Positions 1-45,956 of a stretch of DNA of 45,956 bases are shown here, one piece after another (the first letter of the stretch is position 1; each line of letters begins with the position of its first letter). The stretch lies in IMG/VR virus record IMGVR_UViG_3300043443_000309; one strand, given 5' to 3'. The position numbers were made by a program, and so were the translations under genes. Under the pieces are notes generated by a model, which saw only the letters and a program-made list of their open reading frames with translations, was not told the origin of the DNA and did not search any database. The DNA is from an uncultured virus (IMG/VR IMGVR_UViG_3300043443_000309). Taxonomy: Duplodnaviria; Heunggongvirae; Uroviricota; Caudoviricetes.

Positions 1-1
1 T

Positions 2-340
2 CTAGCTGACATCTACACTGCTTTTGAAGAACAATACGACGAAGCAGTTGAAAAGGCAATAGGCAACACCAGCGACGACATGATGGGTTGTCCAATGTGC
101 AATACCAAGAAAGCTATGGAAGTTATGTCCAACTACGAAAGCCCAGCTTCAATGGATGAAGAGGGTATCATCGACACTGGTTTGCAAATGCTGCAAGACC
201 ATCACCAGCTTATGACTGATGTGTTCGATCAACTAGAAGAAGCTGGTGAATTGCCACTAGGTGTCAATGACATGCTAGCTGCTCATGCAAACGACATTGA
301 GACATTTATTTACTTGATGCAACAACGAGCCAAGAGATAG
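2..340 (+). CDS. hypothetical protein, 5'-partial
   Basis: Frame of ORF 80..340 is open back to the window start; ends at TAG followed by a T-run. Confidence 0.6.
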   Translation, partial: LADIYTAFEEQYDEAVEKAIGNTSDDMMGCPMCNTKKAMEVMSNYESPASMDEEGIIDTGLQMLQDHHQLMTDVFDQLEEAGELPLGVNDMLAAHANDIETFIYLMQQRAKR

Positions 341-358
341 TTTTTTTGCACCCGAGCC

Positions 359-387
359 TTGACGCCCTTTAGCTCTTCGGTTATACT
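359..387 (+). promoter_or_regulatory. sigma70-type early promoter
   Basis: TTGACG-N17-TATACT; -10 lies inside an inverted repeat GCTCTT/AAGAGT. Confidence 0.75.
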
Positions 388-406
388 ATAAGAGTTGGAG
401 GGCGTA

Positions 407-646
407 ATGAAGCTCAACTATCTTCTCGAAAACGATAAACAAATGGAAGATTGCCCTGCTTCTGCCACTGGTAAGCAGAAGCATAATTGGGTTGCTACAA
501 CTCACATCCAAGCAATGCGCGGCAATAACATCTGTGTCCGATTTATTTGCAAGCGTTGCAAGCGTTTGCATGATGAGTTCATGCCAACTGATAAGTACAA
601 GTTGCATGAGCGAGCTATTGAACTGAACAAATTTATGGAGTATTGA
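407..646 (+). CDS. small Cys/His protein, possible Zn-binding
   Basis: GGAGG RBS then ATG; C..H and CKRC motif. Confidence 0.6.
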   Translation: MKLNYLLENDKQMEDCPASATGKQKHNWVATTHIQAMRGNNICVRFICKRCKRLHDEFMPTDKYKLHERAIELNKFMEY

Positions 647-942
647 TGAGTAACCTAGAACCACAAAACAGAAGGCTGTACGTCCTTCCCGAAGCTTCAC
701 TTCCCGGTTTGGAAGAACAAGCCCCTTTGATCTTGCTTCCTGAAGATTTCAAGTCCTCAAAGGAAATCATGAATGAATTCACAATCGCAGAAGTGGTAAA
801 GTCTTCTTTGGACTGCACCTCTGAGTATTTCCCCGGTACTAAGGTTGTGTTTCCAACACACTTGCTTGAAACCGTTAGCATCCGTGGTCAGGACTATGCA
901 TTCATCCTTGAAAACCACATTATCGCTTCGTGGACTGAATAA
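646..942 (+). CDS. groES: divergent GroES/Cpn10-like co-chaperonin
   Basis: 98 aa; LEPQNRRLYV..LILLP..AEVV..PGTKVVF..IRGQDYAFILENHIIA follows the Cpn10 pattern (PLxDRVxV, GIxL, GDxVxF, xExDILA). Confidence 0.65.
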   Translation: MSNLEPQNRRLYVLPEASLPGLEEQAPLILLPEDFKSSKEIMNEFTIAEVVKSSLDCTSEYFPGTKVVFPTHLLETVSIRGQDYAFILENHIIASWTE

Positions 943-1160
943 TGTCTGAAATTGTAAACCATCCTTCACATTACGGTGGAGCCAACAATCAGTACGAGGC
1001 AATCAAGGTTATTGAAGCTTGGGAGCTTGGCTTCCATCTTGGAAATGTTGTCAAATACATTTCACGGGCTGGTAAGAAGCACAATAGAGTGTTAGAAGAT
1101 CTAAAGAAAGCCCGCTGGTATTTGGACCGGCAAATCGAACAGTTGGAAAAAACAAAATGA
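942..1160 (+). CDS. DUF3310-like phage protein
   Basis: VNHPSHY..EAIKVIE..GNVVKYISRAGKK..EDLKKARWYL. Confidence 0.85.
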   Translation: MSEIVNHPSHYGGANNQYEAIKVIEAWELGFHLGNVVKYISRAGKKHNRVLEDLKKARWYLDRQIEQLEKTK

Positions 1161-1576
1161 AACAAGAACTTGAAAGCAAACTTTACGAGAAATACCCTGA
1201 CATCTTCCGTCAGAAAGACCTTCCTATGTCCCAAACTTGTATGTGTTGGGGGCTTGAATGCGGAGATGGTTGGTATAACCTCATCGATTCGGCCTGCGCT
1301 CTTATTTCACATCAGATCAAATACAACAAGTGCCCACCAGTTGAATACACCCAAGTCAAAGAGAAGTTTGGCGGTCTTCGCATCTATTACACAGGCGGAA
1401 ATGACTTTGTTGATGGCGTGATCTCGACTGTCAGTTATCTGAGCCAACAGACTTGTGAAACCTGTGGCAACCCCGGTAAACAGACAAACGAAGGTTGGAT
1501 TAGAACACTTTGTGAACCATGTAATGAACAGAGAAAACTTGCCCGACCTACAAGGTTTGATAGGAGTGACCCATGA
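1157..1576 (+). CDS. conserved phage hypothetical protein
   Basis: ECGDGW, QVKEKFGGLR and CETCG motifs. Confidence 0.7.
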   Translation: MKQELESKLYEKYPDIFRQKDLPMSQTCMCWGLECGDGWYNLIDSACALISHQIKYNKCPPVEYTQVKEKFGGLRIYYTGGNDFVDGVISTVSYLSQQTCETCGNPGKQTNEGWIRTLCEPCNEQRKLARPTRFDRSDP

Positions 1577-1995
1577 AATACGAGGTAGATTTGAACGAGG
1601 TTGACCGCATGGGCAGAGAATGCTCTAAGATGGAATGCTTTGAATGGCTTCCGGGAATGCTCTACATCCATCCAGCCTATCATGACGGCTCTACTGGCTA
1701 CATGCAACGGATTGGCGATGCGGATACTGCAAGGAAGCTCAAGGGTAATTCGTTTATTTTCCCAGTCTTGACAGATCCAGCTACTCTCGGAGCCATTGAA
1801 CATGGTATACTAGCAGAGTCAGGAATGTTCATCCATCCACTCTTCGGTTTCGTAGACGACATGGTTGAATGGCCGGAAGCATTTGAACTTATCGTGCCTT
1901 ATCGGTATCGAGAAGTCAGAACCTATCCTGTGAAAGAAAACAGGATTGAAGCAATACTAGAAGGACTAAGGATTATCAATGAATACGGCGTATAA
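1573..1995 (+). CDS. hypothetical protein (EWxPGM / DPATLG family, paralog of 43476..43915)
   Basis: ATGA overlap with upstream gene; shared motifs with the 43476 locus. Confidence 0.65.
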   Translation: MKYEVDLNEVDRMGRECSKMECFEWLPGMLYIHPAYHDGSTGYMQRIGDADTARKLKGNSFIFPVLTDPATLGAIEHGILAESGMFIHPLFGFVDDMVEWPEAFELIVPYRYREVRTYPVKENRIEAILEGLRIINEYGV

Positions 1996-2701
1996 TAAAT
2001 CAATTGACCTCTACGGTGATGGTATCGGAAAAGTAGAGTATGTCCAACACATGGGCACCGACCTTACAATCGTAAATTCAGCAAGAGTTAGTTTTGGAAA
2101 GCACAAAGATGAACTGGACGAAAGAGACAAAAAGCTTATTTCTTATCTTGTTGATCATAAGCACACCTCTACTTTTGAGCATAACCTTGTTACTTTCAGG
2201 TTTGTCGTTCCTCTTTTTGTGCGCTCGCAACACCACCGACACCGCACTTGGTCTTACAACGAGATTTCAAGACGCTATACGGACGAGAACCTTGCGTTCT
2301 ATGAACCAGCAAGTTTCCGAACCCAACACAAGTCAAACCGACAAGCATCCAACGCAGAAGAACTAATCAACCCTATGGTTCCAGTTCCTTACAACAACGC
2401 CGGTTTCCAAGGCGATGCGTCAAGGGTTATTCAGGATTGGAATGAAAAAGCAGTCAAACTTTACAACGATCTTATGGAAGCAGGCGTTTGCCGAGAGCAA
2501 GCAAGAGGCATTCTACCACAGAACCTTTACACAGAGTTTTACGGAACCGTCAATCTATCGAACCTACTGAAGTTTATTGATTTGCGAACTCACGAAGGCG
2601 CACAATGGGAAATCCAAAGGGTTGCCGAAGCGTGCCTTGAAATCGCGACAGACCTATGGCCGGAAGCGGTTGGTGCTTACAGAAAAAATAGAAATGTCTA
2701 A
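1979..2701 (+). CDS. thyX: FAD-dependent thymidylate synthase ThyX
   Basis: NSARVS, HTSTFEH and RHRTWSYNEISRRY ThyX motifs, AQWEI. Confidence 0.95.
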   Translation: MNTAYNKSIDLYGDGIGKVEYVQHMGTDLTIVNSARVSFGKHKDELDERDKKLISYLVDHKHTSTFEHNLVTFRFVVPLFVRSQHHRHRTWSYNEISRRYTDENLAFYEPASFRTQHKSNRQASNAEELINPMVPVPYNNAGFQGDASRVIQDWNEKAVKLYNDLMEAGVCREQARGILPQNLYTEFYGTVNLSNLLKFIDLRTHEGAQWEIQRVAEACLEIATDLWPEAVGAYRKNRNV

Positions 2702-2858
2702 TCGCGAAAATCAACAAGGTTGGTTTCAATGTACCCAATGCGGACACGGGCATTGGGTACAACGATGGGAAGTAGAAATCGGTGATTATGTCGAAAGAAC
2801 TGGTTGCCCCGAATGTGGAATCGGGATAATGAAAGTGGAGTGGGAAGAAAACAAATGA
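2694..2858 (+). CDS. small Zn-ribbon protein
   Basis: CTQC..CPEC. Confidence 0.55.
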   Translation: MSNRENQQGWFQCTQCGHGHWVQRWEVEIGDYVERTGCPECGIGIMKVEWEENK

Positions 2859-3106
2859 AACCGCATCCAACAAGAATCTGCGATACTTATTTGGAAACAA
2901 AAGATCGTTGCTCTGAATGTATGACTCCTGACGAAGAAATCGATTTTTGGAGAGAGTGCTACAACGGAAAGCACGACGATCCAAGTGATTGTCCTACTTG
3001 GTATGACTGGTGTAATTGTGGCGGAACAATGTTCGAAACAATAGAATACCTAGAAGGCGAAAGAGATTCTTTGAAGCGCGAACTAAAAGAAATAAAGGGA
3101 ATGTAA
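2855..3106 (+). CDS. Cys-rich hypothetical protein
   Basis: ATGA overlap, tightly packed operon. Confidence 0.55.
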   Translation: MKPHPTRICDTYLETKDRCSECMTPDEEIDFWRECYNGKHDDPSDCPTWYDWCNCGGTMFETIEYLEGERDSLKRELKEIKGM

Positions 3107-3382
3107 ATGCTCTGGAAATACGGAATGATTAAGGTTGGCGTAGATCATTATGGAGCCGAAGGAAATGAAGACATTTGCGAACTTGCAGAACTCTTTTACA
3201 AGGAAACCGAAGTAGGAATTCGTTATGAATCATTTGGTCGTCCTTATCTTTCTTCTATCGAAGATCTGCGAAATGCTACGAGAGATGTAGAAAGAGACGG
3301 CATTATTACTTGGTTCTGGGATAATGGAACATTCAGTTGGAATAGCACAGAGTATTTCTGGGATTGGAGTAGAAATGACTAG
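3107..3382 (+). CDS. hypothetical protein
   Basis: Abuts upstream stop. Confidence 0.6.
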   Translation: MLWKYGMIKVGVDHYGAEGNEDICELAELFYKETEVGIRYESFGRPYLSSIEDLRNATRDVERDGIITWFWDNGTFSWNSTEYFWDWSRND

Positions 3383-3462
3383 GGACGATTGGCACTTTTA
3401 TCTTTTTACTATCATTTCTTTGATAGTTTCGCTATTTTGTTTTTACACGGGGTTTATAAATA

Positions 3463-3645
3463 ATGTCTAATAAATACACAATTGAAATGACTTACGAGCA
3501 ACTGCTTGAGTTTCAATCTTATCTAATGTGGAGCACGACTTCCTACAAAGATAAAACTATGCTTGAGTTAGTTATGAAAATGGTCAGAGAGATCCAAGCA
3601 GAAAAAGACAATGAAAGACAGCAAGAGTTAGAGAAGGGATGGTAA
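3463..3645 (+). CDS. hypothetical protein
   Basis: ORF in packed operon. Confidence 0.55.
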   Translation: MSNKYTIEMTYEQLLEFQSYLMWSTTSYKDKTMLELVMKMVREIQAEKDNERQQELEKGW

Positions 3646-3897
3646 ATGATTACAATTTATGCTGCTAGCTACTGTTCTTGGTGTAAGAAAGCTGCTGAAT
3701 TACTGATGACAGAAGGAATTACGTTTCTCTGTGTAGACATTACTAACGACGCAGCAGCTTGGCAATCACTAGCAAATCTTTCTGGTTGCAACACCGTACC
3801 TCAAATTTGGATTGACGGTAGGTTCATTGGTGGGTATGGAGAGCTTGAAGCTCATAGAGAACAGGGTACTTTGCGACAAGTACTAGGGTATCAATAA
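3646..3897 (+). CDS. glutaredoxin
   Basis: CSWC, TVPQIWI, FIGG. Confidence 0.9.
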   Translation: MITIYAASYCSWCKKAAELLMTEGITFLCVDITNDAAAWQSLANLSGCNTVPQIWIDGRFIGGYGELEAHREQGTLRQVLGYQ

Positions 3898-3908
3898 GAG
3901 AGTGATAA

Positions 3909-4163
3909 ATGATTAGAGTTTTTACAGCAAGCTACTGCCCTTGGTGCAAAAAGGCAGTTGATTTGTTGGTTTCACGCGGCGTTTCTTTCTCCGTCGTTGA
4001 TGTAACCAATGATGAACAAACGAGATTTTCTATTACAACTTTATCCGGTTGCAGAACAGTCCCCCAAATCTGGGTTGACGATAAGTTCATCGGCGGATTT
4101 AGTGACATAGATAGGTTAGATAGAGAAGGAACACTCAGCAAAATACTAGGAGTTGAAGAGTGA
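3909..4163 (+). CDS. glutaredoxin (tandem paralog)
   Basis: CPWC, TVPQIWV, FIGGFSD. Confidence 0.9.
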   Translation: MIRVFTASYCPWCKKAVDLLVSRGVSFSVVDVTNDEQTRFSITTLSGCRTVPQIWVDDKFIGGFSDIDRLDREGTLSKILGVEE

Positions 4164-4315
4164 CAGCAGGACGACGTAACGGTAAAGATTACCAACCAAG
4201 AAAGAAGAAGACTTCGATTGGCAATGGAAAGCATTCGAAGTTCAAGAAGATGGGTTCTAACGGATCTGTTCCGAAGGGATACCGTAAGCGTTATCGCGGG
4301 CAAGGTAAGGGATGA
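4160..4315 (+). CDS. small basic protein (51 aa, not in the ORF track)
   Basis: GTGA overlap start; MTAGRRNGKDYQPRKKKTSIG..KRYRGQGKG; ATGA overlap with next gene. Confidence 0.65.
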   Translation: MTAGRRNGKDYQPRKKKTSIGNGKHSKFKKMGSNGSVPKGYRKRYRGQGKG

Positions 4316-5160
4316 GATTAGAGAGGCATCTGTATAATCATAAAGATTTGGTTGTGGGCGGGTGTCTCTCTAGCCTTTTGTTCTCTTACTACAACAAGCT
4401 ACCATTACTGTTTACAGAACCAAACCCACCTTTCCTTTTTGATGAGGTGGTAATCAAAAACCCGTCACATTTCGGGTTTCAAAACAGAGTAAAGATACCA
4501 CAGATTTATTTGTGGGAAAAGCTCATGTTCTATCAGTCACTACAAGGAATGGTCTTCGGTTCGGATCTGATACGGTCCATAAGGATCGAAGACCAAAACC
4601 TTTTGAAGCTAACAACCGAATTTTCTAAGATGGTAAAGACAACCTTCGAAAAGCTTTATGTTTTTGACCAAGAGCAGATTTCAGGGTTGATTAGCAGTCC
4701 AATACTAGACAATGTAAAACATACAGTCATAGATTGGTATAACGTGCGTCATGGCTCCAAACATGATAAGATTTATCTGAGCTATGATGATGATCACATA
4801 AAGGAAGTATGGTTTTATAAATCTAAGCGTTCATCCTATCAAGATCGTAAAGACTGTGTAACTCGGTCATTCCTGACGAGGGAAGAAATCTTGTCTGATG
4901 AATACTCAGAAACCATTTCCAGAATAAAGCTTCGAAGACTAATGAAAGAAGTCATAGAAGCAAAGTCAATTGAGCTTGAACATGCTGGTAGAGAGATAAA
5001 ATACCAGTACTCCTTACAAGACACAGAGGATACTAACGTTGTCTACAAGCTCGATAAACCACAGCAAATACTTGATAGTTATCAAGAACTCATACTAGAA
5101 CCAAAGAAGTACTATGTCGAACTCTTTTCATCTGGCCGGGATAGTGCCAGCAGCTTCTAG
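4312..5160 (+). CDS. hypothetical protein, possible degenerate Rossmann N-terminus
   Basis: 282 aa; DLVVGG near N-terminus. Confidence 0.6.
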   Translation: MRLERHLYNHKDLVVGGCLSSLLFSYYNKLPLLFTEPNPPFLFDEVVIKNPSHFGFQNRVKIPQIYLWEKLMFYQSLQGMVFGSDLIRSIRIEDQNLLKLTTEFSKMVKTTFEKLYVFDQEQISGLISSPILDNVKHTVIDWYNVRHGSKHDKIYLSYDDDHIKEVWFYKSKRSSYQDRKDCVTRSFLTREEILSDEYSETISRIKLRRLMKEVIEAKSIELEHAGREIKYQYSLQDTEDTNVVYKLDKPQQILDSYQELILEPKKYYVELFSSGRDSASSF

Positions 5161-6025
5161 ACCTACTGGAGTAAATCTACCATGGTCTGATAATCTTGTG
5201 CCGGTAGCTCCCAACTACTTTGCTATTGAATACGCTGTTCATCAAGCAGCATGGGCCGGTTGCGAGACAATCTGGGTTGTTTGTGAACAATCTGCCACGC
5301 CTCTTATACGACGTAGAATGGGCGATTTTACTTACGATCCAACATCTATTGGTAGCAAGAAGCTTTCTCGACAGCCAGACCAATGGCGAAAGCTAATACC
5401 AATTTATTATGTACCTATTCGTGTACAAGACGCACACAAAGACCAGTGTTTACCTTGGTCTATTATCGAAGGTGCCATGGTCGCTAACAGGATTTGCGGC
5501 CAGATAAGCAAGTGGACAAAGCCACAAAGGTTCTTTGTCAGCTTTCCTTTTGGCATTTATCCACACCAAGCAGTAAGACCGTTTAGAACTGTCCTGTCAA
5601 ATCCAACAAAGCCTAACCTATTCTTTACACACAATGGCATGTCGGTAAAAACAGAGAACCAATTACCATTTAGCTTTGGGCAAGCAGAGTTGGATACTTT
5701 CTTGGATAATTTCAAGATGTTCGAAAACTCGATGATTTCGGGACAGATGTTAGAAGAATGCAAAGCGGTCTTCACAGACGACACCGACCTTGCTATACTG
5801 TATGACGGAAATGAGCTACCACTAGACAACACTTTAGAGGTAGATTGGTTTCATCAAATCGATACTTGGCAAGGTTACAAGACCTTTCTAGGAAGTTCGG
5901 TTTCTGACCAGATAAGATTCCCCGGTAGAATCTTCATTTCTTATCATGAATGGAACCCAATCGCGGAGGATTTGGAAGATGCCACGGAAGAAGACGACAA
6001 CGACGCAGACGACAGTAGAGAGTGA
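5114..6025 (+). CDS. NTP-transferase/GT-A-like protein (divergent)
   Basis: AGIVPAA..LVPV..AIEYAV..AGCETIWVV resembles sugar-nucleotidyltransferase N-termini. Confidence 0.55.
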   Translation: MSNSFHLAGIVPAASRPTGVNLPWSDNLVPVAPNYFAIEYAVHQAAWAGCETIWVVCEQSATPLIRRRMGDFTYDPTSIGSKKLSRQPDQWRKLIPIYYVPIRVQDAHKDQCLPWSIIEGAMVANRICGQISKWTKPQRFFVSFPFGIYPHQAVRPFRTVLSNPTKPNLFFTHNGMSVKTENQLPFSFGQAELDTFLDNFKMFENSMISGQMLEECKAVFTDDTDLAILYDGNELPLDNTLEVDWFHQIDTWQGYKTFLGSSVSDQIRFPGRIFISYHEWNPIAEDLEDATEEDDNDADDSRE

Positions 6026-6347
6026 AGCTCCTAAGAGCCGTACTCGCAAACCCAAGAACCAAGCAACTGATAAGCCAGCAAAGGCAGAAAGGGGTGCAGT
6101 GAAATACACCCTTATTATTCCTGCTGGTAAATGCCCTATCAAGCTCACAAGCACAACTCGTAAGGTTGTCCAGCAATGGTGTAAAGAAATGATCAACCAC
6201 TTGACCGGTCTGAACATTTATACTAAGATTGAGAAGTCGGCATACAAGTATTATGCACGCGAGTTCTATCATACATACACCGATGAATACAAGAAGGTTT
6301 GCCGTTACATTGACGAGGTAATCCCTGACGGAGATGTAAATGTCTGA
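5979..6347 (+). CDS. basic hypothetical protein
   Basis: GGAGG upstream of MPRKK start. Confidence 0.6.
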   Translation: MPRKKTTTTQTTVESEAPKSRTRKPKNQATDKPAKAERGAVKYTLIIPAGKCPIKLTSTTRKVVQQWCKEMINHLTGLNIYTKIEKSAYKYYAREFYHTYTDEYKKVCRYIDEVIPDGDVNV

Positions 6348-6416
6348 CATTGAACCAGCCTGACTAATACTTTCAACAACCAACAAACACTTACAAACAA
6401 AACAGGAAAATTACAA

Positions 6417-9400
6417 ATGAATCAACGTACCAATAGCACTATTCCTTTCGTCGGTCTGCACGCTCACAGCGTTGCAGGCTCAATCTTTGACGGCCTTGGA
6501 TTTCCCCAAGACCACATGGATTTTGCCTACGAAAATGGAATGAATGCCCTAGCACTAACCGACCACGGAAACATGAATGGATTTTCGTGGCAAGTTCTGC
6601 ACGCTAGGAAGATGAATGAAGGCGGTAAAGACTTCAAGCCAATCTTTGGCTGCGAAGCCTACTTTATTCCTTCCATTACAGAATGGCGCAAGGAGTACGA
6701 CAAGGCTCTAGAAGACAAGAAGGAAGCAGCAAAGGTCTCGGAAGATGAGACTTCCGGCACTACTATCGAGAACGAGACTGAGACTAAGAAGGCTTCTAAC
6801 AGCATTCTTTCTCGTCGTCGTCACTTGGTTCTCCTTGCTCAGAACCAAACCGGTCTCAACAATTTGTTCAAGCTTGTCTCCGATTCGTATCGCGAGGAGA
6901 ACTACTACCGCTATCCACGCATCGATTACGACATGCTCAGGAAGCACTCAGAGGGCATTATTGCGTCGTCCGCGTGCCTTGGTGGTGTCTACGCTGGCTG
7001 CTATTGGGAGAACCGCGAGAAAGGCTCTCAGGCGGTTCTAGACGCTATGCGTGAAGTGACCCGTAACATGGTCTCTATTTTTGGTGACCGCTGGTACGGT
7101 GAGTTGCAATGGAATAACATCCCTGAGCAGCATGAGCTAAACAACTACGTCATCAAGATGAAAGAAGAGTTTGGCATCAACCTCATTTCAACCGCTGATT
7201 CACACTATCCTAATCCGAACGCTTGGAAGGACCGTGAGCTTTACAAACGTCTTGGCTGGCTTGGTTCCGGTCGTCCCGATTGGGCTAACGAAAGTGAGCT
7301 TCCATCCGGCGTTGAAGAAATCGGATACGAGCTATACCCCAAGAATGGCGATCAAATGTGGCAAGCATACAAGAGCTATTCTTCTGCTCTTGGTGTCGAG
7401 TACGATGATGAATTGGTTATGAACTCCATCACCGAGACCCACAACATTGCTTATAACCGCATTGAACGCTTCGAACCAGACACTACCGTTCGACTTCCAA
7501 ACTTCGTCGTTCCAGCCGGTGAAACCGACGATTCGGCCTTGGAGAAGTTTGCAATGGAAGGGCTTCGTAAGAAGAACCTGCATACTAACAATCAATACGT
7601 TGATCGACTTCGCTACGAGCTATCTGTTATTGCAGATCGTGGGTTCTCCAAGTACTTCCTTACAATGAACCAGATTGCCTCTATCTCTAACGAACACATG
7701 CTTACCGGTCCCGGTCGTGGTTCTGCTGCCGGTTCGTTGGTCGCTTATGCACTGGAGATCACACAGATTGATCCAATCAAGTACGATCTTCTGTTCTCTC
7801 GCTTCCTTCGTGCAGATGCCACCGACTACCCTGACATTGACTTTGACGTTGCAGACCCAATGGTTATCAAGGATGTTCTTATCAATAAGTGGGGAGACAA
7901 CACGGTAGTTCCGATTTCGAACTGGAATACTTTGCAACTCAAGTCGCTTATCAAGGACATTTCTAAGCTTTATGCAATCCCGTTCACGGAAGTCAATAAG
8001 GTTACCGGTCGCATGATGGCAGAAGCAACACCATTGGCAAAGCAAAAGCATGGTATGAAGGCTGGCGTTTATACTCCTACCTTTGAAGAGGTAAAGGAAT
8101 TTTCTCCAACACTACAGGCTTTCTTGCGTACTTATCCCGAAGTTGCAAATCACATTGATGCTTTGTACGGACAGGTACGGTCCTGTTCTCGTCACGCTGG
8201 CGGCGTTGTTGTCGCTGAAGACCTTGATAAGTACATGCCTTTGATTTCGTCTAAGAACGTCCGTCAAACGCCGTGGTCAGAGGGTCAGAACGTTCGTCAC
8301 TTGGAACCACTAGGTTTCATCAAGTTCGACATTCTTGGACTTTCTACTCTTCGAATGATTGAGGGTGCTATTCGACACATTTTGAAGCGTCATCACGGGG
8401 TTGAGAACCCAACATACGAAGACATTCGTAAGTACTATGATGAGAAGCTGCATCCTGATGTTTTGGACCTAAATGATAAGAAGGTATACAAGAACGTATT
8501 CCATAATGGTAAGTGGGCCGGTGTATTCCAGTTTACAGAGAATGGCGTGCAAAAGCTATGCAAGCAAGCTAAGCCCAACAACATTATCGACCTTTCTGCT
8601 ATCACTTCGATCTATCGTCCCGGTCCTTTGTCCGCTGGCGTTGATAAGGGTTACATTGAAGCCAAGGAAGCACCTCTTCTAATTGATTACTACAACCCGG
8701 AATACAAGAATGTCACTTCCGAGACTTACGGGTTCCTTATCTTCCAAGAGCAGATTGCCTTGCTGGCTCACAAGCTTGGTAAGAACATCACTCTTGATGA
8801 AGGCAACTCGCTGCGTAAGGTTCTAACCAAGAAGGGTACAGGCAAGACTGATAAGGTATTGCAATCTTTGTACGACCGCTTTATCGAGGGCTGCGTTGAG
8901 AAGGGAATGACAAGCAAGGCCGCAAATGATTTGTGGGAGAAGTTCAAGTTCTTCTCGGGATACGGCTTCAATAAGTCTCACGCTGTCTGCTATTCCATCA
9001 TTTCTTACCAGTGTGCATGGCTTCTAACCTACTACCAAGCCGAATGGTTGGCCGCATTCCTTGACAAAGAGCCAGAAACCAAGAAGGAGAAGGCTATTTC
9101 GATTGCTAAGTCGTTTGGATACGGTATTGAACCCCTAAACATCAACACTTCAGGTGTTTATTGGGAGATTTCTGATGATGGTAGCAGTTTGATCCAGCCT
9201 TTGACCTCAATCAAGGGTCTTGGTGAGGCAGCTATCGATGAAATCTTCAAGGGTCGTCCATTCCGAACGGTAGAAGACTTCTTGTTCAACGAAAAGATGC
9301 GTTACTCAAAGCTAAACAAGAAGACACTTGATGTTCTGGTTCGTTCTGGAACAATGAACAGCCTAATCGACAAGCGTTTTACTGGTAAGAAGCATTTCTG

Positions 9401-9866
9401 GTCAGCGATTGCTGTAGATAGACCCCGTAAACCCAAGAACCTTGATGAGAACATCACAGTATACGCACCAGAAGGCGACTTTACAGCAGAAGAAGAAATC
9501 CAATTCCTAACAGAGTTGACAGGCGAGTTCCCGATCTCCAAGGTTGTTCCGGCAAAGACGCTTGAAATGTTGGAAGAGAAGATGATCCCACCGATTTCGG
9601 AGTTTGAGCCTGATCTACAGCTAACTTGGTGTATTCCACGCAAGGTTATCCCCAAGCGCACAGCAAATGGCAAAGAATACTTCCAAGTTGAAGTAGTTGA
9701 TTCGAACTCTGCTATCATGACAATTCGATGCTGGGGCATCAGTATCGACATGGGTGATCGTTTGGAAGTAAACAAGCCTTACCTTGTCAAGCCGGATTAC
9801 AATGATGAATGGGGTTTCTCAACAAGAGGTCGTATTGCTAAGTATTGGAAGTGTCTAGCTTCATAG
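6417..9866 (+). CDS. dnaE: DNA polymerase III alpha subunit (family C)
   Basis: PHP motifs HAHS and TDHG; GRGSAAGSLV, PDIDFD, KFDILGL, GYGFNKSHA, IKGLG. Confidence 0.97.
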   Translation: MNQRTNSTIPFVGLHAHSVAGSIFDGLGFPQDHMDFAYENGMNALALTDHGNMNGFSWQVLHARKMNEGGKDFKPIFGCEAYFIPSITEWRKEYDKALEDKKEAAKVSEDETSGTTIENETETKKASNSILSRRRHLVLLAQNQTGLNNLFKLVSDSYREENYYRYPRIDYDMLRKHSEGIIASSACLGGVYAGCYWENREKGSQAVLDAMREVTRNMVSIFGDRWYGELQWNNIPEQHELNNYVIKMKEEFGINLISTADSHYPNPNAWKDRELYKRLGWLGSGRPDWANESELPSGVEEIGYELYPKNGDQMWQAYKSYSSALGVEYDDELVMNSITETHNIAYNRIERFEPDTTVRLPNFVVPAGETDDSALEKFAMEGLRKKNLHTNNQYVDRLRYELSVIADRGFSKYFLTMNQIASISNEHMLTGPGRGSAAGSLVAYALEITQIDPIKYDLLFSRFLRADATDYPDIDFDVADPMVIKDVLINKWGDNTVVPISNWNTLQLKSLIKDISKLYAIPFTEVNKVTGRMMAEATPLAKQKHGMKAGVYTPTFEEVKEFSPTLQAFLRTYPEVANHIDALYGQVRSCSRHAGGVVVAEDLDKYMPLISSKNVRQTPWSEGQNVRHLEPLGFIKFDILGLSTLRMIEGAIRHILKRHHGVENPTYEDIRKYYDEKLHPDVLDLNDKKVYKNVFHNGKWAGVFQFTENGVQKLCKQAKPNNIIDLSAITSIYRPGPLSAGVDKGYIEAKEAPLLIDYYNPEYKNVTSETYGFLIFQEQIALLAHKLGKNITLDEGNSLRKVLTKKGTGKTDKVLQSLYDRFIEGCVEKGMTSKAANDLWEKFKFFSGYGFNKSHAVCYSIISYQCAWLLTYYQAEWLAAFLDKEPETKKEKAISIAKSFGYGIEPLNINTSGVYWEISDDGSSLIQPLTSIKGLGEAAIDEIFKGRPFRTVEDFLFNEKMRYSKLNKKTLDVLVRSGTMNSLIDKRFTGKKHFWSAIAVDRPRKPKNLDENITVYAPEGDFTAEEEIQFLTELTGEFPISKVVPAKTLEMLEEKMIPPISEFEPDLQLTWCIPRKVIPKRTANGKEYFQVEVVDSNSAIMTIRCWGISIDMGDRLEVNKPYLVKPDYNDEWGFSTRGRIAKYWKCLAS

Positions 9867-9914
9867 TCTAATTATTGTATGATAAAGAACAGACTACTTA
9901 TAGAGAGGTATAAA

Positions 9915-10328
9915 ATGATCAAAATCACTATGGGTAGTCTGTTCCCTTGCCCAAAAGCAACACAAGACTTGAAGCTAAACACCGATAATCGCGATGCTAC
10001 AATTGAAGAGTATCACTATGGTCCTCTGAACCCTGCCGAGCCTAACGAGGAATACTGGCAGGAAGTAGCTGATAAATGGAATACTACACCTGAGAAAGCA
10101 AAGAAGTCACTTTGTGGTAACTGTGTAGCATTCGACATTTCTCCAAGAATGAAGAAATGTATGCCCGTATCAGACGAAGACATAAAAGGACCGGGAGAAT
10201 TTGGCTATTGCTGGATGCACCACTTCAAATGTCATTCTAAACGTACCTGCTCCACCTTCGCTGTCGGCGGTCCAATCACTGATAACGAAGCTTCATTCAA
10301 GTGGCATAAGAAGAATAAGGACGCTTGA
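9915..10328 (+). CDS. Cys/His-rich hypothetical protein, putative late gene
   Basis: YGPLNP, CGNC, GYC..HFKC; preceded by ACTACTTA and GAGG. Confidence 0.65.
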   Translation: MIKITMGSLFPCPKATQDLKLNTDNRDATIEEYHYGPLNPAEPNEEYWQEVADKWNTTPEKAKKSLCGNCVAFDISPRMKKCMPVSDEDIKGPGEFGYCWMHHFKCHSKRTCSTFAVGGPITDNEASFKWHKKNKDA

Positions 10329-10369
10329 CGATCAGTTGACTTGCCTTCCTCGACCCCCTGCGTTATACT
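10325..10369 (+). promoter_or_regulatory. triple-TTG early promoter module
   Basis: TTGAC-N6-TTGAC-TTGCCT-N17-TATACT. Confidence 0.7.
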
Positions 10370-10391
10370 AAGAGAGTAAAAAGGGGTTCGA

Positions 10392-10436
10392 ATGATTATG
10401 CCGATCAACTATGGGTATGCGTGCATAAAATGCTAA
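10392..10436 (+). pseudogene. 5' stub of uvsE
   Basis: Reads MIMPINYGYACIKC*, matching INYGYPCINM of the intact uvsE downstream. Confidence 0.8.
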
Positions 10437-10468
10437 TATCCTACTATTTATAGATAGGAGTGTGTTTT

Positions 10469-11056
10469 ATGGAAACTAAAAAATGTAAAGACTGTGAGCA
10501 AGAAAAAGAGATAAGTGAATTCTATATCAGGAAAGATAGAAGAAATGCACACAGTTGTTATTGTAAGACTTGTCATCTTGCCCGCAACAATGCAGCAAGA
10601 GATAGAAATATAAACACTAAGAGAAGAACGAAGGACAACTGGCAACAGTGGGCTTCTAGAGAAGATAACAAAGCAAAACGTCGTGAATATGCTAAAGAAT
10701 ATTATGCTAAAAGATCAAAAAATGAACCATTTTATCGCTTGAAAACTAGACTTGGAAGTTGGATCTTAAGAGGCATAAAGAAACAAAACGGCTATAAAAC
10801 TAGTAGCATTTGGAAGTATCTTCCATATACAGCCGAAGACCTAAAAAAACACTTAGAAAGCCAGTTTGAAGACTGCATGAATTGGGATAATCACGGCAAC
10901 GGTGAGGGGTTTTGGAATGTGGATCATATTTATCCGCAATCACTTCTTCCATACGATAGTTTAGAACACCCAAACTTTGTAAAATGTTGGGCACTTGAAA
11001 ATCTTAGACCCCTACGCTGGAAAGATAACTTACTAAAAAGTAATAAAACAAACTAA
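10469..11056 (+). CDS. free-standing HNH endonuclease with N-terminal Zn finger
   Basis: CKDC..CKTC; WNVDHIYP..ENLRPL..DNLLKSNK; AT-rich. Confidence 0.85.
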   Translation: METKKCKDCEQEKEISEFYIRKDRRNAHSCYCKTCHLARNNAARDRNINTKRRTKDNWQQWASREDNKAKRREYAKEYYAKRSKNEPFYRLKTRLGSWILRGIKKQNGYKTSSIWKYLPYTAEDLKKHLESQFEDCMNWDNHGNGEGFWNVDHIYPQSLLPYDSLEHPNFVKCWALENLRPLRWKDNLLKSNKTN

Positions 11057-11070
11057 CAAATGGAGTGTTT

Positions 11071-12036
11071 GTGCAACTGAGAATCAACTACGGCTATCCG
11101 TGTATCAACATGCAACTCTCGCAGCCGGTTTTGTTTGGTGGCAAGCCAAAGAAGACTGAGCCTATCACAACTAACCGCACGATGATCAAGTCTACTTTTG
11201 AGCGTCGTGGTATCAAGTATGCTTCTGAACTTGCTCTACAAAACGTCAAGGATCTATACAAGATCCTTGTTTGGAACAAGCAGAACTTCATTTACTTCTA
11301 TCGGCTGTCTTCCGACATTTTCCCATGGGCGTCGGAGTACCAGTTTGAACAACTGCCCAATCACGATGAGATTGTTGATTGGATGACCAAGATCGGCCAG
11401 TATGCTAATGTAAATAACATTCGCTTGACCTCACATCCCGGTCCTTTCAACAAGCTAGCATCTTCCGACGAGCGTGTTATCCGTCAGACTGTTCGCGATT
11501 TGGAAATTCATGGGTGGGTTCAGGACAAGCTTTTGATGCCGCGTACTCCGTGGTCTAAGATCAACATTCACGTTGGTGCGACCTACGGCAATAAGGCGAA
11601 GGCTGCTGAATCATTCTGTCGTAACTTCGAATTGCTTTCTGATGCTGTAAAGACCCGTCTTACTGTCGAGAACGATGACAAGCCTTCTTTGTTCTCTACC
11701 GGCGACTTGCACGAAATGATCAGTAGCAAGATCAACATTCCGATTGTTTTCGACTACCATCATCACAGTTTGCACAATGGCGGACTTGATGAGAAGGAAG
11801 CATTGCAAATGGCTGCTTCCACTTGGGGCAGGATCAAGCCTGTCGTTCACTATTCTGAAAGTCGTTCGATTGAGCAGAACAACCCGAAGATCAAGCCCCA
11901 AGCACATTCCGATTATGTCAATACTTTGCCTAATAATCACGATGTGTTGTACGACTGCATGATCGAGGCAAAGATGAAAGAGCTAGCTTTGTTGCGTGCC
12001 GTCCGAGTTCACCGTGGCTTGACAACTGCTGCTTGA
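11071..12036 (+). CDS. uvsE: UV damage endonuclease UvsE
   Basis: GYPCIN, YRLSS, HPGPF, IHVG, LTVENDD, FDYHHH, HYSES, AHSD, MIEAKMKE. Confidence 0.95.
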   Translation: MQLRINYGYPCINMQLSQPVLFGGKPKKTEPITTNRTMIKSTFERRGIKYASELALQNVKDLYKILVWNKQNFIYFYRLSSDIFPWASEYQFEQLPNHDEIVDWMTKIGQYANVNNIRLTSHPGPFNKLASSDERVIRQTVRDLEIHGWVQDKLLMPRTPWSKINIHVGATYGNKAKAAESFCRNFELLSDAVKTRLTVENDDKPSLFSTGDLHEMISSKINIPIVFDYHHHSLHNGGLDEKEALQMAASTWGRIKPVVHYSESRSIEQNNPKIKPQAHSDYVNTLPNNHDVLYDCMIEAKMKELALLRAVRVHRGLTTAA

Positions 12037-12061
12037 CCACTCAACCCTACTAAGTTATACT
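12019..12061 (+). promoter_or_regulatory. early promoter
   Basis: TTGACA then TTGACC-N17-TATACT. Confidence 0.7.
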
Positions 12062-12082
12062 AACAATACAAAAGGAGATTCC

Positions 12083-12352
12083 ATGTTTGAAGAAATCAAT
12101 GAAGAGACTGACACCGACCTTTCCACCAAGAGCGAGAAGCTTGTTGAGTACATTCGCACTCTAAAGGCTATCGAAGATGCTATGGAACCTTATAAGGAGT
12201 CTAAGCGTGAATTGCGTTCTGACTTCGTGAAGAATGGCTTTCTTACTAAGGACGACATTTCCACGATTACCCGTGCGTACCGAATGTTGAAGAAGAATGA
12301 GAGCCTTGATGCACTTGTGGAGGCATACCAGACTTTGCGAGGTGCTAAGTGA
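12083..12352 (+). CDS. small helical protein, possibly T4 DsbA/GapR-like dsDNA-binding
   Basis: 89 aa coiled coil; AGGAG RBS; family call is tentative. Confidence 0.5.
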   Translation: MFEEINEETDTDLSTKSEKLVEYIRTLKAIEDAMEPYKESKRELRSDFVKNGFLTKDDISTITRAYRMLKKNESLDALVEAYQTLRGAK

Positions 12353-12807
12353 TGTTGGAGTATTACGCTCTTCGTCACGCCCGTTTTCATCCGACGAGGG
12401 CTAACCCTTCTGATGCTGGGATTGACTTGCCTTTCAATCCAGCAAACTTCGAAGCCATTACCATTCAGCCGGGAGAAACCAAGATCCTTGGCACCGGTAT
12501 GAAGTTCGGAGTTCCGCATGGTTACATGATGCAGATTATGAATCGTTCTTCTGTGGCAGCAAAGCGCCAGCTTATTGTTGGTGCTTGTGTGGTAGATGCC
12601 GGTTACAATGGTGAAGTATTTGTCAATCTTCACAACATTGGAAGCCAAGAACAAGTTATTGAACCGGGAGATAAAATTGCACAAGGTGTCTTCATTCCTG
12701 TCGTCAATGCGCGGCTCATTGAAGCTCTTGACGATGAGCTATACGATAGGAGCAGTATTGTTATTTCGAATCGTGGTGACGGCGCTCTCGGGAGTACGGG
12801 ACGATGA
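12349..12807 (+). CDS. dut: trimeric dUTPase
   Basis: AGIDL, RSS, VVDAGYNGE, IAQ, RGDGALGSTG. Confidence 0.95.
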   Translation: MMLEYYALRHARFHPTRANPSDAGIDLPFNPANFEAITIQPGETKILGTGMKFGVPHGYMMQIMNRSSVAAKRQLIVGACVVDAGYNGEVFVNLHNIGSQEQVIEPGDKIAQGVFIPVVNARLIEALDDELYDRSSIVISNRGDGALGSTGR

Positions 12808-13079
12808 CGTATGAAGTTGGGGATTTCGTTTCCGCTGATAATTATTGGGCAGTAGTCGTTGGAAAATACGAGAACTCTCCTGATTTTTATTGGGTAAGTT
12901 ATCTTAGTCGAGAAGACCTGAAAGGTGGAAAGAAACCTCAACTCTTGCCAAGCTTTCTGATTTCACCTTTGCCCGGTAAGTATGATCTTGAAAAACAATA
13001 CTTTCAAGGTTTGCTTGGTTGGGCAAGACGGAAACACCCCAACCTCAACATCAAGTTCATACAAAAGGATCCAGAATGA
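12804..13079 (+). CDS. hypothetical protein
   Basis: ATGA overlap. Confidence 0.6.
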   Translation: MTYEVGDFVSADNYWAVVVGKYENSPDFYWVSYLSREDLKGGKKPQLLPSFLISPLPGKYDLEKQYFQGLLGWARRKHPNLNIKFIQKDPE

Positions 13080-13411
13080 ATCGCGAACAACGCCGAGCTT
13101 TAGACAAAGCTCAAAAGAGCCAAAGCCCAGCAGAAAAGAAGATGGGCGAACAAATCATGATGTTTGGCAAACTACCTGACATGTGTTTGGTGTGTGAAGC
13201 ACTATACGACAAGAAGAGTAAGGAAATGGCAAATACTTGGTTCGTTGTCCAAGACAAGGGCAATGTTAGGCTTTATTGTCCCGAATGCTGGGAGAAGGCC
13301 CAAGGTGTCCTGCAAGAATACAAGAGATACTTGGAAAGCAAGTATACCCCGGAACAACAAACAGGAGATAGTCTAGATGTTCACGAACCTAAGACAGACA
13401 GTAACGTTTGA
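13076..13411 (+). CDS. hypothetical Zn-finger protein
   Basis: MNREQRR start; CLVC..CPEC. Confidence 0.65.
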   Translation: MNREQRRALDKAQKSQSPAEKKMGEQIMMFGKLPDMCLVCEALYDKKSKEMANTWFVVQDKGNVRLYCPECWEKAQGVLQEYKRYLESKYTPEQQTGDSLDVHEPKTDSNV

Positions 13412-14420
13412 TGATGTATTGCTCATCCCTCAGTATAGCGACATTGAGACTAGAGCAGACATTGACATTCGCACAAAGCTAAAAGACGTACTGATCAAGT
13501 CACCAATCGTTTCCGCACCAATGGATACTGTTATTGGTGCTGAGATGACAACAGCACTAATCAATAACGGAGTATTGCCTATTGTACATCGTTATAACAC
13601 ACCGATTGAGCAAACAGCAATTGTATGTCAGGCTAAGGCGAAATGCAAGGTCGAGCTTCCAACTATTGGTGCTGCAATCGGCACATCGCAAGATGATTTG
13701 ATTAGAGCAGATTTACTTGTCAAGTCTGGTGTTTCAGTGTTGTGTGTAGACGTAGCTCATGGACACCACATTGCTGTTGAAAGAATTATCAAGAGCCTTC
13801 GTGATCGGTTCGGTAATAAGGTCCACATTATGGCTGGTAACGTAGCAACAGCACAAGGCTTTTCAGCTTTGTCTAATTGGGGTGCTGATTCCATCAGAGT
13901 TGGCGTTGGTGGGGGTTCTATCTGTTCTACCCGCATTCAGACCGGTCATGGTATCCCAACGCTACAATCGGTATTTGACATCGTTAACGAGCAACAATCA
14001 CAAACTCCTGCTGCTATCATTGCAGACGGCGGAATTCGAACTTCCGGTGACATTGTAAAGGCTCTTGCTGCTGGTGCAGATGCGGTCATGGTTGGCTCGT
14101 TGCTCGCTGGTACTGATGAAGCTCCCGGTGAACTGAAGCACATTGACGGTGTTGCCTACAAGGCTTATCGTGGAATGGCTAGTAAAGAAGCACAGCTTGA
14201 TTGGCGCGGTCGTGTTTCATCTATTGAGGGTGTAGCTCACCGGGTTCGTGCGAAGGGACCAGTTAGCAACGTTCTAGATGAACTCAAAGTCGGCATTCGT
14301 AGTGGCTTCTCTTATAGCGGAGCTAGGAACATCGTTGAACTACAAACAAAGAGTAGGTTTGTTATTCAAACTTCAGCCGGTCAAACTGAAAGCTCTACTC
14401 ACGTTAGGAACTTAGCATGA
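13377..14420 (+). CDS. IMP dehydrogenase/GMP reductase family, no CBS domains
   Basis: TFDDVLLIP, SAPMDTV, DVAHG, GSICSTR, ADGG, YRGMAS. Confidence 0.93.
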   Translation: MFTNLRQTVTFDDVLLIPQYSDIETRADIDIRTKLKDVLIKSPIVSAPMDTVIGAEMTTALINNGVLPIVHRYNTPIEQTAIVCQAKAKCKVELPTIGAAIGTSQDDLIRADLLVKSGVSVLCVDVAHGHHIAVERIIKSLRDRFGNKVHIMAGNVATAQGFSALSNWGADSIRVGVGGGSICSTRIQTGHGIPTLQSVFDIVNEQQSQTPAAIIADGGIRTSGDIVKALAAGADAVMVGSLLAGTDEAPGELKHIDGVAYKAYRGMASKEAQLDWRGRVSSIEGVAHRVRAKGPVSNVLDELKVGIRSGFSYSGARNIVELQTKSRFVIQTSAGQTESSTHVRNLA

Positions 14421-14734
14421 GCAGCAACGGCAAAACGAGTAGAAAGATCGTTTTATACGAATCCGATAAGCGTTGCGCCGACCTAAAGATAGCCTTGGAT
14501 CGTGATGAAATACCGCAAGCTTTGTTTTTTCGGTATCTGATCCAAGGCTACATCAAAGGTGATAAAGACATTCTATCTTACATCGATAAGATAAAGCATA
14601 ATAAACTAGAAGTTCCGAAAACTTGGGTAAGAGCATCCAGAATGAAAAGGAACTTGGCTGAAAATCAAATGCGTGATCTTGGCCTGAGCGATGAAGAACT
14701 ACAATCAATCTTTGATCTAATCGAAGAGAATTGA
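14417..14734 (+). CDS. hypothetical protein
   Basis: ATGA overlap. Confidence 0.65.
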   Translation: MSSNGKTSRKIVLYESDKRCADLKIALDRDEIPQALFFRYLIQGYIKGDKDILSYIDKIKHNKLEVPKTWVRASRMKRNLAENQMRDLGLSDEELQSIFDLIEEN

Positions 14735-14754
14735 GATTTTTGATTTATTGCTGT

Positions 14755-14803
14755 ACTATTTATAGATGTGACAACAGCACTTTCGTAAAGAAAGTACTAT
14801 TTA
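14755..14803 (+). promoter_or_regulatory. two copies of the putative late promoter ACTATTTA
   Basis: Copies at 14755 and 14796 upstream of GGAGG/ATG of 14830; motif recurs before many genes. Confidence 0.6.
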
Positions 14804-14829
14804 TTTAGAGAATCGGAGGAAGATTACTT

Positions 14830-15384
14830 ATGAGCAAGAAACAATTGTTGACTGAAGGCGAAATCCGCCGTTTTATGAAGTTCGCAAAACTAGAGCCATT
14901 GGCTGAAAGCTTCATTTCTGAGGCTGGCTATGATGGTCCTATGGATGAGGGCTATCTTGATGAAGAAGAAGACGCTGAAATGCCCGAAGACGACATGGGT
15001 GACATGGATGACATGGGCGACGAAGCAGAGCTTGAAATGGATGACGAAGAAGCTCCCGCACCTGCCGGTGATGCCGAAGCCGTCGTTGCTGATGCACTCG
15101 CAAAGCTCGCTGCCGAGTTGAAAGACAAGCTTGGTGTTGACATTTCTGTTGACGCTAGTGCTGGCGAAGGCGAGGAAATGGAAGACATGGGCGATGAAGG
15201 CGAAGAGATGGAAATGGATGTTGAAGAACCTCCTGCCGACGAAGCCGGTGGCGAAGAGATGGTAGCCGAGGTTACCCGCCGCGTTATGGCTCGTATTACC
15301 GAATCACGCCGTCGCGAACAACGCGCTAATGCAATCGATGAAGTCACAAATCGTATCATGAAGCGCATCCTCAGAAGTAAGTGA
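14830..15384 (+). CDS. highly acidic late protein, possible head scaffold/internal protein
   Basis: D/E/M-rich core, basic amphipathic termini; function inferred. Confidence 0.6.
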   Translation: MSKKQLLTEGEIRRFMKFAKLEPLAESFISEAGYDGPMDEGYLDEEEDAEMPEDDMGDMDDMGDEAELEMDDEEAPAPAGDAEAVVADALAKLAAELKDKLGVDISVDASAGEGEEMEDMGDEGEEMEMDVEEPPADEAGGEEMVAEVTRRVMARITESRRREQRANAIDEVTNRIMKRILRSK

Positions 15385-15394
15385 TAAAATCCTC

Positions 15395-15441
15395 TTGACT
15401 CTCGACCGCTGTGTGTTATAATAAACACACAGCGGTTTTTT
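15395..15441 (+). terminator. intrinsic terminator overlapping an early promoter
   Basis: 13-bp stem ACCGCTGTGTGTT/AACACACAGCGGT plus T-run; TTGACT-N16-TATAAT with -10 in the loop. Confidence 0.75.
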
Positions 15442-15453
15442 ATTGGAGTTCAC

Positions 15454-15840
15454 TTGCATACGTTGTCTGTTTTGTTTGGGATGATGCTTGGGTACCTAGT
15501 GTATCATGGCCTAAGCTTCTTTCTAAACATTGGTGATGCTTCGAAATGGTTCAAGCGTAACGAAGCTGCCATTTTGAAGATTCTCATCGTTTGTGTTGAA
15601 TCTGCCTCGTTCATTCAGGCGGCAAAGCTAAAACAGATGAAGCTCATTGGATTCGATGAAGCAACTATCAAGCTTACTGCTACTATTGATAAGCAGAACT
15701 TTGATACTTGGAAATCGACTGTAACCGATACACTAAATCAATACTATAAGGAAAGCGGGAGAAAACCACACTATGACTTTAGCAAACTACTTGCACATGC
15801 AGAAGAAATCTGGAGGAAGCATGAAAAAGAAAATCAATGA
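15454..15840 (+). CDS. hypothetical membrane-anchored protein
   Basis: Hydrophobic N-terminus; GGAG RBS. Confidence 0.6.
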   Translation: MHTLSVLFGMMLGYLVYHGLSFFLNIGDASKWFKRNEAAILKILIVCVESASFIQAAKLKQMKLIGFDEATIKLTATIDKQNFDTWKSTVTDTLNQYYKESGRKPHYDFSKLLAHAEEIWRKHEKENQ

Positions 15841-16525
15841 GGAAGAAGGTCAACCAATGTCAGAGGACGACCTACAAGAGTTGTTGGTTACGGCCAATGA
15901 ATCTGCGTTGCTGAAGGAAACGCTCAAAGAACTTGGTAACATCTTCTTTATGGGCGAAGTCAATGAAGAGACAGCAAATGGTCTGATCTCCAGCATGATT
16001 ACTTTCAAAGAACTAACAGAGAAGATGAAAGAGGCTGTTGAAGAGACTGCCGAAGAAACAGCAGAAGCCGAAGAGGGAGCCGAAGAAGAGAAGGCAGAAC
16101 CTGAAGAGCCAAACCCAATCAAGGTATACATTTCTACACAAGGCGGCAACGCTGACGACATGTTTGCCATTTATGATGTTATGGAAATGGTCAAGAGGTC
16201 AGTGCCAATTCAAACTATCGGGCTGGGCAAGGTAATGTCAGCCGGTGTTCTTCTTCTAGCAGCAGGCACCAAAGGAAAGCGTAAGATTGGTCGTCACGCA
16301 AGGGTCATGATCCATAACGTCATTACCGGCCACTCAGGCGGTCTTTTCCATGTTGCAAACGAACTTGGCGAAGCAGAACACATTCAACAGATGTACATTA
16401 GTGCTATTGCAGAGAATTCTAACCTAACTGTCAAACAGCTTAGGAAGATGGTCAAGACAGGACAGAATGTGTATCTTTCAGCGCAAGAAGCCATCAAGTA
16501 TGGCATTGCAGATGAACTAATCTAA
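15821..16525 (+). CDS. clpP: ClpP-like protease
   Basis: YISTQGG, GKVMSAG, MIH, YLSAQEAIKYGIAD; acidic insertion. Confidence 0.9.
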   Translation: MKKKINEEEGQPMSEDDLQELLVTANESALLKETLKELGNIFFMGEVNEETANGLISSMITFKELTEKMKEAVEETAEETAEAEEGAEEEKAEPEEPNPIKVYISTQGGNADDMFAIYDVMEMVKRSVPIQTIGLGKVMSAGVLLLAAGTKGKRKIGRHARVMIHNVITGHSGGLFHVANELGEAEHIQQMYISAIAENSNLTVKQLRKMVKTGQNVYLSAQEAIKYGIADELI

Positions 16526-16551
16526 TACTACTTATAACGTGAGGGTTTTAC

Positions 16552-18162
16552 ATGTTTGATTGGAATAATACTGTTGATAAACGATTTGCCAAGAAGCAAA
16601 GCAAGGAAGTAACACTAGATACACTTTTTGAAAGTGCATTCTCGCAACTAAAGTCCAAGCTTCTCCTTGAAAAGAGGTACCTACTAAACGAAGAGCAAGC
16701 ATTGAAATTCTCAGCTATTCCTGAGATTTCAGTATCTGAGTTGGGCTGGTCCGCTGTCGAGACTAAGGAAACTGGTGAAGTTGTTTCTTCTGAACAAAGA
16801 ACACAGCTTGAACAGTATCTACGAAACATTGGTGGTAATTCTTTCGAAGAGAAGATCAAGAGATTGTCTGATTTCTACAACATGTCACCGGAAGCAGTGG
16901 AAGATTCACCATTCTTACAATCTGAATCTAATTCGTCCAAGATCCAGAAAGTTATTTCTTATCTTGTCTTCTATAAAACCCTCACGACTATTGTTACCAA
17001 CTTCAACGCTGCTTCCGCTGGCTTCTCCTTTGAATCCTTCTTGGCAGTTTTGCTAGGTGGTAAGCAAGTTCCAACTGCTTCCGGTACAATTGCCGACTTT
17101 TACGATTCGGAAGGTACTCCACTTAGTTTGAAGCTTTATGCTGAATCGACCGTCGAAGTCGGCGGTTCATTCAAAGACTTGGTTGGCGATTTGGTCAATC
17201 CAAAGCCCGGTGTGAAACTCAAAGAAGGTGGAATACCTTTCGTTCGTTACCTCGTATGTACAAAGAGCTTGCAAGGCAAAGGTCTACAAGCTGAAGGTAA
17301 GATTTCTATTTACCAATTCGACTTTGATCTAAACAACGTATTCGATTTCATGGCTAGGTCTTCTAACCATAACAGAAAGCTAGTTCAGATTCCACTAGCA
17401 CTTATGAAGAACCCAGATTCTGAGGCTTTCGAAGGAGAAGCTGAAGCAGGAGAGGAGGTAACTGATAAAGTTGCCGCCGGTATCCCACAAGCAATGTCAG
17501 ACCTTGCCAGTGAAATGCCAGAGCAATTCAAACAACAGCTTCAACAAGTTCCTGCTGATCAACTCGCTCAGTACTTCCAAACCATTTTCGGCCAATCAGA
17601 ATACGGAAAGCCAAACAGAGAAGTAAAGAAGCTCAAGAAAACTCCTCTTACACAATTGGCTAGTCAACTTCTCGGAGAAGAAGTAGAAGTAACTCCAGAA
17701 ATGCTAGTTGAACTGGGAGAATTCTTGGTAAAGGTTCACAATTACGCTGTTGAAGAATCAAAGGCTCAAAAGGGCTATGCTTCTACAGCCGCTAGCGTCA
17801 AGTTCTATGAACAAGCAGATGTAGAACTAAAGAAGAAGATCCTGCTAAATTGCTATGGTTTTACTTCAACTTCTCAATTCGGAATGCGTATGACCGGTGT
17901 ACAAACTCTAACAGGCGGAAAAGAGCCTAATGTTGGCGTAATCGTCATTGGTCGTAAGAACATTGAAGAAACATTGAATAAGTGCGTAGCAATGCTCAAT
18001 ACTTCTATCTTCGACATCTTTGAGAACCTAAAGGAACTTACTTCCAACATCAACGGTTATGTAGCCTCCGGTCTAACTGAGACCGAGAAAGCAGAACAAG
18101 CCCAAGAAGCCGCTAAGAACATCGACAAGAAAACTGAAGAAATAAAATCAGAGACCACTTGA
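16552..18162 (+). CDS. hypothetical late protein (536 aa)
   Basis: Preceded by ACTACTTA; AGFSFESFLA..IADF..SLKL weakly resembles a PD-(D/E)xK fold. Confidence 0.7.
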   Translation: MFDWNNTVDKRFAKKQSKEVTLDTLFESAFSQLKSKLLLEKRYLLNEEQALKFSAIPEISVSELGWSAVETKETGEVVSSEQRTQLEQYLRNIGGNSFEEKIKRLSDFYNMSPEAVEDSPFLQSESNSSKIQKVISYLVFYKTLTTIVTNFNAASAGFSFESFLAVLLGGKQVPTASGTIADFYDSEGTPLSLKLYAESTVEVGGSFKDLVGDLVNPKPGVKLKEGGIPFVRYLVCTKSLQGKGLQAEGKISIYQFDFDLNNVFDFMARSSNHNRKLVQIPLALMKNPDSEAFEGEAEAGEEVTDKVAAGIPQAMSDLASEMPEQFKQQLQQVPADQLAQYFQTIFGQSEYGKPNREVKKLKKTPLTQLASQLLGEEVEVTPEMLVELGEFLVKVHNYAVEESKAQKGYASTAASVKFYEQADVELKKKILLNCYGFTSTSQFGMRMTGVQTLTGGKEPNVGVIVIGRKNIEETLNKCVAMLNTSIFDIFENLKELTSNINGYVASGLTETEKAEQAQEAAKNIDKKTEEIKSETT

Positions 18163-18187
18163 CGCCCTTACAGAAGTTGGTTACATT
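18159..18187 (+). promoter_or_regulatory. early promoter upstream of groEL
   Basis: TTGACG-N17-TACATT. Confidence 0.65.
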
Positions 18188-18204
18188 ATAACCAACAAGG
18201 GTGA

Positions 18205-19782
18205 ATGATGACTAAGCATTACAGTTCCAATTTCCAACTACAGCAGAAGATACTATCGGGCGTTGATTTACTAGCAGACTATGTTTCTTCAACGCTCGGT
18301 CCCCGTGGCCGAAATGTTATTCTAAAGAACGCAGAAGGCAATCCGATTATCACCAAAGATGGTGTGTCGGTTGCTGAGTTCATTTCGCTGGAAGATCCAT
18401 TTGAAGATGCGGCTGTGCAGATTATCAAGCAAGCTAGCCGTAAGACGAACTCCGAAGCAGGTGACGGTACAACAACTGCTACCGTACTGTCGCGTGCCAT
18501 TCTAACAGAAGCTTTCCGGCACATTACCGCTGGTGCTTCTCCTGTCGAAGTGAAACGTGGTATCGACCATGCCGTCGAACTAATCGTTGCACGACTGAGA
18601 GAGGTTGCAAGCCCTATCCGTTCTGAAAAGGACGTAACTCACATTGCTACCATTTCGGCTAACAATGATGATGTTATTGGACGTTTGGTTGCAAAGGCTA
18701 TCACTTCTGCCGGTAAGGACGGATCTCTAATTGTTGAAGAAGCACGTTCAACAGAAACGACACTTGACCTTATCGAAGGGTTCAGATTCGATTCGGGTTA
18801 CGCAGCGGGAGCATTTGTCAACGACGAACGTAGGAATGCAGTTGTATACGAAGATTGTTTCGTCCTCGTAGTCGATGATAAGATAGATAAGGTCCAAGAC
18901 CTCCTCCCAGTTCTAGAGCCAGTTGCTCGCGAAGGACGCCCACTTGTTGTGGTTGCCTCAGAGATTGAAGGACAAGCATTGGCCGCTCTTATCATGAATG
19001 CTATGAGAGGCACAATGAAGGTAGCGGCTGTCAAAGCCCCAAGGTATGGACAGGAACGTCGCGACATTCTACAGGACTTGTGCATCGCATCCGGCGCTAA
19101 GTTTTTTTCCAAAGCATCGAACACCGCGCTATCGACATTTCAGTTGGTTGATCTTGGACAATGCAAGAAGGTTGAAATCCTCAAGAACGGCACCACGATT
19201 ATTGGCGCAAAGGGTGATTGGAACCAAGTCGAAGCTCGCATTGAAAGCCTCAAAGCAGAGTTGGAGCAAACAGACAACATTCACGAAGGCGAACAAATCC
19301 AAGAGCGAATTGTGCGCTTGGCTTCCGGTGTTGCTGTTATCAAGGTTGGAGCAGCTACCGAAGTTGAAATGATCGAGAAGAAGCATCGTATTGAAGATGC
19401 CGTTGAAGCCGTGAAGGCCGCAAGAATGGAAGGTATTGTTCCCGGCGGCGGCACGGCACTTCTAAAGATTGTGTCAAGCCTACCAGCCCCCTCTCTTGAC
19501 GGCGATAAGCTATTGGGTTATAATTCTGTTGTAAAGGCGTGCTACGCTCCGATTAGACAAATGGCAAGCAATTCCGGTCTATCTTCCGACATTATTATCG
19601 AGCGTGTTTCTAACACAACCGAAGTAAACCAAGGTTGGAACTTTGTTTCAAACGAGATAGAAGACTTGGTTGTTGCAGGGGTTGTTGATCCTGCCAAGGT
19701 TACACGTTGTGCTTTGCAGAATGCTGCTTCTGCTGCCGGTACTCTAATCACCAGCGGTCATGCCGTTGTGGAGAGGACATGA
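18205..19782 (+). CDS. groEL: chaperonin GroEL
   Basis: TLGPRGRNV, ITKDGVSVA, AGDGTTTATV, GIVPGGG, VVDPAKV; no GGM tail. Confidence 0.97.
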   Translation: MMTKHYSSNFQLQQKILSGVDLLADYVSSTLGPRGRNVILKNAEGNPIITKDGVSVAEFISLEDPFEDAAVQIIKQASRKTNSEAGDGTTTATVLSRAILTEAFRHITAGASPVEVKRGIDHAVELIVARLREVASPIRSEKDVTHIATISANNDDVIGRLVAKAITSAGKDGSLIVEEARSTETTLDLIEGFRFDSGYAAGAFVNDERRNAVVYEDCFVLVVDDKIDKVQDLLPVLEPVAREGRPLVVVASEIEGQALAALIMNAMRGTMKVAAVKAPRYGQERRDILQDLCIASGAKFFSKASNTALSTFQLVDLGQCKKVEILKNGTTIIGAKGDWNQVEARIESLKAELEQTDNIHEGEQIQERIVRLASGVAVIKVGAATEVEMIEKKHRIEDAVEAVKAARMEGIVPGGGTALLKIVSSLPAPSLDGDKLLGYNSVVKACYAPIRQMASNSGLSSDIIIERVSNTTEVNQGWNFVSNEIEDLVVAGVVDPAKVTRCALQNAASAAGTLITSGHAVVERT

Positions 19783-20081
19783 AATTCAAGATACAATACA
19801 CAACCAGTGAAGCAAATCTTCCAAAAGAGATAGAGGGTTTGTTCAAGCGCAAGAAAGATAAGTTTGAGAATGCTTTGTCGTTCAGTTCGATTGCGTTTCT
19901 AAAGTCGATTGAACTAGAAGATTATCCTACAGCACTACAATACCTTAGCAATCTAAGAAAGAACTTGTATGATTTGGACGTACTCATGGATGATCTTGAT
20001 TCAATCTTGACAGGATACATTGAATACGAACAATCCAAGAACCAACAGACAGAGCAGCAAGAAGTCGTAGAAGAACAATGA
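19779..20081 (+). CDS. hypothetical protein
   Basis: ATGA overlap, GAGG RBS. Confidence 0.6.
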   Translation: MKFKIQYTTSEANLPKEIEGLFKRKKDKFENALSFSSIAFLKSIELEDYPTALQYLSNLRKNLYDLDVLMDDLDSILTGYIEYEQSKNQQTEQQEVVEEQ

Positions 20082-20344
20082 GTTATGATTACAGGGAAGG
20101 AGACTTGGTTTCCATCCCTTCAAACACTACGATTGTTCAGCTATCAAAAGATAGCAATTATTCCTATGAGTATGTTTCTGCTGTTAGAGAAACAAGCAAA
20201 AAATTGATTGGAATTGTGAAGAGTGCCTTTGATGGTACCTATTGTAAGGTTATGATTATTGGAGAAGGTCTGTGGAGCATTCAGCCAAGACACCTAAGCT
20301 ATTATGAAGGAGAGCAAAATGGTAAGGCTAGTAGAAGTTTATGA
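20078..20344 (+). CDS. hypothetical protein (KOW/SH3-like)
   Basis: YREGDLV start. Confidence 0.55.
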   Translation: MSYDYREGDLVSIPSNTTIVQLSKDSNYSYEYVSAVRETSKKLIGIVKSAFDGTYCKVMIIGEGLWSIQPRHLSYYEGEQNGKASRSL

Positions 20345-20603
20345 TCAATCAGGTGTGCAAAGTAACTATGGTCTAAGGACCGTGTATGTAAACCCAAGTA
20401 ATGTTGGGGCTATTAGAGCAGATGACAATCTAAAGGTATTGCTGGAATCACAAAGAGGAATGCCGGATGGTCTTGATCCAAGGCAAGAGTTTACCAAGAT
20501 TGTATTGAACGATTCACGTTCTTCAATTACCGTTGTTGGTAATGTGGATACTGTATACACCAAGATGTTTGCAGAGCTTGGCCGTAAGTTGTTGAGGGAC
20601 TGA
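20319..20603 (+). CDS. hypothetical protein
   Basis: AAGGAG RBS. Confidence 0.6.
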   Translation: MVRLVEVYDQSGVQSNYGLRTVYVNPSNVGAIRADDNLKVLLESQRGMPDGLDPRQEFTKIVLNDSRSSITVVGNVDTVYTKMFAELGRKLLRD

Positions 20604-20604
20604 A

Positions 20605-20952
20605 ATGAGGATTGTTACAAAGCCTTGGGGTCATGAAACAATTTGGGCGGAATGCGATAGCTACGTTGGCAAGTTATTGCACATCAACCCAGATTGTAGG
20701 TTGTCTCGTCAATACCATAAAATCAAAGAAGAAACAATCATGGTTCAGTCAGGGTTGTTGAGGTTGGAAGTTGGACGAGAGCCAAATGTTGTTACTTACT
20801 TCTTGAAGCCCGGTGAAACTTATCACGTTTTGCCTCTTACAGTTCATCGGTTTTGTGCAGATAAAGATCCTGTTGTTCTTATCGAGGTAAGCACGCCGCA
20901 TTTGGATGATGTTGTTCGCATTTCGGATGATTACAAGCGATTGGATCCATAA
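20605..20952 (+). CDS. cupin, mannose-6-phosphate isomerase type 2-like
   Basis: KPWG, LSRQYH..KEET, HRF, EVSTP..DDVVR. Confidence 0.85.
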   Translation: MRIVTKPWGHETIWAECDSYVGKLLHINPDCRLSRQYHKIKEETIMVQSGLLRLEVGREPNVVTYFLKPGETYHVLPLTVHRFCADKDPVVLIEVSTPHLDDVVRISDDYKRLDP

Positions 20953-20983
20953 TAATACTACTTATTACGGGACGGTATTTAGA

Positions 20984-23236
20984 ATGAATTCATTATTTAT
21001 CTTGAGAAAACAGATTATCGCTGAGACATTGCGTGTTCTTACAGAAATCAAACTTGAACAGATGGGTTTCCCGCAGGAAATCGTTGATCGAATTCGTGCA
21101 ATTCCAGCGGCTTCAGTTTCCGAAAAGCTGAAGCCAATTGAATTTGAGCGTTACATCGCTTGGGTTGGTAGCGTGTTGAAAAGCGATAGAGCAGGTTCGC
21201 TTTATCTTGTTTATCCAATGAGAGAAGCGTATAACCAAGTCAATAGTCTTGTTTCTGCTAAGCTTGCAAATACTTTGATCAAGACAGACCCGGATAGTCT
21301 TGAAAACTTTGATAAGATCGATCAAGAAAATTACAGACAAGTCATAAAAGACCTTGTTCAAGCTGTCAATCCAGATAACCGTACTTCACTACCTAAGCTC
21401 TTGAAGTTTGCTAAGCAACTAAATGGATTTTTTACCGGATACCTTCCCAAACGAGGCGTGAAAGTACCAGAAAGCTTTCTGGAACAAATCAATTCAATTT
21501 CACAAAAGCTGATCGATGCATACTTCGAAGAATTTGCAGGTCGCAATTCATTTGCTATTGCTGATTCAATGGTTTCGAATAAATTCGCATACTTTACAAG
21601 CTTTCTTGAAAAAATGAACTTGGATGATTATAATTCAATTGCCGCTTTTGAAGCAGCAGTTGAAGAAGCTAATGGAAACATCGAAGTTGAAAAGTATGCT
21701 CTCCAAATCAAAGGTATGCCAAAAGGCTTTTACTGGTATAACTTGAATGTCTCACAATGTAACATCGAAGCAAAGCGCATGGGCCATTGTGGTACCGACA
21801 GCAGAGGCGATTTGTATTCTCTAAGAAGCAAATCTCCAAATGCCGCTTTCTCCGAGTCACATGTTACCATCAGCTATAACGAGAGTGAATCGACTGTTTA
21901 TCAAGTCAAGGGATCTGGAAACTCTGTGCCGATTGAAAAGTATTGGCCTATGATTGCAGCTTTCTTCAATGCTCTAAATGTTCAGAAGTCAGAAGAAAGC
22001 GGTCAATACTCTGATGAAGACTTTGAACCTTTGAATGAGTACCTAAGACAGAATACCAATGCTTCAATCAATAGTCCATTCGATGATCTTATCAAGGACG
22101 TTGAATCTGATTTGCAATCGCTAAAGTACTACATGAAAGACCGAAATCTTCCAGCAGACATGTCTACAGTTTTATTTTCTAAGAGACATGACTCTGACAA
22201 CTATAGCGTCATTGCCACGGTCAATTACCACTTTGTTGTCCCATCAGAAGCAATCACATCAGAGACTTCATTTCAACGAATGAGCAATGATGTAGCCGAT
22301 TTCACAAATGAATTTATTGAACAGCTTTTGAGAAACGAATCTTACGAGGCTTATCAGAATACTATTGTTGAGACTAACCTATCAGTCGTTTCCGAAAAGA
22401 ACAATAAACAAACAATCGAGATTCAAACTACAGCCACTCTTGATTTGGAGGATTCCGGACGTGATTATGGTGACCTAAAAGAACTGTTCAAAGATTACAA
22501 AGTTGCAATCAGAGACTTGTTTATAACTTCTACAATAGAGGAGTATGCTGAAGAATGCAAGAAAGCAATCGAAATGTTGTACGAGAAAGAACATTTGATC
22601 CAACCAGCAGGATTTGGAGAATCGCTTGCACAGTTGAAAGAGAAACTAATCAAGAATCCACACGTTTCTTTGTCTCCAAAATCAACTGGTGCTAAGATCA
22701 ACATTATTCAAACTTCTAACAATCTATACTCTTTCATATATGATTTCGATGAATACTTTGATGCAATCCCGGCAATGAAAGAAGGGGTCAAGAACTCGTA
22801 TTCGATCACTCATGGACTTACTGCATACTTCAAGAACAATGCTATCAAGATTGTGCTGGATTTCTTGAAAGCTTCAGAATCTTTGATTGCAGATCAGTTG
22901 GATTTCTTCCGTTCTGGCAAAGAACAAATCAACATGGAAACTGTCGCTGATACCATGGTTATCGATGTATACGGTAAGGGCGAAGAAAACTTCAAGATTG
23001 ATCTAGCCTTTCAAGTTAGCAACACTTCCAGTTTGAATGACGTTGCTTCTGTCGTTGCGGCTGTCGAGTTCCTAACCGAAAACTACTCGTACTTCTTGGA
23101 ATACCTTGACAAGCTAGCCGACCAGAAGCTAGAAGATGCTCTGAGATACATGGAGAAGATGGCTATCAAAAACCCGAAGGGCGATGTACCCAGCTCTAAT
23201 GAAATTGCTATGATCTTGGCGCGCAGGACCAACTAA
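20984..23236 (+). CDS. large late protein with a PcfJ-like segment
   Basis: Preceded by ACTACTTA; EAKRMGHC..LYSLR..HVTI..QVKG.GN. Confidence 0.65.
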   Translation: MNSLFILRKQIIAETLRVLTEIKLEQMGFPQEIVDRIRAIPAASVSEKLKPIEFERYIAWVGSVLKSDRAGSLYLVYPMREAYNQVNSLVSAKLANTLIKTDPDSLENFDKIDQENYRQVIKDLVQAVNPDNRTSLPKLLKFAKQLNGFFTGYLPKRGVKVPESFLEQINSISQKLIDAYFEEFAGRNSFAIADSMVSNKFAYFTSFLEKMNLDDYNSIAAFEAAVEEANGNIEVEKYALQIKGMPKGFYWYNLNVSQCNIEAKRMGHCGTDSRGDLYSLRSKSPNAAFSESHVTISYNESESTVYQVKGSGNSVPIEKYWPMIAAFFNALNVQKSEESGQYSDEDFEPLNEYLRQNTNASINSPFDDLIKDVESDLQSLKYYMKDRNLPADMSTVLFSKRHDSDNYSVIATVNYHFVVPSEAITSETSFQRMSNDVADFTNEFIEQLLRNESYEAYQNTIVETNLSVVSEKNNKQTIEIQTTATLDLEDSGRDYGDLKELFKDYKVAIRDLFITSTIEEYAEECKKAIEMLYEKEHLIQPAGFGESLAQLKEKLIKNPHVSLSPKSTGAKINIIQTSNNLYSFIYDFDEYFDAIPAMKEGVKNSYSITHGLTAYFKNNAIKIVLDFLKASESLIADQLDFFRSGKEQINMETVADTMVIDVYGKGEENFKIDLAFQVSNTSSLNDVASVVAAVEFLTENYSYFLEYLDKLADQKLEDALRYMEKMAIKNPKGDVPSSNEIAMILARRTN

Positions 23237-23238
23237 CA

Positions 23239-23637
23239 ATGAAAAGCAACTTTTATAGCACATACGAAAAGTTTACAAAATCGATGGGCCACTATAAATC
23301 AAAGGAAGTCTTTGATTTATTGAAAGAAGCCGAAGGTGACGCGAGACACTTTAGCATCGATCTTCGTTTGACAATTGACGATAACATCGGCGGCAACATC
23401 GAGGATAAGCTTATTAGGATCCGCTCTATTGATGGTGTCACAATCGTGTCGCCACAGGAAAACTACGATCAGAGTGGTGTCTATACCGTCCGCATAAAGT
23501 TCCACCCGCTGCTTGACTCCATGCGCCCAGTGACTTACATTAGGACTGTTCTGCTGCCCCAGATAAACTCCAACACCCAAAATCCGGGTGTCAAGGTTGC
23601 GGGTGTGTTGGACAACACTTACAAGAGACTGAACTAA
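23239..23637 (+). CDS. hypothetical protein
   Basis: IRSIDGVTIV motif; packed in the late operon. Confidence 0.6.
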   Translation: MKSNFYSTYEKFTKSMGHYKSKEVFDLLKEAEGDARHFSIDLRLTIDDNIGGNIEDKLIRIRSIDGVTIVSPQENYDQSGVYTVRIKFHPLLDSMRPVTYIRTVLLPQINSNTQNPGVKVAGVLDNTYKRLN

Positions 23638-24074
23638 TGTCCGAGATCAAAATCAAGGTTGGCGGCTCCAAGGAAAATAACCCAGAGGAGTCGCCTTTTG
23701 TCGTCAAGGCTATCATTATTGACTATGATGGTCGAGTATTGATGGTTCGTAGAACTTCAACGGCCCCTTCCTTCCCGAACCTATGGGATCTTCCCGGTGG
23801 TCACATTCATGTTGGCGAAAACAAGATTGATGGTTTGTACCGAGAAGTCAAAGAAGAAACAGGTGTTCTTATTGTCAAAAGCGAAGTAAGACCAATTGCC
23901 AACATGGGAACTCAAACATTCTATTATGTTCCAAAGTCGAATGTTTATGGCGGCATCAAGCTTAGCTTTGAGCATGACGATTACGCTTGGGTTGACATTG
24001 ACACAGAATTGGAACAATACCCGTGTGGTCCAAACTACATGAAAGTGCTAACATACATTGCTAAGTTGCTGTAG
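23637..24074 (+). CDS. NUDIX hydrolase
   Basis: LPGG..GE..REVKEETG Nudix box. Confidence 0.9.
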   Translation: MSEIKIKVGGSKENNPEESPFVVKAIIIDYDGRVLMVRRTSTAPSFPNLWDLPGGHIHVGENKIDGLYREVKEETGVLIVKSEVRPIANMGTQTFYYVPKSNVYGGIKLSFEHDDYAWVDIDTELEQYPCGPNYMKVLTYIAKLL

Positions 24075-24112
24075 CAAGCAACTATTTAGTTTATACATTC
24101 GGAGGGCCGAGA

Positions 24113-24406
24113 ATGGCAGCAACTCGCAATGGAGCTAGCACAACCTTAGACTTTTCAGTCATTGGTGTCAGAGAACTAATCGCCATAGTGGGCGTCGTCG
24201 CAGCACTATCAGGCTTCTACTACACCACAAAGCTTCGTATTGATAATCTAGAACAAAATAGTGGTAACACTGGTGAAATCGAAAGGCGTGTTATAGCGTT
24301 GGAAGAAAGAACCAAATCGATGGATGAAAAGATTGAATTCATCTATCAAGCTACTGCTTGGAACCTTCGACAACAACAAGAAGCTCCGAAGGGACCGAAA
24401 AAATGA
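24113..24406 (+). CDS. small TM plus coiled-coil protein
   Basis: One TM segment then heptads; ACTATTTA upstream. Confidence 0.6.
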   Translation: MAATRNGASTTLDFSVIGVRELIAIVGVVAALSGFYYTTKLRIDNLEQNSGNTGEIERRVIALEERTKSMDEKIEFIYQATAWNLRQQQEAPKGPKK

Positions 24407-25101
24407 AAAGGCTATTTGCTCTAGCTTTGGTTGCTTTGAGCATGGCTTGTCGAGGGACTTATGACAAATCAGAAGTGTCTATCCCCTCGGCAGAAGAGAT
24501 GGTGTATTATCTGCAAGTTCCCGAAGCGAAAAGCAGAGAAAGCGTAATCAGCATCGACGTTATGACTTCAAACGGATCGGTCGGGTCAGGCTCAGGAGCG
24601 TATGTTCGTTATAGAGGACAAGACGTTATCATTACAGCCGCTCACGTTGTTGAAGACGCCGTTGTTGTGCTTATCTCAGCACACGGACAAGTTGCAGAAG
24701 CCACGGTTGCTTTGGTTGATGCAGGCAGAGACTTTGCTATTCTCCGAGTTCCAAAGCTTGATCATGTCAAGCCTATACGTTTTACAGCACCTTCGACCAC
24801 TAGTTTCGCTATCGGCGAACAATTACTGTATACAGGCTTTCCAAATAGATTTGGGCCTCTTACAATCAAAGGTAGCATTGCTGCTTTTTATGGCGCAGAC
24901 ACAATAATAATGCAATCATACGCTTGGTCAGGTGCCTCTGGTTCGCTGGTACTAGACAAAGGCGGTAATGTTGTGGGGATTTTGACAGCAATCGAAATCT
25001 TGCAAGCTGGTAAAGGCCAGCTTATCAATAACCCAAACATTGTTTATGTGAATGTGATCGATAAAGAATTTTTGGATGTGTTAGATGACCTACTTGATTA
25101 G
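24403..25101 (+). CDS. trypsin-like serine protease, lipoprotein signal
   Basis: LSMAC lipobox; TAAHV, DFAIL, GASGS. Confidence 0.88.
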   Translation: MKRLFALALVALSMACRGTYDKSEVSIPSAEEMVYYLQVPEAKSRESVISIDVMTSNGSVGSGSGAYVRYRGQDVIITAAHVVEDAVVVLISAHGQVAEATVALVDAGRDFAILRVPKLDHVKPIRFTAPSTTSFAIGEQLLYTGFPNRFGPLTIKGSIAAFYGADTIIMQSYAWSGASGSLVLDKGGNVVGILTAIEILQAGKGQLINNPNIVYVNVIDKEFLDVLDDLLD

Positions 25102-25372
25102 TGTTGCACTTGTATTATCTTTAGCTGGTAACTGGTATTATTACAGGAAGGCCAAGAATTTTGATAATCTTGTGACCACTCTAAAATCCGAAATCGTAGT
25201 CTTGGAAAAGATGTATGATGATTTATCCAAGGAGTACAACGATTTTGTTGATTTCGTTGACAAAGAAGAGCAGAAAATGCAAGACCAAGCTGGCATCAAT
25301 CTCTTGAAGCAGTTAGAAGAAGAGATAATGTCTGAAGCATTGAGACTAATAAAACCAGTTTATGAGGCGTAA
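25085..25372 (+). CDS. TM plus coiled-coil protein
   Basis: N-terminal TM segment. Confidence 0.6.
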   Translation: MTYLISVALVLSLAGNWYYYRKAKNFDNLVTTLKSEIVVLEKMYDDLSKEYNDFVDFVDKEEQKMQDQAGINLLKQLEEEIMSEALRLIKPVYEA

Positions 25373-25374
25373 TA

Positions 25375-26385
25375 ATGATTTATGTATTCGACATTGACGG
25401 GACGCTAACTCCCGCTAGACAACCTATGACTACCGAATTTATGCATCTGTTCTTGGACTTTTGCCGCGTCAATCGCGTATACCTCTGCACAGGCTCAGAT
25501 TGGGAGAAAGTACTTGAACAAGTTCCAAATGTTATTGTGGATACTGTTGAAGGCATCTTCACTTGTTCTGGCAACTCTTTGTGGATTGACAGAGAAGAAA
25601 AGAAGCAATTTCGTAACGATTTTACCCCTCCAGAGAAACTATTGGAAACTCTTGCCAAATACATCGAAGGCTCAAAGTTTCCATACCGTACAGGGAAACA
25701 CTTTGAATTCCGTACCGGAATGATGAACTTCTCTATTGTCGGTCGTTCTTGCAGTAAAGATCAAAGAAAAGAATACCACTCTTGGGATGAAAAGAACCAC
25801 GAAAGAAAGATAATCGCTTCTGAGCTTAGAGCTAAGTTTCCTTCATTGGACTTCAACATTGGTGGCGAGATTAGCATTGACATTCATCCAAAGGGATACG
25901 ATAAGTCAAGAGCAATCAAGATTATCAAGCAATTGAATGAGGGAGCAACTGTCCACTTCTTTGGTGACAAGATGCATCCCGGTGGTAACGACTATCCCGT
26001 TCTCAGAGAGATAGGTGAGAACGATGACTATAGCCATGTACAAGATTGGCAAGCAACAAGGGACATTCTTTCGAAACTAATGAATGTCGATACCAACATC
26101 GAAAAGCTAAAGCCAAAGCCTTCTGTTCGCTTGGCCCCAAGAGGAATTGAAACATTCACCGTTTGTCGCAGAAAAGACGAAACAGGTGTGTCAGGCACCG
26201 GAGTTGTGATTGAAGGCGTGGAATTCGGAACCGGGCAGGTCGTATTGCATTGGCTTCTTCCCTCGCCCCGTGGTAGCATTGCGGTATTTGATAGCATGAA
26301 AGACTTCCTAGAGATACATGTAAAGAGCCATCCAACCAACAAAACAATCATAACTTGGTCTGATGGTCGCCAAGAAGAATACTGA
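25375..26385 (+). CDS. HAD-IIB phosphomannomutase (eukaryotic type) with extra C-terminal domain
   Basis: FDIDGTLT, EFRTGMMNFSIVGR, GGEISID, FFGDK..GGND. Confidence 0.88.
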   Translation: MIYVFDIDGTLTPARQPMTTEFMHLFLDFCRVNRVYLCTGSDWEKVLEQVPNVIVDTVEGIFTCSGNSLWIDREEKKQFRNDFTPPEKLLETLAKYIEGSKFPYRTGKHFEFRTGMMNFSIVGRSCSKDQRKEYHSWDEKNHERKIIASELRAKFPSLDFNIGGEISIDIHPKGYDKSRAIKIIKQLNEGATVHFFGDKMHPGGNDYPVLREIGENDDYSHVQDWQATRDILSKLMNVDTNIEKLKPKPSVRLAPRGIETFTVCRRKDETGVSGTGVVIEGVEFGTGQVVLHWLLPSPRGSIAVFDSMKDFLEIHVKSHPTNKTIITWSDGRQEEY

Positions 26386-26408
26386 AACTACTTATTTGGA
26401 GGTGGCAA

Positions 26409-27326
26409 ATGACTTTTGGTTCTAAATGGAGCGGTTATGTCCGCGATCTGAATGAAATCGAAGAATTCCAGCGCAAGATGCGTGCCGGTCACGCTGCCAA
26501 GAAAAGAACCAACATAGGTTTGGGCGGTGGTCAAAACACCCCGCCATTCACTCTCAGACCGTCTTATAAGCGATCCAAGTCTGCTCCCCCACTAGGTGAA
26601 TCGATAAGCGAAGAAGTCTCCCCAGAGGCTCTAAAATCGTTTTCTATGAAGGATACACTTGATCCTAACTTTTGGGAGGGTGATAAGCTAAAGCCCGAGG
26701 TAGCAGAAAAGATCCTTTCAATCGTAAATGACTTTCTTTCGTCGGTTGAAATCTCGCTAACTCCAGAAGACATAAATCTCACAGGTTCTATCGCGAACTA
26801 TAACTGGTCAGAGTATTCTGATGTTGATGTTCACATTGTTGTTGACTATTCCAAGATCGATGAGAACCAAGAATTATTGAAGTCTTTGTTCCGCTCGCTC
26901 GGCACAACATGGAATGATAAGCATAAGATCAAGCTATTTGATCGCGAGGTTGAAATCTACATTCAGGACGTAACCGAAGAACACCATTCAACGGGCGTTT
27001 ATTCTGTTGAACAAGATCGCTGGATTACCAAGCCAAAGAAGAAGACATTGGACATTGATCGTCAAAAGGTTCTTTCAAAGGCAGAAGCCGAGGTCGAAAG
27101 AATTGATGCTATCGAAGATGTTGTGAAGGAAGGCGATTTTATCGAAGCCGTTGAAATGGCCAAGAAACTAAAGAAAAGATTGAAGAAGCTAAGACAAAGC
27201 GGCCTTTCGAAAGAAGGCGAGTTCTCTATTGAGAATTTGGTGTTCAAGGTTCTTCGACGTTCTGGAGAAATCGAAAGATTGCACGATCTAGCTGATCAAG
27301 CCTACGACTTGGCGATGTCTTTGTAA
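26409..27326 (+). CDS. Pol-beta superfamily nucleotidyltransferase
   Basis: TGSIANYNWSEYSDVDVH, VEIY; ACTACTTA upstream. Confidence 0.8.
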   Translation: MTFGSKWSGYVRDLNEIEEFQRKMRAGHAAKKRTNIGLGGGQNTPPFTLRPSYKRSKSAPPLGESISEEVSPEALKSFSMKDTLDPNFWEGDKLKPEVAEKILSIVNDFLSSVEISLTPEDINLTGSIANYNWSEYSDVDVHIVVDYSKIDENQELLKSLFRSLGTTWNDKHKIKLFDREVEIYIQDVTEEHHSTGVYSVEQDRWITKPKKKTLDIDRQKVLSKAEAEVERIDAIEDVVKEGDFIEAVEMAKKLKKRLKKLRQSGLSKEGEFSIENLVFKVLRRSGEIERLHDLADQAYDLAMSL

Positions 27327-27342
27327 ATCGGATGTAAAGCAC

Positions 27343-27371
27343 TTGACGCCCATTCACGGACAGGCTATACT
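27343..27371 (+). promoter_or_regulatory. early promoter
   Basis: TTGACG-N17-TATACT. Confidence 0.7.
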
Positions 27372-27390
27372 GTATGGGAATGGTGATGAT

Positions 27391-27894
27391 GTGGAACTGA
27401 CGAACTACAAAACGCTAAAGCTTGATGCTAGCTGGCAACCGTTGGACATTATTCCTGCGTTTGACGCACTGATTATGTCTATGGACGATAAGTGTATGAT
27501 TGTTGAGACTTGGGATCGTAAGATCCGTTCTCAATACAAGTCATTTGATCTTCCATCTGTTATCGTGTTGAAGAACTATCGTGCTTCAAAGGCACATAAG
27601 ACTAAATGCACAAAACAAAACATCATTGTCCGCGATAATAACACTTGTCAATACTGTGGTCGTTCTGATTGTAAAATGACAATTGACCATGTTATTCCAC
27701 GCTCCAAAGGTGGCAAGTTTTCATGGGAGAACCTTGTAACTGCTTGTCCCTCTTGTAATCAAAAGAAGGGAGATAGAAGCTTACAAGACGTAAACATGAG
27801 ACTTCTTAGCATTCCTAACGAACCAAAATACCAATTGTTCAAGAGAAGAGTGCTAAATCCCGGTGAAGAGTGGCAACAATACATGGGGGCATAG
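27391..27894 (+). CDS. HNH endonuclease (McrA/HNH_5-like)
   Basis: RDNNTCQYCG, TIDHVIPRSKGG, WENLVTAC..CNQKK. Confidence 0.9.
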   Translation: MELTNYKTLKLDASWQPLDIIPAFDALIMSMDDKCMIVETWDRKIRSQYKSFDLPSVIVLKNYRASKAHKTKCTKQNIIVRDNNTCQYCGRSDCKMTIDHVIPRSKGGKFSWENLVTACPSCNQKKGDRSLQDVNMRLLSIPNEPKYQLFKRRVLNPGEEWQQYMGA

Positions 27895-28433
27895 TGTCTA
27901 GTAATCGAAACGAAACTCGTATTGAGCGTTATACTAAGAAGCTTGGGAATGCAAAGACTTTCCCTATTTCAGTAGCAACAGTCAACTTCATGTTTGATGA
28001 AAACCTTGGCTTTGTTGTTCGTTCTGCTGCTTGTTTCGGAGCAGAAGCGGTCCATGTTATCGGTTCTACTCCAAACAAAGCAGTACTGAAAAGCAAGAGT
28101 GGATCAACTGACCACTTTGTCACCATCATTCAGCATCAAACACCATCCGATTTCTTGGAATGGTGTCGGAACAACAATGTATCTGTTGTTTCGGCTGAAC
28201 TAAACGATAGTGCTGTTGAGCTAACAGACTATCATCCAACCTTTGACAAGCATGTTTGTATTGTTGTTGGGCACGAGGAAACCGGCGTTCCTGCTGAGAT
28301 TTCTGCCCATTCTGACAACGTATACATTGAGATGCCCGGTGTCGGCTTTTGTTTGAATACTTCTCAAACAGCCAACATCATGCTCCACAATCTCACACAG
28401 AAGTATCGTGCAACGAATTTTCTTCATGCTTGA
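27894..28433 (+). CDS. SpoU/TrmH-family RNA methyltransferase
   Basis: ENLGFVVRSAACFG, VVGHEETGV, IEMPG..CLN. Confidence 0.88.
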   Translation: MSSNRNETRIERYTKKLGNAKTFPISVATVNFMFDENLGFVVRSAACFGAEAVHVIGSTPNKAVLKSKSGSTDHFVTIIQHQTPSDFLEWCRNNNVSVVSAELNDSAVELTDYHPTFDKHVCIVVGHEETGVPAEISAHSDNVYIEMPGVGFCLNTSQTANIMLHNLTQKYRATNFLHA

Positions 28434-28474
28434 CAACTTTTCGACTTGACTGTGATCCGACTGCGGGTTACAAT
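28430..28474 (+). promoter_or_regulatory. early promoter module
   Basis: TTGACA..TCGAC-TTGACT-N17-TACAAT. Confidence 0.7.
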
Positions 28475-28533
28475 ACTAACATGACGGGCGAGGAACACCA
28501 ACCCCGTTCACGCATAATAAAAGAGAGGATAAA

Positions 28534-28818
28534 ATGCGTACTTTTGCTGTTATCGGGCTTACTGCCCTTCTTGCTGCTTGCAACTTCCGTACTGCTGAGC
28601 GCGATTGCGTTTGTGAGGACGAAGCTCAGGCTGCTGCACCAACTTCCGCCGTTACTGACGGAGAGCGTACTGGAACGGAGGCCCGTGAAGTTCGCTTCCG
28701 TGATAGCGACCGTCAGGTGACTGCTTCTCCAGCTACAACCTCGACTACCGGTAGTGATGCCCCTGACGCCACTCCAAGTACTGACGCACCCGCTGGTACC
28801 GTTGAGGTCGTTCCATGA
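28534..28818 (+). CDS. small lipoprotein
   Basis: LLAAC lipobox; T/A/D-rich tail. Confidence 0.7.
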   Translation: MRTFAVIGLTALLAACNFRTAERDCVCEDEAQAAAPTSAVTDGERTGTEAREVRFRDSDRQVTASPATTSTTGSDAPDATPSTDAPAGTVEVVP

Positions 28819-29033
28819 TCTTTCGCACCCTGATCCTTGCATCCCTTCTTCTGTTCGGGTGCAAGTCCGATGATACTACCGCGCCCGACACGGCAGTAGA
28901 TTCGGATTCATCCGTCGATACTCCTGTCGATACGCCAGTAGATACGCCGGTTGACACCCCAGCGGACACTCCGGTTGATACGCCAGCCGATAGTGCCGTT
29001 GATACCGATCCAGTTGTCGATTCGGCAGTTTGA
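28815..29033 (+). CDS. small lipoprotein with DTP(V/A) repeats
   Basis: LLFGC lipobox; 12-bp tandem repeats. Confidence 0.7.
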   Translation: MIFRTLILASLLLFGCKSDDTTAPDTAVDSDSSVDTPVDTPVDTPVDTPADTPVDTPADSAVDTDPVVDSAV

Positions 29034-29039
29034 TAGGTA

Positions 29040-29064
29040 GCTCCGATGAAAGTCGGAGCATTTT
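29040..29064 (+). terminator. probable intrinsic terminator
   Basis: GCTCCGAT-GAAA-GTCGGAGC-ATTTT. Confidence 0.6.
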
Positions 29065-29098
29065 GGGAGAATGTCCCGAGCGGCAAAGGGGGCGTGCT
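29065..29098 (+). pseudogene. 5' half of a tRNA-Tyr-like gene
   Basis: GGGAGAATGTCCCGAGCGGCAAAGGGGGCGTGCT: acceptor 5' strand and Tyr-type D arm, ending at the anticodon loop. Confidence 0.75.
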
Positions 29099-29844
29099 TA
29101 TTCCCTAGTTTGGTGTCTGAGAATGTGTTTTCTAACAGCACTGTCTGAGACACCAAGCTTTTTGCCAACAGAAACATAAGATGAATCTTGTACCATTTGC
29201 TGTAATTCTTCAAGTGTGGGCCATTCGATCTTGGGTTTGGAGTAGACATAAGAACTACAAGAGCGACATCTTTTTGATCTACGCTCAACAGCAATACCGC
29301 AATCAGTACAAGTTGAGTTATTGATTTTTCTAGGTACTTTCTGCTTCTTTTCTTTATTTCTTTCGTTTGGTAGATGCTCGCAATAACGTCCACGATTCTT
29401 GCCGGAGTAGGTTTCGGTTTGGCTGTGACAATTGGGACATAAGAACCGAAGGTTTTCAAGTCTGTTATCAGTTCTGATACCATTGATGTGGTCTAGATGT
29501 AGAGAGATTTTTTGATTATTCCACTCTGAAATGTGGCACTTAGAACATTCATAGGACAATAACCCAGCTTCTAACATCCTTTTCTTCATTCTGCCGACGT
29601 TCGTATAGCTTGAATTTTCAATTAGAATTTCTTCAAGAGAGTAGATGGGGTTGTTCTTGTTCTCTCTAGTTTTCGGACTGAAGTGATTTGTTTCTACATC
29701 AAGAGCGGATACTTTCCTATGAAAAGTTGTGTAGTTGCCATTAGTAGGTTTCAATCCTAATCTAATTAGAGCCTCGCGAATAGACGAACTATTTGCGACT
29801 GCCTCTCTAAATTCAGTGTCTTCATAACGGCATTTGTCGAACAT
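29098..29844 (-). CDS. HNH endonuclease with C-terminal HTH-like domain
   Basis: LHLDHINGIRTDNRLENLRFLCPNCHSQT; VGKKLGVSDSAVRK. Confidence 0.92.
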   Translation of the reverse strand: MFDKCRYEDTEFREAVANSSSIREALIRLGLKPTNGNYTTFHRKVSALDVETNHFSPKTRENKNNPIYSLEEILIENSSYTNVGRMKKRMLEAGLLSYECSKCHISEWNNQKISLHLDHINGIRTDNRLENLRFLCPNCHSQTETYSGKNRGRYCEHLPNERNKEKKQKVPRKINNSTCTDCGIAVERRSKRCRSCSSYVYSKPKIEWPTLEELQQMVQDSSYVSVGKKLGVSDSAVRKHILRHQTRE

Positions 29845-29915
29845 GCTAAGTCTCCTTGTTGGGCCTGTAATAAATAGTTGTGTGTTCGACTAAAAGAATA
29901 AATAAACATTTTTGT

Positions 29916-29944
29916 TTGACAGACGATAAAGAAGAGATTATAAT
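29916..29944 (+). promoter_or_regulatory. promoter for tRNA-Tyr/Thr
   Basis: TTGACA-N17-TATAAT. Confidence 0.8.
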
Positions 29945-29957
29945 AATAGAACAAAAC

Positions 29958-30039
29958 GGGAAGGCGGTAAAGTTGGAGAGTTACGGCTGGCTGTAAACCA
30001 GTTCCATTAGGTGAGGGGGTTCGAATCCCTCCCTTCCCA
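29958..30039 (+). tRNA. tRNA-Tyr(GTA)
   Basis: Cloverleaf GGGAAGG/CCTTCCC, GCTGG-CTGTAAA-CCAGT, long variable arm, TTCGAAT; C at position 8. Confidence 0.88.
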
Positions 30040-30046
30040 TTCACAA

Positions 30047-30119
30047 GCCGGTTTAGCTCAGTTGGTAGAGTCCCTGATTTGTAATCAGGTTGTCGGCGGT
30101 TCGAATCCGTCAATCGGCA
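30047..30119 (+). tRNA. tRNA-Thr(TGT)
   Basis: Cloverleaf, CCTGA-TTTGTAA-TCAGG. Confidence 0.93.
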
Positions 30120-30146
30120 CTTTAGAAACACCAAAAGGAATTAGTT

Positions 30147-30608
30147 ATGGACGAGCAGAGCATTGACCTTTACATCGACGCGGAGATCGCGAAGATTGAA
30201 GAGCATCGCCAAAAGCTAAAGAAGCACTTGGCTAAGAAGAAAAAGCCAATTGAATTCCTAAAGAAAGGCGACATTGTTTACATGGCCCTTGGTGGTGGTC
30301 GAAATGTTGAACAAATGTTCTGCTCGTACATCGTAAAAGACGAGGGCGAAGTTCAGTATTTGACAAGAAGCAAGAACCCGAAAATCTGCATTCGCCAAAA
30401 CAAGATGAAACTTATGGCACTTGCGAATTACCGTGCTAAGGATTATGATTATCCTCGTAACATTCATTTTGAAAGTTGGCGTATGCCTCCATCCTCCGGT
30501 GCTATACAAACTGTTCACAGCTATAATCCTAATGCTCTATCAAGCAAGATTTATACTGATGAATGGATTAGAACAAACGTACTGGACCGCAAGAAGGAGA
30601 CAGCATGA
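30147..30608 (+). CDS. hypothetical protein
   Basis: AAGGA RBS. Confidence 0.65.
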   Translation: MDEQSIDLYIDAEIAKIEEHRQKLKKHLAKKKKPIEFLKKGDIVYMALGGGRNVEQMFCSYIVKDEGEVQYLTRSKNPKICIRQNKMKLMALANYRAKDYDYPRNIHFESWRMPPSSGAIQTVHSYNPNALSSKIYTDEWIRTNVLDRKKETA

Positions 30609-30826
30609 AGTTTTGGTTGTACTACTTCTACTATTCGTTGAAGTATCTGTATTATTCAGTATTCAAAAAGCAGTTTGAAAAGGGTGACTTACTAACAATG
30701 GAAAAGGATGTATACATGGTGACAACCGTTACTCCTTTGACAGTAACGATGCGAAAGGTAAGAGACTTCGATAACACAGAAACAACAAGGATTATCGACG
30801 GTCTAGACGATGTAAATAAGCTATGA
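30605..30826 (+). CDS. hypothetical protein
   Basis: AAGGAG RBS, ATGA overlap. Confidence 0.6.
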   Translation: MKFWLYYFYYSLKYLYYSVFKKQFEKGDLLTMEKDVYMVTTVTPLTVTMRKVRDFDNTETTRIIDGLDDVNKL

Positions 30827-31269
30827 CCGTAATAGATAATCTATTTTACAACTATTACGAAGCACTAGAAACACAAGGCAAAGGCGGCGATGCATTCTTG
30901 ATTTACTCTATGTGGGTCATGGAATGCCTAAAAGACTTGCTATCCAAGCATAGTGAGATCCCAGCAGAATACGTCGAAGTGTACGACGCTGCTTCACAAT
31001 GGCTTGCTGGCGATCTACCTTATGACCAGCTAGAACAATGCTTCTACAATCTAAACATACCAGTGGAACCAGCAGAAGACGCTGTAAGTACCTGTTTATT
31101 TGCACTATTAGGAGAAGGTGATGGAGTATCCCATGTTGAAGGTGAATCGAGAATTGCTTTTTTGTTGGCAAGTAATGAAGAAGAAGCAATCGAAATGAGG
31201 ATGAACCATTATTTCTTGCTCATGCAAATCGCTGACGAGTATTTCAAGGCTAACGAAAGCAAGACCTAG
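30823..31269 (+). CDS. hypothetical acidic helical protein
   Basis: ATGA overlap. Confidence 0.6.
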   Translation: MTVIDNLFYNYYEALETQGKGGDAFLIYSMWVMECLKDLLSKHSEIPAEYVEVYDAASQWLAGDLPYDQLEQCFYNLNIPVEPAEDAVSTCLFALLGEGDGVSHVEGESRIAFLLASNEEEAIEMRMNHYFLLMQIADEYFKANESKT

Positions 31270-31343
31270 ACCGGTTGACAACCTCTTGACTTGACGACGG
31301 CAACCGAACCCGCTATAATGAAAGCACAACAGACGGAGAGTAA

Positions 31344-31535
31344 ATGACGAACGACGACATTCGCGGTTATGTTCTTATGCTGGCAATCACAGCATTCATT
31401 AGTTTCTTGGGCGGTTTGTGGGTTTCCCAAGTAAATTGGAATAATGGTTGTGAAAGGGAATGTTTGCCTTTTGCTATTGATCGGGATAGGACTATGAACG
31501 ATTACACTTGTCGCTGCTTGACTGATGGAGAATAA
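31344..31535 (+). CDS. small TM/Cys protein (paralog of 43288..43479)
   Basis: TM plus GCEREC.PFA.DRD.T..Y.C.C. Confidence 0.7.
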   Translation: MTNDDIRGYVLMLAITAFISFLGGLWVSQVNWNNGCERECLPFAIDRDRTMNDYTCRCLTDGE

Positions 31536-31536
31536 A

Positions 31537-31863
31537 ATGAATAAGTGGCCCGAAAACATTAGGTTATTTGTCAATGGTGGTCCCGATGATAGTTGCCAAC
31601 TATGGGACATTTGGCACGACGGAGGACCGGGAGGTCATTGTTTCGATGCTTATTCCGAGCAAATGGCAAATGAGATTGTGTCTGCTATTGATGAACTTCA
31701 AAACCTAAGAGAAGAAAATAAGCGACTTGTTCTTGAACTATCAAAAATCGATAAGTTGCTCCGTGAAGGCTTCGACATTATCAACGAGCATCTTTCATCT
31801 TCTCACGAAGTTTGGATGGAAGAAACAGCAAAACTATTGGAGAATAATAATGAACATCGGTGA
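31537..31863 (+). CDS. hypothetical protein (paralog of 42929..43288)
   Basis: MNKWP..IRLFVNGGPDD.CQLWDIWHDGGPGG. Confidence 0.75.
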   Translation: MNKWPENIRLFVNGGPDDSCQLWDIWHDGGPGGHCFDAYSEQMANEIVSAIDELQNLREENKRLVLELSKIDKLLREGFDIINEHLSSSHEVWMEETAKLLENNNEHR

Positions 31864-32446
31864 TAAAGTAATGCCCAAATCTGCTGCCGGTTTGTGGCTG
31901 GCTGATCAACCTAGAAACAGTGATTACAATCAAAAGCGTAAGTCGCTCTGTGTTTTCCGTGGTGTAGGAACTATTGTGGATGTGGTGGATTGTGTTATTG
32001 ATTACGATCAATGGCCTGCCACTTACGATGATGGAGAAGCACGCTACGCAAACATAGGAAAGGTTGATTATCGCAGTTGCTTTGTTCGCTTTGAGGACGG
32101 AGAAGGATGGGCCGGAGCAGGAGCATTGATCCCGGCAGACCAAGTAATGCCCGGACTGCCTAGCGATCTTCCAACATTTACACAAGCCGAAATCGACACG
32201 ATAATTCTACAAAATAGAATTCACGCTTGGCTTGTAAATACCTCCGAGTGGGGAGCGAGTTGGCAAATTTCTAGATACGGAACTGGATTTGAACTTTCCT
32301 TTCTACGACGCGGTTCCTATGAGTTTGTTGGAAAGTTCTATTGGAACCTAACTTGGATTGCTGTTCCGTTTGACGGAGAAGCTGCTGGATTTTCAACGGC
32401 AGAAGAAGCAAGACAATACATAGAGAAGTTCGCAAAGGAGGACTGA
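31850..32446 (+). CDS. hypothetical protein
   Basis: GGAG RBS, MNIGDKV start. Confidence 0.6.
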   Translation: MNIGDKVMPKSAAGLWLADQPRNSDYNQKRKSLCVFRGVGTIVDVVDCVIDYDQWPATYDDGEARYANIGKVDYRSCFVRFEDGEGWAGAGALIPADQVMPGLPSDLPTFTQAEIDTIILQNRIHAWLVNTSEWGASWQISRYGTGFELSFLRRGSYEFVGKFYWNLTWIAVPFDGEAAGFSTAEEARQYIEKFAKED

Positions 32447-32447
32447 A

Positions 32448-32678
32448 ATGACTGAAACTTGGGAAGTGCTAGAAAGTTGGGAAAACTTCAATCGTTATCG
32501 CCCTGAAAATCCCGAAGTTTGGTGGACCTTACGCCGTCGAACTGCTCCCGGTGGATGGCTTTATCAAGCAAGAACCTTATTCAAAGAGAGTGGTGGTGGA
32601 ACTTACGCCTACCGCATCACATCAGAGCAAATGGCTTTGACCTTTGTTCCAGCACCTTCGGCCTTGACGACCCCTTGA
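32448..32678 (+). CDS. hypothetical protein
   Basis: GGAGG RBS; PGGWL motif. Confidence 0.65.
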   Translation: MTETWEVLESWENFNRYRPENPEVWWTLRRRTAPGGWLYQARTLFKESGGGTYAYRITSEQMALTFVPAPSALTTP

Positions 32679-32732
32679 CTTGACAGCGACCCTCGACCAC
32701 GCTATAATGAAAGCACAACGAACGAGGAATAA

Positions 32733-33029
32733 GTGTCTGACCCTGAAATCAGAGTTAGCTCAAAAGGCACAAAAGAGTGGCGGCTGAATGGACTGCTTCA
32801 TCGAGAGGACGGCCCTGCTATTGAATGGGCTGACGGATCAAAAGAATGGCGTTTGAATGGTAAATTTCACAGGACTGACGGCCCTGCTATTGAGTGGATT
32901 AGTACTGCTGGTGTCACAAAAAAGTGGTATTTGAATGGCACAAAGGTTTCTTGGCAAGAAGTTCTCAAACAAGCAGAGACAGAAGAAATCGAGTTGAGAA
33001 TTCTCATCGCCGCCTTGACGACCGCTTGA
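32733..33029 (+). CDS. HREDGPA-repeat protein (2 repeats)
   Basis: W.LNG.LHREDGPA.E units; C-terminal IELRIL. Confidence 0.8.
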   Translation: MSDPEIRVSSKGTKEWRLNGLLHREDGPAIEWADGSKEWRLNGKFHRTDGPAIEWISTAGVTKKWYLNGTKVSWQEVLKQAETEEIELRILIAALTTA

Positions 33030-33192
33030 CAAGAAAACGATTGACTGTCCGCCACCACCGCGTTATAATAACAACAACAAAAGAGGGAACCATGAACGAG
33101 TACGATGATCTTTACTTTGAGCCAGTCATGTACGGGTTTGATCCCGACTATGATCCGGTTCCTGACGATCTAGACAATCTTTGACAAATAAA

Positions 33193-33379
33193 GGCGAGTA
33201 AGCATCATTTTATAATGCGTTCAAAGTCTGCACGAACGCCACGATCTAGTCCTATTATCTAGGATCCCGAAAGGGAAGTTGACGCTTTGACTAGGGAGGC
33301 AAGCCCTAAAGAGAGCTACCGCTTACATTCGTGAGAATGGCCGGGTCTTTTATCTAGTTATGCTGACCCGGCCTCGCCA
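33193..33379 (+). ncRNA. unidentified structured ncRNA
   Basis: Intergenic; terminal helix GGCGAG/CTCGCC encloses several helices including two GNRA-capped hairpins. Confidence 0.65.
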
Positions 33380-33408
33380 CCCCCTTCTAACACAACAAAG
33401 GAAATAAC

Positions 33409-33561
33409 ATGAACGACACTATCGAATTTGGAAGCTTCAACGAAGAACAAGTAAGTTCTCTGATCGAGCAGCTTGATCTCGTCGCGGCACAAACTGGTCG
33501 AGAATTGAAGTTTGAGCACATTTCTATTTGGCTTATGATGTGTAAGCCAGCCGTCGCGTAA
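33409..33561 (+). CDS. small hypothetical protein (50 aa)
   Basis: AAGGA RBS, MNDTIEFG.. Confidence 0.5.
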   Translation: MNDTIEFGSFNEEQVSSLIEQLDLVAAQTGRELKFEHISIWLMMCKPAVA

Positions 33562-33607
33562 AGAAGATGTAAACCGATTTGACGAACACCAACCAACAGG
33601 ATACATT

Positions 33608-33796
33608 ATGACTACCAACAAGGAGAAGCGTATGCACATCGGATCTAAGGTTATTGCTAAGGGTAATCCTCGTAATGCAGGTATTATCATCGAACGTCCT
33701 GCAATTCACGGATTTTGGACCGTTCGCTGGTGGCGCGGTGAGAACCGAGGAGAAATCCGCATTTGTTCTGAGGAAAAGCTGGAACTCATTGCATGA
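33608..33796 (+). CDS. small hypothetical protein
   Basis: Downstream of TTGACG-N17-TACATT (33579-33607); real start may be the internal ATG after AGGAG. Confidence 0.55.
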   Translation: MTTNKEKRMHIGSKVIAKGNPRNAGIIIERPAIHGFWTVRWWRGENRGEIRICSEEKLELIA

Positions 33797-33821
33797 GCCT
33801 AGTTAGTTAGAGGGCACCATA

Positions 33822-34079
33822 ATGAGTGACAACGACGACGAAGATAAGAAGAACCTGCCTAGAATTACGTTCATTGTCCGTAAGGACGAGGAAATGACAC
33901 CGGAGCAGGAAGAAAAACTAAGAAATCGGTTGGCTATGTTACTTGGTGCCTATGCCGAAAGCCAAGAAGAAGCAGCAAAGCTAACTCATGGCCAAAGCAA
34001 GAAAAGAAAGAAGGTTGTTTTTCAACCTTATAAAAGTGTACCAAATCCAGCATTGAACAGGGAAGAATTAGATGACTAA
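33822..34079 (+). CDS. hypothetical protein
   Basis: GAGG RBS. Confidence 0.55.
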   Translation: MSDNDDEDKKNLPRITFIVRKDEEMTPEQEEKLRNRLAMLLGAYAESQEEAAKLTHGQSKKRKKVVFQPYKSVPNPALNREELDD

Positions 34080-34440
34080 AGTATTTGTATACGGAACTTT
34101 GAGGGCAGGAGACGTAAATCACGTTTACTTGAAGCAAAGCAGCTTTGTGGAAAAGAACACCACAGAACCTCAGTATACCTTGGTCAATCTTGGATTGTTC
34201 CCAGCAATGCTCGCAAAGGGCAATACTGCCGTTCACGGTGAAGTCTACAATGTTGACGATAGAACCTTGCTAACTTTGGATCGACTTGAAGGACACCCAA
34301 ACTTCTATGTTCGTGAGCAAATCAAACTTAGCAATGGTGAACAAGTCAACGCTTATGTCATGCCCGATAATAACGTAGGAAAGCATACAGTTATCGAATC
34401 GGGCGACTGGTTCCAAGTACCGTCCTACAACGTCACATGA
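34072..34440 (+). CDS. gamma-glutamylcyclotransferase/AIG2-like
   Basis: VFVYGTLR, FPAM, GEVY, LDRLEG. Confidence 0.9.
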   Translation: MTKVFVYGTLRAGDVNHVYLKQSSFVEKNTTEPQYTLVNLGLFPAMLAKGNTAVHGEVYNVDDRTLLTLDRLEGHPNFYVREQIKLSNGEQVNAYVMPDNNVGKHTVIESGDWFQVPSYNVT

Positions 34441-34622
34441 CATTTCAGCAATTCATAGACGGCCTGAATAGAGCCTTCGAAGCCAGCGAAAATCCCGGTT
34501 GGGATAAAAAGCAGGTTCTTCTTGAAGCTCTTAGAGAATACCGTTACGATCTTTGGGTTATTATTGCTGGACAAGAATTCGAAGTCAGTAATCTAATGCC
34601 ATTTTTGCAAAGTCGATGGTGA
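34437..34622 (+). CDS. hypothetical protein
   Basis: ATGA overlap. Confidence 0.5.
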   Translation: MTFQQFIDGLNRAFEASENPGWDKKQVLLEALREYRYDLWVIIAGQEFEVSNLMPFLQSRW

Positions 34623-34715
34623 GTGTCGTTGACGAAATCTTGACTTGACGCCGACCGTCAGCCGTGGTACATTATGAACAGTCGAGGGCAGAGACTATAA
34701 ACCTGCCCGCACCTT

Positions 34716-34788
34716 GGTCCCATAGTTTATGTGGTGAGAACATAGCCCTTTCAAGGCTAGGAGTCGAGTTCAAGTCTCGATGGGACTA
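34716..34788 (+). tRNA. tRNA-Glu(TTC)
   Basis: Cloverleaf, TAGCC-CTTTCAA-GGCTA. Confidence 0.92.
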
Positions 34789-35480
34789 CTTTTCTTTTTA
34801 CTATGAACTCTAATGTGCTTTCTAATAGCATTATCAGAGACACCTAACTTCCTACCTACGGCTACATAAGAAGTTTCTCCTACCATCCTAGTAAGTTCTT
34901 CTACCGAAGGCCATTCGATCCTCGGCGCGCCAGTTATAGGAAGATTACAGGCAACACAACGAGTTGAGCCTCTTGTTATTTCAACACCGCAGTCAACACA
35001 GTTATAGATTTTCTTTTTCTTTTTGACGTTTCTACCAGCATAAGTTTCTGTCTGACTATGGCAGTTGGGACACAGTAGACGCAAGTTTTCTATTCTATTG
35101 TCATTGCTGACCCCATTAATGTGATCTAAATGTAAACTTAAACCTGCTCCATTCCACTCGCTAATGCCACACTTTGAACAACAATAGTCAAGTAAGCCTT
35201 CCTTTGTAAGTCGCTTTTTTAGCTTGTCAGAGCTTCTATAGGTCGAATCTTGAACTAGAATTTCTTCAAGCTCTCGTTTATTGAACTTTGTGTAAGCACG
35301 CCTAACGATAGAAACGCCGAAATGGCTTATGTCCAATTTTAGCGCCTTAACTCTTGAGTGGAAAACAGTGTAAGAAGCCCCGCTAGCGGCTAAATCTAAT
35401 TTTCGTAAACAGTCTCTTATACTGTTGCTGGTTTTTACAACCTCAACGAACTCTTGTTCAGTAAACGACTTTGATTTCAT
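34770..35480 (-). CDS. HNH endonuclease with C-terminal HTH-like domain
   Basis: LHLDHINGVSNDNRIENLRLLCPNCHSQT; start MKSKS after ACTACTTA/GGGAG. Confidence 0.92.
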   Translation of the reverse strand: MKSKSFTEQEFVEVVKTSNSIRDCLRKLDLAASGASYTVFHSRVKALKLDISHFGVSIVRRAYTKFNKRELEEILVQDSTYRSSDKLKKRLTKEGLLDYCCSKCGISEWNGAGLSLHLDHINGVSNDNRIENLRLLCPNCHSQTETYAGRNVKKKKKIYNCVDCGVEITRGSTRCVACNLPITGAPRIEWPSVEELTRMVGETSYVAVGRKLGVSDNAIRKHIRVHSKKKSSPIET

Positions 35481-35605
35481 TCGAACTCTCCCTTTGTTAC
35501 ATAGTAAGTAGTTCGGGGTTCGACAAAAAGCTTCGGTTGACAGAAAATTCACTTGACGACCGCTGACCGATGCGTTATAATAACAACACAACAACAGGAA
35601 GGAAT

Positions 35606-35860
35606 GTGTCTGATAAATCTAAAATGCTGATCTTGAAAGAACAAATGTTTCAAGGCAGAAGTTATGATTGCAAGGTCGTTATGTATAAACCCGACCGGGA
35701 CAAAACAAGAATTTACTGTGAAACCCAGCCAACAAACGGCGCAATGCTCATGACACTTTTCTTTACTTCTATGGAAAAAGCAGAAGATGGTTTTGACCTT
35801 TTGACCTCTATTGTAAAGAGAACGCTTTCCTACCAAGAAAACAAGCACACCAAGGAATGA
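35606..35860 (+). CDS. hypothetical protein
   Basis: Follows promoter 35553-35581. Confidence 0.55.
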   Translation: MSDKSKMLILKEQMFQGRSYDCKVVMYKPDRDKTRIYCETQPTNGAMLMTLFFTSMEKAEDGFDLLTSIVKRTLSYQENKHTKE

Positions 35861-35864
35861 CACA

Positions 35865-36068
35865 ATGGCTTACTGCTATAAGTGTGGTGATGATTATTCT
35901 GATAAGCGCGCTTCTTTGGGCTACCGTACTTGCTTACATTGCGGTGACAAAGAAGCATCAATCGAAGCCCATCGTCGTACAAAGTGCGTTGCCCCTGCTT
36001 ATTCAAAGGGTGCCTATCAGTATGTCGGTGATGTAAAAGAAGTAATGTGGCTAGGCCGAAAGGTCTAG
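35865..36068 (+). CDS. small Zn-finger protein
   Basis: CYKCG..CLHCG..KGAYQ. Confidence 0.7.
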   Translation: MAYCYKCGDDYSDKRASLGYRTCLHCGDKEASIEAHRRTKCVAPAYSKGAYQYVGDVKEVMWLGRKV

Positions 36069-36075
36069 TATCTAA

Positions 36076-36108
36076 GCCCCGATGGTGGAATAGGTAGACG
36101 CATAAGTT
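36076..36108 (+). pseudogene. 5' half of a tRNA-Leu gene
   Basis: GCCCCGATGGTGGAATAGGTAGACGCATAAGTT; part of a 31-bp direct repeat with the intact tRNA-Leu. Confidence 0.85.
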
Positions 36109-36148
36109 ATTTTTCTTTCGTGTTTACTATTTATTGTAGGAGCAAACA

Positions 36149-36670
36149 ATGAACCTACATAAATATACGCTAGAAGAGTTGACAGAAGCCATTAGTACTT
36201 CTAGGTCCATAAGACAAGTCCTGATAAAGTTAGGAGTTGTGCCTTACGGTGGGAACTATGATGTTTTTAGGAAAGCGGTAAAATATTACGATATAAGCAT
36301 AGAACACTTTGACGGACAAGGATGGAATACCGAAGACCACTCAGGAATTCTATCGAAACAATCCTATAAAAAAACTAGAAAGCTTGAAGATATTCTGAAC
36401 AAAAATACCACTTATCCAACTTCAAAGCTTCGAAAAAGATTAGTAAAAGCCGGACTAAAACAGGAACAGTGTCAGATGTGTGGTATTACACACTGGCTCA
36501 ATATACCGGTTTCTCTTGAACTAGACCATATAAATGGTGATAGATACGATAATAGAATTGAAAATCTACGATTATTATGCCCAAACTGTCATTCTACAAC
36601 AGAGACGTACAGAGGTAGGAATAAAAGTAGATATCTAAGCCCCGATGTTGGAATAGGTAGACAACGTTGA
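36149..36670 (+). CDS. HNH endonuclease
   Basis: LELDHINGDRYDNRIENLRLLCPNCHSTT; stop codon lies inside tRNA-Leu. Confidence 0.92.
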   Translation: MNLHKYTLEELTEAISTSRSIRQVLIKLGVVPYGGNYDVFRKAVKYYDISIEHFDGQGWNTEDHSGILSKQSYKKTRKLEDILNKNTTYPTSKLRKRLVKAGLKQEQCQMCGITHWLNIPVSLELDHINGDRYDNRIENLRLLCPNCHSTTETYRGRNKSRYLSPDVGIGRQR

Positions 36671-36720
36671 TTTAAAATCAATTTCCGAAAGGAGTGCCGG
36701 TTCGATTCCGGCTCGGGGCA
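36639..36720 (+). tRNA. tRNA-Leu(TAA)
   Basis: Cloverleaf, GTTGA-TTTAAAA-TCAAT, variable arm. Confidence 0.93.
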
Positions 36721-36739
36721 CTAACAATCTGAGTTTTCA

Positions 36740-36976
36740 ATGACACCAGCGCAACAGAAATACTTCGAAGAATACGACAAATACAAACACATTCTAATCG
36801 AAGAAAATCGAAAGTATGTCGTTACTAACAGACCTTCTACGGTATACGAAGTAGTGTCTATTAGCCAAACAGACGAACGTGTTTCGCTAAAGAATTCAAC
36901 TGGCATCATTGTGTCCAAGACACTTCATTGGTGCCGCAAAAACCTTACCTTACTACTACAACAGGAGAATACATGA
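36740..36976 (+). CDS. hypothetical protein
   Basis: ORF after tRNA. Confidence 0.55.
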   Translation: MTPAQQKYFEEYDKYKHILIEENRKYVVTNRPSTVYEVVSISQTDERVSLKNSTGIIVSKTLHWCRKNLTLLLQQENT

Positions 36977-37488
36977 GCTACCTTGATACTTTGAATACTA
37001 TGAACCTTAAGGATGATACTGACATTGACATTGTTTTTACAGCTTCGGCAGATGTATGGTTTACTGACGATGTTGGCGAACACGATGTTCTTGTAAATAA
37101 GACCAATGCTTTCGAAGCATGGTGGGAGTACATGAACCTTGATACCAATCGTGAAGACCTGCAATACTTTGTTGAGGATGATAGCCACATTTACAACATG
37201 AACGGCTATCACTTGAAGCCGGATGATGAAGGTTATTCCTACGAAGATGATCGTGCAGGCGCTTATCTAGCCGTCAAGGAAAATCCGGGAGATTTGTTTG
37301 ACTTTGCTGAGTGTGAGACAATTCGTTTCGACCACAAGCGAGGACAAGTGCGCGGACAATGGACTTCTTTCATGCCTTGGTGGGCTGTTCGCGAAGCAGA
37401 GGACTTTTGGCAGTGGGTTCAGAAGTATGCTTCAAACCTTGAACTGAGCGTTAGACATAATGGTAAACAGGTTACCCTCGCTCCTTGA
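36973..37488 (+). CDS. acidic hypothetical protein
   Basis: AGGAG RBS, ATGA overlap. Confidence 0.65.
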   Translation: MSYLDTLNTMNLKDDTDIDIVFTASADVWFTDDVGEHDVLVNKTNAFEAWWEYMNLDTNREDLQYFVEDDSHIYNMNGYHLKPDDEGYSYEDDRAGAYLAVKENPGDLFDFAECETIRFDHKRGQVRGQWTSFMPWWAVREAEDFWQWVQKYASNLELSVRHNGKQVTLAP

Positions 37489-37553
37489 CAACCTCTTGAC
37501 TTGACACCGCCAGTGCCTCCGGTTATAATAGAGGCACAAAAGCGAGATCACCG

Positions 37554-37793
37554 ATGATGCCAGCGAAAGAACCTTACGAACTTCCTCTTGACATTATCGA
37601 GAGGATCGAGCAAATCAAGACTGCAACAATGGAGAATACCGAAGATCAGTTTGAATGGACAATCTTCCGTAGTCGCTACGAAGATAGCATGTGGATTATC
37701 CACCGCATCTTTGAAGATGAGGACGAAAAGGACTTTCAAATCGTTGCTTCTAGAATTGCATACCAAACGCCATACTACACTCGCAGTACTTGA
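37554..37793 (+). CDS. hypothetical protein
   Basis: Single gene between two promoter repeats. Confidence 0.6.
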   Translation: MMPAKEPYELPLDIIERIEQIKTATMENTEDQFEWTIFRSRYEDSMWIIHRIFEDEDEKDFQIVASRIAYQTPYYTRST

Positions 37794-37847
37794 CAACCTC
37801 TTGACTTGACAGCAACCGCTCCCTCGGTTATAATAAGGGAACAAAAC

Positions 37848-37920
37848 GGGCTGCTAGCTCAGTTGGTAGAGCAGGAGACTCTTAATCTCTTGGTCATAGG
37901 TTCGAATCCTATGCGGCCCA
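37848..37920 (+). tRNA. tRNA-Lys(CTT)
   Basis: Cloverleaf, GGAGA-CTCTTAA-TCTCT. Confidence 0.94.
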
Positions 37921-37943
37921 TAACAAACAAAAGCGGAGTTTTG

Positions 37944-38114
37944 ATGTACAATTATACACTTACACACGAACAGGTTGACAGAATTCTGTTGCTTCTTTCT
38001 ACACAATCAGATGAGCAAGCAACTGAAATCAAGCTTTCAATCACAAAGCAGAAGAAAGAATGCGAAAAGTGGGAAGAAAGCATTAGCAGTCAATACGTTT
38101 TCACTGGCATTTGA
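37944..38114 (+). CDS. small hypothetical protein
   Basis: GGAG RBS, MYNYTLT. Confidence 0.55.
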   Translation: MYNYTLTHEQVDRILLLLSTQSDEQATEIKLSITKQKKECEKWEESISSQYVFTGI

Positions 38115-38131
38115 CAACAAGGAAGAATAGA

Positions 38132-38413
38132 ATGAACGACTTTATTATCAACGAAAGCAATGTCAAAGACATTTGCGCTGAAATCATCGCAGGACTTATG
38201 AACATGCGAGTTCTTCCTCACGATGTAACTGGCGAAACCTTTGATAAGTGGACTTCGATTGTTGAAAAGCAAATTCGTTATGAGGCACAATACCTTCAAG
38301 ACCAAAAGGAACTTGTTCCAAAGTGCGAGATTTGCGGCGGAACAATGATGGAACATTTCTACCATCCACCGGAAGAAGATAACGATTTGAATGCCGCCTT
38401 GACAATCTCTTGA
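38132..38413 (+). CDS. hypothetical protein
   Basis: AAGGA RBS; CEICG. Confidence 0.6.
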   Translation: MNDFIINESNVKDICAEIIAGLMNMRVLPHDVTGETFDKWTSIVEKQIRYEAQYLQDQKELVPKCEICGGTMMEHFYHPPEEDNDLNAALTIS

Positions 38414-38468
38414 CTTGACAGCGATCCTCAACCACGCTATAATGAAAGCACAACAGACGGAGAGCAAG

Positions 38469-39098
38469 ATGGATGAACGCCCCGATTTATTCTTTCAAGA
38501 AAGAGAGAATAGCATTATGATGAACATTTCCTTCGGTGGAATAACCTCAATCTCTGCCGATGATGCTCGTTATCTTCTTGATAGAATTGCACAACTGATG
38601 CAAGAAAGGGATGATCTTTGGTTTCAGAAAGATCAACTAAATCGTGAAATCTCGGATGCTCTACACCTTCTTGATGCTGAAAGAACCCGAAACCAACAAA
38701 ACAACAAGGATCAACAAATGACTACCGAAACCCCGATTATCCTTGTCCAATCCGTTGATTACGATCAGAATTGGCAAACCATCACTGTTGAAGACCTCAA
38801 AGCTATTCAGCACATTGACACGATGTTTGATGGTTTCTTTTCAAGGCATCACGCTGTTTTCTCCCTCAATACCTATGAGGAGTTCTCAGAATGGATCGAG
38901 GATTATGGTTATGATGGGTACACAACCGCAGATTTCGATGAGTTTATCGAAAGGGATTTTGATTTCCTTCATTCTCCCGAGGTAAATAATCAAATGATCT
39001 CGCAGTTGAATGACTGGTTCGCAAGGTATCATAATGAAACCGAACAAAGCGAAGAAATCATTACCCTCAACGGAAAGCGTTATAAATTGATCGACTAA
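38469..39098 (+). CDS. hypothetical protein
   Basis: GGAG RBS after promoter; possible internal start at 38718. Confidence 0.6.
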   Translation: MDERPDLFFQERENSIMMNISFGGITSISADDARYLLDRIAQLMQERDDLWFQKDQLNREISDALHLLDAERTRNQQNNKDQQMTTETPIILVQSVDYDQNWQTITVEDLKAIQHIDTMFDGFFSRHHAVFSLNTYEEFSEWIEDYGYDGYTTADFDEFIERDFDFLHSPEVNNQMISQLNDWFARYHNETEQSEEIITLNGKRYKLID

Positions 39099-39102
39099 AC
39101 AA

Positions 39103-39190
39103 GGAGCTATGACCGAGTGGTTTAAGGTGCGCGATTGCTAATCGCGTGTGCCTCAAAAGGGCACCGAGGGTTCAAATCCCCCTGGCTCCG
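39103..39190 (+). tRNA. tRNA-Ser(GCT)
   Basis: CGCGA-TTGCTAA-TCGCG, long variable arm. Confidence 0.93.
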
Positions 39191-39257
39191 TTCCATTGAC
39201 AACTTTTTGACTTGACACCGCCTGTGACCCCGGTTATAATAGGGTCACACTGGAAAA

Positions 39258-39330
39258 GGGACATTAGCTCAATTGGCAGAGCGAGGGACTTTTAATCCCG
39301 AGGTTACAGGTTCAAATCCTGTATGTCCCA
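39258..39330 (+). tRNA. tRNA-Lys(TTT)
   Basis: Cloverleaf, loop CTTTTAA. Confidence 0.92.
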
Positions 39331-39334
39331 CTTT

Positions 39335-39408
39335 GATCTCGTAGCTCAACCGGATAGAGCAACGGCCTTCTAAGCCGTAGGTTACAGGTTCGATTCCTGT
39401 CGAGGTCA
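39335..39408 (+). tRNA. tRNA-Arg(TCT)
   Basis: ACGGC-CTTCTAA-GCCGT. Confidence 0.94.
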
Positions 39409-39412
39409 CTTT

Positions 39413-39484
39413 GTTCTCATAGTCTAACGGATAAGACCACTCTCTCCTAAAGAGTAGATACAGGTTCGATTCCTGTTGAGGACA
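39413..39484 (+). tRNA. tRNA-Arg(CCT)
   Basis: ACTCT-CTCCTAA-AGAGT. Confidence 0.92.
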
Positions 39485-39488
39485 TACT

Positions 39489-39565
39489 GGGGAAGTATAG
39501 GCTCTCGCTTATAACGAGTTGAAACCTTAATCGGTCACATGCGGGTTCGATTCCCGCCTTCCCCA
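39489..39565 (+). tRNA. atypical tRNA-Ile(TAT)-like RNA lacking a normal D arm
   Basis: Perfect acceptor GGGGAAG/CTTCCCC-A, perfect T arm, CTCG-CTTATAA-CGAG anticodon arm. Confidence 0.7.
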
Positions 39566-39570
39566 CTCAT

Positions 39571-39650
39571 GGCATCGTGATGGAATGGCAGACATAGGAG
39601 ACTCAAAATCTCCCGCCTTTGGCGTGTGGGTTCGACTCCCACCGATGCTA
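39571..39650 (+). tRNA. tRNA-Leu(CAA)
   Basis: GGAGA-CTCAAAA-TCTCC, variable arm. Confidence 0.93.
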
Positions 39651-39673
39651 TCAACAACCAATAAAAGGACAAA

Positions 39674-39832
39674 ATGAAGAACATCAACCTACAATACTTA
39701 TACGTTGGCATCAATCTAGCACTTGCTGTGCATTTCGGTGTCTTAGGTGACGTTAGCTGGGTGTTATTCAGCTTGGCTATGGTTGGCGTGAACATCGCTA
39801 CAATTTACCTTGTCGCGAAAGAAGAAGAATAA
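39674..39832 (+). CDS. small membrane protein (52 aa)
   Basis: AAGGA RBS; two hydrophobic segments. Confidence 0.55.
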   Translation: MKNINLQYLYVGINLALAVHFGVLGDVSWVLFSLAMVGVNIATIYLVAKEEE

Positions 39833-39835
39833 TAC

Positions 39836-39909
39836 AGCGGGATGGAGCAGTTAGGTAGCTTGTCAGGCTCATAACCTGAAGGTCGTGGGTTCAAATCCCA
39901 CTCCCGCTA
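39836..39909 (+). tRNA. tRNA-Met(CAT), initiator-like
   Basis: GAGC/GCTT D stem of fMet type; TCAGG-CTCATAA-CCTGA. Confidence 0.9.
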
Positions 39910-39912
39910 TTT

Positions 39913-39945
39913 GTCTCAATAGCTCAGTTGGTTAGAGCATCATTT
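39913..39945 (+). pseudogene. 5' half of an unidentified tRNA
   Basis: GTCTCAA-TA-GCTC-AGTTGGTTA-GAGC-A-TCATT with no anticodon 3' strand or T arm. Confidence 0.8.
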
Positions 39946-39985
39946 GAACTAGTAGACTATTTATTATCAAAAGGAGATAATAATA

Positions 39986-40540
39986 ATGTCTAAAAGTTCG
40001 GAAAGAGTAAAGAAGTGGAGAAAGAATACTAAAAATAGATTGATCCAAGCAATGGGTGGAAAATGCGGTATTTGTGGCTATGATAGAAGCAATTCTGCAT
40101 TGGAATTCCACCACATCGATCCTTTACAAAAGTCATTTACTTTAGGATCTGCTAGAGGTTCAATAGTAAACTGGGGATTGCTAGTAGAAGAAGCAAAGAA
40201 ATGTGTTTTACTCTGCTCCAATTGTCATAGAGAGGTACACGAAGGGATTGCACAACTTCCTTCCGAAATTCCAGCCTTCTTAGAAGAGTATGAGAATTAC
40301 AAAGAGATTAGAAGAGAGATAACTTTGACTGATAATACGGATAACTGCCCCGTCTGTAATAGACAAAAACACATAACTAACAACACTTGCTCGCCTGAGT
40401 GTCGAGCGATAGCGAATAGAAAAGTTATCAATCGGCCAAGTAGAGAGCAACTACTTGAACTTATAGAGATTAGTAGTTATGTTCAAGTGGGCAAGTTATT
40501 TGGTGTATCTGACAATACCATAAGAAAATGGGTAAAATAG
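39986..40540 (+). CDS. HNH endonuclease with C-terminal HTH-like domain
   Basis: GGKCGICGY..ALEFHH..KCVLLCSNCHREVH; VGKLFGVSDNTIRKW. Confidence 0.9.
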   Translation: MSKSSERVKKWRKNTKNRLIQAMGGKCGICGYDRSNSALEFHHIDPLQKSFTLGSARGSIVNWGLLVEEAKKCVLLCSNCHREVHEGIAQLPSEIPAFLEEYENYKEIRREITLTDNTDNCPVCNRQKHITNNTCSPECRAIANRKVINRPSREQLLELIEISSYVQVGKLFGVSDNTIRKWVK

Positions 40541-40569
40541 TTGTTAGATACCCGAGACAAACAAATAAT

Positions 40570-40644
40570 GGGTGATTAACTCAGTTGGCCTAGAGTGCTT
40601 GTCTGTTAAACAAGGAGTCGCTGGTTCGAATCCAGCATCACCCG
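40570..40644 (+). tRNA. tRNA-Asn(GTT)
   Basis: CTTGT-CTGTTAA-ACAAG. Confidence 0.93.
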
Positions 40645-40953
40645 CTCTTAGCTTATAAATTATTGGACGCTCAAAAGGAATAATAATGCATCAGTTCTAT
40701 ACTTTCACAGAAGATCAAATTCATACAATCTTGTTTGCTTTGCTACAGTTGAGCATGAACCTTGATCAAAGCGATTTGATTGCTGAAATCAAGGAGCAAA
40801 TGGCACATAATAAAATGAAAACTATTGCTCATAATACAAAGGTGGCATCGTGATCTTCTCTTTTTTCATGTTGATAACGGTTCTTTACTTCTTGACCGTC
40901 TCTTGACTTGACGACGGCAACCGAACCGGCTATAATGTATGGGTGAGGCAAGA

Positions 40954-42263
40954 ATGAATACCGGATTGTTCGTCAACTACAAAAAGTGCCCTAAGTCCCT
41001 TGGTGTTGTGGAAAAGGTCGAAGAAACGACCGTTTTTGTCCGGTGGCTTGAAGCGCCTGACATTATCAAACAATCTTGGGACAAGTATTTCTTTGACGAA
41101 GAAATGCGTAACGAGCCTATCGGCTATCCTTCTGCTGCGATTGAGATTCGGGCGATTTGACAATGGTATCAGAAAAGATCGATCCTTTGGGCGAACAACA
41201 CCGAAAAGTATTTGCTATTGGTGATTTGGTTTCTCACTTCATTTATAAAGATCAGTTATACATCGTCAAATCCATCGAAGAGAATGGTGATGTTCGTCTT
41301 TATTCTGTAAAGCAAATGACTTCTGATGAATGGGTGACAAACCCAAAAGTCTTAGACTTTGTGGAATAAAAATGTATGATCCAAAGGAATACTTGAGAAA
41401 ACTAAAAACTCTCAAAAGAAAGTGGGATCCAACTTTTGTTTTGTCCTTACAGCCTATTGTTGTGGGAGACTTGGTTAGAATAAAAGGCACCGATTCTATC
41501 TCTATTGTAAAAGACATAGTACACCCTTCTCATACAATAATCATGAGTTTGAGCGAGGAACAGAAAACACAAAAAGTCTACCTTGCTGCCTTGGAGTTGT
41601 TAGAGGAGCAAGAATGAAGTTTGAGCGTGGTGATCTTGTTGTCCTAAAAAAAGGTAGTTGGAAGGAAGATTTTGTTGGAAAAGTCGGAATCGTTCTGAAT
41701 GCTGTTCGGCATGAACCTAGATTTATTCTTTATGAAGTTAGAGTTTTTGGCAAGAAAGATACTGTAAGAGCAACTGCTAGATTTTTCGAACACATAACAA
41801 AAGGAAACGAAAATGCTATCTGATTATCTGAACTCAAAGCCGCCGAAATACAAGGTTGGTGATCTTTACTATGGAGAAAAGAAAATGATTGGCGTTGTCA
41901 AAAGCGTCGAAACTTTCTCCTATGTTCATCATTACCGAGTAATGGTTGTTTGTAGGGGTGATTCTGATTATCTCCTCGATCAGATTATTCTGACAAGTAG
42001 CCCTTCTCATGAAAACGTTGGAGAGTAAACATAAAGTTGGCGATGTAGTGTACATTCAGAGTGAAAAATCTTACCACATCGTTACTAAAATCATAATAAC
42101 AAAAGATAAAGGGTTAGGCATTTATGAAGATGTTCTGATAGGAACAAGAGTTTTGGCTGTCGAGCAGGATGCTGAACCTCGATTGTTCACGTTGCCCGCC
42201 GGTTCTCATGATCTTATCAATGAAAAGTGGCTTTTAGAAAATAGTTCGATAATCACTGGTTAA
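40954..42263 (+). other. six-gene block of small KOW/SH3-like ORFs, copy 1
   Basis: ORFs at 40954, ~41163, ~41372, 41614, 41813 and 42009, most with a xGDLV-type motif; collinear with 44511..45774. Confidence 0.75.
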
Positions 42264-42378
42264 GCCTTGTTTTTTATCGTTGACGATCCCTTGACAACAA
42301 AACGCTTGCCGCTGGCAACCTCCTAGGCTATAATGATTGGGTCAGCGGGCGATGGGGCCACGACAGCGGAGGCAACGA

Positions 42379-42873
42379 ATGTCGCAACCTAAAATGGTAC
42401 TCGGTTCTGACGGAACAAAGCGGTGGTATCTAAATGGCAAACTCCATCGCGAAGATGGACCGGCTGTTGAATGGCCTAACGGAGAAAAGCATTGGTATCT
42501 CAACGGCGAACTCCATCGTGAAGATGGTCCTGCTATTGAGTGTCCTAACGGAAAAAAGTGTTGGTTCCTCTACGGTAAAAAGCACCGTGAAGATGGACCT
42601 GCTGTTGAGTATCCTGACGGCCAAAAGGATTGGTATCTCCACGGCGAACTCCATCGTGAAGATGGTCCTGCTGTTGAGCGTTCTGACGGATCAAAGTTTT
42701 GGTATCTCAACGGTAAAAAGCACCGTGAAGATGGACCTGCTGTTGAGTGGCCTGACGGCCAAAAGGAATGGTATCTCAACAACCGTCCCGTGACTTGGCA
42801 ACAACTTTTCCGTCAAGCAAAGAACCCTGAAATTGAGTTGCGAATCCTAATCACCGCCTTCACAACCTCTTGA
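42379..42873 (+). CDS. HREDGPA-repeat protein (5 repeats)
   Basis: 66-bp/22-aa tandem units; GGAGG RBS. Confidence 0.85.
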   Translation: MSQPKMVLGSDGTKRWYLNGKLHREDGPAVEWPNGEKHWYLNGELHREDGPAIECPNGKKCWFLYGKKHREDGPAVEYPDGQKDWYLHGELHREDGPAVERSDGSKFWYLNGKKHREDGPAVEWPDGQKEWYLNNRPVTWQQLFRQAKNPEIELRILITAFTTS

Positions 42874-42928
42874 CTTGACACCGACCGCCCTTCCGGTTAC
42901 AATAGAAGGACAAAGAGCGAGGAATAAA

Positions 42929-43288
42929 ATGAATAAGTGGCCTGATGATATTCGTTTGTTTGTGAATGGTGGTCCTGATGATGACTGCCAACTATGGGAC
43001 ATTTGGCACGACGGAGGCCCCGGCGGTCACGCTTTTGACGCTTATTCAGAGCAAATGGCAAACGGTATTTGTTCCGCTATTGACGAACTACAAAACCTCC
43101 GACAAGAGAGCAAGCAACTTATTCTGGAAAGGGAAAGTTTGCGTAGGGAAATAACCGAACTTGAACTAGAACTATCAAAGTATCGTTCTCTACTTGATCA
43201 GGGATTTGATATCATAAATGATCATTTATACTTCTCTCATGGAGTATGGCTGGATAAAGCAACCAAACTTCTACAAGAGGAGGAATAA
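42929..43288 (+). CDS. hypothetical protein (paralog of 31537..31863)
   Basis: Near-identical N-terminal half. Confidence 0.75.
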   Translation: MNKWPDDIRLFVNGGPDDDCQLWDIWHDGGPGGHAFDAYSEQMANGICSAIDELQNLRQESKQLILERESLRREITELELELSKYRSLLDQGFDIINDHLYFSHGVWLDKATKLLQEEE

Positions 43289-43479
43289 TGCACCGATATG
43301 ACATTATTGGAATTTCAGCAGTAATGGCGATTGCTTGTATTCTATCTGCTCTTCTTTCTTCTGCTGTTATGAGTCATACTTGGGCGAGTGGTTGTGAGCG
43401 TTATTGCGAACCATTCGCTATGGATAGAGATAAGACCTATGAGTATAGAGTTTGTTATTGTATGGGGCAAGACAAATGA
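43288..43479 (+). CDS. small TM/Cys protein (paralog of 31344..31535)
   Basis: GCERYCEPFAMDRDKT. Confidence 0.7.
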   Translation: MHRYDIIGISAVMAIACILSALLSSAVMSHTWASGCERYCEPFAMDRDKTYEYRVCYCMGQDK

Positions 43480-43915
43480 ATAAAGAAATGTTGGATTTTT
43501 CTACAATAACTGACTTAGGAAGAAAGGCAAGAAATCTAAAAGATTGGGAATGGATGCAGGGAATGAGGGTCATGAATGGTCGTTCCGGCCCTCGCGGAAC
43601 GTATTAGAAGGCGATAAAGATTATGCCGTTTGGTATGGTGAAGGTTCAACGAGAGAAGGTGGCGGTTATCAAGAACAATACCCACCGCATCCCGACATTA
43701 TCCCTGACTTTTCCGATCCAGCAACACTAGGTTGCCTTCTTTATCTTGTGAGAAAGTTAGCAGGAGATCCGACTGTTTGGACTGTTATGAGGGATGGAAC
43801 TTGGTATGTTTGCTGGTCCGGTGCAACACACGGTGGCGATTTCGGAAAAGGTAACACAGAAGCAGAAGCATTAGTAGATGCCTTTATCTTTCTTTCAAAT
43901 GGTATAATCAAATGA
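43476..43915 (+). pseudogene. frameshifted paralog of 1573..1995
   Basis: WEWMQGM in the frame from 43476 (stop at 43607); DPATLG in the -1 frame. Confidence 0.65.
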
Positions 43916-44121
43916 GCGGACTTCAGAAAGGCGATCTTGTTTATGTTACGCCTTGGTTTGACGATACAAGGTTAGCGATCATAAAGGTAGCAACAACAAG
44001 TTGTGTGTATGAAGTTATTCACTTGGATCAACGAACACAAAATGCTCCCACTTATCACATCAACGCTTTGGTTCCTATCGACAGTTGGCCCACCCACAAA
44101 CGCCGCTTGACACCCTCTTGA
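43912..44121 (+). CDS. small hypothetical protein
   Basis: ATGA overlap; KGDLV. Confidence 0.6.
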   Translation: MSGLQKGDLVYVTPWFDDTRLAIIKVATTSCVYEVIHLDQRTQNAPTYHINALVPIDSWPTHKRRLTPS

Positions 44122-44175
44122 CTTGACGACGGCTCGTGCCTGCGCTATAATGCTTTCACAACGGACGAGGAATAA

Positions 44176-44463
44176 ATGTCTCAACCTGAAATGAAAATCG
44201 AACAGGATGGAACAAAAATGTGGTATCTCAACGGCGAACTTCATCGCGAAGATGGTCCTGCTGTTGAGTATCCCGACGGAACAAAGCATTGGTTTCTCAA
44301 CGGCGAATACCACTGCGAAGATGGACCTGCCTTTGAGTATGCTGATGGAACAAAAATGTGGTATCTCAACGGAAAGTCAGTTTCTTGGCAGGAAGTTTAT
44401 CGTCAAGCAAACGATCCCGAAATCGAATTGCGAATTCTTCTCGCGGCTTTGACGATCTCTTGA
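44176..44463 (+). CDS. HREDGPA-repeat protein (2 repeats)
   Basis: As paralogs above. Confidence 0.8.
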   Translation: MSQPEMKIEQDGTKMWYLNGELHREDGPAVEYPDGTKHWFLNGEYHCEDGPAFEYADGTKMWYLNGKSVSWQEVYRQANDPEIELRILLAALTIS

Positions 44464-44510
44464 CTTGACGACGGCAACCGAACCGGCTATAATGTATGGG
44501 TGAGGCAAGA

Positions 44511-45774
44511 ATGAATACCGGATTGTTCGTCAACTACAAAAAGTGCCCTAAGTCCCTTGGTGTTGTGGAAAAGGTCGAAGAAACGACCGTTTTTGTCCGG
44601 TGGCTTGAAGCGCCTGACATTATCAAGCAATCTTGGGACAAGTATTTCTTTGACGAAGAAATGCGAAGTGATGCTTTTCCTTACGCTTCTCATTTGCTTG
44701 AAATTCGAAGCATGTGATAAAATGAAAAAAGTGTTTGCTGTTGGTGATTTGGTTCGTCATTTCATTTATGGTGATTTCTCCATCGTTACTGAAAGCAGTG
44801 GTGATACCTTGTGCCTTTATGATTTGAAGACCGGAAGTTCATTCAAAGCGCATTATTCAATTTTCGATTTAGTGTAAGATGGATCCAAAAGAATACCTAC
44901 AAAAGCTGAAAACTCTGAAAAGAAAGTGGGATCCAACCTACGTTCTTTCATTGCAGCCTATTGAGGTAGGAGATTTGGTCAAAGTAAAAGGTACAGAAAG
45001 AGTTTCAGTCGTCAAGGAAATTGTGCATCCTTCGCACGCAATTATCCTTTCTCTCGGTGAAGAACAGAAAATCTCCAAAGTGTACCTTGCAGCGTTGGAA
45101 TTGCTGGAGCAAGGATGAAGTTTCAACGAGGAGATTTGGTTGTTCTAAAGAAAGGTCGTTGGAACAAAGAACACGTTGGTTCAATCGGAATTGTTCTGAA
45201 CGCTGTTCGACACGAACCAAGGTTCATTCTTTACGAAGTAAGGTTGTTCGGTAAAAATACAACTGTCAAAGCAACCGCTCATCATTTCGAATTTATCTCA
45301 AAGGAATAACTAATGTTGTCTGATTATCTTCTTATCAAGCCTCCACTTTATTCTGTTGGTGACCTATACTATGGCGATAATAACATGGTTGGGATCGTAA
45401 AATGCATCAACGAGTATGCTTATAGCTATGTTTATCGTGTCTTGGTCATCAACCAAGGCGAAGGACAATTTGCTACTGGTGTTGGCGAACATGTTGAATT
45501 CTCCAGTTCTCGCTATGATAATTCCAAGTTCAGCGGTGACTAAATGCCTTATTGTATTGGCGATCTAGTCCACATTCCAAAAGAGGACAGTTATTCGATC
45601 ATCACAAGCGTATTTGAACCTACGAAACATGAACCAATGACTATTGGAATGCGGATTGTTTGTATTGGTTCTTCCTGTGATCTTGCTTACCAACAATCAC
45701 TATTCTTGCAAATTGGGCAATCTTCCACGATTTCTGCTGACTGGTTGCAGCAAAACTCAAGAATTATCGGTTGA
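44511..45774 (+). other. six-gene block of small KOW/SH3-like ORFs, copy 2
   Basis: ORFs at 44511, ~44721, 44879, 45115, 45313 and 45544. Confidence 0.75.
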
Positions 45775-45869
45775 AGCGCAATTTTCTTCCTTGACAACCT
45801 GCTGACAAGAAAACGTTTGACCTCTCACTTCGACTGCGCTATAATGCTTTCACAACGGACGAGGAATAA

Positions 45870-45956
45870 ATGTCTCAACCTGAAATGAAAATCGAACAGG
45901 ATGGAACAAAAATGTGGTATCTCAACGGCGAACTTCATCGCGAAGATGGTCCTGCT
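45870..45956 (+). CDS. HREDGPA-repeat protein, 3'-partial
   Basis: Identical to the start of the 44176 gene up to the window end. Confidence 0.75.
   Translation, partial: MSQPEMKIEQDGTKMWYLNGELHREDGPA

Follow-up and report, generated by a model that had tools for sequence, protein, structure and literature searches.

The DNA analysed here (the window, 45,956 nt) is part of the large genome of an uncultured freshwater phage and contains five HNH-type nuclease cassettes, four of which are preceded by a short 5' stub of a gene: uvdE, tRNA-Tyr, tRNA-Leu(UAA) and an Arg(UCU)-like tRNA. These arrangements raise the question of how a nuclease gene came to lie between the abandoned start of one gene (its first 25-35 bases) and an intact gene further on. 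We consider it probable, at roughly three chances in four, that the cassettes represent three families of free-standing homing endonuclease genes, which spread between co-infecting phage relatives by intronless homing, and the layouts are best read as the nuclease gene carrying along a replacement end, or a replacement allele, for its target.

Layout of the cassettes and their relatives

The four successions of stub, HNH gene and intact gene described by a sequence-only reading of this DNA were all present, with the intact tRNAs called by ARAGORN. When the window, with its tRNA genes masked, was compared to a tRNA set that included two tRNAs fetched for their match to the stubs, the three tRNA stubs (Tyr, Leu and Arg-like) were the only matches at E <= 1e-3. 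These stubs had been said to end at the same place, which was roughly but not exactly so, as manual reading of the tRNA comparisons placed their ends at about position 33 (Tyr), 24-31 (Leu) and about 28-29 (Arg-like). The GC content of the cassettes ranged from 0.355 to 0.399, compared to 0.431 for the window. Because the same layouts recur in L001, L163 and contigs of the runs X3, X4 and X5, which belong to separate studies, an assembly artefact is excluded.

An ACTAYTTA motif does accompany the HNH genes, but it is not theirs in particular: it occurs at 12 sites in the window against 2.41 expected (none of 100 shuffles reached 12), and seven of these lie before ordinary, non-HNH genes. It is a general promoter-like motif of the phage. 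Regarding the nucleases, Pfam HNH matches were above the cut-off for cassettes 3, 4 and 5 and just under it for cassette 2.

Probable replacement of the start of uvdE

The first stub is a 14-codon ORF (MIMPINYGYACIKC, 10392-10436, plus strand) that ends in a stop codon and follows a ribosome-binding site and a promoter-like site (TTGCCT, 17 nt, TATACT; 10341-10369, plus strand). Read from the sequence, this site is native to uvdE and would now drive the stub only; the same arrangement is found immediately upstream of the uninterrupted uvdE of L002. The part of the stub homologous to the gene comprises positions 10404-10426, the cassette beginning at about 10427, and repeats 11083-11105 of the intact gene at 19 of 23 nt by manual reading (local alignment z of 6.8; 0 of 200 shuffles reached the score). 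Nuclease cassette 1 (10443-11056, plus strand, GC 0.355) consists of a ACTATTTA motif at 10443-10450 and a 195-aa ORF at 10469-11056, whose product matched the PHROG endonuclease VII family (E 2.7e-12) and, weakly and under the cut-off, Pfam HNH_4 (E 0.017). The resident uvdE (11062-12036, plus strand; Pfam UvdE, E 7.2e-56) begins with GTG at 11065 or 11071 downstream of a new ribosome-binding site (GGAG), and ahead of the duplicated 23 nt both the ribosome-binding site and the first four codons differ from those of the stub.

The cassette was found in L001 and is missing from L002, which carries the predicted empty allele, with promoter, ribosome-binding site and a single uninterrupted gene (uvdE 90% identical in amino acids). 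By manual reading the stub is closer to L002 than to the resident gene (2 versus 4 mismatches in 23), a difference that is not significant given that L002 and the window share only about 80-85% identity. Furthermore, in a second lineage (UvdE 61% identical) the same uvdE codon is occupied by a nuclease of 65% identity, found in L005 and in the L300 and L301 contigs, with the junction in L005 being the same as in the window. There, too, the stub is native and keeps its original upstream surroundings, the full uvdE has a separate promoter-like site and ribosome-binding site, and the empty alleles of this lineage, in L010 and L009, each hold one gene.

Stubs and substitutions among the tRNA genes

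At the tRNA-Tyr locus, the stub (29065-29099, plus strand) comprises the acceptor strand, the D arm, the 5' strand of the anticodon stem and the first two bases of the loop. The intact gene had been taken for a diverged copy of the stubbed one at three loci; at this one, no similarity between stub and resident tRNA-Tyr was detectable by local alignment (z -0.2). The best match of the stub in the phage collection was the tRNA-Tyr(GTA) of Prevotella phage Lak-A1, at 27 of 29 nt from base 1. Cassette 2 (29098-29878, minus strand) has a 248-aa ORF (29098-29844), whose stop codon reaches the last bases of the stub, and a ACTATTTA motif at 29871-29878; its product matched phrog_10822 (E 1.7e-54) and Pfam HNH_3 (E 6e-5, just under the cut-off). 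A perfect TTGACA-17-TATAAT promoter-like site inside the cassette (29916-29944, plus strand) points toward the resident tRNA-Tyr(GTA) (29958-30039, plus strand; ARAGORN; Rfam 45.9 bits) and tRNA-Thr. An empty allele had been predicted and was identified by length, position and identity of the first 34 nt in X5 record 16 (9059 nt, flanks about 99% identical), in which the sequence runs from 29098 through 43 other nt into 30035, these 43 nt replacing 29099-30034 of the window (936 nt). By length, the stub, the 43 nt and 5 further nt make one 82-nt gene, and the segment missing from this contig includes both the promoter-like site and bases 1-77 of the resident tRNA-Tyr.

The fifth HNH was confirmed to abut tRNA-Glu, since its 236-aa ORF (34770-35480) overlaps the last 20 nt of the tRNA-Glu(UUC) gene (34716-34789, plus strand; ARAGORN), the allele tied to this nuclease. 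Cassette 5 (34793-35589, minus strand) also includes a ACTACTTA motif (35505-35512) and an outward promoter-like site (35553-35581, plus strand), and its nuclease matched phrog_10822 (E 2.9e-57) and Pfam HNH (E 1.1e-5). The empty allele was present in L161, L163 and X3 record 4, all of which lack 34793-35589. Only 46 of 74 positions of the tRNA-Glu (62%) are identical between the window and either L161 or L163, compared to 107-108 of 108 in the upstream flank and 51 of 51 (L163) in the downstream flank, the flanks being 99-100% identical overall. HNH-linked tRNA alleles are not less canonical by Rfam score, a point against the homing reading; this tRNA-Glu scores 58.6 bits versus 62.7 and 53.2 in the empty alleles. 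From these comparisons, the fifth HNH appears to follow the same logic as the others without a stub, the tRNA-Glu allele having been swapped.

The tRNA-Leu locus has a direct repeat of 31 nt (36069-36099 and 36632-36662; 30 of 31 identical, z of 14.2, 0 of 200 shuffles), whose left copy belongs to the stub with 7 nt of 5' flank (36069-36102, plus strand). This stub is also found in L163 and in contigs of X3 and X4. Cassette 3 (36126-36670, plus strand) has a ACTATTTA motif and a 173-aa ORF (36149-36670) that is truncated past the HNH core and runs 32 nt into the resident tRNA-Leu(UAA) (36639-36721, plus strand; ARAGORN; Rfam 53.1 bits). Family homology stops where the right repeat starts (36632), and the product covers profile positions 5-157 of 245 of phrog_10822 (E 1.3e-47; Pfam HNH, E 6.1e-7). 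The C-terminal DNA-binding part is missing from this nuclease, which is probably defunct. At this locus all relatives seen carry the cassette, and the search yielded no empty allele.

The fourth stub (39913-39941, plus strand) is tRNA-like, and in a comparison with 504 distinct phage tRNAs the top five matches were all tRNA-Arg(TCT). Cassette 4 (39956-40540, plus strand) comprises a ACTATTTA motif and a 184-aa ORF (39986-40540), with the HNH in the N-terminal part and a C-terminal zinc-ribbon and helix-turn-helix part common to cassettes 2 and 5 (phrog_35854, E 5.5e-39; phrog_10822 positions 138-243, E 2.4e-6; Pfam HNH, E 1.4e-5). By manual reading, nine nucleotides at 40551-40559 (plus strand) are a weak candidate for what is left of the 3' acceptor strand of the interrupted tRNA; they pair with five of the first seven bases of the stub, possibly by chance. 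The suggestion that an intact downstream copy keeps the target in function does not hold here: the stub is Arg-like and the next gene is tRNA-Asn(GTT) (40570-40645, plus strand; ARAGORN), so there is no restoration of the target. In this nuclease family the gene that usually follows is tRNA-Asn, which lies on the same strand within 100 nt downstream in 20 of 80 related loci. All relatives seen carry cassette 4, and no empty allele was found.

How the layouts may have arisen

In intronless homing, the nuclease would cut the HNH-less allele, near codon 12 in uvdE and around the D-stem, anticodon stem or anticodon loop in tRNAs, and repair of the break would be templated by the phage that carries the nuclease gene. 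The copied segment would also bring the ACTAYTTA promoter-like motif of the phage and a replacement for the part that was cut, a new start and ribosome-binding site for uvdE or a whole tRNA, and the resident copy would be immune; the two minus-strand cassettes would add an outward sigma-70-like promoter serving the downstream genes. With the nuclease gene upstream of the replacement copy, the 5' end of the recipient up to the break would persist as a dead stub, while with the nuclease gene downstream, as at tRNA-Glu, a plain target swap would leave no stub. The left junction may first have formed by short-homology or illegitimate joining and then been inherited through ordinary homing. Cassettes are polymorphic in presence among relatives, empty alleles hold single uninterrupted genes, the replacement segments are foreign, and insertion recurs at one uvdE codon in two lineages. 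The earlier interpretation stands in part, with empty alleles at uvdE, tRNA-Tyr (by length and position) and tRNA-Glu but none for the Leu and Arg-like loci and no restoration at the fourth; HNH-less relatives keeping both stub and full copy were seen at no locus. The cassettes may represent different stages of the usual life cycle, the fifth being polymorphic, the third truncated and probably dead, and the fourth having destroyed an Arg-like tRNA without replacement.

The stubs, at least that of tRNA-Leu, might instead be scars of a nuclease-driven tandem amplification of a unit of tRNA and truncated nuclease that later collapsed. Such amplification has been reported in T6 for SegB and tRNA-Tyr when Septu defence is present, where microhomology of the tRNA 5' end with the 3' end of segB joins a 718-bp repeat of tRNA-Tyr and C-terminally truncated segB (PMC13096335, excerpted text). 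The window resembles that case in the fusion of a truncated nuclease gene to a tRNA 5' end: nuclease 3 is cut off exactly at the start of the right repeat (flank and tRNA-Leu 5' end), the repeats are nearly identical with the 7 nt of flank included, and in L245, L246 and L248 two full tRNA-Leu genes that are almost identical (78 of 83) flank a nuclease of the cassette 2/3/5 family. However, the T6 array is tandem and selected by a tRNA-cleaving defence (PMC13096335, same excerpts), whereas the window shows single units with short stubs, and a protein-coding gene is also among its targets. Since the left tRNA-Leu copy is a 31-nt fragment and no unit, the tRNA-Tyr stub and resident gene share no detectable similarity, the tRNA-Tyr empty allele is one gene and uvdE is not an anti-defence tRNA, we regard amplification as unlikely. 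A transposon-like insertion without donor allele, in which staggered nicks about 16-31 nt apart are filled in, so that the stub and the start of the intact gene would go back to a single native sequence present in two identical copies, is a still poorer candidate. Some HNH homing enzymes are nickases, and the direct repeats reach into the flank outside the gene (31 nt at tRNA-Leu; 18 nt, perfect, in L352), but tRNA-Tyr has no repeat, tRNA-Glu was swapped without duplication, in uvdE neither the ribosome-binding site nor the first four codons ahead of the duplicated 23 nt are the same, and repeat length varies between loci. For the duplicated pieces with 7-9 nt of 5' flank (tRNA-Leu, L352), local duplication fits at least as well as a foreign donor.

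That two paralogous copies of the target existed beforehand, with the nuclease gene later inserted in one of them or deleting part of it and the intact gene not co-arriving, is very unlikely. Phage tRNA arrays often have duplicated isoacceptors, as in L221 and L302, but the HNH-less alleles are single genes (uvdE in L002, L010 and L009; tRNA-Tyr in X5, with 43 nt in place of 936 nt), and at uvdE and tRNA-Tyr this reading is contradicted. Hardly credible at all is a role of the stubs as first exons, with the nucleases housed in self-splicing introns, or in split genes whose parts are joined as RNA or as protein. It draws on L175 and L177, in which a relative of nucleases 2, 3 and 5 (36-40% aa) lies within a group I intron that interrupts the tRNA-Leu(UAA) anticodon loop. 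L175 retains both tRNA halves and the 5' half of the ribozyme (Rfam Intron_gpI, E 0.0015; 20.7 bits, under the gathering score of 50), whereas no group I intron match was found at E <= 10 in 28000-41500 or 9800-12100 of the window, only about 45 nt separate each stub from the start codon of its nuclease, every downstream gene is whole and has a 5' end of its own, and a stop codon closes the uvdE stub. L175 shares with the window a nuclease family, the target gene of cassette 3 and an interruption point close to the stub ends, but the window lacks a ribozyme, and where L175 has a 3' exon it carries a complete second gene.

HNH genes embedded in a phage tRNA cluster were reportedly described by Akulenko in 2004. 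That system, as cited in PMC2330249, is alike in this respect. Free-standing endonucleases also mediate the intronless homing of T-even phages (SegB in a tRNA cluster; SegE, SegF, SegG; MobE), and the preferred site of SegB lies inside a tRNA gene, the tRNA-Asn of T2L (PMC2330249). According to the excerpted text of that source, these GIY-YIG or HNH genes are present or absent among relatives, cut the gene adjoining their own insertion site in phages without them and are co-copied with flanking donor markers, and the same excerpts make no mention of duplication, truncation, remnants or pseudogenes (PMC2330249). In contrast to the T4 seg genes, which occupy intergenic spacers, the insertions in the window lie inside the target and leave a stub, and the nucleases travel with a replacement start or whole tRNA and their own expression signals.

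Target-replacing homing has a precedent in fungal mitochondrial mORF elements, which act at gene 3' ends, and the resulting gene hybrids are the closest printed analogue in the portions of the literature drawn on here (PMC3630166). They are described for Glomus atp6, atp9, cox2 and nad3, with Allomyces atp6, Rhizopus atp9 and Mortierella cox2 also cited; a mobile endonuclease ORF inside the gene comes with a foreign version of the end that it displaces, and the native end stays beyond the ORF, diverged and, for atp6 and cox2, unexpressed (PMC3630166, in part). There the 3' end of protein genes is replaced and the ORF, LAGLIDADG or GIY-YIG, is often in frame with the host gene (PMC3630166, in part), whereas the window has mostly 5' ends, separate HNH genes with their own promoter-like motif and tRNA targets too. 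Replacement of this kind, here of a gene start, is known from fungal mitochondria and so far not from phages. Nearest to the mORF geometry is an extra GIY-YIG gene in L001 (a 99% relative; Pfam E 8.6e-8), with a full gene upstream and a 3' stub of about 85 nt downstream, which appears to be the mirror case of the 5' stub layouts. Nuclease genes associate with tRNAs across phages, as the excerpts of PMC13096335 report, and in the related loci a tRNA lay within 100 nt in 33 of 80 for the cassette 2/3/5 family and in 67 of 80 for the cassette 4 family.

Nuclease insertions at the uvdE, tRNA-Glu and tRNA-Tyr loci

The layout proposed by the sequence-only reading, in which a 5' stub, an HNH gene and an intact gene follow one another, could be read directly at all four loci concerned, namely uvdE, tRNA-Tyr, tRNA-Leu(UAA) and an Arg(UCU)-like stub beside tRNA-Asn (cassettes 1 to 4), and a fifth nuclease gene lies at tRNA-Glu (cassette 5). 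The uvdE locus opens with the native promoter-like site and ribosome-binding site, behind which come a stub ORF of 14 codons (10392-10436; MIMPINYGYACIKC and a stop codon), a gene for a 195-aa putative nuclease (10469-11056) and a full resident uvdE (Pfam UvdE, E 7.2e-56), which starts with GTG behind a new ribosome-binding site, GGAG. A segment of 23 nt encoding INYGYAC(I) is present twice at this locus (local alignment z 6.8; 0 of 200 shuffles scored as high). Nuclease 1 is weakly assigned to a family (E 2.7e-12 for PHROG endonuclease VII and 0.017 for Pfam HNH_4), and a PDB sequence search returned chance matches only. An empty allele, that is, the locus of a relative free of the nuclease gene, was found in L002, a 128-kb viral contig that stops short of the tRNA region, where a single uninterrupted uvdE (UvdE 90% identical) stands in the context seen in the window: upstream gene, promoter-like site and ribosome-binding site all correspond. 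The closer relative L001 (99%) has stub, nuclease and gene at uvdE exactly like the window. Sliding identity between the window and L002 revealed no conversion tract, because identity is about 80-85% throughout.

A second phage lineage (L005 and contigs of L300 and L301) carries a nuclease 65% identical to that of cassette 1 directly upstream of a UvdE only 61% identical to the window's. In this lineage a short ORF (MKNYGYACLKHFF and a stop codon) lies within the native upstream context, the cassette has the same start (its first bases, AAAA, come right after TGC(A/T)T and about 20 nt before ACTATTTAT), and the full uvdE behind it has a separate promoter-like site and ribosome-binding site, while its relatives L010 and L009, which are free of the homing endonuclease gene (HEG), have one uvdE gene in that context. 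The junction ..TGC(A/T)T / AAAA.. is common to two phage lineages with unrelated upstream genes. Thus one nuclease family took the same uvdE codon in two phage groups and left a native stub each time.

At the tRNA-Glu locus, the HNH gene and the 3' end of the tRNA share 20 nt. Two metagenome contigs 95-99% identical to the window (L161 and L163) are without 34793-35589 entirely, as is a contig of sequencing run X3 (record 4). When tRNA-Glu(UUC) of the window is compared with that of L161 and L163, the first 6 and last 10 bases are common and 46 of 74 positions are identical overall (62%); the upstream flank agrees at 107-108 of 108 nt and the downstream flank at 51 of 51 nt (L163), and the two empty alleles match each other at 61 of 73 positions. 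Since so different a gene stands inside near-identical flanks, cassette 5 arrived together with a tRNA-Glu allele of other origin, and with it came an outward promoter-like site (35553-35581), which is missing from the empty alleles. Rfam bit scores did not separate nuclease-linked from empty tRNA-Glu alleles, and the 94% GGCT relative L162 is uninformative here, since it diverges after 34620 and has no tRNA-Glu at that place. The tRNA-Glu promoter at first seemed to be duplicated within cassette 5 (z 5.5), a reading that was dropped because the similarity fits an extended form common to the phage's other early promoters.

The tRNA-Tyr stub (29065-29099) is a 35-nt tRNA 5' part that includes the first two bases of the anticodon loop and breaks off precisely where the minus-strand HNH gene has its stop codon; beyond this gene lie a perfect TTGACA-17-TATAAT site and the resident tRNA-Tyr. 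The best phage match of the stub is a tRNA-Tyr(GTA), with 27 of 29 positions identical from base 1, and Tyr is its best isotype among 504 distinct phage tRNAs; the exact 33-nt stub was not found in viral contigs. A 9059-nt contig of run X5 (record 16) matches the window at 28500-29098 and 30035-31320 at about 99%, with 43 nt in place of the window's 936 nt. The sum of 34 nt of stub, these 43 nt and a further 5 nt is 82 nt, just as long as the resident tRNA-Tyr, and the same spacer and tRNA-Thr come next, so that an empty allele is indicated by length and position. The segment missing in it takes in tRNA-Tyr bases 1-77.

Altogether, comparison with these relatives shows, at the level of DNA sequence, that the cassettes are mobile insertions, that the inserted segment includes the intact gene, or its start, beside each polymorphic cassette, and that the stub is the native 5' end. 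The expectation of single-gene empty alleles was borne out for uvdE and, by length and position, for tRNA-Tyr, but none was found for loci 3 and 4. The stub repeats part of the intact gene at uvdE and tRNA-Leu; the Tyr stub and resident tRNA-Tyr have no detectable likeness.

The tRNA-Leu and Arg-like loci and the nuclease families

The tRNA-Leu locus has a 31-nt direct repeat on both sides of the HNH gene (30 of 31 positions identical), made up of 7 nt of flank and tRNA-Leu bases 1-24. Its HNH gene covers only positions 5-157 of a 245-position PHROG profile, its homology ending exactly at the start of the right repeat, and is without the zinc-ribbon and helix-turn-helix part common to cassettes 2, 4 and 5; cassette 3 looks like a decaying element. 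The 29-nt tRNA-like stub of locus 4 has tRNA-Arg(TCT) as all five of its best matches, and the gene beyond the HNH gene is tRNA-Asn, a different isotype; a second tRNA-Arg(UCU) was located in the window at 39335-39409 (ARAGORN). A second copy that would keep the function is present at uvdE, tRNA-Tyr and tRNA-Leu but not beside the stub of locus 4, and the destruction of the Arg-like tRNA there shows that target restoration is not obligatory. Cassettes 3 and 4 were present in every relative examined (locus 3 in L163 and contigs of runs X3 and X4; locus 4 in contigs of runs X3, X4 and X5), and among the pieces listed no contig bridges either locus without its cassette. Joints at 39919/39920 (sides 20-21 nt) were dropped as evidence, being due to tRNA similarity with other organisms, and so was a compensatory D-stem difference between the Leu stub and resident tRNA-Leu, the chance probability of which is about 0.25. 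When the tRNA-masked window was searched with a tRNA set that included two tRNAs chosen for matching stubs, the three tRNA stubs were the only further tRNA-like pieces at E <= 1e-3.

The nucleases of cassettes 2-5 match PHROG HNH families (E 1e-39 to 1e-57), and Pfam HNH is above cut-off for cassettes 3, 4 and 5 and just below it for cassette 2. Among 80 viral-contig loci of the family of cassettes 2, 3 and 5, several of which are near-duplicates, a tRNA was found within +/-1.5 kb in 53, at <=100 nt from the ORF in 33 and at <=20 nt in 24, with tRNA-Leu(UAA) at <=100 nt in 16. The association is also seen in the cassette 4 family (tRNA in 76 of 80 loci, at <=100 nt in 67 and <=20 nt in 59), the commonest downstream neighbor of which is tRNA-Asn (20/80). 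The nuclease-plus-tRNA unit recurs in two nuclease families. Besides, tRNA-Leu(UAA) is split in the anticodon loop by an insert of about 700 nt in L175 (12561-13349) and L177, with an antisense HNH gene between the tRNA halves that is 36-40% identical (aa) to the cassette 2/3/5 family; the 5' part of the L175 insert matches the Rfam group I intron model, with a score below the gathering score (E 0.0015, 20.7 bits). In L352, from the same sample as L002, a nuclease 61% identical to that of cassette 4 is bracketed by a perfect 18-nt direct repeat of 9 nt of flank and the first 9 nt of tRNA-Asn.

Additional bracketed layouts were observed in other contigs. A nuclease lies between full tRNA-Leu(UAA) and tRNA-Leu(CAA) genes in L245, L246 and L248 (1334-2067), the two being identical at 78 of 83 positions with differences in the anticodon stem-loop, and another lies between two full, near-identical tRNA-Gln genes, with a 3' tRNA fragment, in L302 (1373-2133). 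In L267 (110-142 and 654-695) and L270 (598-630 and 1142-1183), 511 nt are inserted after position 33 of a tRNA-Ile(TAT) that is uninterrupted in L268 (1111-1184); the insert may be an intron or an anticodon-loop insertion.

Proposed mechanism, alternatives and implications

Several features place the cassettes among free-standing HEGs. Cassettes 1, 2 and 5 differ by presence or absence in collinear relatives, flanking donor markers are co-converted at tRNA-Glu and tRNA-Tyr, no Intron_gpI or other ribozyme match was obtained at E <= 10, and the nucleases are separate ORFs, each with its own motif, ribosome-binding site and ATG, two of them on the opposite strand. Free-standing nucleases beside tRNA genes are known from SegB (PMC2330249) and, as cited there, from the T5 F-Tfl enzymes, and the segB-tRNA association is described as widespread in section 10 of PMC13096335. 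The carrying of a replacement gene end with the native end left behind is described in PMC3630166 for fungal mitochondrial mobile endonuclease ORFs (mORFs). As in those hybrids, a nuclease ORF lies within a gene, a diverged duplicate end restores the gene and the native end is left, a layout found at uvdE, tRNA-Tyr, tRNA-Leu and a GIY-YIG case in L001, and absent from locus 4, where the isotypes differ; unlike them, the cassettes are not fused in frame or expressed with the host gene, and the uvdE stub ends in a stop codon. No description of phage 5' stubs or tRNA stubs beside nuclease genes was found in the main texts of a literature drawn mostly from outside subscription journals; in PMC1524935, HNH endonucleases and tRNA pseudogenes are named in separate tables, and PMC10448857 contains no passage on such stubs.

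The L001 case is a mirror image (2457-3262), in which the gene that precedes uvdE has an extra GIY-YIG/NUMOD gene close to its 3' end. This upstream gene is complete, with its last 10 nt new, and a 3' stub of about 85 nt follows the nuclease gene; this stub is mosaic, its first half having ~14 differences from the window allele and its last ~55 nt and flank being identical. As a mechanism, the nuclease would cut the empty allele where the stubs end, as their end positions suggest, and repair would copy the nuclease gene and the replacement from the donor; the first left junction may have been made by short-homology or illegitimate joining and later inherited via ordinary homing, and the resident copy would be immune. 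The uvdE junction, identical in two lineages, and the mosaic L001 stub suggest that crossovers are possible inside the stub, which may therefore act as a short homology arm, a reading that also fits the recurrence of the nuclease-plus-tRNA unit in two families. A more far-reaching reading than the homing mechanism above, that the stub is the left homology arm of a self-contained cassette consisting of a target 5' piece, a nuclease gene and an immune target copy with its own expression signals, is held tentatively, at a probability of roughly 0.35.

Other explanations account for some of the loci. The collapse of a SegB-type amplification (PMC13096335) would explain why the truncated nuclease of locus 3 is fused to the tRNA, but it does not fit the other loci; locus 3 has one unit plus a 31-nt partial repeat, the contig comparison being blind to copy number. 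Target-site duplication through staggered nicks is compatible with locus 3 and L352, where the repeats take in some flank, but not with the tRNA-Tyr and tRNA-Glu loci or the differing uvdE starts. The idea that each target had pre-existing paralogues is contradicted by the single-gene empty alleles. Splicing of the stub to the downstream gene is contradicted as well, given that a ribozyme is absent and the downstream genes are complete; unlike group I intron HEGs, the window has neither a ribozyme core nor a completing 3' exon, and only L175 yielded a sub-threshold match, to the 5' half.

Under the homology-arm reading, both arms would be target-gene sequence, so that homing could proceed into any phage with the target gene alone, much as introns and inteins do but without splicing, in protein and tRNA genes and in either orientation, as illustrated by the 5' stubs in the window and the 3' stub in L001. 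Such minimal, portable gene-replacement units would bear on the origin of mobile introns and offer a possible design for targeted allele replacement in phages. More generally, by carrying a spare part for the gene they break, selfish nucleases can settle in essential, highly conserved phage genes with neither an intron nor an intein. This accounts, in the annotation of phage genomes, for short tRNA halves that stand as orphans and for tiny N-terminal ORFs, and it points to a driver of fast tRNA allele replacement (tRNA-Glu 62% inside 99-100% flanks). At tRNA-Leu(UAA), one nuclease family connects the free-standing with the intron-borne form.

Promoter-like signals, the phage and its relatives

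The motif ACTAYTTA, which the sequence-only reading noted at the HNH genes, occurs at 12 sites in the window against 2.41 expected (0 of 100 shuffles had as many as 12). For eleven copies, an ATG whose ribosome-binding site is purine-rich comes 14-27 nt later, and the remaining copy stands 41 nt ahead of another one; 7 of the 12 precede ordinary genes, so that the motif is not special to the HNH genes. It is therefore the phage's own promoter-like signal, common to the cassettes; PHROG assignments gave no answer on whether the genes it precedes are late or structural. The cassettes are AT-richer than the window (GC 0.355-0.399 vs 0.431). In the region 28400-40800, TTGACA-17-TATAAT occurs six times in perfect form and promoter-like sites number 44, where 20.5 would be expected, several of its promoters having an extended doubled TTGAC form, two of which are carried inside minus-strand cassettes. 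A sixth HNH ORF (27343-27894; phrog_16726, E 1.2e-32) has a sigma-70-like promoter ahead and neither an ACTAYTTA motif nor a stub, and so does not resemble a cassette.

The phage is large and encodes the DNA polymerase III alpha subunit, a GroEL-type chaperonin, ThyX, GMP reductase, UvdE, a head maturation protease and 13 tRNA genes (ARAGORN). No isolated phage close to the uvdE locus at the DNA level was found, and the tRNA-Tyr locus matched isolated phages only via tRNA genes. Neither of two neighboring proteins had a close relative in viral contigs (no match for one, a best match of 46% for the other). Near-identical or related DNA turned up in 20 rows of freshwater and other environmental runs, which come from 15 studies; two of the rows are possibly the source sample.

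Further variation was noted around the tRNA array. A tRNA-Ser(GCT) at 39103-39190 is missing in X3, X4 and X5 contigs (joint 39095 to 39197, sides 56-86 nt), another indel of the array, and a 12-nt insertion polymorphism lies at 28913 inside a repeat-rich small ORF (28815-29033; X4 and X5 contigs). The ARAGORN call of an 89-nt tRNA-Ile(TAT) at 39478-39566 is doubtful, as it overlaps tRNA-Arg(CCT) by 8 nt and Rfam gives only a sub-threshold, tRNA-Sec-like match (27.6 bits). A relative in run X5 (record 17, near window 35758-35858) has an HNH gene 87% identical to that of cassette 2 at 272 nt past window 35858, so that nucleases are arranged differently there, close to the tRNA-Leu locus. A family of repeats of ~100-200 nt lies downstream of the tRNA region, at 42378-42780, 44174-44375 and 45868-45956, and it also occurs in L352 (2700-2914) at ~80% identity.

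What the first reader, a model, noticed from the sequence alone, without database searches (positions are those of the whole stretch)
33193..33381. Unassigned ~190-nt multi-helix RNA
Seen: GGCGAG(33193)/CTCGCC(33378) closes the molecule and is followed by ACC. Inside, TAAGC/GCTTA encloses GCGTTC/GAACGC, TCCTA/TAGGA, TCCC-GAAA-GGGA and TAGGG/CCCTA. After it come CATTC-GTGA-GAATG and GCCGGGTC/GACCCGGC. Loop CAAAG (33222) can pair with CTTTG (33285), a possible pseudoknot. No ORF covers it on the coding strand. The outer four-way junction is vaguely tRNA/tmRNA-like but lacks a T loop and a G3:U70 pair. I cannot match it to a family I know.
Basis: seen in the sequence. Interest (0 to 1): 0.75.

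Follow-up and report, generated by a model that had tools for sequence, protein, structure and literature searches.

The report
New folded RNA in phage tRNA region
The flagged stretch encodes a real, evolutionarily maintained, roughly 190-base folded RNA of an uncultured freshwater phage that fits no catalogued RNA family, and its job is still unknown.

Summary
The + strand folds better than all 200 shuffles (z -3.6). Rfam 15 and ARAGORN find nothing in it.

I found only three distinct versions, and they come from two lineages:
- the window type
- the version in a 147-kb IMG/VR phage contig
- the version in an 8.9-kb contig

They are 69-84% identical and sit in the same gene neighbourhood. 97.7% of pair cells stay paired. 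10 of 48 pairs changed on both sides, against 0-1 in slid controls. Six of those ten lie in the well-aligned helices P1, P2, H1, P3 and P4. G-U pairs without A-C mismatches point to the + strand.

The fold has three parts:
- A linker-free four-way junction (P1-P4), with P3 always GNRA-capped.
- A five-way junction beyond P2 (hairpins H1-H4).
- Probably a 4-bp pseudoknot between the H1 loop and the H4 internal loop.

It is not a tRNA, tmRNA, Y RNA or retron RNA, and it is not related to T4 rnaC/rnaD.

Best guess (about 0.4): a stable trans-acting RNA cut from an early polycistronic transcript. Main rival: a cis-regulatory leader of the next small gene. Function was not shown.

The parts
33193..33198 (+). 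P1 5' strand (GGCGAG), the closing helix
   Evidence: Pairs with 33373-33378. Pair 5 reads A-U in the window, G-C in L084 and G-U in L087 (the model-fitted alignment reads G-C in both relatives).
33199..33203 (+). P2 5' strand (TAAGC)
   Evidence: Pairs with 33321-33325. The innermost pair is C-G in the window and G-C in both relatives.
33204..33216 (+). 13-nt A/U-rich joining strand of the inner five-way junction
   Evidence: Same length but variable sequence in the three versions.
33217..33239 (+). H1 hairpin: 6-bp stem and an 11-nt conserved loop
   Evidence: Stem pair 2 is C-G in the window and U-A in the relatives. The loop differs at only 2-3 of 11 positions.
33225..33228 (+). Candidate pseudoknot, 5' half (AGTC in the H1 loop)
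   Evidence: Pairs with GACT 33289-33292. The relatives have AGCC with GGCU, a U-A to C-G change on both sides, and 100% of cells are paired. It rests on one event only.
33240..33249 (+). Joining strand that starts with the invariant CCACG
   Evidence: CCACG is invariant in the three versions.
33250..33264 (+). H2 hairpin (TCCTA/TAGGA), variable in length
   Evidence: A hairpin is present at this place in all three versions, but with different sequence and length (15-25 nt). The alignment here is uncertain.
33266..33275 (+). H3 hairpin CCC-GAAA-GGG
   Evidence: The relatives allow two readings. One is a 2-3-bp GNRA-capped hairpin at the aligned place. The other is a 5-bp hairpin, GGTCA..TGACC, just downstream. 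This is unresolved.
33276..33283 (+). Joining strand holding the conserved AGTTGAC
   Evidence: AGTTGACGC is identical in all three versions.
33284..33316 (+). H4 two-step hairpin (GCTTT/AGAGC and TAGGG/CCCTA) with a 7-nt loop AGGCAAG; the most conserved part
   Evidence: Nearly invariant in the three versions. The 5' side of its internal loop carries the pseudoknot partner.
33317..33320 (+). Joining strand TACC
   Evidence: Invariant.
33321..33325 (+). P2 3' strand (GCTTA)
   Evidence: See the P2 5' strand.
33326..33339 (+). P3 hairpin: 5 bp capped by a GNRA tetraloop
   Evidence: The loop is GTGA in the window and GAAA in both relatives. One pair changed on both sides (A-U to U-A) and two changed on one side to G-U.
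33340..33372 (+). P4 hairpin: 8-9 bp with a 17-nt pyrimidine-rich variable loop
   Evidence: Two pairs changed on both sides. The stem is one pair longer and the loop is 13-14 nt in the relatives.
33373..33378 (+). P1 3' strand (CTCGCC)
   Evidence: See the P1 5' strand.
33379..33390 (+). Conserved C-rich single-stranded tail (ACCCCC, then pyrimidines)
   Evidence: GCCACCCC is conserved in all three versions. The tail is predicted to pair weakly (3-4 bp) with the next gene's ribosome-binding site in the window and L084.
33092..33184 (+). Upstream 30-aa acidic ORF; its stop codon lies 8 nt before P1
   Evidence: Conserved as a 31-aa ORF directly before the RNA in L084, and readable the same way in L087.
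33409..33561 (+). Downstream 50-aa ORF with its own ribosome-binding site, 27 nt after the ACC
   Evidence: A 53-aa counterpart follows at the same spacing in L084 and L087. It has no Pfam or PHROG family.
33041..33069 (+). Sigma-70-type promoter-like site (TTGACT, 17 nt, TATAAT; 11 of 12) that could drive the acidic ORF and the RNA
   Evidence: Consensus scan. It is absent at this place in L084 and L087, where another gene abuts.

Best explanation
This is a genuine structured non-coding RNA of a new family, about 186-190 nt long. It is encoded on the + strand of an uncultured freshwater phage with a DnaE-type polymerase, in the phage's early-looking region of small genes and tRNA genes.

Shown:
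- Four helices meet without linker bases: P1 (which closes the 5' and 3' ends), P2, the GNRA-capped P3, and P4.
- P2 opens into a five-way junction carrying hairpins H1-H4.
- The H1 loop, the joining strands (CCACG, AGTTGAC, TACC) and H4 are almost invariant.

Inferred:
- The H1 loop forms a 4-bp pseudoknot with the H4 internal loop.
- The P3 tetraloop docks back on the P2 domain, giving a compact globular fold.

Inferred mechanism (about 0.4):
- The RNA is transcribed by the host polymerase as part of a polycistronic early message.
- It is trimmed to the end-paired P1 helix by the host enzymes that also mature the neighbouring phage tRNAs.
- It then acts in trans as a stable RNA, presenting its conserved core to a protein or host machine, as is assumed for T4 rnaC and rnaD.
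- It is not a decoding tRNA mimic.
For: Fold:
- All reader helices verified.
- MFE z -3.62, 0 of 200 shuffles as good.

Not a known family:
- No Rfam match in the window or in the relatives.
- No tRNA or tmRNA call by ARAGORN.

Homologs:
- A covariance model built from the window sequence alone finds L087 at 107.9 bits and L084/L085 at 106.3 bits.
- The three versions are 69%, 72% and 84% identical pairwise.

Covariation:
- 97.7% of 175 pair cells are standard pairs, against 90.5 +/- 1.6 in shuffles (0 of 500 reach it) and 35-56% in slid controls.
- 10 of 48 pairs changed on both sides, against 0-1 in slid controls.
- At least one such pair lies in each of P1, P2, H1, H2, H3, P3 and P4.
- RNAalifold on an independent MAFFT alignment recovers P1, P2, H1, H4, P3 and P4, with 5 pairs changed on both sides.

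Strand: 1, 4 and 3 G-U pairs in the three versions and 0 A-C mismatches.

Pseudoknot: AGUC with GACU in the window becomes AGCC with GGCU in the relatives.

Copy number and context:
- One copy per record.
- The order acidic ORF, RNA, 50-53-aa ORF, 62-aa ORF is kept, with tRNA genes on both sides.

For a trans role:
- The 5' and 3' ends are paired.
- No terminator-like site follows the element.
- The element lies among tRNA genes.
- The annotated T4 precedent of rnaC and rnaD lies beside tRNA-Arg.
Against: - No transcript ends are known. The only RNA data are assembled contigs of one metatranscriptome.
- In that run a 119-nt contig of the L084-type RNA has word depth 5.0. Neighbouring gene contigs have 2.7-4.2. 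So there is no sign of accumulation, and DNA carry-over is possible.
- The element always sits at a fixed 26-27 nt before the same small ORF, and its tail is conserved. That fits a cis role equally well.
- There are only three versions from two lineages. Each compensatory change is therefore about one event, and R-scape-type statistics would have no power.
- The alignment used for counting (A6) was fitted to the model structure. H2 and H3 are poorly aligned in it.
- No partner protein was identified.
Confidence: 0.45

Rival explanations
1. It is a cis-acting leader (riboswitch-like or protein-operated) that controls the downstream 50-aa ORF and the genes after it. The junction core would bind a ligand or protein, and the state of P1 would set the availability of the C-rich tail, which can mask the ribosome-binding site.
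For: - The element is always directly upstream of the same ORF at 26-27 nt, with a conserved tail GCCACCCC plus pyrimidines.
- Folding predicts that the G residues of the ribosome-binding site are mostly paired: unpaired probability 0.06-0.29 in the three versions. In the window and L084 the partner is the tail.
- A multi-junction fold with invariant junction strands and a pseudoknot is typical of aptamers (the comparison itself rests on general knowledge).
Against: - The tail to ribosome-binding-site helix is only 3-4 bp across an 11-12-nt loop, and it is not the predicted partner in L087.
- There is no terminator-like site.
- The regulated genes are tiny proteins without a family, so no ligand suggests itself.
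- There is no match to any riboswitch model in Rfam 15.
Confidence: 0.27
2. It is a processing or stability element of the polycistronic message. P1 stacked on P4, followed by ACC, would imitate the acceptor and T arms of a tRNA precursor. Host tRNA-maturation nucleases would then cut between the two cistrons, or the structure would shield mRNA ends. The RNA would have no function of its own.
For: - The P4 3' strand runs directly into the P1 3' strand, as the T stem runs into the acceptor stem in a tRNA.
- ACC follows P1 in all three versions.
- The element lies in a region with 13 tRNA genes.
- Earlier notes of this scan describe tRNA-like punctuation in other phages. That is a lead, not evidence.
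Against: - A 190-nt fold with an invariant five-way-junction core and pseudoknot is far more than a nuclease signal needs.
- P4 has 8-10 bp and no T loop.
- None of the window's 13 tRNA genes encodes CCA, so ACC is not this phage's tRNA-end habit.
Confidence: 0.12
3. It is a ribozyme, self-cleaving or otherwise catalytic, of an undescribed class.
For: - The fold is compact: linker-free four-way junction, GNRA cap, pseudoknot and invariant junction nucleotides.
- It lies between two cistrons, where cleavage would separate them.
Against: - There is no match to any ribozyme model in Rfam 15.
- Nothing in the data shows cleavage.
- The metatranscriptome contig spans H3 to the tail without a break.
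Confidence: 0.06
4. It is a strongly derived tRNA or tmRNA-type mimic that receives CCA and is charged or bound by tRNA-handling proteins.
For: - It has four arms in the tRNA order, and the P3 stem has 5 bp like an anticodon stem.
- P1 is followed by ACC.
Against: - The tRNA and tmRNA models and ARAGORN are silent.
- P3 has a 4-nt GNRA loop, so there is no anticodon.
- There is no T loop, no linker bases and no G3:U70.
- No CCA-adding enzyme gene was found in the 147-kb relative.
Confidence: 0.05
5. It is a chance fold in a spacer, with no function.
For: Only three versions are known, and the reverse strand also folds well (z -3.37).
Against: - Pairing is kept at 97.7% across versions that are about 30% diverged, with 10 pairs changed on both sides.
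- Loops and joining strands are more conserved than the neighbouring coding DNA, which is 71% identical over 841 bases including the element.
Confidence: 0.03

Closest known systems
Phage T4 small stable RNAs rnaC (species 1, 139 nt) and rnaD (species 2, 119 nt)
   Same: - Both are phage-encoded structured RNAs of unknown function lying in the tRNA-gene region on the same strand as the tRNAs (annotation).
- rnaC also folds well, with its ends paired (z -4.57).
   Different: - There is no homology. The family model scores at most 4.6 bits (E 0.2) anywhere in the T4 region, and that best hit is not on rnaC or rnaD.
- rnaC carries a canonical-looking T arm next to its 3' end. This RNA does not.
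- This RNA lies between protein genes rather than abutting a tRNA.
tRNA and the tRNA-like domain of tmRNA (Rfam RF00005, RF00023)
   Same: It has four arms in the same order, with the fourth arm running directly into the closing helix, and ACC after the closing helix.
   Different: - There are no linker nucleotides, no D loop and no T loop.
- The third arm has a GNRA tetraloop instead of an anticodon loop.
- The second arm is a 120-nt domain.
- Position 3:70 is C-G.
- The models and ARAGORN give no match.
Bacterial Y RNA-like RNAs (YrlA, RF02553)
   Same: It is a stable-RNA-like design with paired ends and a tRNA-like module, a design also known from phages (recalled).
   Different: - There is no YrlA or Y_RNA match on the element.
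- No Ro (TROVE) gene was found among the 75 ORFs of the window scanned or in the 147-kb relative.
Multi-junction riboswitch aptamers, for example the lysine riboswitch with its five-way junction (recalled)
   Same: It has a closing helix, a five-way junction with conserved joining strands, loop-to-loop tertiary pairing, and a position upstream of a gene.
   Different: - There is no Rfam match.
- There is an extra outer four-way junction.
- There is no clear expression platform.
- The downstream genes are tiny proteins without a family.
ROOL and GOLLD large ornate RNAs (papers seen only in the search listing)
   Same: They are structured RNAs of unknown function, often found in phages near tRNA genes (recalled).
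   Different: They are several times larger (recalled). The Rfam scans gave no match of any family on this element.

Membership tests
tRNA (RF00005) | Cloverleaf scored by the covariance model or by ARAGORN | tested here: not met
   There are 12 Rfam and 13 ARAGORN tRNAs in the window, none at 33193-33381. Nothing appears there even at E<=10.
tRNA (RF00005) | 7-nt anticodon loop, T loop, and linker bases 8, 9 and 26 | tested here: not met
   P3 has a 4-nt loop, P4 has a 13-17-nt loop without the T-loop motif, and the helices abut without linkers.
tmRNA (RF00023) | tRNA-like domain with G3:U70 and a T loop, plus a tag reading frame | tested here: not met
   ARAGORN reports no tmRNA and Rfam gives no match on the element. 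Position 3:70 is C-G.
T4 rnaC / rnaD | Sequence and structure homology | tested here: not met
   Model R2 was run with filters off on the T4 region. The best score is 4.6 bits (E 0.2), and it lies outside both genes.
Y RNA / YrlA | Match to the family model, and a Ro (TROVE) gene in the genome | tested here: not met
   There is no model match on the element. TROVE is absent from the window ORFs scanned and from the 147-kb relative, which is estimated 81% complete.
Retron msr-msd or DGR template RNA | Adjacent reverse transcriptase gene | tested here: not met
   No RVT_1 domain was found in the window ORFs or in the 147-kb relative.
Group I intron | Match to the intron model, and interruption of a gene | tested here: not met
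   There is no Rfam match. The flanking ORFs each have their own stop codon, ribosome-binding site and start codon.
Any riboswitch or ribozyme class in Rfam 15 | Match to a family model | tested here: not met
   There are no matches on the element at E<=10 in the three versions.
Riboswitch (as a way of working) | Ligand-dependent change of an expression platform | not testable with these tools
   Only a weak 3-4-bp pairing between the tail and the ribosome-binding site is predicted.
Stable processed small RNA (as a way of working) | Discrete transcript with defined 5' and 3' ends | tested here: inconclusive
   Only assembled contigs of one metatranscriptome were available. A 119-nt contig covers H3 to the tail of the L084-type RNA at a depth like its neighbours.

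The most novel reading that the evidence does not exclude
The invariant five-way-junction core, locked by the pseudoknot between the H1 loop and H4 and held by the GNRA-capped four-way junction, is a binding pocket or active site. On this reading the element is the first member of a new riboswitch or ribozyme class, carried by a clade of large freshwater phages.
Probability: 0.25. Interest if true: 0.85.

Novelty: new variant of a known kind. Interest (0 to 1): 0.6.

Why it matters
Phage tRNA regions have been known since T4 to hold stable RNAs whose function has never been explained (recalled). This element is an unusually elaborate example: two stacked multi-helix junctions and a likely pseudoknot in about 190 nt. 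Its helices have comparative support and its conserved core is well defined.

The phage is found in many freshwater-type metagenomes. 19 runs hold half or more of the sampled words, from 16 studies in all; two runs of one study may be the source.

If the RNA is trans-acting, it points to an unknown way in which large phages handle host or phage RNA machinery. If it is cis-acting, it would be a new regulatory RNA class.

In either case it gives a defined molecule, with designed compensatory mutants at hand, for experiments.

Tried and rejected
Searches for more homologs:
- blastn of the element and of the L084 version against 50,697 phage records: no match.
- tblastn of the neighbouring 62-aa protein's relative P0002 against the same records: no match.
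- An 8-kb stretch around the element matches known phages only at tRNA genes.
- An exact 27-mer of the element is not in IMG/VR.
- Neighbour-protein routes in IMG/VR:
  - The repeat protein at 32733-33029 has 248 relatives. None of the 75 loci kept holds the RNA.
  - The 198-aa protein has no relative.
  - The cyclotransferase-like protein gave 5 distant loci without the RNA.
- Pattern scans:
  - One search gave one hit that shares none of the other conserved motifs.
  - One search gave 7 loci. One is real and six have none of the other motifs.
  - Searches found the same two real contigs.
  -, in 185,579 species genomes, gave 5 hits with none of the other motifs.
- Model R2 over 93 held sources (515,627 bases) found only the window, plus hairpin-sized partial hits in loci that had been fetched with the H1 pattern.

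Readings rejected:
- A promoter-like site inside the element (33181-33208) would start the transcript after the P1 and P2 5' strands. Those strands covary with their partners, so I rejected it as the RNA's start.
- A resemblance to two conserved RNase P RNA regions (AAAGTC in the H1 loop, ACCGCTTA near P2), recalled from memory, was rejected. The would-be long-range pairing does not covary, whereas P2 does, and no RNase P model matches.

Reads:
- Parts of the element had no cover in some runs.
- In run X17 two contigs end at 33200 and 33388.
- I draw nothing from this.

The 62-aa neighbour as a possible RNA-binding partner:
- The Atlas look-alikes score below 0.9.
- The AlphaFold model has mean pLDDT 60.5.
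- No fold search was run and no claim is made.

Literature:
- A search for T4 species 1 RNA found no paper.
- A search on structured phage RNAs listed 58 papers.
- In PMC10690425 I read passages. The two IMG/VR sample numbers were not found in the supplementary files that could be searched, but three files were not searched. I therefore cannot exclude that the motif is listed there.

Full report
**1. Observation**

- The unconstrained minimum-energy fold of 33193-33384 gives the same architecture at -66.1 kcal/mol.
- 200 dinucleotide-preserving shuffles average -51.2 (sd 4.1), so z is -3.62, and none folds as well.
- The reverse strand also folds well (z -3.37), as any helical region does.
- No + strand ORF of 25 aa or more overlaps the element. 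The only overlapping frame is on the minus strand (33358-33690), antisense to two conserved + strand genes.

**2. Setting**

The window is a piece of an uncultured phage.
- Pfam and PHROG scans find a DnaE-type polymerase, ThyX, UvdE, a GMP-reductase-like enzyme, ClpP, GroEL, NUDIX, a SpoU-type methylase and several HNH endonucleases.
- There are 13 tRNA genes between 29958 and 40645 by ARAGORN and 12 by Rfam.
- Cultured phages are only distant relatives. The polymerase is about 30% identical and GroEL about 44%.
- Near-identical DNA is held by 19 runs with half or more of the sampled words. The 20 listed holders come from 16 studies, mostly freshwater or aquatic. Two runs of one study may be the source.
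- The element lies 8 nt after the stop codon of a 30-aa acidic ORF (33092-33184).
- It ends 27 nt before the start of a 50-aa ORF (33409-33561) that has its own ribosome-binding site.
- Sigma-70-type promoter-like sites are frequent nearby: 32680 (12 of 12), 33041 (11 of 12), 33579 and 34645. This fits an early region read by the host polymerase, which is an inference.

**3. Not a known family**

- Rfam 15 at gathering thresholds finds only tRNAs in the window.
- At E<=10, the 601 bases around the element give two snoRNA-type chance hits, both outside it.
- The same holds for the two relatives.
- ARAGORN finds no tmRNA.

**4. Homologs**

Direct DNA searches of cultured-phage records and several IMG/VR routes failed. 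Three routes then succeeded.
- Laying contigs of four runs on the region showed a diverged copy in a riverine metatranscriptome. It is a 119-nt contig with 9 differences over 33287-33345, and its ends do not fit the window.
- The neighbouring 62-aa protein has one diverged relative cluster (75% identity). An alignment-based scan of JGI metagenomes gave four loci: two of the window type (99% and 98% identical) and two identical copies of a type 71% identical over 841 bases.
- Motif scans of IMG/VR added the same 147-kb contig and an 8.9-kb contig.

In all there are three distinct versions:
- window = L083 = L082 (L082 is cut at its 5' end)
- L084 = L085 = L086 = L103
- L087 = L102

Pairwise identity is 69%, 72% and 84%. 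So there are effectively two lineages.

There is one copy per record. Scans of species genomes and a model search of 0.5 Mb of other phage loci found no more.

**5. Structure and covariation**

A covariance model made from the window sequence alone finds the relatives at 106-108 bits. On the resulting alignment:
- 97.7% of 175 pair cells are standard pairs. Shuffles give 90.5 +/- 1.6 (0 of 500 reach the observed value). Slid controls give 35-56%.
- 10 of 48 pairs changed on both sides, against 0-1 in slid controls.

The secure double changes are:

| Helix | Window | Relatives |
|---|---|---|
| P1, pair 5 | A-U | G-C (read as G-U in L087 by the alignment) |
| P2, innermost pair | C-G | G-C |
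| H1, pair 2 | C-G | U-A |
| P3, pair 2 | A-U | U-A |
| P4, first of two | U-A | A-U |
| P4, second of two | C-G | U-A |

Other points:
- H4 is invariant, so it says nothing for or against its pairing.
- H2 and H3 are hairpins in every version but differ in length and sequence. Their four counted double changes depend on an uncertain alignment.
- For H3 there are two readings. One is a short GNRA-capped hairpin kept in all three. The other, in the relatives, is a stronger 5-bp hairpin just downstream.
- RNAalifold on an independent MAFFT alignment recovers P1, P2, H1, H4, P3 and P4, with 5 pairs changed on both sides.
- G-U pairs number 1, 4 and 3 in the three versions, with no A-C mismatch. 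This assigns the RNA to the + strand, the strand of the genes and tRNAs.
- The P3 loop is always GNRA: GUGA in the window and GAAA in both relatives.

The caveat is that two lineages give about one event per pair, and the counting alignment was fitted to the model.

**6. Pseudoknot**

A scan for helices kept in all three versions found a different pairing. AGUC in the H1 loop (33225-33228) pairs with GACU on the 5' side of the H4 internal loop (33289-33292). The relatives have AGCC with GGCU, a change on both sides, and 100% of cells are paired.

The same scan also produced one evidently spurious helix with a double change. I therefore call the pseudoknot probable, not shown.

**7. What it is not**

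- T4 rnaC and rnaD are the annotated precedent for stable RNAs in a phage tRNA cluster. They are not related: the best score is 4.6 bits, outside both genes. rnaC carries a T-arm-like hairpin that this RNA lacks.
- No Ro (TROVE), reverse transcriptase or CCA-adding enzyme gene is found in the 147-kb relative, which is estimated 81% complete. Ro and reverse transcriptase are also absent from the window ORFs. This argues against Y-RNA, retron and DGR readings.
- None of the 13 tRNA genes of the window encodes CCA. The conserved ACC after P1 is therefore not simply this phage's tRNA habit.

**8. How it most likely works**

Shown: a conserved multi-junction fold with paired ends, one copy per genome, and fixed neighbours.

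Inferred: a compact tertiary fold, with P3's GNRA loop docking on the P2 domain and the H1 to H4 pseudoknot.

My best guess, at about 0.4, has three steps:
- the RNA is transcribed within an early polycistronic message;
- it is trimmed to the P1 helix;
- it acts in trans through its invariant core.

The main rival, at about 0.27, is a cis-acting leader.
- Spacing to the next ORF is fixed and the C-rich tail is conserved.
- Folding predicts the ribosome-binding site to be mostly paired. In two of the three versions the partner is the tail.
- That helix is only 3-4 bp, and there is no terminator-like site.

Less likely readings are a pure processing or stability signal, a ribozyme, a chargeable tRNA mimic, and chance.

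The one RNA data set gives assembled contigs only, at a depth like the neighbouring genes. It neither shows nor excludes a discrete stable species.

**9. Novelty**

The family is absent from Rfam 15.
- I found no description in two full-text searches.
- In the passages read of the IMG/VR structured-RNA survey PMC10690425 nothing matches it.
- Three of that paper's supplementary files could not be searched.
- Earlier notes of this scan describe several other unassigned folded RNAs in phage tRNA clusters. These are unchecked leads and none is similar in sequence.

The kind, a phage tRNA-region structured RNA of unknown job, is therefore known. This family and its double-junction fold are new.

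Noticed in passing
window 39478-39566: ARAGORN calls an 89-nt tRNA-Ile (anticodon tat) that overlaps the 3' end of tRNA-Arg (39412-39485). Rfam's tRNA model reports nothing there, so the call may be false or an unusual tRNA.
   Followed up: no
window 27343-27894, 29098-29844(-), 34770-35594(-), 36149-36670, 39986-40540: Five HNH-type endonuclease genes are scattered through and beside the tRNA region. This looks like homing-endonuclease traffic around the tRNA genes.
   Followed up: no
window 27870-28433: A SpoU-family RNA 2'-O-methyltransferase gene lies just upstream of the tRNA cluster. It may modify the phage tRNAs or other RNAs.
   Followed up: no
window 32733-33029: A 98-aa repeat protein (repeated DGPAIEW...WRLNGK units) has 248 relatives in IMG/VR, often several copies per contig. 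Contigs of runs X17 and X18 join 33004 back to 32664 with 8 extra letters, which suggests tandem paralogs or rearranged copies in other strains.
   Followed up: partly
L084 1140-1219: In the 147-kb relative a weak tmRNA-model match (28 bits; gathering score 47) sits right after two tRNA genes. It may be a tRNA-like element or a fragment.
   Followed up: no
window 32680-32708 and 33041-33069; also 33579-33607 and 34645-34673: Promoter-like sites that match or nearly match the sigma-70 consensus recur every few hundred bases among the small genes: 7 found, against 3.1 +/- 1.6 in shuffles. The site before the 62-aa ORF is conserved in both relatives.
   Followed up: partly
window 33608-33796: The co-conserved 62-aa protein is predicted to be a small, mostly beta-strand domain, but with low confidence (pLDDT 60.5). 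Its Atlas look-alikes are SH3- or KOW-like small barrels, all scoring below 0.9. It might bind RNA, but this was not tested.
   Followed up: partly
window 18205-19782 and 15773-16525: The phage encodes its own GroEL-type chaperonin and a ClpP-like protease.
   Followed up: no
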